Assembly (NCBI GenBank): GCA_963798085.1 | Contig: CAWCRS010000007.1 | Coordinates: 1,536,001-1,600,000, forward strand | DNA: 64,000 nt | Origin: an uncultured Gemmatimonadales bacterium | GTDB taxonomy: Bacteria > Gemmatimonadota > Gemmatimonadetes > Longimicrobiales > RSA9 | Reading direction: 5' to 3' | Shown: one piece after another, positions 1-64,000 of the stretch | Layout: the number at the start of each line of letters is the position of its first letter | Numbering within the stretch: the first letter of the stretch is position 1 | Translations under genes and position numbers: made by a program | Notes under the pieces: generated by a model | The model's database searches: none | Seen by the model: only the letters and a program-made list of their open reading frames with translations | Told to the model about the DNA's origin: nothing

Positions 1-1140
1 GCTACCGGTCCGGGCGACCTGCGCCGGCCCGGCCACGTGCAGCCGCTGCGCGCCAAGCCCGGCGGCGTGCTGCGCCGCGTGGGACAGACCGAGGCGTCCG
101 TGGACCTCGCCCGACTGGCCGGTCTGCCACCGGCCGGCGTGATCTGCGAGATCATGAACGCCGATGGCAGCATGGCGCGACGACCCGATCTCGAGGTGTT
201 CGTGCGCGAACACAACCTGCGCTTCATCACCGTGGCGCAGATCGTGGCATACCGGTTGCGCCACGAACGACTGGTGCGCCGCATCGCCGAAGCGACCCTG
301 CCCACACCATACGGTGAGTTCCGCGTGATCGCCTTCGCCAACCAGGTCGATCAGCGCGAACACGTGGCGCTCGTGAAAGGCGATATCGCCGGACAGAAGA
401 ACGTGCTCGTGCGCATGCACTCCGAGTGCATGACCGGCGATGTCTTCCACTCGCTGCGCTGCGATTGCGGCGAACAGTTGCACGCGGCCATGCGCCGCAT
501 CGATGAGGAAGGCCTGGGCGCGGTCGTGTATCTGCGCCAGGAAGGTCGCGGCATCGGCCTCGGCAACAAGATCCGCGCATACGCACTGCAGGACGCGGGT
601 CAGGACACGGTGCAGGCCAATGAATCACTCGGTTTCAAGCCCGACCTGCGCGATTACGGCATTGGCGCGCAGATCCTGCTGGATCTCGGACTCACGTCCA
701 TCCGTCAGCTCACCAACAATCCGCGCAAGATCGTGGGTCTCGAGGGCTATGGCCTGAAGGTCACGGGTCGCGAACCCATCCAGGTCGCGCCCGGCGATCA
801 CAACCGCCGCTACCTGCGCACCAAGCGCGAGAAGCTGGGACACCTGCTGCCCGACGCGTCGGCCGCCCCGGCGCCCCAGCCGGCGGCGCGCGCGCCCGAC
901 TCGCCCGCCCGCGCCGGGCGAGAGCTGAGCGATCGGAGTGGGGGAACTCCGCGGCAACCCGTCCGGCGCCGGACGGCGCTTCGCCATCATCGTCAGCCGC
1001 TTCAACGACGTGGTCACCAGCCGCCTGCTGACCGGGGCGCGCGCCTGTCTTGCCCAACACGGTGTTATGGAAGGCGACATCAATGTGATCTCCGTGCCCG
1101 GCGCGTTCGAGCTGCCGCTCGCCGCCCGGTTCGCGGCTGA
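1..1140 (+). CDS. ribBA: Bifunctional DHBP synthase / GTP cyclohydrolase II, 5'-truncated by the window edge. The true stop is probably near 928, and the 3' tail looks like a frameshift artefact.
   Basis: Motifs [14 protein letters not shown]...[38 protein letters not shown] and LTNNPRK. The ORF runs 200 nt into ribH. Confidence 0.93.
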
Positions 1141-1420
1141 CCGCGCTGTCTACGCCGCTGTTATCGCGCTGGGTTGCGTGATCGAAGGGGAGACGCGCCA
1201 CTTCGACTACGTCGCCGGTCCGGCGGCCGACGGCCTGGCGCGCGTGGCGCTGGATGCCCGGCTGCCCGTGGCGCTGGGCGTACTGACCACGACCGATCTG
1301 GAACAGGCACTGGCACGCGCGGGCGGCAGGCTCGGCAACAAGGGCTGGGATGCCGCCATGGCCGCGCTCGAACTGGCCGATCTCGCCGTGCAGCTGGGAA
1401 CGGACCGTGCGCAGCCGTAG
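938..1420 (+). CDS. ribH: 6,7-dimethyl-8-ribityllumazine synthase
   Basis: Motifs [15 protein letters not shown] and [15 protein letters not shown]; follows ribBA. Confidence 0.95.
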
Positions 1421-1844
1421 CCGCGCACGCGGGTGGGCACTGCAGATCCTCTACGCATGGGAAATGCGCGGGCCCGAGCGGCCGCTGCCCGAGGTGCTCG
1501 CCGATTTCATGACGGATCGACTGATCGGCGAAGGCAGCCGCGACTACCTGTTCCGCCTGATCCTTGCCGTTGCCGAGCATCGCGCCGACATCGATCGCAC
1601 AGTGCAGGAATGCCTGACCAACTGGCGGCTCGAGCGCCTCTCCACCATTGATCGCGCCGTGCTGCGTATTGGCGCGGCTGAAATGCTGTTCCTGCACGAT
1701 GTGCCGCCGCGCGTTTCCATACAGGAAGCTGTCCTGCTGGCCGAGAAGTACAGCACCGCCGAGAGTCCGCGGTTCGTCAATGGCGTGCTGGACGCCCTGA
1801 TGCGGCGGGCGCGCGACCCGGCCGTGCGAGGAGAGGACCGCTGA
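1407..1844 (+). CDS. nusB: Transcription antitermination factor NusB
   Basis: Motifs [29 protein letters not shown] and FVNGVLD; GTG start at 1407; ribH-nusB synteny. Confidence 0.95.
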   Translation: MRSRSRARGWALQILYAWEMRGPERPLPEVLADFMTDRLIGEGSRDYLFRLILAVAEHRADIDRTVQECLTNWRLERLSTIDRAVLRIGAAEMLFLHDVPPRVSIQEAVLLAEKYSTAESPRFVNGVLDALMRRARDPAVRGEDR

Positions 1845-3025
1845 ACATCGCTGTCATCAACTGGCAGGATCGCGAGAATCCGCAGGCCGGTGGCGCGGAG
1901 GTTCACCTGCATGAGATCTTCGGCCGGCTGGCAGCGCGCGGCCACCGCGTCACGCTGCTGGTGTCAGGCTGGAAGGGTGCACCCGCCAGCGTGCAGCTCA
2001 ATGGCATGGACGTACACCGCGCCGGGGGGCGCCACACGTTCCCGCTCGCCGCGCCGGGTGCATGGCGGAAACTGCGTCGGCGCGACTTCGACATCGTCGT
2101 CGAAGACCTCAACAAGATCCCCCTCTTCTCGCCGTGGTGGGCAGGCGCGCCGGTCGTACTCCTCGTCCATCACCTGTTCGGCCGCACGGCCTTTCAGGAA
2201 GCGGGACTCCTGGTGGCCGGCACGACCTGGCTCGCAGAGCAGCCGCTGGCCGTCATGTATCGCGGTGTGCCCGTGGAAGCCGTCTCGCAGAGCACAGCTG
2301 ACGATCTCGTGCGACGCGGTTTCAATGCCGCGCGCATCACGGTAATTCCAAATGGCGTGGCGCTCGACGCGTTCACACCGGATCCCGCCGCCCGCTTCGC
2401 CGCGCCGACGCTCCTTTACGTGGGCCGCCTGAAGCGCTACAAGGGAATAGACCTGATCCTCCAGGCTGTGGCCCGCCTGGTAGCGCAGGGCGTGCCAGTG
2501 CGCGCGATCATTGCCGGGAAAGGCGACTATGCGATGGAGCTGGAACGGTTGCGCGCGCAGCTGGGACTGCAGGACGTCGTGGAAATGACCGGCTTCGTCA
2601 CCGAGGCCGAGAAGCTGCGCCTGCTGCGGGGTACATGGGTGCATGTGCTGACCTCGCCCAAGGAGGGCTGGGGTATCACCAACCTGGAAGCCGCAGCATG
2701 CGGAACGCCCACCGTGGCGAGCGATTCCCCCGGTTTGCGAGATTCGGTCCTGCACGAGGAAACGGGCCTGCTCGTGCCGCACGGCGACGTTGCCGCGCTG
2801 GCGACCGCGCTGCAACGCATGCTGACGGATGACGTGACCCGGAAGCGCCTGGGCGAAGGCGCGCACGCTTTCGCTCAGCGATTCCACTGGGAACGGTCGG
2901 CAGAGCTGACCGAGGCACACCTTGCCGCCGTGCTCGAGGGCGCAGGCGAGGGCCAGCACCCTGGCGATTCGGCCTGGATGCCGCGTCGTGAGCAACCGGA
3001 CCAACCTTCGCACCGGAGGCAATGA
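1841..3025 (+). CDS. Glycosyltransferase family 4 (GT-B), probable CTG start
   Basis: N-terminus (M)NIAVINWQDRENPQAGGAEVHLHE is in frame upstream of the listed 1961 start; motifs YVGRLKRYKG and EGWGITNLEAAACG. Confidence 0.88.
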   Translation: MNIAVINWQDRENPQAGGAEVHLHEIFGRLAARGHRVTLLVSGWKGAPASVQLNGMDVHRAGGRHTFPLAAPGAWRKLRRRDFDIVVEDLNKIPLFSPWWAGAPVVLLVHHLFGRTAFQEAGLLVAGTTWLAEQPLAVMYRGVPVEAVSQSTADDLVRRGFNAARITVIPNGVALDAFTPDPAARFAAPTLLYVGRLKRYKGIDLILQAVARLVAQGVPVRAIIAGKGDYAMELERLRAQLGLQDVVEMTGFVTEAEKLRLLRGTWVHVLTSPKEGWGITNLEAAACGTPTVASDSPGLRDSVLHEETGLLVPHGDVAALATALQRMLTDDVTRKRLGEGAHAFAQRFHWERSAELTEAHLAAVLEGAGEGQHPGDSAWMPRREQPDQPSHRRQ

Positions 3026-3339
3026 TGGAAGTCACCATCTCCGCGATCCATTGCACCATCCCTGACTCCATGTACGATCACGCCAGCCGGCTGGGGCGCC
3101 GGTTGGATCGCTATGGCCTCAAGGCCGCTGCGGCCGCAATCACCTTTGAACCCGTGGGCGGTATCCGTACCGTGGAAGTACGCCTTTCCATTGCCGGCGG
3201 ACCTCCCTCGCTCGCACGCGGGACCGGCCCCACCTATCGCAACGCGCTCAACCAGGCCATGGATCGCATCGAGCGGCAGGTGAAACGCACGCGCGATCGG
3301 CGCCGGCACCGCCGGCGGGCTCTTACCTCCCCCGAGTGA
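3022..3339 (+). CDS. Short HPF/RaiA-family ribosome-associated protein
   Basis: About 105 aa, MEVTISAIHC...ALNQAMDRIERQVKR; sits just upstream of hprK. Confidence 0.65.
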   Translation: MMEVTISAIHCTIPDSMYDHASRLGRRLDRYGLKAAAAAITFEPVGGIRTVEVRLSIAGGPPSLARGTGPTYRNALNQAMDRIERQVKRTRDRRRHRRRALTSPE

Positions 3340-3352
3340 GCGCGAGAAAAAC

Positions 3353-4312
3353 GTGGCCACGCTGACGGTGGAAGATCTGTTCCGGGTGAAGGGCAATGTG
3401 CTGTCACTCGAGCTGCTGACGGAGGAATGCGACCTGCGTCGTCCGATTCGCGACGCGACGATATCGAATCCCGGCCTCGTGCTGGCCGGCTTCCGCGATC
3501 GTTTCCCCGGCGGCCGCATCCAGGTTCTCGGCGAAACCGAGGTCTACTACCTCCGTTCCCTCAATGAGGCGCGCCGCCGCCACGTGATCGAGGAATTCTT
3601 CGCGCTGCCCATGCCCGCCGTCGTCGTGACCAAGGGACAGGATCTGCCGGACGACTTCCTGGCCGGCGGGCGACAGCACGGCGTGCCGATTTTCCGCTCG
3701 CAGCTCAAGACGGGCGATTTCTACCGTCGCGTTCAGCCCTACCTCGAAGAACAGTTCGCGCCCACGACCACCATGCACGGCTCCCTCGCGGATGTGTACG
3801 GTGTGGGTCTGCTGTTCGTGGGACGGAGCGGCATTGGCAAGAGCGAGTGCGTGCTGGACCTCGTCGAGCGCGGGCATCGCCTGGTGGCGGACAATGTGGT
3901 GATCATTTCCCGCCGCGGCAACGACATCCTGATCGGCCGCGGCCACGAGCTGCAACGGCATCACATGGAGATCCGCGGCATCGGCATCATCGACATCCGC
4001 GCGCTTTTCGGCATCCGCGCGATTCGACAGCAGAAGCGAATCGAGGTCGTCGTCCAGCTGGTGGACTGGGACGAGCGCGCGCACTACGATCGCACCGGGC
4101 TCGAACTGGAAACGGTCGACATTCTCAATGTCGGTGTACCCAAGGTGATGATCCCGCTGAACGCGGGGAAGAACATCACGGTGATCTCCGAGGTCATTGC
4201 GATGAACCACCTGCTGAAATACTCGGGCGTGCATTCAGCGCGTCGCTTCAACGAGAGTCTCCAGGAGGCGATGAAGCCAATGCGGCAGTACCTGGAGGAG
4301 GACTATGAGTGA
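3353..4312 (+). CDS. hprK: HPr kinase/phosphorylase
   Basis: Walker A GRSGIGKSE, LVERGHRLVAD(N), MEIRGIGII. Confidence 0.96.
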   Translation: MATLTVEDLFRVKGNVLSLELLTEECDLRRPIRDATISNPGLVLAGFRDRFPGGRIQVLGETEVYYLRSLNEARRRHVIEEFFALPMPAVVVTKGQDLPDDFLAGGRQHGVPIFRSQLKTGDFYRRVQPYLEEQFAPTTTMHGSLADVYGVGLLFVGRSGIGKSECVLDLVERGHRLVADNVVIISRRGNDILIGRGHELQRHHMEIRGIGIIDIRALFGIRAIRQQKRIEVVVQLVDWDERAHYDRTGLELETVDILNVGVPKVMIPLNAGKNITVISEVIAMNHLLKYSGVHSARRFNESLQEAMKPMRQYLEEDYE

Positions 4313-4727
4313 CGGGCAGGCCCGCGGCATCGTCGTCGCCCACGGCGCCATGGCGGAAGGTATGGTGGATGCCGTGCGCGGCATCGCGGGCTGCGATGCG
4401 GATGCACTGGCGAGCATCAGCAATCGCGGACTCTCGCCGTCGGCGCTGGCGGAGCAGGTGGGGATCGCGACCGGCAAGGGCCCGGCCATCGTGTTCACCG
4501 ACCTGCCCAGTGGCAGCTGCGGCTTCGCCGCTCGTCTGCTGGCGCGGGACAAGGGCGGACTCGCCGTGATCTGCGGCGTGAATCTGCCCATGCTGCTCGA
4601 CTTCGTGATGCATCGCGACCTGCCGCTCGACGAGCTGGTGAGCCGGCTCGTGAACAAGGGTCGCACTGCGATTCACGGCACTCCCTCGACTGTGCGGCCG
4701 AATGGCGATCCTGCTGTTCCGCATTGA
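4305..4727 (+). CDS. PTS mannose-family EIIA
   Basis: VVAHG phospho-His, FTDLPSGS, GVNLPML. Confidence 0.9.
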   Translation: MSDGQARGIVVAHGAMAEGMVDAVRGIAGCDADALASISNRGLSPSALAEQVGIATGKGPAIVFTDLPSGSCGFAARLLARDKGGLAVICGVNLPMLLDFVMHRDLPLDELVSRLVNKGRTAIHGTPSTVRPNGDPAVPH

Positions 4728-5199
4728 TGAGCGCCTGATCCACGGGCAGGTCGTGGTCGGCTGGGGAAACGAGCTGCGCCCGGATCGCATCATTGTAGTC
4801 GACGACGAACTCTTCGACTCCGCGTGGGAACAGGAGCTGTACTCGCTGGGCCTGCCCGAGAACATGACGGTTCGCTTCGACAACGTGGCGGGCGCCAAAC
4901 CGCACCTCGCCGAGTGGGAAAGCAATGCCTCGCGCACACTGCTCCTCACGCGCGACATTGATACCATGCGACGACTGGGTGAACACGGGGAACTGCGCGG
5001 CCGCGACATCAACATTGGCGGCCTGCATTACGCGCCCGGCCGTGACGCCGTGCTGCCTTACGTCTACCTGAGCGCGAGCGAGCGCGCGGCGCTCGAGGAT
5101 CTCCTGAAGAATGGCGCGCTCGTCAACGCCCGTGACCTGCCGGGCGCGCGCCGCGTACCCGCCGAACGACTGCTGCGCGCGGGACACGAGTCGCGATGA
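4702..5199 (+). CDS. PTS mannose-family EIIB
   Basis: RIDERLIHGQV motif, INIGG. Confidence 0.92.
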   Translation: MAILLFRIDERLIHGQVVVGWGNELRPDRIIVVDDELFDSAWEQELYSLGLPENMTVRFDNVAGAKPHLAEWESNASRTLLLTRDIDTMRRLGEHGELRGRDINIGGLHYAPGRDAVLPYVYLSASERAALEDLLKNGALVNARDLPGARRVPAERLLRAGHESR

Positions 5200-5858
5200 T
5201 CCTGCTCGCCGCCCTGCTGGCCGGGATCATTGCACTCGACGGCACCTCGTTTCCGCAGGCCATGATCTCGCGCCCGCTGGTGGCGGGTGCGCTCGCCGGC
5301 TGGGTGGTCGGCATGCCCGAGAACGGCGCGATCCTGGGCGCCATCCTGGAGGCGTTTCACCTTGCGATCCTGCCTATTGGCGCGGCGCGCTATCCGGAGT
5401 CAGGCACAGCGGCGGCAGCCGCCATCTTCGCATGGGCCTGGGCCAGCACGACCGATTCCGGCGCCGCCTTGCTCCTCGCCCTCGCCTTCGCACTGGGCTG
5501 GGAGCGACTCACAGGCGGATCCGTCACCCTGCAGCGTCGCGTGAACGAAGCCATCGTCTCCGTGGGTGGCGGGCCGCGTACACCCGGGACCCTGCAGGCG
5601 AGGCACCTGCTCGCCATGCTCGCCGATTTCTGCCGGGGCGTGCTGGTCACACTGGGCGGCGCTCTCGTGGGCATGCTGTGGCTCACCGCACTCGACCGGC
5701 TGTGGACACACGGACCCGATGTGGCGCAGGGCGTCGCTGTGGCAGCAGCGGCGGGGACAGCCGCCGCGCTGCTGCGTGTGTTCGGCGGGTGGACCGCGCG
5801 CTGGAAGCTGTTCGCGGCCGGCGTGGGCACGGGCCTGCTCGTGCTGCTGGTGCGCTGA
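5196..5858 (+). CDS. PTS mannose-family EIIC
   Basis: Hydrophobic; motifs QAMISRPLVAG and LPIGAA..PE. Confidence 0.85.
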   Translation: MILLAALLAGIIALDGTSFPQAMISRPLVAGALAGWVVGMPENGAILGAILEAFHLAILPIGAARYPESGTAAAAAIFAWAWASTTDSGAALLLALAFALGWERLTGGSVTLQRRVNEAIVSVGGGPRTPGTLQARHLLAMLADFCRGVLVTLGGALVGMLWLTALDRLWTHGPDVAQGVAVAAAAGTAAALLRVFGGWTARWKLFAAGVGTGLLVLLVR

Positions 5859-6598
5859 TGCTGCGCCAGTCGGTCCGGCTCGCCATGTTCCTGAGGTCGT
5901 TCGCCATCCAGGGGTCGTGGAACTACCGTACCCTGATCGGCACGGGCTTCGGATTCGCGCTGCTGCCAGCGCTGCGTTCCATTCACGGCCGCCGGGGTCC
6001 CGAGGTGGACGCCGCTGTCGCTCGACATACCCAGCTGTTCAACAGCCACCCGTACCTCGCGGGCGTGGCCCTGGCCGCCGTGAGCCAGCTCGAGGCCGAC
6101 AGGGCTGATCCACACGTCGTCGAGCGGTTCAAGGGCGCCGTGCGCAGCTCGCTGGGCTCACTGGGTGATGGACTGGTGTGGGCCGGCTGGCGGCCGGCCT
6201 GCGCGCTGCTGGGCCTGTCAATCGTGTTCGCAGGCGCGCCCTGGTGGGTGGGGCCGGCCGTGTTCCTGGTCACGTACAACGCCGGACACCTTGCCCTGCG
6301 CGTCTGGGGTTTCCGCATTGGATTTGTTCACGGGCGCAACGTCGGAGAGGTGCTCAAACGCGCGCACCTGGCCAGCGTGCAACAGATTGTCACCCGCGCG
6401 GGCGCGTTCCTGCTGGGCATGGCCCTGCCGCTCATTCTGGTGCGGGGCGCCGGGCACGACATGGGCCGCCCCTGGATCGCGGTTGGTATCGCTGCGGCAA
6501 TCCTCGGCTTGCGCTTCGGCAATGTCGTGCGCACGCCCATTGTGGCCGGGATGGTGGTTGTGCTCATCGCCGGTCTGCTGCTGGGGACCGTGCTGTGA
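5858..6598 (+). CDS. PTS mannose-family EIID
   Basis: ATG at 5858; motifs QGSWNYRTLIGTGF, FNSHPY and LGSLGDGLVW. Confidence 0.9.
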   Translation: MLRQSVRLAMFLRSFAIQGSWNYRTLIGTGFGFALLPALRSIHGRRGPEVDAAVARHTQLFNSHPYLAGVALAAVSQLEADRADPHVVERFKGAVRSSLGSLGDGLVWAGWRPACALLGLSIVFAGAPWWVGPAVFLVTYNAGHLALRVWGFRIGFVHGRNVGEVLKRAHLASVQQIVTRAGAFLLGMALPLILVRGAGHDMGRPWIAVGIAAAILGLRFGNVVRTPIVAGMVVVLIAGLLLGTVL

Positions 6599-6882
6599 CC
6601 ACAGTGCAGCCAGCCGAAGTGCGCCGTACCGTGCGCGTACCGAATCGCTACGGGCTGCATGCGCGGCCCGCGGCCGAATTCGTGAAGATCGCGACCCGCT
6701 TCCATAGCGAGGTATACGTCGGGAAGGAAGATCTGGAGGTCAACGGCAAGAGCATTATGGGCATGATGATGCTGGCTGCGGAGTTCGGCAGCGAGATCGT
6801 CATCCGCGCGACCGGAGAGGACGCACAGGACGCAGTGTCCGCTCTGGTCGCATTGGTGGAACGCGGTTTCGGCGAGGATTGA
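6595..6882 (+). CDS. ptsH: Phosphocarrier protein HPr
   Basis: GTG at 6595; GLHARPA (His15) and NGKSIMG (Ser46). Confidence 0.95.
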   Translation: MTTVQPAEVRRTVRVPNRYGLHARPAAEFVKIATRFHSEVYVGKEDLEVNGKSIMGMMMLAAEFGSEIVIRATGEDAQDAVSALVALVERGFGED

Positions 6883-6883
6883 C

Positions 6884-8674
6884 GTGGGGATCATCCGCGA
6901 CGGGATGGCCGCATCACCGGGGATCGTTGTGGGCCCGGCGTACGTGCTGCGCTGGGACCTCCCACGCGTGCCGCACGCCAGCGTGATGGAGCCCGAGGTG
7001 GAAGCGGAGATCGAGCGCTTCGCCGAGGCTCGTCGCTGGGCCAGTGCGCGCATTGAGGACATACAGCGCCAGACCGCCGAACGGCTGGGTCCGATCGAGG
7101 CACGCATCTTCGAGCCGCAGCTGCTCATGCTCGAAGACTCCGACATGGTGAACCGCACGGTCGCATACATCCGCGAGAATCGTTTCGCCGCGGCGCGCGC
7201 GTTCGAGCTGTGCATGCTCGAGATCCAGGCGGAATGGACGCGCAGCGGCCACCCCATGATCATGGATCGCCTCAACGATCTCACGGATGTCGAACAGCGC
7301 GTGCTGCGCCATCTGCTGGGCATGGCCGATCCCGATTTCGCGCTGGCCGATACCGGCGATGGCGTGGTGCTCGTGGCCCGCGATCTGACACCCACCATCA
7401 CCGTGCAGCTCGACAAACAGCGCATTCTGGGCATCGCGACGGATGGCGGAACGCGCACGTCGCATTCCGCGATCCTGGCGCGCTCGCTCAACATCCCGTC
7501 CGTCGTGGGCCTGGGCGACTTCTCCACGCTCGTGCAGAGCGGGCAGGAAGTGGCGCTCGATGGCCGCTCCGGCCGCGTCGTGATGCTGCCCACCGAAGAA
7601 GAGAAGAAGCAGTACCGCGACTGGGATGTGCGGGTGCGTGAATGGGAGCATGAGCTGGGACGCCTGTCCCATGAGGAGGCGGTTACGCCGGATCACCAAC
7701 CGATCGTGCTGCGCGCGAACATCGATCTGCCCGGCGAGGCTGAGCACGCACGAACCCACGGTGCACGAGGCATTGGTCTGTTCCGCACTGAGTTCCTGGT
7801 CGTGGGGCGCAATACGCCGCCTGAAGAGGAAGAGCAGTACCAGAGCTATCGCCGCGTCGCCGAAGCGTTCCCGCACGATGCCGTGTACATCCGCACATTC
7901 GACCTGGGCGGCGACAAATTCCCGCACTTCCTGCACATGCCGCCGGAAGAGAATCCGTTTCTTGGCTGGCGCGCCATCCGCGTGTGCCTGGATGAGCCGG
8001 AACTGTTCCGCCCGCACCTGCGCGCACTGCTGCGCGCCACGGCGCACGGCAATGTGCGCATCATGCTGCCCATGATCAACGACATCGCGGAAATCGAGCA
8101 GACACGGCATCTGCTCGATGAAGAAGCCGAGAAGCTGAATCGCGAGGGTGTCGCGTTCAACTCCGGGTACAAGCTCGGCATCATGATCGAGACGCCGGCC
8201 GCCGCGATGACGGCGCACGAGCTGGCGCGCTACTCGGATTTCTTCTCGGTGGGCACCAACGATCTCGTGCAGTACACACTGGCCGTCGACCGGGGCAATG
8301 CGCGGCTTGCCCCGCGCAGCTCGCCGTTCCACCCGGCCGTGGTGCGCCTGCTGGAACGCACCGCCAATGCGGGGCGCGAGGCAGGCATCGAGGTGTGCAT
8401 TTGCGGTGAGATGGCAGGCAATCCGCTCGCCATCTTCCTCTTCATTGGACTCGGGATCAACGCGCTGAGTGTGGGCCCCGCAACTCTGGCGGAGGCCAAG
8501 AAGGTCATCCGCTCGGTACCGGCCGCCGCGGCGCGCGCGGCCATGCCCGGCGTGCTGGCGGCCGGCACAACCGGCGAGGTGGTGACACGACTGCGCGAGG
8601 GACTGCGTGAATGGCTCGACCTCTCGCTCTTTTCCGATCGCTGGAATCTGTCACCCGAGGGTCGTGCCAACTGA
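6884..8674 (+). CDS. ptsI: PEP-protein phosphotransferase, enzyme I
   Basis: Motifs TSHSAILAR, GLFRTEF, RTFDLGGDK, ENPFLGWR, SVGTNDL and ICGEMAG. Confidence 0.96.
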   Translation: MGIIRDGMAASPGIVVGPAYVLRWDLPRVPHASVMEPEVEAEIERFAEARRWASARIEDIQRQTAERLGPIEARIFEPQLLMLEDSDMVNRTVAYIRENRFAAARAFELCMLEIQAEWTRSGHPMIMDRLNDLTDVEQRVLRHLLGMADPDFALADTGDGVVLVARDLTPTITVQLDKQRILGIATDGGTRTSHSAILARSLNIPSVVGLGDFSTLVQSGQEVALDGRSGRVVMLPTEEEKKQYRDWDVRVREWEHELGRLSHEEAVTPDHQPIVLRANIDLPGEAEHARTHGARGIGLFRTEFLVVGRNTPPEEEEQYQSYRRVAEAFPHDAVYIRTFDLGGDKFPHFLHMPPEENPFLGWRAIRVCLDEPELFRPHLRALLRATAHGNVRIMLPMINDIAEIEQTRHLLDEEAEKLNREGVAFNSGYKLGIMIETPAAAMTAHELARYSDFFSVGTNDLVQYTLAVDRGNARLAPRSSPFHPAVVRLLERTANAGREAGIEVCICGEMAGNPLAIFLFIGLGINALSVGPATLAEAKKVIRSVPAAAARAAMPGVLAAGTTGEVVTRLREGLREWLDLSLFSDRWNLSPEGRAN

Positions 8675-8855
8675 CCGCCGGCGCCTGACCCGCGCCGGAG
8701 TACCGCCGGGCGGGGACGCGGGTATACATGCCGGGTGCGTGTCGCTCGGCAACGCCTGACGCGGGGAGCCACACGTGTACCCGCCGGGACGGCCGCCGCG
8801 CAGAGGTGTCATCTCGTTTCGTGCGACTCTGGAACGTGAACCACGCCGAGGTCTG

Positions 8856-9407
8856 ATGTCCGAGAAGTCGATGGTGGAAGTAAAGGTTCAGAGCCTGGGA
8901 CTGGACCGGACATCGAACACACCCGTCGTGATTCTCCAGGAATCCGGTGGGCAGCGGGTCCTTCCCATCTGGATCGGTCCCGGCGAAGCCAGCGCCATCG
9001 CGATGGAACTCGCCGGGATGAAGTTCTCCCGGCCGCTGACGCACGATCTCTTCGCTTCCGTCATCATGGGCCTGGGCGGGACACTGCAGCGCGTCATGAT
9101 CACGAAGGTGGTGGACAACACGTATTATGCGGAACTGATCATTCGACGCGACGCCGAGCTGATCAGCGTGGATGCACGGCCTTCGGACTCGATCGCCATC
9201 GCCCTGCGCATGTCCGCCGCCATCTTCACCACGGATGATCTGCTCGAGCACACCTCCATCGAAGTCACCGAGCCGGGCGAGGAATCACCGGACATTCCGG
9301 GCACCACAGGCCAGTCACCCGAGTCATCGGCCGGACTCAGTCCCGAGCAGCTGCGCGAACACCTGCGTCGCCTGAACCCCGAAGACTTCGGCCGCTTCAA
9401 CCCGTGA
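8856..9407 (+). CDS. Bifunctional nuclease family protein (DUF151)
   Basis: Motifs LPIWIGPGEA, RPLTHDL and DARPSDSIAIALR. Confidence 0.9.
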   Translation: MSEKSMVEVKVQSLGLDRTSNTPVVILQESGGQRVLPIWIGPGEASAIAMELAGMKFSRPLTHDLFASVIMGLGGTLQRVMITKVVDNTYYAELIIRRDAELISVDARPSDSIAIALRMSAAIFTTDDLLEHTSIEVTEPGEESPDIPGTTGQSPESSAGLSPEQLREHLRRLNPEDFGRFNP

Positions 9408-9408
9408 A

Positions 9409-10050
9409 ATGGCTTTGAAACCGCGCCTCGCTTTGCTGACAGCGCTGTTCGCATTCCTCTGGAGCGCGCACGCTGCCCTTGCCCAGACCGTCTCGCTCAA
9501 GGGCCGCGCCGTCGACACGCAGGGACGGCCGGTGGCGCAGCAGGAAGTCGTGCTGCACCGCGTTTCCGGTCGCGAGGGCGCACGCGTGGGCGCCGACACC
9601 ACGGATTCCAGGGGTGGCTTCACGATCTCCGCGAACGAAACCGTGGACACCGGCGCCGTGTATTTCGCGGCCGCACGCGCCGATGGCAAACTCTATGTTG
9701 GGCCTTTTGTGCACCTGCCCGTCGACGCCGCCAGCCCGTACACACTGGTGGTGGGCGGCACACCCGTTTCCTTCGACACACCGCTGCCTGACGCGGGCAC
9801 TGGCGCTGCCGGTGCAACCGCCGCAACCGCGAGTGCGCCCGCCAGCAGCCCCGCACCGCTCATTGCCGCGCTGCTCACCATTGCGGCCGTGATCGCGCTC
9901 CTGCGGCTGGCTCGCTCGGGGCGCCCGCCCGCGCGGCGCCGCGACCTCATCCGCCTCGCAGTGCTCGATGAGGAAGCGGCCGAAGCGGCACTCAGCAGCG
10001 AACAGCGGCGGGAACGCGATCGCATCACCGAGCGATTGCTTTCCGACTGA
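9409..10050 (+). CDS. Exported membrane-anchored protein with a carboxypeptidase-regulatory-like beta domain
   Basis: Signal peptide, LKGRAVD..GRPV, C-terminal transmembrane helix. Confidence 0.55.
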   Translation: MALKPRLALLTALFAFLWSAHAALAQTVSLKGRAVDTQGRPVAQQEVVLHRVSGREGARVGADTTDSRGGFTISANETVDTGAVYFAAARADGKLYVGPFVHLPVDAASPYTLVVGGTPVSFDTPLPDAGTGAAGATAATASAPASSPAPLIAALLTIAAVIALLRLARSGRPPARRRDLIRLAVLDEEAAEAALSSEQRRERDRITERLLSD

Positions 10051-10061
10051 TCGGGGCTGCC

Positions 10062-10814
10062 ATGCCCGTTGTCACCGAGTCGGTCATCCTGCAGACGTTC
10101 GCCTACGGCGAGACCAGCCGCATCCTCAAGCTGCTCACCGCAACGCACGGCTTGCAGTCCGCGATCGCCAAAGGCGCGCGCCGGCCGCGCAGCCGCTACG
10201 GCGGCATTCTGGAGCCGTTCAGTGAGGGCGTGGCTACGCTCTACATACGCGAAACGCGCGACCTGCAGACGCTCTCCGACTTCGAGCTGACACACAGCGG
10301 CCAGTCGCTGGGTGCCGACCTGCTGCGCTTCGGCGGCGCTTCCCTCATTGCCGAAATCGTGCTGCGCGCCGCCATGGAGGAGCCGCATGCCGGACTGTAT
10401 CAGCGCGTGCGCCAGGCGCTGCGCCGGCTGGAGTGCGAACCGCCTGTTAGCGTGGAAGTGGCCGTGCTGTCCGAAGTGTGGCAGCTTGTTGCCTGCCTGG
10501 GCTTCGAGCCAGGCCTGACTTCGTGCCTGGATTGCGACCGCGTGCTGGACGACGATGCGCCCGTCACCTTCGACTACGCCGCCGGTGGCGTGCGCTGCAG
10601 CGACTGCGCCGCGGGCGCGCCCGGGAAGCCCATCCCCGCGCAGGCGCGCAGCGCGCTGCTCGCCATGCTGGGCGGTCAGCCCGTCGTTGCAGCACGCACC
10701 GAGGGTCACTGGTGGCTGCTCACACGCTACCTCGATCACCACGTGCTCGAGGGCAGCACACTGCACTCGCTCTCCTTCCTGGCCAGTGCCCGCGGCCAAC
10801 CATGCGACAACTGA
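10062..10814 (+). CDS. recO: DNA repair protein RecO
   Basis: Motifs YGETSRILKLLT, IAKGARRPRS, LEPF and CxxC...CxxC. Confidence 0.92.
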   Translation: MPVVTESVILQTFAYGETSRILKLLTATHGLQSAIAKGARRPRSRYGGILEPFSEGVATLYIRETRDLQTLSDFELTHSGQSLGADLLRFGGASLIAEIVLRAAMEEPHAGLYQRVRQALRRLECEPPVSVEVAVLSEVWQLVACLGFEPGLTSCLDCDRVLDDDAPVTFDYAAGGVRCSDCAAGAPGKPIPAQARSALLAMLGGQPVVAARTEGHWWLLTRYLDHHVLEGSTLHSLSFLASARGQPCDN

Positions 10815-12682
10815 TCCTGGGCACTGCCGGACACATCGATCACGGCAAGACCGCACTCGTGCAGGCGCTCACCGGCATTGACACCGACCGGCTGCCGGAA
10901 GAGAAGCGTCGCGGCATCACCATCGACCTGGGCTTCGCCAACCTGCGCATCGAGGACCGCTGCGAGATCGGCATCGTCGACGTGCCCGGCCACGAAGGCT
11001 TCATCCGCAACATGCTGGCAGGCGCCACCGGGATTGACCTCGCCCTGCTCGTGGTGGCAGCCAATGAGGGCGTCATGCCGCAGACACGCGAACACCTCGC
11101 CATCCTCGAGCTGCTCGGCGTGCGCACGATGATCGTTGCCCTGACCAAGTGCGACCTCGTCGATGCGGAGTGGCTCGAGCTGGCGCGCGATGATGTGCGC
11201 ACGCTGCTGGCAGACACACCATTCGCGACGAGTGCCATCATCGCTGTGTCCGCTCGTACTCGCGCAGGACTCGACGAGCTGCTGCAGCACCTGGATCGGG
11301 CGGCGACGACGCTTGCCGGGCGCAGCGACGCGGATCTCTTCCGCCTGCCCATTGACCGGGTCTTTACTGTGCGTGGCACGGGCACAGTGGTCACGGGCAC
11401 CGTATGGAGCGGCGCAGCCGAGCGGGACCGTGTGCTGCGCATCCTGCCGGGCAATGCAACAGCCCGCGTGCGCGGCATCCAGGCTCACGGCGAGGAGCGA
11501 ACGCGGGCGACCGCAGGACAGCGCGCCGCGCTGGCACTGGCGGGACTCAACCGCGCGGACCTGAAACGCGGCGATGCGCTTGTGGAAGGCAATGGCTGGG
11601 AGGCGGCTTCCATTCTGACGGTGAGCCTTCGTGGGCTCGCCGGCGCACTGCCGCTGCGGACGGGTCAACGCGTGCGCTTCCATCTTGGAACAGCCGAGGT
11701 AATGGGTCGGTTCGTGCCCTTTGAACCGGGCAAACTGGAGCCGGGGCAGGAGGCTCTCGCGCAGCTGCGACTCGAAGAACCAGTGGTGGCCCGCGCCGGC
11801 GATCACTTCGTGCTGCGTTCCTGGTCGCCCGTCACCACGATTGCCGGCGGGCGCGTTCTCGAGCCGGCCGCGCGGAAGCGCAAACGGCCGGATGCGGAAG
11901 TGCGCAACCGCCTGGCGTCAATCCTCGGCAAAGGCCGCAGCCAGTCGGTTGAAGCGGCCGTGTGGCTGGCCGGCAGCAGCGGCACTCCCGTCGATCGTCT
12001 GCCCGTGATCACGCCGTGGTCCGCAGCGGACCTGGCGCTGCTCGACGAGGCCGGAGACGGGCGAGTGCGTCGAGCCGGAAACGTCGTGTGGCATGAGGAC
12101 GTCATCGCGGAGGCGCGCGAACGGCTGATCCTTCGACTCACGGAGCACCACAGCAGGCAGCCGCTGAGCCCTGGATTGCCTCGCGAGGAGCTGCGTCAGG
12201 CGATCCATGCCGCCGCGCCGGCCTTCGCCGATTTCGTGATCGCGAGCCTGCTCGGCGAGGGGCGTCTCGAAAGCGATGGCTCGACACTCCGATTGGCCGG
12301 ATTTGCTGCCGTCCTCTCGGACGCGCAGGAGGACGCGGCCCGCAGGATTGTCGACTTCGTGGACGCCGCCGGCTTTTCGGCGCCGAGCGCCGTCGATCTG
12401 CCCGCCGTGCTGTCTGGCCGCGCTGACCTCGAAGACCTGCTGCACTACCTGCAGCGCCTGGGCCGCCTGACGGCCTTGCCCGACCGGCGTTTCCTGACAC
12501 CGCACAGGCTGCTCGAAGCCGCAGCTCTGGCGCGCCGCGAGTTGGCCCGTCGGGACGGGCTGAGTCCAGCGGATTTTCGGGACCTCTACGGTATTTCGCG
12601 GAAGTACCTGATCCCGCTGCTCGAGCACTTCGACCGCACAGGGGTGACCGCGCGCTCCGGGGAGCAGCGTCGCCTAACGTGA
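10802..12682 (+). CDS. selB: Selenocysteine-specific elongation factor
   Basis: Motifs GTAGHIDHGKT, EEKRRGITIDLGF and DVPGHE; C-terminal winged helix ISRKYLIPLLEHFD. Confidence 0.96.
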   Translation: MRQLILGTAGHIDHGKTALVQALTGIDTDRLPEEKRRGITIDLGFANLRIEDRCEIGIVDVPGHEGFIRNMLAGATGIDLALLVVAANEGVMPQTREHLAILELLGVRTMIVALTKCDLVDAEWLELARDDVRTLLADTPFATSAIIAVSARTRAGLDELLQHLDRAATTLAGRSDADLFRLPIDRVFTVRGTGTVVTGTVWSGAAERDRVLRILPGNATARVRGIQAHGEERTRATAGQRAALALAGLNRADLKRGDALVEGNGWEAASILTVSLRGLAGALPLRTGQRVRFHLGTAEVMGRFVPFEPGKLEPGQEALAQLRLEEPVVARAGDHFVLRSWSPVTTIAGGRVLEPAARKRKRPDAEVRNRLASILGKGRSQSVEAAVWLAGSSGTPVDRLPVITPWSAADLALLDEAGDGRVRRAGNVVWHEDVIAEARERLILRLTEHHSRQPLSPGLPREELRQAIHAAAPAFADFVIASLLGEGRLESDGSTLRLAGFAAVLSDAQEDAARRIVDFVDAAGFSAPSAVDLPAVLSGRADLEDLLHYLQRLGRLTALPDRRFLTPHRLLEAAALARRELARRDGLSPADFRDLYGISRKYLIPLLEHFDRTGVTARSGEQRRLT

Positions 12683-12805
12683 AGCGGGACACAGGCCGAT
12701 GCTGAGAATGCGGGCCACGAACGCCTGCGCCCGACCGGACGCAGGAGCCGACAGGCACGCGCGGGACCTGAATCAAATGCGACTAGCTGCTTCAGGCACA
12801 TACTC

Positions 12806-12834
12806 TTGACTCGATTTGTCTGAAGCGATATCAT
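12806..12834 (+). promoter_or_regulatory. Sigma70-type promoter overlapped by an inverted repeat
   Basis: TTGACT-17nt-TATCAT; GCTTCAGGCA (12789-12798) and TGTCTGAAGC (12817-12826) form a 9/10 inverted repeat. Confidence 0.6.
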
Positions 12835-12934
12835 GGGCGTACCGGAGGTATGTCGGGCTGTCCAAGAGGTCCTAAACAACGGAGGGTTATCGCGAACTTT
12901 GCTACAGCACAGCTGATTCTGTGCGGAGGTGACC

Positions 12935-13372
12935 ATGAGACGCTGGATAGGCGTCGGTGTCATCCTCCTTCTCGGTTTCGGAGTCTTCACGTCGCGCGGG
13001 GAAGCGCAAGGAAACTCCGGTGGCCGAGGTGGTTCTCGGCTGGAGCAGAATTACCCGAACCCGTTCAATCCTGAAACCTGGACACCGTTCACACTGGTTG
13101 CCGAGGATTTTCGGGATGGGAAACCGGTTCTCGTCACGATCAGGATCTACAACGTGCTGCGGCAGCTCGTAGCCATCCCCACGGCTTTGAATTATCCCGG
13201 GGGGAACAACGCCGCGATCGAGAACCTGCAGTATCCAGCACCTGGCCGATACATCGCATACTGGGATGGCCGGGACAAGAACGGGCGGTCCATTGCATCA
13301 GGACTGTACATTGCCCAGCTGGAAATCAATGGAAGGAGAGTCGGTACACTGAAGATGACAGTAGCCAAGTAG
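12935..13372 (+). CDS. Small secreted protein made only of a FlgD-Ig / T9SS type-A CTD-like domain
   Basis: Signal peptide, LEQNYPNPFNPET, IRIYNVLRQLV, YWDGRDKNGRSIASGLYI, terminal KMTVAK; RBS GGAGG. Confidence 0.78.
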   Translation: MRRWIGVGVILLLGFGVFTSRGEAQGNSGGRGGSRLEQNYPNPFNPETWTPFTLVAEDFRDGKPVLVTIRIYNVLRQLVAIPTALNYPGGNNAAIENLQYPAPGRYIAYWDGRDKNGRSIASGLYIAQLEINGRRVGTLKMTVAK

Positions 13373-13384
13373 GAAAGAGTTAGG

Positions 13385-13422
13385 AAGCGCCGGGTTCCAG
13401 GGAGGGACCCGGCGCTTTTTTT
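13385..13422 (+). terminator. Rho-independent terminator
   Basis: AAGCGCCGGGTTCC / GGGACCCGGCGCTT stem followed by a T-run. Confidence 0.85.
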
Positions 13423-13459
13423 CATCCCCGTGAATCCCCGCGCGTCGAGCGATCGCGAG

Positions 13460-13912
13460 TCATGTCGCCCTGGATTCGACCAGTGCGAGGAATTCGTCTG
13501 CCGTCTGCACGGCCTGCAGCTCCGACGCAATGTCCGCGACCTTGGCGAACTGCGCCAGCTTGCCGAGCACCGGAAGGTACTGGTTTCCCACCTCCAGCGG
13601 CGGCGCCACGATAAGGAAGAAGTGGAAGACCGGCTGATTGTCGATCGCGTTGAAATCGATGCCCTCGCGCTTGCGGCCGTAGGCAACGCGCAGCTGGTTC
13701 ACCACCAGCGAGCGGCAGTGGGGAATGGCTACGCCTCTGCCGATGCCCGTCGAGCCGAGATTCTCTCGCCGCTTGAGCATCTTGAAGAGGATGCCCTCGC
13801 TCTTCTCGTCGAGACGCAACAGACTGATGAGCTCACGGAGCACGTCATCCTTGTTTGTCCCGTTCAACTCCAGTTGCACGGCATCGCGATCAAAGAAGTC
13901 GCGTAGACGCAT
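13460..13912 (-). CDS. PTS EIIA, PtsN/fructose type
   Basis: RENLGSTGIGRGVAIPH motif; ATG at 13912 with GGGAGG RBS. Confidence 0.9.
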   Translation of the reverse strand: MRLRDFFDRDAVQLELNGTNKDDVLRELISLLRLDEKSEGILFKMLKRRENLGSTGIGRGVAIPHCRSLVVNQLRVAYGRKREGIDFNAIDNQPVFHFFLIVAPPLEVGNQYLPVLGKLAQFAKVADIASELQAVQTADEFLALVESRAT

Positions 13913-14041
13913 CTTGTTTCCTCCCACGCACACCCGACCTCGCATGTATACGAGGCGGCGCAAGATAAGAGTGGTCTTCGACAGTGTCAAAGTGTCCCGT
14001 ACGCGATTGATCGACTGGAGCCTCGCGGTTAGCTTCGGCGC

Positions 14042-15037
14042 ATGTTCGATCGCATCCTGGCCGCATTCCACGCGGGCACATGCCCGCTCTACCTCGCCCC
14101 CCAGGCGGGCGTGAGCGAGAGTCCGTTCCGGCGGCTATGCCGTCGTTTCGGCGCGGATGTCGTGGTGAGCGAGTTCGTCAGCGCCGAGGGGATCCGCCGG
14201 GGCGGCGAGCGCACGCACGAGTACCTGCGTTTCGCGGAAGAAGAGCGGCCCATCGGCGTGCAGATTTTCGGCTCCGACCCCCGGGCCATGGCCGATGCTG
14301 CCGCACTGGTCGAGGCCCTCTACGCGCCGGACTTTCTCGACATCAACTTCGGTTGCCCGGTGAAGAAGGTCGTGAAGCGGAACGGCGGCTCGGGTTGCCT
14401 CAAGGATCTCGACCTCGTGCAGCGTATCATTCGCGCCGTCTCGGGGGCCGTGGCGATACCGGTGACTGCAAAAGTGCGCAGCGGCTGGAGCGACGAGACG
14501 CGACAACCGGTCGAGATCGGGTTGCGTTGTCAGGAGGCGGGCGCACGCGTGCTCACCCTGCACGCACGCAGCCGTACACAGATGTATTCCGGTCAGGCCG
14601 ACTGGGATGAGATCGCGCGCGTGGTCGAGGCGCTGGATATTCCGGTCGTGGGCAACGGGGATGTTTTTTCGGGCGAGGATGCGCGGCGCATGCGCGAACA
14701 CACGCGTTGCGCAGGCATCATGATCGCCCGCGGCTCGCACGGCTCACCCTGGATCTTCACCCAGGCGAGGGCAGCACTGACGGGCGCTCCAGTTCCGAGC
14801 GCGCCGGAAGTCGGCGATCGTTTCACGATCGTACTCGAACACGCGCGCAACGCCATCGCATTCGAAGCCGACGAAGAACGCGCCATGGTGGATTTCCGCA
14901 AACACCTCGGTTGGTACACGAAGGGATTGCCCGACGCGCGCAGGCTGCGTGAGGAACTCTTCAGTGTGCGCCGGCTGCGTGAGGCGGAGCAGCTGCTTGC
15001 GGAGTACAGCGAGCGCTGGGTAGCTGTCGTCGCGTGA
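14042..15037 (+). CDS. dusB: tRNA-dihydrouridine synthase
   Basis: Motifs LAPQAGV, DINFGCPVKKV, GNGDV and RKHLGWY. Confidence 0.92.
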   Translation: MFDRILAAFHAGTCPLYLAPQAGVSESPFRRLCRRFGADVVVSEFVSAEGIRRGGERTHEYLRFAEEERPIGVQIFGSDPRAMADAAALVEALYAPDFLDINFGCPVKKVVKRNGGSGCLKDLDLVQRIIRAVSGAVAIPVTAKVRSGWSDETRQPVEIGLRCQEAGARVLTLHARSRTQMYSGQADWDEIARVVEALDIPVVGNGDVFSGEDARRMREHTRCAGIMIARGSHGSPWIFTQARAALTGAPVPSAPEVGDRFTIVLEHARNAIAFEADEERAMVDFRKHLGWYTKGLPDARRLREELFSVRRLREAEQLLAEYSERWVAVVA

Positions 15038-15819
15038 CACCCGCACAGGTGCTGGCCATCCTCGTACGCGTGGCCGCCGGCGAGGTCGAACCGGGCGAGG
15101 CCTTCGAACGCCTGGCCTGGCTGCCCGTTGAGACGGTAGGCGACAATGCGGGTTCCGTGACTTTCGCCCGCCTCGATCATCACCGCACCGTCCGACTCGG
15201 TTTTCCCGAGGTCGTGTACTGCCCGGGCAAGACTGCGGCGCAGGTGCTCGAGATCTGCAACCGTCTGGACGCGCGTGGCGGCTTTCTCGTCACCCGAGCC
15301 CCCCACGAAGTACGTGCGCTGCTGGGCGCCCACTTCCGCGACGCAGAGATCAACGACATCGCGCGTACCGTGCTGCGCCGAGCCGATGATGTTGTGGCTG
15401 AGCCTGACCGCGGCACCGTGCTCGTACTGTCGGCCGGTACGGCGGACCTGCCCGTGGCGGAAGAGGCAGCCGTCACGGCGAGCGCGTTCGGTAACCCGGT
15501 CGAGCGTTTGTACGACGTCGGTGTGGCCGGCCTGCACCGGCTGCTGCAGGCAACGGACACGTTGCGCCGTGCGGCCGTGGTGATCGCCGTCGCCGGCATG
15601 GATGGCGCGCTGCCCAGTGTGGTGGGCGGGCTCATTGCCTCACCGGTAATTGCCGTGCCCACGAGCGTGGGATACGGCACATCATTCGGCGGCGTGGCCG
15701 CGCTTCTCACCATGCTCAACAGCTGCGCGTCGGGCGTCACCGTGGTCAACATCGACAACGGTTTCGGCGCGGCGTGCGCCGCCACGCGGATCACCCGTGC
15801 CGCTGCCCGGGTAGGATGA
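15034..15819 (+). CDS. larB: LarB-family (AIR carboxylase-like) protein
   Basis: Motifs RLGFPEVVYCPGKT, AGTADLPVAEEA, DVGVAGLHRL, PTSVGYG and VVNIDNGFGAA. Confidence 0.88.
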   Translation: MTPAQVLAILVRVAAGEVEPGEAFERLAWLPVETVGDNAGSVTFARLDHHRTVRLGFPEVVYCPGKTAAQVLEICNRLDARGGFLVTRAPHEVRALLGAHFRDAEINDIARTVLRRADDVVAEPDRGTVLVLSAGTADLPVAEEAAVTASAFGNPVERLYDVGVAGLHRLLQATDTLRRAAVVIAVAGMDGALPSVVGGLIASPVIAVPTSVGYGTSFGGVAALLTMLNSCASGVTVVNIDNGFGAACAATRITRAAARVG

Positions 15820-15846
15820 CATTGCCAGGCCACCTTGTAATTCAAC

Positions 15847-16206
15847 GGGGCCGACCTGGTTTCGACGTGTTCAGTGAAGTCGGAGCTGCGTGCCGAGGTC
15901 CCGTCACCTCGTAAAAAAGCGGGAAAACCAACAAGTGCCAACTCTTCTTTGGCGCTGGCTGCGTAACTAGACATTACGCACCCGCTCGCCGTTGGACCGG
16001 GCCCGAGGTCTGGCGGATCGAGCGTCGATGAATCGGGCTGGTCTCCGGGTTCTGTCCTGCGACACGGAGGCGAGATCACAGCGGGGCTGGCTCGTGAGGA
16101 GGCTGTTCGCCGGCTACCGATCGAGCGAGAACTGATCGGCGGACTACGCACGTAGACGCACCGGGGGATCTGTTCGCGGACGCGGGTTCGACTCCCGCCG
16201 GCTCCA
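15847..16206 (+). ncRNA. ssrA: tmRNA with tag (A)ANSSLALAA* at 15937-15966
   Basis: 5' GGGGCCGACCTGGTTTCGAC; 3' T-arm GCGGGTTCGACTCCCGC and CGGCTCCA; tag ORF ends in ALAA. Confidence 0.96.
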
Positions 16207-16343
16207 TTTCCATGGCACGGCCGCCTGATGTGATCGCGTTATGATGACATCCGGCGGCCGTTTGCCGTCTGCGCCGTGTGCGGGGCAGCCGTATCCAACC
16301 CGGTGCCGTCGGGTAGCACTGGCAACTGACGCCATCCCGCCTG

Positions 16344-19300
16344 GTGCGCGTGAGTCACCTGACCAACGCGTTTCATCAGGAGAGTTGGCTGTTGCGCCTG
16401 CACAGGTCCTCCTCGCCCGCTCCGCCCGCTGATCCGCTGCTCCCGAAGACTCCGCCTGCGAACGTCGAAGCTCCGCCGGTCGGCCCGCTTGGCGGTGAAT
16501 TGCTGGGCGTCGATCAGCTGGGTGAGCGTGCCCGCGTGCTCGCCCGCGCACAAGTGCTCGCGACCGGTCGTCCGCGGCAGCGACATGCGCCTCTGCTGGC
16601 GCGCCTGGATCAGACCCGAGGCATTCTCGCCGCGGCCGAGGTTCAGCTCGCTGATGCCGCGGCGCGGGATGTCAATGTCGGCCCGGCAGGCGCCTGGCTG
16701 CTCGACAACTATCACATCGTGCAGGAACACATGCGCGAAGTGCGGCAGAGCCTGCCGCGCGGCTACTACAACGAGCTGCCGCAGCTGGCGTCGGGGCGCC
16801 TGGCCGGCTATCCGCGCGTGTACGACCTGGCGATCACGCTGATCTCGCACACGGAAGCGCGCATCGATCTCGACAACGTGGACCTGTTCATCGGCGCGTT
16901 TCAGTCGGAGCAGGCACTTTCGATCGGTGAGCTGTGGGCGATTCCGGCAATGATGCGGCTCGGGCTCATCGAAAGCGTGCGTCGCATGACGCTGCGCACA
17001 GTCGAGCGGCTCGTGCAGATCGAGGATGCCGATCGGCGCGGCGCACACATCCTGGACGCCACCGAGCACCACGGACTCGAGCTGGCCGCCGCATTGCGCG
17101 AGTTCATGAGCGATCCGCCGCGGCTCACCGCTACGTTCGTCTCCCGGTTCCTCTACGCATTGCGCGAAAGCCGCGCCGCGCACCCTTCGCTGATCACGCT
17201 CGAGCAGTGGATAGGCGACGAAGGACTGGGCGCCGAGCCCGCCAGCATCCAGTCGACGAGTCGTGTCGCCCTGACGCACATCATGATGGCGAACAGCATC
17301 ACGAGTCTGCGCGCCATCGGTCGTCTCGACTGGAAGGTCTTCGTGGAGCGGCAGAGCAGACTCGACGCTGTGCTGCGCAAGGACCCGGCACAGTACTACA
17401 CCCGCATGACGTTCGGAACGCGCGATCACTATCGCCACGTGGTCGAACGCCTGGCCCGGCGCACGCGACTGCCGGAGACAGTCGTTGCGAGCCATGCGGT
17501 CGCACTCGCGTCACGCGCTGAAATGCGGGACCACACGACACACGTGGGCTTCTTCCTCATCGATGACGGGCTGCCGGAGCTGGAACGGGCGTGTGGCTTC
17601 CACGCCACCGGCAGCGAGGCACTGCACCGGTTCGTGCTGCACTACCCGGGCATCGCCTTCAGCAGCGCCATCGCCGTTGTGACCGCCGCCATCCTGGTTG
17701 CACTCTGGAGCGTCGCCGGGCCGATGCCCATCGCGGCACAGATCGCAGCGACCATCCTGCTGCTCCTGCCCGCGCTCAATGTTGCGATCCATCTCGTGCA
17801 TCAGTTGTTCTCCGTGTTTCTGCCACCCCGGCTGCTGCCCAAACTCGATCTGCGCGCGCCGCGCGGGATTCCTTCCGAGTTCCGGACCGCAGTCGTGATT
17901 CCCACGCTGTTCGCCGACGTCGCCGCAGTTGCGGAAGCACTGGAAATCATCGAAGCGCAATTCCTGGCCAACCGCGATGCGCATCTGCATTTCGCTGTGC
18001 TCAGCGACTTCACGGACGCCAGCAGTGCGACGCGTGCGGACAATGAAGAGATCCTGAACGCCGCTGTGCTCGGCATCACCGAGCTGAACGCACGCTATGC
18101 CCCGGACACGGCGGACGCCTTCTTTCTCTTTCACCGGCCGCGGCGCTGGAATGCCAGTCAGGGCGAGTGGATGGGGTGGGAACGCAAGCGCGGCAAGCTC
18201 GCCGAATTCAATCACTACCTGCGCGGCGGTGCACGCGACGCGTTTTCCACGGTTGTGGGCAGGACTGCGGCGCTGGAACAGGTCCGTTATGTGATCACTC
18301 TCGATGCCGACACGGTCCTGCCGCCGGATGCCGCACCGCTGCTGGTGGGAGCCCTGGCGCATCCGCTCAATCGCGCTGTGTACGACGCTGTTCGCGCCCG
18401 CGTCGTCCGCGGCTTCGGTATTCTCCAGCCTCGCGTCGGCGTGTCACTGCCGAGCGCGTACCGCTCGCGTTTCGCCATCATCAATTCCGGACATCCCGGT
18501 GTGGATCCCTATACGACCGCAGTCTCCGACGTATATCAGGACCTGTTCGGGGAGGGCAGCTTCACCGGAAAAGGGATTTACGATGTCAATGCGTTCGAGC
18601 GGGCAACGTATGGACGCTTCCCGGAGAACAAGCTGCTGTCGCACGATCTGATCGAGGGCAGTTACGCGCGGGCCGGGCTGGTGACGGACATCATTGTGTA
18701 CGACGATTATCCTACGCACTACCTGACGTACACCCGCCGCAAGCACCGCTGGATCCGTGGCGACTGGCAGCTGCTGGATTGGCTGACACCAACAGTGGCC
18801 GGGCCCGACGGTCCGGAGCCCAACCGCCTTTCCCTGCTGTCCCGCTGGAAGATTCTCGACAATCTGCGCCGCAGCACGGTCGAGATTGCACAGCTCGCGC
18901 TACTGGTTGGCGGCTGGACCCTGCTGCCGGCGTCGGCGCTGGCCTTCACGGCGCTCGCGCTGGGCGCGATTGCGGCTCCCTGGCTGGCTGCGCTGCTGCT
19001 CGCTTCATTGCGACCGCCGCTCGACAAGTCCTGGGCCGCCTACTATTCGGCGGTCGGGCGGGACGCACGCACCAGTGCGCAACAGGTTCTCCTGACGCTG
19101 GCGTTTCTGCCGCACCAGGCCTGCATCTCGTTCGACGCCATCGCGCGGACGCTCTGGCGCATCTTCGTCAGCCGGCGGCACCTGCTCGAGTGGCAGACCG
19201 CATCGCGTACCGAGCTTCTGCTCGCAGGGCCGCGCTCACCGTGGAAGGCAATGGCACCCGGGCTGGTGTCCGCACTGACCGCGGCGGGCCTGGTGGCGGC

Positions 19301-22300
19301 GACGGCAATGCTCAGGAGTTCCGCCGCGCTTGCACCCGTGATCGCTTCAGCCCCGTTCATTGTGCTTTGGCTGGCCGCGCCGGTGCTGGCGGGCGCGCTC
19401 AGCAGGGCACCGGCGCGACAGACCCGCGAGCTGGCGGCGCATGCACGAGCCCGGGCACTGCGTTATGCACTGCTGCACTGGCGCTTCTTCGATCGGTTCG
19501 TGGGGCGGAATACGAACGGGCTGGTACCGGACAACTACCAGGAAGACCCCGTACCCGCCACGGCGCTCCGTACATCGCCGACCAACATCGGGTTGCAGCT
19601 CCTGTCCACCGTCAGTGCCTGCGACCTCGGCTTCATTACAGTCGAGGAAATGACGGGGCGCATCGAGCTGGTCTTTCGTGCGCTCGAACGGATGGATCGC
19701 TTTCGCGGCCATTTCTACAACTGGTATGACCTCGAGAATCTGCGCGTGCTCGATCCCGGTTACATCTCGACCGTGGACAGCGGCAACCTCGCGGGTCACC
19801 TGATCGCGCTGCGCCAGGCGTTGCTCGCCATTCGACAGCAGCCTGCGGCGTCGCGCAACTGGCGTGCGCTCGATACCGGCCTCGAGCTGGCCTGCGAACG
19901 CCTGCAGGAGCTCCCCACGTCGGGCATCACCGCTGCACCGCATGCGTGGCAGGCGGTGCGCACGGCGCGCGCCCATGTGCAGCGCGCCCGCATGGCGCTG
20001 GCAGACGCCGCACGATCGACCTCGATCGCCTCATCCCTCGCCAGCATCGCCGCCATGCTGCACGCCGCGCAGGACGCCCTCAGCGCGACCACGGAATGGC
20101 CCGCCCTCGAGGAGCGCGCGCGCGAATGGATCAGCTGGAGCATGGAACGCGTCACCGCGCACACGAACGGGCCGCCTGCGGTTGCTGCCCAGCTCGAGGC
20201 ACTGGCGGACCGCGCCTATGCCTGCGCGATCGAAATGGACTTTGCGTTCCTGTCTGATGCCAGCCGCAAGCTGTTTGCCATTGGGTACCACCCCGACACG
20301 CATGCGCGTGACGCTTCGTACTACGATCTGCTCGCGTCCGAAGCCCGCCTGGCCAGCTTCATCGCCATTGCCAAACACAATGTTCCTGTCGAGCACTGGT
20401 TCCATCTGGGTCGGACGCTGACGCACGCCGCCGGCGCGACCGCGCTGGTTTCATGGAGCGGCAGCATGTTCGAGTATCTGATGCCGGCACTGGTGATGCG
20501 ATTCTGGCCGTTGACGCTGCTGGATCAGACGTACCGTGGCGCGGTGCACCGGCAGATCGCGTATGGCCGCAGGCGGGGTGTGCCCTGGGGCACGAGCGAG
20601 AGCGCGTACGCCGTGCGCGACCGGCATGCGACGTATCAGTATCGTGCTTTTGGTGTGCCCGACCTGGGCCTCAAGCATGGACTCGACCGTGAACTGGTGA
20701 TCGCACCCTACGCTTCCGTGCTGGCACTCATGGTCGAGCCGGGGCGGGCCATTGCCAATCTGAGCACGCTCGAGAAGCTGGGGGCGCTGGGCCCGTACGG
20801 CTTCCGCGATGCACTCGATTTCACGCGCGCACCCGCCGGCGCCCGCTACGTGATCGTCCGCACCTTCATGGCGCATCATATCGGCATGAGCCTCGTTTCC
20901 CTGACTAACACGCTGCTTCCAGAGCTCTGGCCCGGCCGATTCCATGCAGACCCAATGGTGCGCTCCGCTGAGCTGCTGCTGTATGAGCGTATTCCGCGCC
21001 GACTCGTGCTGCAGGGAGCGACGACTTCCGCCTCGACCGAAGTCATGCCGGAACCCGGCGCGGACAGTCCCAGTGTGCGCGAATTCACGTCGCCCGACAC
21101 GGTACAGCCGCACATCGCACTGCTGGGCCAGCTTCCGTATACCATCATGGTCAGCCACTGCGGTGGCGGGTACAGCCGGTTCGAAGACCTTGCGGTTACA
21201 CGCTGGCGCTCCAATGCGACTACCGACAACACGGGACAGTTCTGCTACATCAAGGATCTGCGTCGGGGACACGTCTGGTCCGCGGCGCATCAGCCGGTCT
21301 GCGTGAAGGCCGACGAGTATCGAGCCCTGTTTGCGACCGATCGCGTCACCTTCCACCGCGTCAATGCGGACATCGAGACCCGGACGGAGATCGCCATCGT
21401 ACCGGAGGACTCGGCTGAAGTGCGCCGCGTCACCGTCACCAACCATGGCCATGAGTCACGCGAGGTGGAGCTGACCAGCTACGGTGAAGTGGTACTGGCT
21501 CCACCCGCCGCCGAGCGCGTGCACCCTGCCTTCGCCAACCTGTTCGTGAGCACCGAATTCCACGAGTGGTGCAGCGCGATCACGGCCACCCGCCGGCCAC
21601 GCTCGGCAGAGGAGCGCTCGCTGGTCTGCGTCCACGTGGTTGCCACTGGCAACGAGCGTCTTGGCAGTGTGACATGCGAGACGGATCGTGCGCGATTTCT
21701 CGGGCGCGGGCGAACCACGCGTGACCCGCTCGCGCTCGAGGTCGATGGCGCGCTCTCCGGCACGACGGGTGCCGTGCTCGATCCCATCTTCGCTCTGCGC
21801 ACGCGCGTTCGCGTGGGTCCGGGAAAGTCTGCCGCCGTCGCCTTCACAACGCTGGTGGCGGTGACGCGCAAGCGCGCGTTCGAGCTGGCTGACCGCTACC
21901 ACACACTGCACGCGGCCCAGCGCGCGCTGGACCTGACCTGGACCGCGACGCAGGTCGAACTGCGTGAACTCAACATATCACCCGCCAATGCAACCATATT
22001 CCAGGAGCTGGCCGGTCACCTGCTCTACACGGGCGAGGGGCTCGGCCCGGCGGCGCGCGATCGTGCGGACAGTCCGGGTACCCAGCCGCTGCTCTGGTCG
22101 ACAGGTATTTCAGGGGACCTGCCCATCCTGCTGGCGTCCGTCGACTCGCCGGACGCAATACCGACGCTGCGGCAGATCTTCTCGGCGCACCATTACTGGC
22201 GGCGGCGTGGACTGCACATCAATGTGGTCGTGCTCAACAATCAGGCGACGACGTATCTGCATGAACTCGACGACCTCATCATGGCCACACTCGCCGCGTC

Positions 22301-25108
22301 CACCAATGCGGGCGTGGTCGATCAGCCGGGCGGTGTCTTCCTCAGGAGGCGGGACATTGTCGGGCCCGATGTACTACGGCTGCTCAAGGCGATCGCTCGC
22401 GTGCAGGTTCAATGCGACGGACAGTCGCTCGCAGACATTCTGCAATCCGCACTCATCCTGCCCGCGCCGCGGCCCGCCCATGGCGAAGCCTCGCCTGCGC
22501 ACGGCGCTGCCAGGCTCCAGGAGCTGCCAATCGGCAATGGACATTACGACGCTCCTCCTGTTGCACGTGATGGAGCCAGGCAAGGAGAAGGCTTGCCCGT
22601 TCCGCCGTACAGCGCTGCTGCCGTCGCGTTCGCCGCGAACGAGCCGCACCCGCTGCTTTTCGACAACGGCATTGGCGGCGTTGGCGCGAAGGGCGACTAC
22701 CACATGCGGGTGCACGTCGATTCACTTCCACCCGCGCCGTGGTCGAATGTCATCGCCAACCCGCACGGAGGCTTTCTGGTTACCGAGCGCGGCGCCGGGT
22801 TCACGTGGGCAGCGAACAGTTACTTCTATCGACTGACGCCCTGGCACAACGACCCGGTCAGTGATCCGCCCGGCGATGCGCTCTACCTGCAGGATGAAGA
22901 AACCGGTTCGCTCTGGAGCCCGACACCCGCGCCGGCCGGCAGTGGTCTGAACTACGCGGTTCGACACGGGCCAGGCTCGTCTTCATTCGAGCATACATTC
23001 GAGCACATCCGCACCGTGCTGACCATGAGCATGGTGGATGGCGAGGCGGTTCGTGTCTCGGCACTCCGTCTATCCAACGTGGGCGAACGGACTCGCACCA
23101 TCCGGTTGACCGCGTACGCGGAGTGGACGCTGGGCGTGTTGCGCGAGCAGACACGTCACCATGTGCGCACCATCTGTCAGCCCGAACAGGGCGCGATCTA
23201 CGCCCGCAACACGTTCGATCCACAGTTCGCGGGCTGGGTCGCGTTCTGCGCGCTGAGTGAACCGGTGACGGCATACTCGGCGGATCGCCGTGAATTCCTG
23301 GGCCGCAATGGAACGGTTGTAGATCCGGCTGCGTTGCGCACGGGCCGCTTGAGCGGCGCGACCGGCCCGGGTCTGGATCCGTGCGCGGCGCTGCAGTGTT
23401 GCATTGGGCTCGGCTCCCGGAGAAGCCGTGACATGGTGGTGCTCCTCGGCGCGGCGGAGTGGGCGGCATGGCGCGGAGACGGTGCCGATGCGCGGTGCGG
23501 CCGTCGCCGGGCGGCCAGCGTGCGATCACCGTGAGGTGGCCGCATGGGGGGACCGGCTCTCCGTCATCACGGTGCGCACACCGGAGCCCGACCTTCGACG
23601 CGCTGATGAACCGATGGGCGCTGTACCAGGCGCTGGCCTGCCGCATGTGGGGCACGCACGGGCTTGTACCAGAGCAGCGGTGCCTACGGCTTTCGCGACC
23701 AGCTGCAGGATGTCATGGCCTTCGTCTATGCCGCGCCCGGCCGTCGCCCGTGCGCACATCCTGCGTGCCAGCCGCGCCAGTTCGTGGAGGGCGACGTGCA
23801 GCACTGGTGGCATCCGCAGAGCGGCCGTGGCGTGCGCACCCGCTTCTCCGACGACCTTGCCTGGCTGCCTTTCGTGGTCGGACCACTACGTCGGAGTCAC
23901 CGGCGACGCGGCGTGCTCGATGAGCCGGTGCCCTTCTTACCATGCGCGTGCTCCAGCCCGGCGAGCAGGAAGTCTACGACTGCCACCGCTCGGTCGAGAT
24001 CGGGAGCGTGTACGAGCACTGCCTGCGGGCTCTGCGACCGCGCGTGCACGCAGGGAGCCACGAGCTGCCGCTGATCGGCTCGGGCGACTGGAACGACGGC
24101 ATGAACCGTGTGGGTGCGGGCGGACGGGGCGAGAGCGTCTGGCTCGGCCTGGTTCCTGTCGACGACACTGCGGGCTTCGCCTCGCATCGCGGGGCGAGCG
24201 CGATGACACACTCGGCGTCGACGCTGCTGGCGAGCGGCGGATCGGTACGCGCCGCCGTCGAAGAGCATGGCTGGGACGGTGCGTGGTACCGGCGCGCATA
24301 TTTCGATGACGGCAGTGCGCTCGGGTCAGCGCCGGGAGCGAGGAGTGCCGGATCGACGCCATCGCCCAGAGCTGGAGCGTGATCTCCGGGGGCGGACGAA
24401 CCCGAGCGGCAGCAGCAGGCGATGCGCGTCGCTCGAGGAGCATCTGGTGGACGGCGAGGCCCGCATCGTCCGCTTGCTGACGCCGCCGTTCGACAAGACG
24501 GACCGCAGGACCCGGGCTACATCAAGGGCTACCTGCCCGGGGTGCGGGAGAACGGTGCGCAGTACACGCACGCCGCGCTGTGGGCCGTGCTGGCACAGGC
24601 GGTGGCCGGGACGGCGAGCGGGCGTTGGAGCTGTTGCAGATGCTGAATCCGCTGCACCACGCTCGGCACGCGCGGCGAGGTGGCGAGCTACAAGGTGGAG
24701 CCGTACGTGGTGGCGGCGGACGTGTACACCGCGGAGGGCCAGCACAAACGAGGAGGGTGGACCTGGTACACGGGCTCGGCCAGCTGGATCTACCGGATCG
24801 GACTGGAGTCGATCCTCGGATTCGTCAAGCGCGGCTCTTCACTCGTCATCACTCCGTCCGTGCCCGCTGCATGGCGGGAGTACCGCATCGAGTACCGTTA
24901 CGGCCGCAGCACGTACGACATCGTGGTGGCGAGCGCGCCTGACGTGGAGGTGACGACGACCGAACTCGACGGCGTTGCGCTCGAAGACAATAACGTTGAG
25001 CTCGTCGATGACGGACAACTCCACACCGTCCGAATCAGCCGAGCCTCCGCAGACGCACGGGAGCCGGGCGGCCGCGCGCTTCCCGGCGTTCAGGCTTCGC
25101 GGTGTTGA
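16344..25108 (+). CDS. Cyclic beta-1,2-glucan synthase (Cgs/NdvB/ChvB-like; GT84 plus GH94 phosphorylase), with several frameshifts between about 23400 and 24700
   Basis: Motifs WLLDN, GWERKRGK, VITLDADT, SHDLIEG, HRWIRGDWQ, YYDLLASEAR and SWSGSMFEY. GH94 pieces YQSSGAYGFRDQLQD, GDWNDGMN, GVRENGAQYTHAA and GGWTWYTGSA lie in successive frames. Confidence 0.9.
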
Positions 25109-25112
25109 GCTG

Positions 25113-25538
25113 TCAGGAATGCGCGGGGACGCCGGCTTCGATCGCCACGCTCACTTCCGCACCGTGTACGAGCGTGTTATGGGCAGGACAGCTTCGTGCC
25201 ACGCGCTCCAGCATCTCGCCCCAGTGCGGGTCGATGCCGGCGGGCAATACCACCTTTACTTCGAACTGGCCGATGCGACTCGGCTGTTTCGCGCCATGCG
25301 TCGCGACTTCCACACGCATGCCCTGATAGTCAATGCTGCGGGCCTGGCAGAACTGCTGCACGTACAGCGCAATGCAGGTGCCCAGGGCGGCGCCCAGCAG
25401 CTCAATCGGCTGCGGCGCTTCATCGCCACCGACGGGTGCGGGCTGATCCACCACCAGCCAATGGCCCCGGATATCTGCTGCGAAACGCGCACCGCCTTCG
25501 TGCGTCACGACGAGGGGTGCGTGTGCGACGGCTGCCAT
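25113..25538 (-). CDS. OsmC family protein
   Basis: Motifs DQPAPVGG, PIELLGAALGTC and CPAHNTL. Confidence 0.85.
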   Translation of the reverse strand: MAAVAHAPLVVTHEGGARFAADIRGHWLVVDQPAPVGGDEAPQPIELLGAALGTCIALYVQQFCQARSIDYQGMRVEVATHGAKQPSRIGQFEVKVVLPAGIDPHWGEMLERVARSCPAHNTLVHGAEVSVAIEAGVPAHS

Positions 25539-25780
25539 GCTTGTTCTCCTGCTGCCGACCCGATTGAACTCGCACGCGACTGAGCGCACTGGCCACTGCG
25601 CGGCTGCGAGCGAAACATGCCATCCTGACACTATGAGACCGCGTGCGGGCGGGGTATGGGCCAGGCACCGACGCGTGCGTCAGGAGAAACCAGTCGCACT
25701 TTACACGCAACTGTAAGCCGGATACGTTGCGCCGCCCCGGTGCCGGGCGTCCCGGCCACGCTCAATCGTCCCTGGAGATC

Positions 25781-26773
25781 ATGCCCTATCTCACCGCTCA
25801 CCGGCTGAACGAACTGCTCGCACGGGCGCCCGCCGTTCGCGTTCTGGTGGTGGGCGATATCATGCTCGACCGCTATCTGCGCGGAGCTGCGTCCCGCATC
25901 TCACCCGAAGCGCCCGTGCCGGTCGTGCGCATCACAGAGGAGTGGCGCGCGCTGGGCGGCGCCGCCAACGTCGCGGCCAATGTCGTTGCGCTGGGTGCCG
26001 GGTGTACCCTGGCCGGCTGCATCGGCGAAGATGCGGAGGGTCGACTGGTGCGCGCGGCGTTGCACGAGAAGGGCATCAATGACAGTGCCGTCATCGAAGA
26101 CGCATCCCGACCGACGACCGTGAAGACGCGCATCATGGCGAGGCACCATCAGGTCGCGCGCTTCGACCGGGAAGCCGAAGACAATGTCGACAATGGCTGC
26201 GCGGCGCAGCTGGGGACGCGCATCCAGCAGGCATTGCAGCATTGCCAGGCAATGGTTCTGGAGGACTACAACAAGGGCGTGCTGGTGCAGCCGGTCGTCC
26301 GTGCCGCCATACGCGCCGCGACCGAGGCCGGCGTGCCCGTCGTTGTCGACCCGAAGTCGAGGAACTTCTTCGATTATGCGGGTGCGACGGTCTTCAAGCC
26401 CAACCGCACGGAGCTGGAGGCCGCGCTGCGCGGCGTGGCGCATCCCGATGATGCCGGCTGGATGGAACAGACGCGGCAACAGCTGTCGTGCGCGCACCTG
26501 CTGCTGACGCTGGGCGAAGATGGCATGTCGCTGATGACGGAAGCCGGCGTGTTCGTGCGTGTCCCGACGACCGCGCGCGCCGTGTTCGACGTGTCAGGAG
26601 CCGGCGACACGGTCACTGCTGCGGTGGCGGTAGCGCTGGCCGCGGGCGCGACGCCCGCCGAGGCCGCGATTCTCGCCAACCACGCGGCCGGCATCGAGGT
26701 GGGCAAGGTGGGTGTGGCCGCGGTCACGCCCGCCGAGCTGCTCGGTCACGTGCGCGAAACGCCGGCGGAATGA
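25781..26773 (+). CDS. rfaE1: D-glycero-beta-D-manno-heptose-7-phosphate kinase (HldA/RfaE domain I)
   Basis: Motifs GDIMLDRY, RISPEAPVPV, DYNKG and DVSGAGDT. Confidence 0.92.
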   Translation: MPYLTAHRLNELLARAPAVRVLVVGDIMLDRYLRGAASRISPEAPVPVVRITEEWRALGGAANVAANVVALGAGCTLAGCIGEDAEGRLVRAALHEKGINDSAVIEDASRPTTVKTRIMARHHQVARFDREAEDNVDNGCAAQLGTRIQQALQHCQAMVLEDYNKGVLVQPVVRAAIRAATEAGVPVVVDPKSRNFFDYAGATVFKPNRTELEAALRGVAHPDDAGWMEQTRQQLSCAHLLLTLGEDGMSLMTEAGVFVRVPTTARAVFDVSGAGDTVTAAVAVALAAGATPAEAAILANHAAGIEVGKVGVAAVTPAELLGHVRETPAE

Positions 26774-26811
26774 CACATGAGATCGCTCCCCCAAACACAT
26801 GACGAGGTGCC

Positions 26812-27198
26812 ATGAGTGCGCTGAAGCGAACCGAGACGAGCCATGCGCCATCCGCGATCGGACCGTACAGCCAGGCGATCACGACGGGCAACCTCGTGTT
26901 TACGGCAGGTCAGATCGCGCTCGACCCGGCGACCGGTCAGGTGGTCCCGGGCGCCATCCAGGAGCAGACTGAGCGCGTAATGCGCAATCTCGGCGCTATC
27001 CTCGAAGCGGCAGGCGCTTCCCTCGACTCCGTGGTCAAGACGACGGTGTTCCTGGCGGACATGGGTGAGTTCGCCGCCATGAACGAAGTGTACGCGCGCT
27101 GGTTCGGCGAGCACAAGCCGGCGCGCTCGACGGTTCAGGTTTCGCGGCTGCCGCGCGATGTGCGGGTCGAGATCGAGGCGATCGCTGTCGTGGGCTAG
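26812..27198 (+). CDS. RidA family enamine deaminase
   Basis: Motifs [20 protein letters not shown] and VEIEAIA. Confidence 0.93.
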
Positions 27199-27306
27199 CG
27201 GGCTGTTCCCACAGGACGGCACCTGCCTCGCCCGCCGCCGACATGCCCCGGGTGACCAACGCGGGCTGCAGGACACGGAGGATGGCGGCGCTGTGAAAAC
27301 TCGGAG

Positions 27307-29134
27307 TTACGGCGTCGCCTGATCCTCCAGCTGCCAGGCAATGCCCCACGCGCCCGGACCGAGGTGCGTCGCGATCACAGGTGTTGCCGGCACATCGATG
27401 ATGTCGCGCTCGCCCCAGCGCCGGCGCAACGCGCTGGACAGTTCTTCGACGATCTCCGGCCGGCCTACGTGCATGATGCCGAAGCGCAAGGCACGCGCCC
27501 CCACCGGTACCTGACGCTCCAGCAGATCCAGCATGCGGCCGGGCACGTTGCTGCTGCCGCGCACGTTGGCAAGTGGACCGACCCGGCCGTCCGGCGTGAG
27601 GGCGAGGATCGGTTTGATATCGAACAGACCCGCGATCATCACCTTGCCGCGGCCAACGCGGCCCGAGGCCAGCAGGTTGTCGAAGACGTCCACTGTGAAC
27701 AGGGTCCCGGACTGGGTACGGATGCGCGTCAGCTCGCGCTCGATCTCCTCCACCGGCATGCCCGATTCCGCCAGCTCGGCCGCGCGCAGTGCCAGCAAAC
27801 CCTGCGTCAGGCCGGCCGCGCGCGAATCGAACAACCGGAGGGATACGCCTTCGGCACGACGGGCCGCCGCCTCCGCCGAGGCGAAAGTGCCGGACAGGTT
27901 GGCGCCGACCAGGATGGCGAGCACCGACTCGCCGTCCGCCGCGGCTCGCCGGAATCCCTCCAGGAAGGATGCCGGAGCGGGCTGCGAGGTGGTGGCGCGC
28001 TCGCCCCCCTTCAGGCGCTCGGCGAAGCGCGCCGCGTCAATGTCCGCGCCGTCCATTAACACTTCGTTATCGAACACCACGAGCATGGGCACCACATGCA
28101 TGCCGTGGGCGCGCACGACCTCGTCCGGCAGATTGCAGGCGCTGTCCACGAGGATGCTGACCGGGCGCCGCGCCAGCTCAATGTGCGCGCCCGCCGCACG
28201 CTCCACTACGGCGTGCTGTACGGCCATGTCCTCGGCCTTGTGCGTGACCAGTCGACCTACGCTGCGCAGCCAGTCGAAGATGGCCTCCGGCGCATCCGTG
28301 TGAATGTGCACCTTGAGCACGTCGTCGCCACGGATCACGATCAGCGAATCGCCGCGCGCCCGCAGTGCTTCCCGCGCGGCATCAGCGCTGGGCAGCGTGG
28401 CGCCGCGCACCAGTGCCTCGGTGCAGAAGCGATAGCGCTCACTGGCGAGGGGATAGTCGACACGCGCCACGGCGGCCGACACGGCAGCGAAGACGGGCAC
28501 ATGCTCGAGCGCGCACGAACGGATCGCCGTGCAGATATGCGACGATACCCTCGAAGAGGTGCACGAAACCCTTGGCGCCGGCGTCGACTACTCCCGCTGC
28601 CCTCAGAATCGGCAGCAGGTCGGGTGTGCGCTCGAGCGCCGCGCGGGCGCGCGTGAGCAGCAGTTCGGTGAGGTCGATGAAGTCCTGCGTGGTGGCGGCC
28701 TGCGCTTCCTCCGCCACCTCGCGCATGACCGTGATGATCGTGCCCTCGACCGGCTTTTCCAGCGCGCGATACACGTGCTGCACGGCCGCATCCAGTGCCG
28801 CCGCGAACCCCGCGGCGTTCACGCGGTCCTGCGGGCGCACGGCCTCCGCAAAGCCGAGCAGGAAGTGGGAGAGGATCATGCCGCAGTTGCCGCGTGCACC
28901 CATGATCGCGGCGTCCGCCGCATGGTGCGCGATCACGTGCAGCGATGGTTCTTGCAGCGAGCGCAGCGCATCGGCGATGGCCGAAGCGGTGAGGGCGAGG
29001 TTGGTGCCGGTATCGCCGTCGGGTACAGGGAAGACGTTGATGCGATTCAACTCGGCGCGCTGCGCCTGCACATAGTCGCAGCCGGCAATCAGCGACCGCC
29101 GCAGGCTCTCGCCGTCGAGGTACTCGATGCGCAT
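27307..29134 (-). CDS. DAK2 (FakA-like) - DegV (FakB-like) fusion, with one frameshift near 28513
   Basis: INVFPVPDGDTGTN, GARGNCG, VDAGAKG, then KVHIHT, TTSQP, LLASGRVG and HLGPGA in the next frame. Confidence 0.85.
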
Positions 29135-29503
29135 GGGCGGCAAAGATACCGGAGGGGAAGGGGAGGCGGCCACCGGACCGTTTTGGCGTTGTTGGCTTCT
29201 GGCCGGTAACGACATGATTTTGCTGTCCCGCCAGGGCCCGTGACAGCCGTATGAGCCGCAAGCGGTGCTGTACGGGACACATGCGACGCGTCCTGCTGGA
29301 CAATTGGAGCGGCCGTGTGCGCAAACGGGCCACAAGCCACGAACGCCAAGACGGTCCGGGGCCGCACCACCCCCCGCGCCCGCGCCCTTGCGCTCACCCG
29401 GCCCCGCCGCGAGCCTTCGGCTTTCGTCATGGCCCATGCCCGCATGTACATCCACGCATGCAGGCCACTGGCGTCTACCGCTGCAACCGAGAATCAGGAG
29501 AGC

Positions 29504-31185
29504 ATGAGCACACCGCAATACATCTACGTCATGAAGGACCTGCGCAAGGTGGTGCCACCGAACCGCGAGATCCTGAAGGGTATCTGGCTGTCCTTCTTCC
29601 CTGGCGCGAAGATCGGCGTGGTCGGCCCCAACGGCGCGGGAAAAAGCTCGCTGCTCCGCATCATGGCCGGCGTCGATCCCGACTTTCAGGGCGAAGCCTG
29701 GCCCGCTCGCGGCACCCGTATCGGCTACCTTTCACAGGAACCGCAGCTCGATGCCGCGCTCGATGTGCGCGGCAATGTCGAGAAAGCCGTGCAGCCCATT
29801 CGCGATCTGCTGCGGCGGTTCGACGAGATCAACGCGAAATTCGCCGAACCCATGTCCGACGATGCGATGACGGCACTCCTCGAGGAACAGGCGAAAGTAC
29901 AGGACCGCATCGATGCGTCCGGCGCATGGGAGCTGGATCGCACCATAGAGATCGCCATGGATGCGCTGCGCCTGCCCCCGCTGACGCGAATGTCAGCACC
30001 CTCTCCGGCGGCGAACGGCGCCGCGTGGCGCTCTGCCGCCTGCTGCTCGAACAGCACGACATGCTGCTGCTGGACGAGCCCACCAACCACCTCGATGCCG
30101 AATCCGTCGCCTGGCTCGAGCGTCACCTGGGCGAGTTCAAGGGCACTGTGGTCGCCATCACACACGATCGCTACTTCCTCGACAACGTCGCGGAGTGGAT
30201 CCTCGAGCTGGATCGCGGCGAAGGCATTCCGTGGAAGGGCAACTATTCGTCGTGGCTCGAGCAGAAGCGAGATCGACTGCGTCAGGAGGAGAAGCAGGCA
30301 TCGGCCAGGCAGCGCACCCTGGAGCGCGAACTCGAGTGGGTGCGCATGGCGCCGCGCGCACGACAGGCCAGGAGCAAGGCCCGCATCACGGCGTACGAAG
30401 AGCTGCTGGGCAGCGATGCCCGCGAGAAGCTGGAGACGTCCGAGATCGTGATTCCGCAGGGACCTCGCCTTGGTGATGAAGTCGTCGTGGCGGAAGGCGT
30501 CGCCAAGGGCTACGGCGACCAGCTGCTGTTCGAGAATCTGACATTCCGGCTGCCGCGCGGCGGCGTGGTCGGCGTGATCGGACCGAACGGCGCGGGCAAG
30601 ACCACGCTCTTCCGCATGATCGTCGGGCAGGAGAAACCAGACACGGGTGAGCTGCGCGCAGGCGCGACCGTGCAACTCGCATACGTCGACCAGTTCCGCG
30701 ACGCGCTGGCCCCGGACAAGTCCGTGTGGCAGGAAGTGTCCGGAGGCGAAGACCAGCTCGACTTCGGCAAGGTCAAAGTCAACTCGCGCGCCTATCTCTC
30801 GTGGTTCGGCTTCAAGGGAGCGGACCAGCAGAAGAAGGTCGGCGTGCTCTCCGGCGGCGAACGCAATCGCCTGCACCTCGCCAAACTCCTGCGCTCCGGC
30901 GGCAACGTGCTGCTGCTCGACGAGCCCACGAACGACCTCGATGTCGACACGCTGCGCGCACTGGAAGAAGCGATTCTCGGCTTCGCCGGCTGCGTCGTCG
31001 TCATCACGCACGATCGCTGGTTCCTCGATCGCATTGCGACCCACATGCTCGCCTTCGAGGGAGACAGCCGCGCGGTGTGGTACGAAGGCAACTATCAGGA
31101 CTACGAGGCGGACCGCAAACGCCGCCTGGGCGCCGAGGCGGATCAGCCGCACCGCATCCGGTACAAGCGGCTGGTGCGCGGCTGA
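29504..31185 (+). CDS. ettA: Energy-dependent translational throttle ABC-F protein, with a frameshift at the C5 run 29975-29979
   Basis: [31 protein letters not shown], second ABC domain, terminal PHRIRYKRL. Confidence 0.92.
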
Positions 31186-31193
31186 CGACTCGC

Positions 31194-31292
31194 GGGGGCG
31201 GAGCCGTCCTGGTGGGCGGAGCGGTCTTCAAAACCGTCCTGGCCCGGGCTGACACCCGGGTTGGTGGGTTCGATTCCCACACGTCCCCGCCA
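31194..31292 (+). tRNA. selC: tRNA-Sec (UCA)
   Basis: Anticodon loop CTTCAAA, long variable arm CCCGGG/CCCGGG, extended acceptor stem, GCCA 3' end. Confidence 0.93.
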
Positions 31293-31321
31293 GCGCCATT
31301 TCCTGTCGATAACCACGTGTC

Positions 31322-33091
31322 ATGACGGCACCCGACGCGAAACGGTTCGTCGCCATTGTGAACCCGACCTCGGGCGGGGGCGCTGGTGTACGCATGCCCG
31401 CCGAATTGCGGCGCGCCTTCGCGGAACGTGGCCTCGCGGTCGATCTTCAACTGACGGAACGATCCGGTCACGCCGTCGACCTGGCACGCAATGCCGCACT
31501 GCACGGCGTGCACGCGGTGGTCGCCGTGGGCGGTGATGGCACCGTGCACGAAGTGGCAAACGGGTTGCTCACCGCCCTCGAGCAGGAACCCGCCACGCCC
31601 ACCGTGCTCGGGCTCGTGCCGGTGGGCACAGGGAACGATTTCGTGAAGGTGATCGAGGGCACATCGCGACGGGATCGCGCGTACGACACGCTGGCCCGCG
31701 GCCTTGTGCAGCGCGTGGACGCCGGTTTCGCGTCATGGGATGGGAGCAGCGAGTATTTCGTCAATGCGGCAGGCACGGGAATCGACGTGGAAGTGGTGCG
31801 CGTTCTGGGCGCCCACCGCGGGACACGTGGCGCCCTGGCGTACGTGCTCGCACTGCTCGAGGCACTCCGCCGCTATCGGCACGTGCCCCTGCGCCTGGAA
31901 GCGGATGGCCACGTGATCGATCGCCCGGTAATGACCGTCGCCATTGCCAACGGCCGCTGCATCGGCGGCACCTTTCGCATCTGCCCCGATGCCAGTCCCG
32001 CCGACGGTCTCTTCGATGTGTGCGACATTGCCGGTCTGTCTTTGCTGCGCAGTCTGGCCACCGCCGCCCGCGTGATCCGCGGCACGCATACCGGGCTCGC
32101 TTGCGTGGACATGCGCCGCGCCCGCACCGTGACCATGACCGTGCCGGCAGACACGCAGCTGTTCTTCCAGCTGGATGGCGAGCTGCGCGAGCCGGCCAGC
32201 GCGCGCACACTGCGTCTCGAGATCCGCGCGGGGGCGCTGCCCGTTCTCGCGACGCCCGCACCCGGGGCGGGGCAGACGGGCACATTCTGCGAATCGAGCG
32301 GCGGCGCCGCACGCGCCATGAGCAACGCCTTTGCCGCCGCCCAAACGCGGTGTTTGGACGCTCCGCTGGCGCCGGGGCGCGCAGCGCCGCGCCGGCGGCA
32401 CGCCGTTGTCCGGCTCAGCGCCGGCATGGTGACGGCCGTCCTCGCCTGCAGCACACCGGCCCTCGCCCAGGCGCGCGCAGACTCCGCCCGCGCGGACTCG
32501 CTGCAGACGCCCGCGCGCAGGGACACCGCGCAACACAGCCTTTCGCCGCGCGGCGCGATGTTCCGGTCGTTCCTGATACCAGGCTGGGGACAGGGATCGG
32601 TGGGGTCCTACAAGCGCGGCGGCGTCTTCTTTGCCATCCAGGGCACGAGCTGGTACATGCTGCTGCGCACCATTGGCCGGCTCAATGACGTCAAGCACAC
32701 CGAGGCGAGGCTCGTGGCGGCGGCAGCCGATTCGCTCCAGGCACTGGCCGTGCGCGATAGCGTTTTCGCGATGCGCCTGGCCGACGATTCGCTGCACATT
32801 CTGCGCGACGATACGATTGCGGTGTTTCCTGGTGTCGCCACGGCAAGGAAGCTGATCGACGCGCGCAGCCAGCAGCGCCAGGACTGGATAACCTACACGC
32901 TCTTCTTCACGCTGATGTCGGGCGTGGACGCCTACGTGAACGCGCACCTGCGGAATTTTCCTACGACGATCCTCTCCGAAGTGCGGCGCGACGGCAGTGT
33001 ATCGTTCAGCGTGAAGCTGGCGCTTCCCCCCTGGCGGCCGCACTCTCCGTCCAGCGCTCCAGCGAGGGTGATCCCGACGCGTCAATGGTGA
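31322..33091 (+). CDS. Diacylglycerol kinase (YegS/DAGK) family domain read in frame into a DUF5683-like exported protein; probably two genes, the second starting near 32318
   Basis: NPTSGG, VGGDGTVHEV, GTGND and QLDGE, followed by a signal-like segment and SPRGAMFRSFLIPGWGQ. Confidence 0.72.
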   Translation: MTAPDAKRFVAIVNPTSGGGAGVRMPAELRRAFAERGLAVDLQLTERSGHAVDLARNAALHGVHAVVAVGGDGTVHEVANGLLTALEQEPATPTVLGLVPVGTGNDFVKVIEGTSRRDRAYDTLARGLVQRVDAGFASWDGSSEYFVNAAGTGIDVEVVRVLGAHRGTRGALAYVLALLEALRRYRHVPLRLEADGHVIDRPVMTVAIANGRCIGGTFRICPDASPADGLFDVCDIAGLSLLRSLATAARVIRGTHTGLACVDMRRARTVTMTVPADTQLFFQLDGELREPASARTLRLEIRAGALPVLATPAPGAGQTGTFCESSGGAARAMSNAFAAAQTRCLDAPLAPGRAAPRRRHAVVRLSAGMVTAVLACSTPALAQARADSARADSLQTPARRDTAQHSLSPRGAMFRSFLIPGWGQGSVGSYKRGGVFFAIQGTSWYMLLRTIGRLNDVKHTEARLVAAAADSLQALAVRDSVFAMRLADDSLHILRDDTIAVFPGVATARKLIDARSQQRQDWITYTLFFTLMSGVDAYVNAHLRNFPTTILSEVRRDGSVSFSVKLALPPWRPHSPSSAPARVIPTRQW

Positions 33092-33773
33092 TGTACGTGA
33101 AGTGACTGAGCCAGTCGCCGGCATTCATGTACCACCGGCGAGGCTCCACTTCGACGAGCGCGGGCACGTGCGAATGACCGCAGATCACCCACCCCAGTGA
33201 CAGATCCCTCGCCAGTTGCTCGCGGGACCAGCTCTCGATGAACGCGGCGCGCCCCCGCTGCTCCTCGTCCGGTTCGATCTTCGCTTCTGTGCTCGACACC
33301 GCGTGCGCCAGTTTCTGGCCCAGTTCCGGATGCAGCCAGCGGAACGCAGTGATCGCCGCGCGACTGCGAATGAACGCCTTGAGCATGCGATACTTCAGGT
33401 CGCCCTTGCCGAGCCCGTCACCGTGCGCCACCAGCGCCGGCCGGCCGCCAATCGTCATGCGGAAGGGATCCCAATGGAACGTGGCGCCCACCTCCTCACG
33501 CAGGAAGCGACCGCCCCAGGCGTCGTGATTGCCGCCCGCCAGCGTGACCGGAATGCCGGCATCGACCAGCCGGGAAAGCGCCGCCAGCACGCGATAATGC
33601 CGGCCCGGGATGATGGTGCCGTACTCGAACCAGAAGTCGAAAAGGTCACCCACCAGCAGGAGCGCGCTGCCGCTGCCGCCCACGTGCTCGAGCCAGCCGA
33701 CAAAGGCTCGTTCCGTTTCCGGTGGAACGGCACCCAGATGGATGTCCGACGCAATGTACTCGAAGCGGGGCAT
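33006..33773 (-). CDS. UDP-2,3-diacylglucosamine hydrolase-like metallophosphoesterase (LpxH-like)
   Basis: Motifs SDIHLG, GDLFDFW, GNHD, AHGD, GHSH and NAGDW. Confidence 0.85.
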   Translation of the reverse strand: MPRFEYIASDIHLGAVPPETERAFVGWLEHVGGSGSALLLVGDLFDFWFEYGTIIPGRHYRVLAALSRLVDAGIPVTLAGGNHDAWGGRFLREEVGATFHWDPFRMTIGGRPALVAHGDGLGKGDLKYRMLKAFIRSRAAITAFRWLHPELGQKLAHAVSSTEAKIEPDEEQRGRAAFIESWSREQLARDLSLGWVICGHSHVPALVEVEPRRWYMNAGDWLSHFTYITIDASGSPSLERWTESAAARGEAPASR

Positions 33774-33890
33774 CGCGCGAAGCTACGCCGCGGCAGAACA
33801 ATGCCACAAGAGTTGCAGGCGACGACGCTTGGCGGGGTCTCGGCGGCCCGGTTATTGTTAGCCGTGAACTCAACCCGCTGGAGCCGAGCC

Positions 33891-34902
33891 ATGGCTTCCG
33901 TCCAGTCGCCGGAACGCCCCGATACCGTGCAGGCGCCGGCCCCGAACGCACACGGGCCGCGTAATCCCGGTACGCCGCTCGAGCTCGACTGGGTGCGCGA
34001 TGTGCGCGTCAATCGCAGCGCCGTCGAACGCCGCGCCGGCACGAACGGCAAACGTCGCACGGTGAAGAAGGAATGGCAGGTGGCGTGGCTGCTGCGCGCC
34101 ATTACGCTGATCGACCTCACCACGCTTTCCGGCGACGACACCGAAGGCAACGTGCGCCGGCTCTGCGCCAAGGCCAAGCAGCCGGTGCGCGAAGACATTC
34201 TCGAAGGCCTGGGCGCCGCTGCGCTGCCCATTCGCGTGGGTGCCGTTTGCGTGTATCACGCATACGTCGCGCACCGCCGTGCAGGCGCTGCACGGATCCG
34301 GCATCCCCGTCGCCGCCGTTTCCACCGGTTTCCCCGCGGGACTGAATCCGTTCCCCCAGCGCATCGCCGAGATCCGCGCGTCCGTCGAAGCGGGCGCGGA
34401 GGAAATCGATATTGTGATAACACGCGCGCACGTTCTGCGTGGCGACTGGGAATCGCTGTACCACGAAGTGCGCGCGTTCCGTCAGGCCTGCGCGGATGCT
34501 CACATGAAGACCATCCTGGCCACGGGTGAGCTGGGCACATTGCGCAATGTCGCGCGCGCCAGCCTGGTCTGCATGATGGCGGGCGCCGACTTCATCAAGA
34601 CCAGCACGGGCAAGGAATCGGTGAACGCGAACCTGCCCGTGGGCCTGGTCATGGCGAGAATGATCCGTGCGTATCAGGAAGCGACGGGTGCACGCGTAGG
34701 CCTCAAGCCCGCCGGCGGCATCCGCACCGCGAAGCAGGCGCTCGAATGGCTGCTGCTCATGAAGGAAGAGCTGGGCGACGACTGGCTGCGACCGGCGCTC
34801 TTCCGCTTCGGCGCCAGCTCGCTGCTCGGTGACATCGAACGGCAGCTCGAGTTCCATCCGACAGGCCGTTATTCCGCCGCCTGGCGCCACCCGCTGGCCT
34901 GA
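33891..34902 (+). CDS. deoC: Deoxyribose-phosphate aldolase, with a frameshift near 34270
   Basis: IDLTTLSGDDT and AVCVY, then STGFP, EIDIVI, FIKTSTGK, KPAGGI and FRFGASSLL. Confidence 0.9.
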
Positions 34903-34903
34903 C

Positions 34904-37300
34904 ATGACGCGCGTCGCCGGAATCTTCGAGACCATGGAGTACGGGCCCGCTCCGGAAAGCGCCGCGCCCGTCATCGAATGGCTGGAACGCCAACAGCGTG
35001 TTACCCGCCTCTTCATCGGCGGGCGCTGGCTGGAACCGGCCGACGGGGAGTACTTCGAGACCGTCAATCCGGGCAATGCGCAGCCGCTTGCGCGTGTGGC
35101 GCAGGCCGGTCCGGCGGAAGTCGACGACGCCGTCGCCGCCGCCCGCGCCGCGTTGCCTGCCTGGCAGGCCCTGAACGGACACCAGCGCGCACGCTGGCTG
35201 TACGCCATCGCCCGCCACCTGCAGAAGCACGCCCGCTTCTTCGCTGTTCTGGAATCGCTCGACAACGGCAAGCCCATCCGCGAGTCCCGCGACATCGACA
35301 TCCCGCTGGTGGCACGCCACTTCTACCACCACGCCGGCTGGGCCCAATTGCTGACAGAGGAGTTCGCAGGGTACACCGCCGTCGGGGTCGTCGGCCAGAT
35401 CATTCCCTGGAACTTCCCGCTGCTCATGCTGGCGTGGAAGATCGCGCCTGCGCTCGCGGCCGGTAACACCGTTGTTCTGAAGCCCGCCGAGTTCACGTCG
35501 CTCACTGCGCTGCGCTTCGCCGAACTGTGCCAGGACATCGGCCTGCCCGCCGGCGTGGTCAACGTCATTACCGGCGATGGTCGCGCAGGCGAGCTCCTGG
35601 TGAACCACCCCGATGTCGACAAGATCGCCTTCACCGGCTCCACCGAAGTGGGGCGCATCATTCGCACGGCCACGGCCGGCAGCGGCAAGAGGCTGTCGCT
35701 CGAGCTGGGCGGCAAGTCGCCCTTCATTGTGTACGACGATGCGGACCTGGACAGCGTGGTGGAAGGCGTGGTCGATGCCATCTGGTTCAATCAGGGACAG
35801 GTGTGCTGCGCCGGCTCGCGCATCCTCGCGCAGGAAGGCATCGCCGAACGCCTGACGGCAAAGCTCAAGGCGAGGATGGAACGGCTGCGCATGGGCGACC
35901 CGCTCGACAAGGCAGTCGACATTGGCGCCATCATCGCGCCTGTGCAGCTGCGTCGCATCGAGGAGCTGGTGCGCACAGGAGAAGCCGAAGGCGCCGCCAT
36001 CTGGCAGCCAGCATGGAGTCAGCCGCGCGAAGGTTACTTCTTCCCGCCCACGCTCTGTACCGATGTCTCGCCGGCGGCCACCATCGCGCAGGTCGAGATC
36101 TTCGGACCCGTCGTCGTGCTCATGACGTTCCGCACGCCCGCCGAATCGGTCGAGCTCGCGAACAACACCCGCTACGGCCTGGCCGCCTCACTCTGGACCG
36201 AGAACGTCAACCTCGCACTCGACATTGCGCCGAAGATCAAGGCCGGCACGGTCTGGGTGAACTGCACCAACGTCTTCGATGCGGCCTCCGGCTTCGGCGG
36301 CTATCGCGAGAGCGGGTTCGGCCGCGAGGGCGGCCGCGAAGGCATGTGGGAATACCTGAAGCCGGAGTGGGAAACCAGGACGAACCACCCATCGTCGCCT
36401 GAAATCCAGCAGCCACAACCGGAGCCGACGACGGCGCGCCGAGATGGCGGCAGGGTGCCGCTGGACCGCACGCCCAAACTCTACATTGGCGGAACGCAGC
36501 AGCGCCCGGATCAGGGCTACAGCCGCGCCGTGCACGGCGCGCACGGACAGCATCTCGGCGAAGTGGGTCAGGGCAACCGCAAGGACATCCGTGACGCTGT
36601 GGAAGCAGCGCACGCGGCGAACCGCTGGGCCGCCGCCACGGCGCACAACCGGGCGCAGGTGCTCTACTACATTGCCGAGAATCTGTCCGCGCGGCGCAGT
36701 GATTTCGCCGCGCTGCTGGCGTCCATGTCGGGGAATGCGACGGCTGCAGGCGACGAAGTCGAGGCCGCGATCCGGCGCATCTTCACGTACGCCGCATACG
36801 CCGACAAATGGGACGGCGCCGTGCACCACACGCCCTTCCGCAATGTGACGCTGGCCATGCCCGAGCCGTTGGGTGTGCTCGGCATCATCTGCGCGGACGC
36901 CTGGCCGCTGCTCGGCTTCGTGTCGGCTGTGCTGCCCGCCGTGGCCATGGGTAACACCGTTGTCAGCGTGCCCTCGGAGCGCGCGCCCCTTGCCGCGACC
37001 GAGCTGTACCAGGTGCTGGACACGTCCGATGTGCCGGGCGGTGTAATAAACATCGTCACCGGCGCACGCGCCGAACTGGTATCCGTACTGGCTGCACACG
37101 ACGACGTGGATGGCATTTGGTATTTCGCGGAAGATGCGGGCGGCGCCGCCGCCGTGGAGCGGCTTTCCGCAGGCAACATGAAGCGCACATGGGTCGGCTA
37201 CGCCGGCCGTGACTGGAGCGACGACAGTCAGGCGCAAGGCCACGAATTCCTGCGCCGCGCCACGCAGATCAAGAACATCTGGATTCCGTACGGCGAGTGA
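34904..37300 (+). CDS. ALDH16-type aldehyde dehydrogenase (full ALDH plus a truncated second ALDH domain)
   Basis: Motifs PWNFP, FTGSTEVG, ELGGKSP, QVCCAG and EIFGPV, plus a second Rossmann-like repeat. Confidence 0.88.
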   Translation: MTRVAGIFETMEYGPAPESAAPVIEWLERQQRVTRLFIGGRWLEPADGEYFETVNPGNAQPLARVAQAGPAEVDDAVAAARAALPAWQALNGHQRARWLYAIARHLQKHARFFAVLESLDNGKPIRESRDIDIPLVARHFYHHAGWAQLLTEEFAGYTAVGVVGQIIPWNFPLLMLAWKIAPALAAGNTVVLKPAEFTSLTALRFAELCQDIGLPAGVVNVITGDGRAGELLVNHPDVDKIAFTGSTEVGRIIRTATAGSGKRLSLELGGKSPFIVYDDADLDSVVEGVVDAIWFNQGQVCCAGSRILAQEGIAERLTAKLKARMERLRMGDPLDKAVDIGAIIAPVQLRRIEELVRTGEAEGAAIWQPAWSQPREGYFFPPTLCTDVSPAATIAQVEIFGPVVVLMTFRTPAESVELANNTRYGLAASLWTENVNLALDIAPKIKAGTVWVNCTNVFDAASGFGGYRESGFGREGGREGMWEYLKPEWETRTNHPSSPEIQQPQPEPTTARRDGGRVPLDRTPKLYIGGTQQRPDQGYSRAVHGAHGQHLGEVGQGNRKDIRDAVEAAHAANRWAAATAHNRAQVLYYIAENLSARRSDFAALLASMSGNATAAGDEVEAAIRRIFTYAAYADKWDGAVHHTPFRNVTLAMPEPLGVLGIICADAWPLLGFVSAVLPAVAMGNTVVSVPSERAPLAATELYQVLDTSDVPGGVINIVTGARAELVSVLAAHDDVDGIWYFAEDAGGAAAVERLSAGNMKRTWVGYAGRDWSDDSQAQGHEFLRRATQIKNIWIPYGE

Positions 37301-37716
37301 ACGGTCGCGCGTGTATCTCCGAAGTACGCGTACGGTATGCCGAGACCGACCAGATGGGTGTTGTCTATCATGCGCATTACCTGGTCTGGTGTGAGATCGG
37401 CCGCACGGACTACATCCGCCAGCTGGGACTGCCGTACGCCACTCTCGAGCGCGACGGACTGCGCCTGGCCGTGGCCGAGGCCACGGTGCGCTACGCGGCA
37501 CCCGCCCGGTATGACGATATCGTGCACATTCACACGCGCCTGGAGCGCGTCCAGTCGCGCATTGTAACCTTCGGTTATGAGCTGCTCCGTATGGATCCCG
37601 GCGCGCCCGTGCGCATCGCCACTGCGGCCACCCGCCTGATCGCGCTGGATGCAGGGGGCGGAACGCGCACATTGCCGGAAGCACTCGTGCAGAGGTTCCG
37701 TGAGAAGCTGGCGTAG
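37297..37716 (+). CDS. YbgC/FadM acyl-CoA thioesterase
   Basis: VRVRYAETDQMGVVYHA motif. Confidence 0.9.
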   Translation: MNGRACISEVRVRYAETDQMGVVYHAHYLVWCEIGRTDYIRQLGLPYATLERDGLRLAVAEATVRYAAPARYDDIVHIHTRLERVQSRIVTFGYELLRMDPGAPVRIATAATRLIALDAGGGTRTLPEALVQRFREKLA

Positions 37717-39814
37717 CCAGCCGGGGTTGTTCCTGCTGCTGGCGGCCGCCTGCGCCGGTTACGCGCCGCCTCCCGCCGTGGCGCCGCCACCGCCGGCACC
37801 CGATAACAGGGTGCTTCGCCCGGCAACCGTCGTGCTCTCGGAGGCCGAGATCCGTGCCGTGGCCGAGCTGATGCAGCTGGAGGACCAGCGTCTGCTGGAT
37901 TCGGCCCGCGTGGCGGAGCTGCTGCACCACTGGAGTCCGGAAGTGCGCCGCCGCGCCGCGCTGACCGCGGGCCGTGTGGGCGATCATCGGGCCACACCAC
38001 TGCTGCGCGAGGCGCTCTCGGATACGTTGCAATCGGTGGCGGTCGAGGCCGCGTTCGCACTGGGCAAACTGGGCGACACCTCCGCCGTCGCCCTCACTGC
38101 CCTCGCCGATGCCCTGCCGCTGCACCCGGATGACTCGGTGGGCGTCGAAATCGTGACGGCGCTCGCCAAACTGGGCACGGGCCGCGCATTCAATCTGCTT
38201 AATGCGGAGTTAGGAGAAGCGCGGTCAGGCGCGACGGCCCGCGTGCTGAACCTGGCCCGCCGGGAGGCGCTGCTGCAGCTCTGGCGCTTCTCCAGCGCGG
38301 GCCAGGTGCTGAATGCGGTGACACCCTGGCTGAGCCATGCCGATGCCGATGTGCGCTGGCGTGCGGCCTACGCCATGGTGCGGGGCGGCATGCCGGGCGC
38401 CGCGCCACACCTTCTGCGCCTCGTGAAGGACGCGAACGCGGACGTGCGCGGGCTCGCGCTGCGCGGGTTGCGACCCACCGCCACGGACTCATCGCTGGTC
38501 CGACCGGAAGCCCGCGCCGCCCTCACCGGAGCGCTGCACGATGCGGAACCGCACGTGCGCATCAACGCGCTGAGCATGCTCGCTGGCTACCGCGACACGG
38601 GTGTTGCGGATTCCGTCGCGAGACTGCTCCACGATGCCGATGCCAATGTGCAGCTGGCTGCTGCGCAGGCACTGGGAACGCTGCGCGAGCCCGGCGCCGC
38701 CTCCGACCTTTCCGCCGTCGCGGCGGATAACGTCCGGAGGTTCGGTGTGCGGGCCGCGGCGCTCACCGCGCTCATGGCTGTCGATGCGCGGGCCGGAACC
38801 GCGGAGGCCCGGCGCTGGGCTTCCAGCACGCGCTGGCTGGCACGGTGGTACGCGGCGCGTACGCTGGGCGCGGGCCGCTGGCCCGAAACACAGGAATCCC
38901 TCGGCGGGCTCGCTACCGATGCCGATGCGCGGGTAGCCCGCGCTGCCCTGGGAGCGGTTCCGCGGGCGGCGGACACCACCGCAGAGGCCTACGCGTTCTA
39001 TCTCCAGGGCCTGCGTGCGCGCGATCCGGGCGTGCGCGCTGCCGCCATCGCGGGTATCGGCCGGCGACACGCGGCGGAGAATCTGCCGGCCCTCATGGAT
39101 GCGTACGACCGGGCACAGCAGGATTCCGTTCCCGATGCGGCCATTGCGGCCGTGGACGCGCTGGCCCAACTGAGTCAGGCAGGCGTGCCGGTAGAGAATG
39201 CGTTCTTCGCCCGCTTCCCGGCGCCGTCGAATCCACAGCTGCGCCGGCGCATCGAAACGCGGTTCCGCCGCAAGCTCCCCGGCGAGAACGCCGAGCCGGA
39301 GCGGCATGGCGCCGCGTGGTACGAGAACATCGTGCGCACACTCGTCGCTCCGGTGCTCGCAGGCCAGCCCGCGCCACGGCTGCGCCTCGTCACCGAGCAG
39401 GGCGAAATAACAGTCGAGCTCGCTGCGGCGGACGCCCCACTCACGGTCGACAACATCATCACACTCGTGGAACGCGGATACTTCGACCCCGGCAATGATC
39501 CTGACTCGCGACGCTGGCACCGCGTGGTGCCCAACTTCGTGCTGCAGGACGGAGATCCACGTGGCGATGGTGGTGGCGGGCCGGGATACGCCATACGCGA
39601 CGAGATCAATCGCCGGCGCTACGAGCGCGGTGTGCTCGGAATGGCGCTTTCCGGACCGGACACGGGCGGCAGCCAGTTCTTCATCACCCACTCGCCGCAA
39701 CCACATCTGGACGGCGGGTATACGATATTCGGCCGGGTGGTGAGCGGCATGGACGTGGCGGATCGGGTCGTGCAGGATGACCGCATTTCCCGCATGGAGA
39801 TCATACGGCCATGA
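37700..39814 (+). CDS. Lipoprotein with HEAT repeats and a C-terminal cyclophilin-type PPIase
   Basis: Lipobox LAAAC, repeated VRxxAAxAL, HRVVPNFVLQDGDP and DTGGSQFFIT. Confidence 0.85.
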   Translation: MRSWRSQPGLFLLLAAACAGYAPPPAVAPPPPAPDNRVLRPATVVLSEAEIRAVAELMQLEDQRLLDSARVAELLHHWSPEVRRRAALTAGRVGDHRATPLLREALSDTLQSVAVEAAFALGKLGDTSAVALTALADALPLHPDDSVGVEIVTALAKLGTGRAFNLLNAELGEARSGATARVLNLARREALLQLWRFSSAGQVLNAVTPWLSHADADVRWRAAYAMVRGGMPGAAPHLLRLVKDANADVRGLALRGLRPTATDSSLVRPEARAALTGALHDAEPHVRINALSMLAGYRDTGVADSVARLLHDADANVQLAAAQALGTLREPGAASDLSAVAADNVRRFGVRAAALTALMAVDARAGTAEARRWASSTRWLARWYAARTLGAGRWPETQESLGGLATDADARVARAALGAVPRAADTTAEAYAFYLQGLRARDPGVRAAAIAGIGRRHAAENLPALMDAYDRAQQDSVPDAAIAAVDALAQLSQAGVPVENAFFARFPAPSNPQLRRRIETRFRRKLPGENAEPERHGAAWYENIVRTLVAPVLAGQPAPRLRLVTEQGEITVELAAADAPLTVDNIITLVERGYFDPGNDPDSRRWHRVVPNFVLQDGDPRGDGGGGPGYAIRDEINRRRYERGVLGMALSGPDTGGSQFFITHSPQPHLDGGYTIFGRVVSGMDVADRVVQDDRISRMEIIRP

Positions 39815-55390: not shown

Positions 55391-56326
55391 ATGCAAGCTG
55401 TGAACGGAAGCGAACATAAGAGCCTCACAAGGGCCGGTTACGTGGCCCTCGTCGGTCGTCCCAACGTCGGCAAATCCACCCTCCTGAATGCCCTGATCGG
55501 TGAAAAGCTGAGCATCGTGACGCCGCGCGCGCAGACCACGCGCAATGCAGTGAAGGGTATTCTCACCACAGCGGACGCACAGGCGATCTTCGTGGACACG
55601 CCGGGCCTGGTGGATGCCAGCTATCTGCTGCACCGGTCCATGCTGCACACGGCGCTCAGTGCACTCGACGACGCGGATGTCATCCTGCTCCTGCTGGACG
55701 CGGCGCGGCCCGGTGAAGGGCCCCCGCCGGCAGCGACGGAGATGTTGAGTGTGCGGCGGGAATGCGTGGTCGTCGCGATAAACAAGATCGACGCAGGCAA
55801 GTCCGACGCGGTCCGCGCGTTGACTTCGTGGAGCGTTCGTGAGCTGGGTGTGGAGCCCTTACTTGTATCAGCGGCGGGTCCGTCCGGTCTGGACGTGCTG
55901 CTCGAACGGTTACTGGAAAAGCTGCCGGCGGGGCCGTTCCTCTTTCCGGAAGATGAACTGTCGGCTCAGCCCGTCCGATTCTTCGTAGAGGAGCTGGTGC
56001 GCGAAACGATCTTCGAGGAATACGAACAGGAAGTGCCGTATGCGGCGGCCGTCCGGATCGAAGAGTTCCGGGAAAGCACGGACCCGGTCTACATTCGCGC
56101 CGTGATCTACGTCGAGCGCGTGAGCCAGAAAGCGATCGTGGTGGGCCATGCGGGGGAGCGCATCAAGACGCTTGGCTCACGGGCCAGGCAGAAGATCGAG
56201 GCATTCATCGAGCGACCCGTGTATCTGGATCTCTGGGTCAAGACATTGCCAGGCTGGCGCCGCAAGGCGGGCGCCATGAAATACCTCGGCTACCCGCTTC
56301 CCCCCGGAGAGCACGACGGGCCCTGA
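55391..56326 (+). CDS. era: GTPase Era
   Basis: Motifs [18 protein letters not shown] and NKID; KH domain YLDLWVK. Confidence 0.96.
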
Positions 56327-56396
56327 CGGCGGCGCGGACATCCGATTCGACGAATCAACGGACTGGCGCGCCCCATGGGCGCGCGGGGAGAGAAAC

Positions 56397-56561
56397 ATGC
56401 TCGACAAGCAGCTGCTGGAGATCCTGGTGTGCCCGAAATGCAAGGGTGACCTGGAGTACCGCAAGGACGAGAACGAGCTGGTGTGTCGGGCCTGCCGTCT
56501 GCGCTACGAAGTGCGTGACGACATACCCATCATGCTGGTGGACGAAGCAAAACCCCTCTAG
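56397..56561 (+). CDS. Trm112-like protein (54 aa, absent from the ORF track)
   Basis: [19 protein letters not shown]...[25 protein letters not shown]. Confidence 0.9.
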
Positions 56562-56576
56562 GAATCCTCATTTTTC

Positions 56577-57573
56577 GTGCAGCGCCGCAGGCTTCGCGAC
56601 CTGGGTTTCGCCGCGGGCGCGGCGTTATGCATGGTGCGGTGCGCAGTGCGACCCGCGCCGCTCCATGCACAATCGGGTGAGGTGAGTGCCCGGGAATGCT
56701 GCAGCGAACTGCTTCTATCGATCGGCGCACGCACGTTGAGCCTGGGTGATGCGGTGAGTGCGCGCACCTCGGTAGGCTCGCTCTTCGCCAATCCGGCGCT
56801 GATCAGCGAAGCCCGGACCGACGAATTCCTGGTCCACAACGTCAACACGACGCTGGACAATTCCAACACCTTCACGCTGTTCATTCACTCCAACGTCATT
56901 GGTTCGATCGGGCTGAGCTGGCGGCTGGTGGACTACGGCGAGCAGGAATGCCACGCAGTCGCAGGGCGGCGTCATCACGGGGAAGTTGTCGGTGTTCGCG
57001 CAAGTACTGACGGCGACATACGCGACATCGGTGGTGCCCGGTGTGAATGCGGGCGCGAGCTTCGAGATCTATCAGTTCCGCCAGGACTGCCAGGGTGTCT
57101 GCGAGAAGGTGCCGCCCGCCACCACCGAGGGACTGGATGTCGGCCTGCAGTATCTGCCGCGGCAGCTGCGCACGCTGCAGCTGGGAGCATCGGTGCTGCA
57201 CCTGGGCTTTCCCTTTCAGGTCGTGAATCACGCGCAGTCATCGCCGACCCCGGTTCGAGTGCGCGTGGGCGGCGCCTACGAAATCGGCCACCATTTCCTG
57301 GCCGACACGACGGTCGCGGCGTGGATCTCGACCGATTTCGTAACCAGCCCGCGCGGCCAGGGATCGCAGATCAACGTGGGCGCAGAGCTTTCACTGCAGC
57401 AGACCATCTTCCTGCGCGGCGGTTACGCGGGTGGCTCCGGCATCAACAGTGGCGCGGCAGCGGGTGTAGGTCTGCGGTACGACCGCTTCGAGCTGGATGT
57501 GGCGAAATCGTTCGTCAGCACGGCCATCGACGAGACCGAGCCCATCCGCATCACGTTCGGCATCCACTTCTGA
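56577..57573 (+). CDS. PorV/PorQ/FadL-like beta-barrel protein, with a frameshift near 56950-56965
   Basis: Signal peptide, LLSIGARTLSLGDA...FANPAL, IFLRGGY, terminal ITFGIHF. Confidence 0.68.
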
Positions 57574-58458
57574 TGCGCATACACGGCACGCGGGTCTCAT
57601 CGGGCGCGCGCCACGCGCTGGCGAAGCCAGGGCCGCGCTGCAACCACTGCCTGTTACGCATGCTGGCGCTCGCTATCGCGCTGTTAGTGCCGCGCGCAGG
57701 CGAGTGCCAGACCTTCGAATGCCCGCCTCACGCCCCCTCGCCTGCAGGTGCCCGTGGCGCCCGGTGTGGCGTTCGCGGCATCCGCCGTTGTCCCCGGCGC
57801 GGGTCAGTTCCTGCTGCACGCGGATCGCTGGGTGCCTTTTGCGGCCGTGGAAGCGTGGGGCTGGTTTTCGTACTTCGACCGGCGGGGCAACGGTCGCTCG
57901 CTGGCCCGCGATTTCCGCGACCTGGCCTGGTCCGTGGCGCGACGCGTCAGCGTGGGCGGCCGGCGTGACTCGATCTTCGAGTACTACGAAGCGATGTCCC
58001 ATTTCGCCTCGAGCGGTGCGCTCGATGGCGACCCGCGCACCTCCGGCGTACAGCCCGAGCTGGACAGCACGACGTTCAATGGCGAGCTGTGGGTGCTGGC
58101 CAAGGCGCTCTACTTCCCGGGCGGCATCGACATGCCTCCCGGCACGCAGGCCTACGAGCGCGCGCTGCAGTACTACCTGGGCCGCGCCATTCCCGCATCG
58201 TTCGCATGGGCGTGGGGCGACAGCAATCTCGAGCAGCAGACGTTCCGCGAACTCATCCGACGCAGCGACGAATCATTGCGCAGCTCGACGCAGATTCTGG
58301 GGCTGCTGCTGGCCAACCACATGGTGAGCGCGATCAATGCCCTGGTCGCGGGCCGGCTGCAGGCGAAGAACGCGCCGGTTCGCCTGCGTGTGGGCAGCAG
58401 CTTCGAGGCGGGCGATCCCCAGGGGCGCTGGATCCTGCAGGCGCGTGTGATCTGGTGA
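57573..58458 (+). CDS. Hypothetical exported/membrane protein, with a frameshift near 57720-57745
   Basis: Signal-like LALAIALLV in one frame, then ASAVVPGAGQ...FEYYE in the next frame. Confidence 0.55.
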
Positions 58459-58465
58459 GCGCCGG

Positions 58466-60625
58466 GTGACGGGGCTCACCGAGCGCATGGTAGCGTGGCT
58501 GCGCGATGAGGCGACGCATCCGGTGCGCCTTGCCGAGCTCGCCCGCGCACTGCGCGTGCAGCCCTCCGAACGAAAACCTTTCCGCCGCGCGCTTCGCCGC
58601 CTGATCACGGAAGGTGAAGTCTACCGCGTGCACGGCGATCGCTATGCCGTGCCCGGCCGCCTGCGTCTGATCAGCGGACTGCTCCGGGCGACGCGTCGCA
58701 ACTTCGGCATCGTCACGTCAGACGAGACCGGCGAGGAGCTGGTGATTCCGGCGAGCGCGCTCGCTGGTGCCGTGGGCGGCGATCGGGTAGTGGCGCGGGT
58801 GGAAGGCACAGCCCGGCGAGGCCGCACGGAGGGGCGCGTGATCCGCGTGCTCGAGCGCGGCCGCCAGACTGTGGTCGGACGCTTTCAGCCAGGTCGCACG
58901 CGCGGCAGCAGCATTGGTTTCGTCGTACCGGAGATGCCGGCGCTGATCCCACACGTCATCGTGGCTGCCGAGGACGCGGCCGGCGCGGTGGCAGGCGACA
59001 TCGTGCAGGTACGGGTGACCGACTGGGGCGAGGAGGGCCGCGCACCCACCGGCGCGGTGCAGCGTGTACTCGGTGCGTCCGACGCGCCCGGTGTCGATAT
59101 CCTCGCCATCGCGCTCGGTCACGAGCTGCCGATGGAATTCCCGGAACCTGCACTGGAACTGGCACAACGACTGCGCGAGCGCGGCATTCGGCCGCGTGAT
59201 CTGAAGGACCGCGAGGATCTGCGCGCATTGCACGTCGTCACAATCGATCCAGTCAATGCCAGGGATCACGACGACGCACTTTCCGTCGTTCCGCTCGGCG
59301 CCGGGACCTTCGAAGTGGGCGTACATATCGCCAATGTTTCGTACTACGTGCGCACGAATTCGCCGCTGGACAAGGAAGCGCTGCAGCGAGGCACGAGCGT
59401 GTATCTGGTGGACCGCGCGATCCCCATGCTGCCGGAGGCACTGTCATCGGACCTGTGCTCGCTGGTGCCCGATCAGGACCGCCTCACGCTGAGCGTCTTT
59501 CTCACGGTGAACACGGAAGGCCAGGTGCGCTCGATGCGGCTGGCGCAGGGCGTGATCCGCAGTCGCCATCGCCTGACTTACGATACCGTGCAGGCCGTGT
59601 TCGATGGACGGGATCGCATCGATGCCGAAACGGATCCGGTGCTGGAGCAGCTGCGCACGGTCAGCCGGCAGCTGCGGGCGCGGCGCGTCGCGCGCGGCAG
59701 CCTGGATTTCGATCTGCCGGAAGCGCGTGTCTTCCTGGACGAATCCGGCGTGCCTGTGGATGTGCAGCGAGCCGAGCGCTGGGAAAGCCACCGTCTGGTG
59801 GAAGAGCTGATGCTGGCGGCGAACGAGGCGATTGGCGGTCAGGCGACGAAGTCCGGGTACCCGTTCATCTACCGTGTTCACGAAGCGCCGGACGAAAGCC
59901 GGATGTTGCAGTTGACCGTGTATGCGCGCGCGCTCGGCTTCCAGGTGCCATTCCGGGGGCAACCACAACCCGCCCAGCTGCAGCGGCTGCTGGAGCAGAA
60001 GCCCGGCACGCCCGCCGCGCAACTGCTCGCGAGTCTGACGCTGCGCTCCATGAAGCAGGCGCGCTATCATGAGGCGGACGTCGGCCATTTCGGCCTGGCG
60101 ACGCACGACTACACGCATTTCACTTCTCCCATCCGGCGCTATCCGGATCTGCTGGTGCACCGGCTGGTGGCGGCGCATCATCTGGGCAGGGGCAGCGCCG
60201 AGCGCTACGAGGGCGAACGGGTGCGCGCGATTGCGCGCACGTCGAGTGAGCGCGAGCGCGTGGCCGCGGCGGCGGAACGCGACAGCATCGCGCTCAAGAA
60301 GGCGCGCTTCATGGCGGGCCATCTGGGTGCGACGTTCGAGGGCACCGTCAGCGACGTGCGTTCCTTCGGGGTCTTCGTTCGTCTCGATACGTACTTCATC
60401 GAAGGGCTGATCCATGTCAGCTCCCTCGGCGACGATTACTATGTCTGGGTCGAGGAACGCTTCCTGCTGACAGGGGAGCACACTGGACGCCGCTTCCAGG
60501 TGGGCCAGCGGTTGCAGGTGCAGGTGTCGAACGTCGATATGGAAGAGCGACGTATCGACTTCGTGCTCGCCCGAGAGCGCGATGCACTTCGCCGCGGCAG
60601 GCCACGGAGGAAGCGCCGGCAATGA
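58466..60625 (+). CDS. rnr: Ribonuclease R
   Basis: Motifs TIDPV(N)ARDHDDA, RGTSVY and HFTSPIRRYPD; S1 domain. Confidence 0.95.
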   Translation: MTGLTERMVAWLRDEATHPVRLAELARALRVQPSERKPFRRALRRLITEGEVYRVHGDRYAVPGRLRLISGLLRATRRNFGIVTSDETGEELVIPASALAGAVGGDRVVARVEGTARRGRTEGRVIRVLERGRQTVVGRFQPGRTRGSSIGFVVPEMPALIPHVIVAAEDAAGAVAGDIVQVRVTDWGEEGRAPTGAVQRVLGASDAPGVDILAIALGHELPMEFPEPALELAQRLRERGIRPRDLKDREDLRALHVVTIDPVNARDHDDALSVVPLGAGTFEVGVHIANVSYYVRTNSPLDKEALQRGTSVYLVDRAIPMLPEALSSDLCSLVPDQDRLTLSVFLTVNTEGQVRSMRLAQGVIRSRHRLTYDTVQAVFDGRDRIDAETDPVLEQLRTVSRQLRARRVARGSLDFDLPEARVFLDESGVPVDVQRAERWESHRLVEELMLAANEAIGGQATKSGYPFIYRVHEAPDESRMLQLTVYARALGFQVPFRGQPQPAQLQRLLEQKPGTPAAQLLASLTLRSMKQARYHEADVGHFGLATHDYTHFTSPIRRYPDLLVHRLVAAHHLGRGSAERYEGERVRAIARTSSERERVAAAAERDSIALKKARFMAGHLGATFEGTVSDVRSFGVFVRLDTYFIEGLIHVSSLGDDYYVWVEERFLLTGEHTGRRFQVGQRLQVQVSNVDMEERRIDFVLARERDALRRGRPRRKRRQ

Positions 60626-60704
60626 GTGTCGTTTGACACTTTCCTCCGGGCGCGGCTACTTTTTGCCGCCACCCGGTTCACTGCAACAAGTTGGTCCCGC
60701 TGCC

Positions 60705-61716
60705 ATGGGCGCTCGAAAGGTACTGGTCTACTTCTCTCCGGGAGGCCGTCCCATTCCGCCCGTGCTCCTGGCGTTTGCCCAGCTCCAGGGCCTGGACATG
60801 ATGGCGCTGAACGACCCGGAACAGGTCGAAGCGCTGGTCAACCGGTCCCTGCCCGCCGGCGTCATCCTCGACACCATGAGCGAAGACGCGGCGCTGACGA
60901 TCTGCCGCAAGTTGAAGCGCGACCCGTTCACGGCCATTGTGCCCGTGGCGCTCGTGGCGCAGCCGGGCCGCGAAGATCTGGTGCTGAGCGGCCTGGAGGC
61001 GGGGGCCGACGAAGTGCTCACGGGCGGAATGGTGGAGCGCGAGCAGATTCTGCGGCTGCGCATGGTGCTGCACCGCGCGGACCGCGATGTCAGCGTGCAC
61101 CCCACTACGCGACTGCCCGGGACCATTCAGATCGAGCGCGACATCGCCGAGCGGATGAAGCGCGGCGGCATGTTCGCGGTCTGCTACGCGGACCTCGATC
61201 ATTTCAAGGAATTCAACGACCGGTACGGCTACAACGAAGGGGATCGCGTAATCCGCGTCCTCGCACGCATACTTCGGGATGTGGTGCGCGGTCATTCCCC
61301 GGAAGGATTCGTGGGCCATATCGGAGGCGACGATTTCATTTTCAATGTGCCACTCGAGCGCATGCGCATTCTGCTGCGAAGAGATCATCGAGATCTTCGA
61401 CGAGATCATTCCGTTCCAGTACACGGAAGAAGACCGCCGCGCGGGCTACTTCCTGGGGCGTGATCGTCGCGGCAACATCGTGTGGGTGCCGCTCATGACG
61501 CTGTCCATCGGGGTCGTGACGAACGAGCACCGGCGCTTCGAGCACACCGCCCGTGTGAGCGAGCTGGCCACCGAGATGAAGACGTTCGCCAAGAAGCTTC
61601 CCGGATCCGTGTACGCAGTCGACCGTCGTACCACGACCGGGGGTACATACTACGGCAGGAACATCAGCTCAACCGGCGAACTCGAAGCCTTCGAAGCGAC
61701 CACCGACCTCCCATGA
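60705..61716 (+). CDS. Receiver-like plus GGDEF domain protein, with a frameshift near 61369
   Basis: GLEAGADE, DLDHFKEFNDRYG..EGD and GHIGGDDF, continuing as PLMTLSIGVV. Confidence 0.82.
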
Positions 61717-62318
61717 ATATCCGTTGTCCGCAATGCCAGACCGTGTTTCGCGTGGACCCGTCGCGGATCCCCCCCGACGGTGCCAAGGCGAAATGCGCGC
61801 GGTGTGGCGCGAAGTTCGTCGTGCGCCCGCCGTCCGCGAACGAAGCGGCCGCCGCGCATGCCGCAGCCCCGCATCCACCACACACGACATCCACGCATGC
61901 GCACGCAGGCGCTCCGGGTTCGCCCGGCCCGATGCGCACATCGCCGTCGGCCTCGCCGGTTGCCCCCGCTGCGACAGCGCCGCCATTGATGGCAGCCAGC
62001 GCCAGCGCAGCACCGGCAGCCGTGGCCGAGCGCGCGACGCGCCCTGTGACAGCCCCGCCAGGCACACCCGGCGCCCGCGATCCCAACGTGCGCGCCGAAC
62101 GGCTGGCGCGCGCCCTGGTCTCCGACATCGTCGCGTATCACCCCGAACGCCGCGACCGCAGCCTCGCCGACGGCACGCTGCGCACCGAGTTCCGCGATGA
62201 GATCATGAAGAGCTGGGACGAATACGTCGCCCAGGTCGGCTCGACCGTGGCCAAGTCCACGCCCTTCTTCCGCGATGCCCTCAACAAGATCCTGGCCAAG
62301 GGGCAGAACGTCTTTTGA
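61713..62318 (+). CDS. MJ0042-type zinc-ribbon protein with an Ala/Pro linker and a helical C-terminal domain
   Basis: MNIRCPQCQTVFRVD...KCARCGAKF; RAERLARALVSDIVAY. Confidence 0.8.
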   Translation: MNIRCPQCQTVFRVDPSRIPPDGAKAKCARCGAKFVVRPPSANEAAAAHAAAPHPPHTTSTHAHAGAPGSPGPMRTSPSASPVAPAATAPPLMAASASAAPAAVAERATRPVTAPPGTPGARDPNVRAERLARALVSDIVAYHPERRDRSLADGTLRTEFRDEIMKSWDEYVAQVGSTVAKSTPFFRDALNKILAKGQNVF

Positions 62319-62324
62319 CGGACA

Positions 62325-62720
62325 GTTGCCGGGGCTGGGGCTCGGGCTGGTTGCCGAGGAACGGCGTGACGGATTCGGGCGTTGCTGGCGCTGGAGAACG
62401 GATCCGGACTCAACTGGGCTGCTGGCCGGGCGATGACGCACGGAGTCCGCTCCGGGATGGGGATTGCGCACAGAACGCAGCGCCGTGTTAGTGCTGTCCT
62501 GACGCTCAGACCGCCCGCCGCGAGGATGGGGACCCTAACGTTGAGCTAGACGGGAGGCCGCCAGGACACGCCAGCCCGTGAATCGGGATCCGTTCCCGGG
62601 CAACCAGCCCGGGCCCCAGCCCCGCCAACGCCTCGAATCCGTTCCCGCCGTTCCCCAGCAACCAGCCCCAGCCAACCAGCTCCGGCAACGCCTCGCATCG
62701 GTTCTGCGCCGTTTCCCGGC
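62325..62720. repeat. Intergenic array of a ~58-61-bp unit in inverted and tandem orientation
   Basis: 62325-62364 is nearly the reverse complement of 62590-62629; tandem copies start at 62590, 62648 and about 62709. Confidence 0.8.
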
Positions 62721-62835
62721 CCAGGTGCACAGGCCGCGCCCCAGCAGCGCAGTTCGAGCCGAAACGTGAACCCCACACACGGGTAGACAGGCGGGGCCGT
62801 CCGATCGGGCGGCGCAGCTCTTCCAGGGAGAGGCA

Positions 62836-63946
62836 ATGGGCACGGAGACGGGGAACGTCCTGCAACCCGAGCGCGAGCGGCTGCATGCGCTCGGAGGCTA
62901 TCTTTGACGTTGCGAACAGGCGAGTTCGCATCGCGGCGCTGGATGCGCGCATGGCGGAGCCCGGGTTCTGGGATGATCCGGCAGGCGCGCGGGATGTGAT
63001 CAGCGAGTCCAAGGCGCTGAAGGCGTGGGTCGAGCCGTGGGATGAGCTGGCAGCGAAGGTGGATGAACTGGAAGAGCTGGCGGCGCTGCTGGAGAGCGAT
63101 CCCGACCCGGACGTGGAAAGCGACTGGCAGAGCGAACTGGAGCGGCTGCGCGACGCCATCGACCGGCTGGAGGTGCGCGCGCTGCTCAGGGGCCCTGACG
63201 ATGCCCGTGACGCGATTCTCACGGTGCACCCGGGCGCCGGCGGCACCGAGTCCCAGGACTGGGCCGAGATGCTGGTGCGCATGTACAGCCGCTGGGCGGA
63301 CCGGCACGGCTTCGAAGTGGAGGTGCTCGACCTGCAGGCGGGTGAAGAAGCGGGCATCAAGAGCGCTTCGTTGGAAATCCGCGGCACCTACGCATTCGGC
63401 TACCTGAAGTCGGAGAAGGGCGTGCACCGCCTGGTGCGCATTTCGCCTTTCGACGCGCAGAAACGGCGGCACACGTCATTTGCCAGCGTGTTCGTCTATC
63501 CGGTGGTCGATGACACCATCGACATCAAGATCGAAGAGAAGGATCTGCGCGTGGACACCTTCCGTGCGTCGGGGGCGGGCGGGCAGCACGTCAACAAGAC
63601 GAGCTCGGCCGTGCGCATAACGCATCTTCCCAGCGGCATCGTGGTGCAGTGCCAGAACGAGCGCAGCCAGTTCCAGAACAAGGCGACGGCGATGAAGATG
63701 CTGCGCGCCGAGCTGTACCAGGCGGAGCGCGACCGGCAGGATGCGGAGCGCCAGAAGCTGGAGGATGAGAAGACGGAGATCGCGTGGGGTAATCAGATCC
63801 GGTCCTATGTGTTCCAGCCGTACACGATGGTGAACGATCATCGCACCGAGTTGAAGATCGCCGATGTACAACGTGTGATGGATGGCGACCTGGATGGGTT
63901 CATTGAGGCGTTTCTGAAACAGCATGCCCACCGCGGCGCGGCGTGA
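62836..63946 (+). CDS. prfB: Peptide chain release factor 2 with a programmed +1 frameshift
   Basis: ATG at 62836; GGAGG-CTAT-CTT-TGA-C at 62893-62908; SPF and GGQ motifs. Confidence 0.97.
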
Positions 63947-64000
63947 TGGGGACGAAAATGGAAGAGACGGTCGGCTATGTGCGGCAGGATCGGCTGGAGA
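63946..64000 (+). CDS. Start of the next gene, possibly lysyl-tRNA synthetase
   Basis: ATG overlaps the prfB stop; product guessed only from common prfB-lysS synteny. Confidence 0.3.
   Translation, partial: MGTKMEETVGYVRQDRLE

Follow-up and report, generated by a model that had tools for sequence, protein, structure and literature searches.

The window analysed here, a 64,000-nt stretch of the genome of an uncultured Gemmatimonadales bacterium, encodes HprK, SelB, Cgs, DegV and RNase R together with 16S and 23S rRNA. Across its whole length (1..64000) CGATG is read as CAATG on the contig plus strand, and the window contains 101 copies of CAATG and 80 of CATTG, with 122 of CGATG and 155 of CATCG. 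The ten sites named in a preliminary description of this DNA all carry the letters given there. That description took conserved aspartate codons to have become asparagine codons, and relatives do have Asp at HprK LVAD[N] (3893, plus strand; Asp in one relative, and a miscall to judge by the motif), at SelB VVAA[N]EG (11063, plus; G in the independent run X1) and at both RNase R D-to-N sites (59255 and 59333, plus; D in relatives G001 and G010). At Cgs GIYDV[N]AF (18588, plus) the change from D is borne out by the solved Cgs chains 8rf9 and 8rf0, which read DVDAF. The rRNA genes are affected too, as had been proposed, with G in 7/7 relatives at the 16S site (47738, plus) and G in G010 at the 23S site (51321, plus; 121 nt, 99% identical). 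DegV DSAC[N]LP (28134, minus) does not belong with these sites: it stands in a CAATC context outside the pattern, and its Asn is genuine and common to G001 and G010 (G006 has D).

Further plus-strand CAATG sites at which X1 has G lie at 2000, 3563, 4127, 11591, 17778, 52771, 53526, 54902 and 55544. The GAATG at 12707 (plus) is GGATG in X1, the sole A-to-G difference outside CGATG, yet one that falls inside GATG. At 61369 (minus) an extra base at GATG, in an AGATG context, is missing in X1, and its position matches that of a +1 frameshift seen in comparison with a relative. The plus-strand CAATG at 55231 reads CAT TGA on the minus strand, in frame with and upstream of the ORF at 53768-55153, and is a candidate false stop that fits the motif, at a position that the listed X1 pieces do not reach and where no relative aligned. 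False stops are rare, since genome-wide only 1 of 59 candidate internal TGA stops takes the form CAT TGA.

Independent reads argue that these letters are not mutations. In the X1 pieces listed (depth 2-7, from a library without record), G was found at 10 CAATG sites, SelB 11063 among them, and 10/11 A-to-G differences fell at position 2 of CAATG. Of the 10,925 A's in the window, 101 occupy that position, which gives the concentration a P of ~5e-20; no T-to-C difference was seen at CATTG in the same pieces. Among the 16 longest listed pieces, 6/11 motif sites were changed on the plus strand compared with 0/18 on the minus strand (P 0.001). X1 also has 11 other substitutions, which indicates that strain differences exist, and runs X2 and X3 yielded no long pieces near-identical to the sequence. 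Moreover, in plus-strand genes conserved Asp had become Asn at 31/173 motif sites compared with 43/1,391 control sites (P 2e-12). The preliminary reading of the letters as miscalls is therefore supported by both of the tests it named, independent reads and enrichment of D-to-N changes in the motif context. It is almost certain that they are errors in the assembled consensus, numbering at least ~2,400 genome-wide and lying nearly all on the contig plus strand.

Genome-wide, CAATG outnumbers its reverse complement by 2,428 on the contig plus strand, the choice of strand being arbitrary, and CGATG falls below its own by 2,320. No other 5-mer pairs are as asymmetric between the strands as these two (CAATG/CATTG, z 19.4; CGATG/CATCG, z -13.4), whose direction is the same on 11/12 contigs and which show no flank dependence out to 15 nt. 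No strand excess was seen at CGATA, CGATC or CGATT, nor at AGATG, GGATG or TGATG (absolute z 2.2 or less). The motif first put forward, CGAT(G), thus stands as CGATG but not as the broader CGAT. In minus-strand genes D-to-N changes were found at only 9/190 motif sites, whereas S-to-L changes at CA|TCG were found at 7/27 sites in minus-strand genes and 1/36 in plus-strand genes, so the bias tracks the contig strand and not the gene strand. Such a bias would be an indirect sign of a strand-specific mismatch in the raw reads. The near restriction of the change to the contig plus strand is absent from the preliminary description. CGATG itself is not avoided (O/E 1.02-1.10).

One-base insertions help to define the affected word. 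Frameshifts of +1 were found at 48/2,467 GAATG sites compared with 55/16,165 controls. An A is added at the A of GATG, and GATG-to-GAATG insertions are raised whichever base (A, C, G or T) precedes the word on its 5' side. CAATC, the equivalent word on the CATC strand, displayed no insertion enrichment (4/1,670), and in 200-400 kb samples of four positive relatives (see below) the insertion signal was below detection (1/250 sites). Because the insertions follow A, C, G and T alike, the modified word is likely GATG, even though the substitution surfaces only in CGATG. The cause of the errors is very probably a DNA modification, and there is a good probability, judging from sequence, that this is N6-methyladenine (m6A) in GATG or CGATG. 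The modified base suggested at the outset is to that extent supported, but the forms then proposed (5mC, 4mC or a modified G) are not favoured, the evidence leaning towards m6A.

The preliminary description had pointed beyond the window for a methyltransferase, and a candidate writer was indeed found on another contig of this genome (G000). P0001 (354 aa; G000:C5:177724-178785, plus) matches PF02086 at 94 bits (cut-off 22) in an intact frame. Motif I (DPFCG) lies at 30, at the N-terminus, and DPPY at 225, towards the C-terminus; DPPY is invariant across 63 P0001 homologues. By these features P0001 would be a D12/alpha-class N6-adenine methyltransferase. It consists of a single D12 domain without an adjacent nuclease, and so lacks the two-domain plus endonuclease layout of Type IIS systems such as those of FokI or MhoVII. 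No PADLOC match was found in the five ORFs flanking P0001 in G000, or in 38 neighbouring ORFs (~1.5 kb) across 11 positive genomes. Among the adjacent genes examined there is neither a restriction enzyme nor a second methylase, which makes P0001 an orphan methylase in its neighbourhood, although an unlinked partner may exist. It falls outside the Dam family, scoring 26.5 bits against TIGR00571 dam (curated cut-off 114.85); CGATC has no strand bias, which says nothing on GATC methylation itself. P0001 is ~30% identical to genes annotated as fokIM and as 'ulcer associated adenine specific DNA methyltransferase', its identity to annotated entries in plasmid and phage collections being only 30-36%, and its match to a PADLOC Type II model of 646 positions covers the model's N-terminal half. 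Sequence and profile searches of the PDB gave no solved relative.

Among 523 Gemmatimonadota genomes, those with a CAATGT forward excess of z 4 or more were scored as positive, and contig number was used as a proxy for sequencing platform (few-contig, 40 or fewer). Twelve genomes were positive, each with 40 contigs or fewer, and 11/12 had a matching CGATGT deficit. All 12 carry a close P0001 orthologue, and the excess was seen in 0/413 genomes without one. Among few-contig genomes, 12/27 with an orthologue were positive compared with 0/33 without (P 1e-5, kin not being independent). The signal is missing in 14 of these 27 carriers (G517, G241, G398 and 11 members of a single genus) and borderline in G310. 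Positives and negatives are intermixed in the P0001 tree, and P0001 is lacking in just one few-contig genome of the family. No family genome with 100 or more contigs shows the signal, and samples of G528 and G026 gave no clear bias at any motif. This co-occurrence suggests that P0001 is reasonably likely to be the writer.

Taken together, we lean towards a reading in which the D-to-N changes are CGATG assembly errors, likely produced by nanopore misreading of native m6A in GATG that was probably placed there by the orphan P0001. GATG would carry N6-methyladenine, and P0001 would act as a solitary methylase on this non-palindromic word, with no restriction partner nearby. Going by published R10.4.1 behaviour, reads of the modified strand would report an A in place of the G that precedes the modified A, and reads of the unmodified strand would be correct at CGATG. 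The consensus step would settle this split as A over G, but as C over T, perhaps by a tie-break or a weighting of forward reads; the substitution would show only in CGATG and the insertion after any 5' base. More tentatively, vertical inheritance may have kept, in several Gemmatimonadota families, a solitary adenine methylase with a single domain whose mark falls on one strand of GATG.

The same artefact could have a different writer, namely a family-wide Type IIG-like methyltransferase with an Eco57I domain (G000:C1, 1,129 aa), whose gene adjoins an SNF2 helicase. This enzyme is present in 53/66 family genomes, including all 7 other positives, and in 0/134 genomes of two sister families; it has homologues in G245, G429, G434 and G310, and IIG enzymes are described as marking one strand in PMC12898733. 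However, its frame is open in G026 (8 contigs), a genome without signal, and it was not found in the positive G428 (92% complete). Its homologues in the other non-family positives are only 33-41% identical, which makes a kept specificity less likely, and as a whole we consider this writer unlikely. It is also improbable that a gene co-occurring with P0001 causes the artefact through a different modification, be it a modified G or, in CATC, 4mC or 5mC. Related genomes have many genes in common, and co-occurrence therefore does not single out any one of them, but the insertion of A at the A of GATG, with CAATC not enriched, speaks against it. Moreover, C5 methylases (PF00145) are absent in 4/4 positive relatives tested and the PF01555 N4/N6 enzyme in 6/7 other positives. 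A search of G000 for a DpdA paralogue in the TGT family (PF01702) gave a single match at E up to 0.1, in a genome that is 90% complete and with the proviso that a divergent DpdA could escape.

There is a low probability that the basecaller or polisher errs at unmodified CGATG because of sequence context. One pipeline could be common to all positives, and an A/G confusion bias remains in amplified DNA according to bioRxiv 10.64898/2026.01.14.699587. Against this stand the contrast between few-contig genomes with and without a close orthologue, given above with its caveat on kin, and G026, in which CGATG is ample and bias is none. The intact Type III pair of G000 (C8), with Mod (633 aa, DPPY) and Res, is another candidate, and asymmetric 5-bp motifs with m6A on one strand are typical of Type III systems. 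It is very unlikely to methylate CGATG and is largely refuted as the shared cause: a search of the 66 other genomes of the family, 7 of them positive, did not find the pair, PF01555 occurs in just 1/7 other positives, and 19 genomes of the order with homologues have no CAATGT excess. Real mutations, whether made by a deaminase specific to the motif or arising at a methylated base that mutates readily, are hardly credible even if X1 might represent another strain, given that the change follows contig orientation on 11/12 contigs regardless of gene strand or local GC skew, affects conserved rRNA and protein positions, and is missing from every family genome with 100 or more contigs.

Other candidates were set aside. 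A bipartite Type I motif does not agree with the lack of effect of flanks to 15 nt, and the Type I locus is fragmented. CCWGG-derived words have no strand bias that would implicate the C5 methylase on C11. An EcoRI-type methylase encoded at C1:477877 has the look of a mobile gene; it is 76-89% identical to many unnamed proteins, and its named matches come from unrelated taxa.

This species-representative genome carries some false frameshifts and ~2,400 false substitutions or more, about 1 in every 2.6 kb, errors that look like dead active sites and make branches too long. Its only 16S gene is among the sites, and 11 further representative genomes show the same bias. The strand-imbalance test is nearly free and applicable to any long-read genome collection. 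Should P0001 prove to be the writer, an orphan methylase with an asymmetric target would be conserved in a large clade of uncultured bacteria, and a single clonable enzyme of 354 aa would come with a single clear prediction. An asymmetric GATG target was proven only in 2026, in a restriction system. If true, the present case would be a Dam/CcrM-like lineage mark on an asymmetric site, without a restriction partner and readable from public assemblies as the forward/reverse imbalance of one k-mer, and would permit read-free linking of methylases to motifs across uncultured lineages.

The error class itself is already known. Modification-induced G2A and C2T errors are described for nanopore R10.4.1 assemblies in PMC11610603, PMC10687267 and bioRxiv 10.64898/2026.01.14.699587, and, as here, they include a motif-bound G-to-A change that is retained in the consensus at some of the sites and arises in the read that reads the G. 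In the passages covered, both G2A and C2T dominate assemblies, whereas here one contig strand is clearly affected, and for this reason the motif is detectable from the assembly alone. CGATG or GATG does not occur as an error motif in the portions of the R10.4.1 error literature examined. Literature searches found no report from Gemmatimonadota of a P0001-type enzyme or a CGATG/GATG motif, although REBASE or paper supplements may list the motif, and the Gemmatirosa methylome comprises RGATCY, ATGCAC and CCAGN7TCA only.

The same non-palindromic 4-bp word, GATG/CATC, is the m6A target of MhoVII from Mycoplasma hominis, called the first experimental proof of the motif, where the D12 domain acts on CATC and the beta-class one on GATG (PMC12898733). 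The D12 assignment to CATC means that the family alone does not settle which strand P0001 would mark. MhoVII is a fused two-domain methylase with a restriction enzyme, found in 27% of isolates (PMC12898733), whereas P0001 is a single D12 domain with no nuclease nearby and is kept across the family. The N-terminal domain of M.FokI, which recognises GGATG (PMC3985630), and related D12 methylases share PF02086 with P0001. Unlike M.FokI, P0001 has no second domain for the other strand and no restriction enzyme. Dam (GATC) and CcrM (GANTC) are lineage-conserved orphan adenine methylases with palindromic targets. P0001 resembles them in being solitary, chromosomal, placed amid housekeeping genes and kept within its clade, and in that CGATG is not avoided; it differs from them in that their targets are palindromic and GATG is not.

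The source genome (G000; 6.23 Mb in 12 contigs, 90% complete, one rRNA operon, with the window on contig C7) displayed a marked asymmetry between its contig strands. Genome-wide, the + strand carried 9,082 CAATG against 6,654 CATTG (z 19.4) and 13,802 CGATG against 16,122 CATCG (z -13.4), and these pairs are the top two strand asymmetries of all 5-mers. Names of homologues point to Longimicrobiales (Gemmatimonadota) as the lineage of G000. The direction agrees on 11 of 12 contigs, the 8.6-kb contig being a tie, and flanks out to 15 nt around the motif added no specificity. The motif, given as CGAT(G) in the preliminary description, holds for CGATG and not for its one-base neighbours (|z| <=2.2).

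Counting Asp to Asn changes by 5-mer context gave the same picture at the level of codons. Taking proteins of two other genomes (G001 and G010) as reference gave 342 alignments, drawn from a 690-kb sample. At C|GAT|G, conserved Asp was read as AAT in 31/173 sites of + strand genes and 9/190 of - strand genes. Control sites gave 2-6%, and the - strand rate was not distinguishable from them (P 0.42). S>L at CA|TCG, the antisense counterpart, mirrored this (- strand genes 7/27, + strand genes 1/36), and in a gene-strand-aware test CGATG ranked first of 256. Contig orientation is invisible to a cell, and the bias is therefore a consensus artefact, which affects at least ~2,400 sites, or ~15% of + strand motifs. 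One strand may win in the consensus through a tie-break or forward-read weighting.

The letters at the ten sites first put forward as examples match their description. Relatives carry D or G at HprK 3893, SelB 11063, RNase R 59255 and 59333 and 23S 51321, D at Cgs 18588, and the unchanged base at 16S 47738 in all seven cases. DegV 28134 proved to be a genuine Asn, common to two of three relatives, and not a miscall. The stop codon at 55231 is a candidate false stop. A second 23S CAATG (window 50621-50625), for which the relative G010 has CGACG, is likely an extra miscall at 50622. Among other features, the cyclic beta-1,2-glucan synthase ORF (window 16344-23534) encodes 2,396 aa compared with ~2,800 in solved homologues and may be shortened by a frameshift error. 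The DAK2/DegV protein (window 27307-28500, - strand) has matches in three relatives (L194, L195, L196) with one in-frame TGA each. This TGA may be a selenocysteine codon or reflect where the gene ends are drawn; SelB and tRNA-Sec (window 31194-31288) are present in G000. A ~100-base repeat at 62325-62395 and 62589-62693 has ~90 genome matches, often as inverted pairs.

The contigs of an independent soil metagenome run (X1; depth 2-7, library off record) cover 32 of the 64 kb. Eleven of the 22 substitutions listed against the window are A>G, ten at CAATG and one at GAATG; neither of the two listed T>C differences falls at CATTG. The remaining nine are scattered across the compared sequence, which suggests differences between strains or errors in the contigs. 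Among the listed pieces, the 16 longest (4,892 bases) had 6/11 + strand motif sites changed compared with 0/18 on the - strand (P 0.001); site 58915 is kept as a possible exception because one piece has an unlisted difference. X1 also lacks one extra base at window 61369, a GATG +1 insertion site. The restoration of G in X1, together with a bias that tracks contig orientation, upholds the original view that these are miscalls rather than mutations.

The cause of the CGATG errors is likely to be a modification. PMC11610603 describes strand-specific G-to-A miscalls that modifications induce in R10.4.1 reads; such miscalls enter assemblies and are removed by amplification. The papers bioRxiv 10.64898/2026.01.14.699587 and PMC10687267 agree on modification-induced miscalls, the former also describing a background A/G bias without methylation. 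We infer that G000 is a nanopore assembly from the kind of error it shows and its contiguity rather than from a platform record. GATG is probably the modified word. GAATG or CATTC occurs in 7/22 +1 junctions relative to relatives (counted by eye), and genome-wide a +1 shift was found at 48/2,467 testable GAATG sites against 55/16,165 control sites. The rate was raised after A (19/520), C (14/791), G (9/744) and T (6/412), and these shifts showed no contig-strand bias genome-wide; samples of four positive relatives gave 1/250 sites, too small a yield to weigh either way.

Forward and reverse CAATGT counts were taken in 523 distinct genomes, with z computed for all 201 genomes of the order and for 37 selected genomes of the phylum table, the rest being read by eye. 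The 193 negative order genomes had a mean z of 0.06 (SD 1.0, maximum 2.6). Among the 523, z was >=4 in 12 genomes of three families (G000, G010, G027, G028, G029, G030, G045, G055, G245, G428, G429 and G434), all but G027 with a matching CGATGT deficit; in samples of G010 and G434, CGATG ranked first of 256. All 12 are in <=40 contigs and carry a close orthologue (E <=1e-50; 110/523 genomes by our count) of P0001, an orphan D12-class methyltransferase of G000. No signal was found among the 413 genomes without one, of which 33 are known to be in <=40 contigs. Within the family all eight few-contig carriers are positive, and G026, the sole few-contig genome without P0001, is negative. Outside it, 4 of 19 such carriers are positive, one is borderline and 14 are negative, positives and negatives being intermixed in the P0001 tree; differences in platform or polishing could account for this split. 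The co-occurrence P of 1e-5 is overstated because kin are not independent. Unpublished genomes (G014, G060, G063, G065, G066, G136, G262, G344 and G363) contributed only to the counts of negatives and of orthologues and to a single comparison of neighbourhoods, and positive claims rest on none of them.

P0001 (G000:C5:177724-178785, + strand; 354 aa, PF02086, motif I at 30, DPPY at 225) is thus far the likely candidate writer of the mark. It is present at >=51% identity in 63/73 family genomes, among housekeeping neighbours (KdtA-like, acyltransferase, DUF423, TonB, IF-3), and 38 ORFs beside it in 11 positive genomes gave no PADLOC match. Its best annotated homologue has 36% identity. GGATG is the recognition word of the M.FokI N-terminal domain (PMC3985630), and the first proven GATG/CATC system is MhoVII, whose D12 half marks CATC (PMC12898733); the family thus makes GATG plausible for P0001 without fixing the strand. 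The Gemmatirosa methylome has motifs other than GATG (PMC3974934), and two marine Gemmatimonadetes MAGs are reported to have no motif and no methylase gene (PMC8919816).

Looking for methyltransferase and R-M genes beyond the window, as the preliminary description had proposed, yielded several candidate writers in G000: besides P0001, a Type III Mod/Res pair, an IIG-like enzyme, an EcoRI-type methylase, a C5 methylase with Vsr and an EcoRII-like nuclease, and a broken Type I locus. The IIG-like enzyme is a candidate alternative writer, being family-wide (53/66 genomes); however, it is present in the negative G026, was not found in the positive G428 and has <=41% identity in the remaining outside positives. 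This 1,129-aa Eco57I/IIG-like methylase, followed by an SNF2 helicase, lies at G000:C1:262737-269680 (L040:7738-14681), and with carriers in 0/134 genomes of two sister families it is a second lineage-conserved methylase. Type III Mod as shared writer was rejected, not being found in 66 other family genomes; the intact Mod/Res locus lies on C8 (L023:6244-15440), downstream of a SoFic gene and a DrmD-like helicase. The m5C motif CATCGATG (10.1101/2024.07.15.603628), a longer palindrome, does not fit as cause. The C5 methylase, which is HTH-fused, lies with Vsr and the EcoRII-C nuclease on the smallest contig, C11 (8.6 kb; L024:1517-4544). In the Type I R-M locus, on C3 (L025:7422-13480), both HsdM and HsdR are spread over several frames, through either genuine decay or assembly indels. 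Across the whole genome GAGCTC (O/E 0.34) and AAGCTT (O/E 0.44) are strongly under-represented, possibly through restriction-site avoidance.

Overall, the pattern belongs to a known class of artefact, yet one with real information in it; new here are the proof from contig strands and the co-occurrence across 523 genomes. The G000 error pattern works like Hammerhead-type strand errors. P0001, as the likely writer, shares its family and inferred target with the methylases of FokI and MhoVII, but stands outside those R-M systems.
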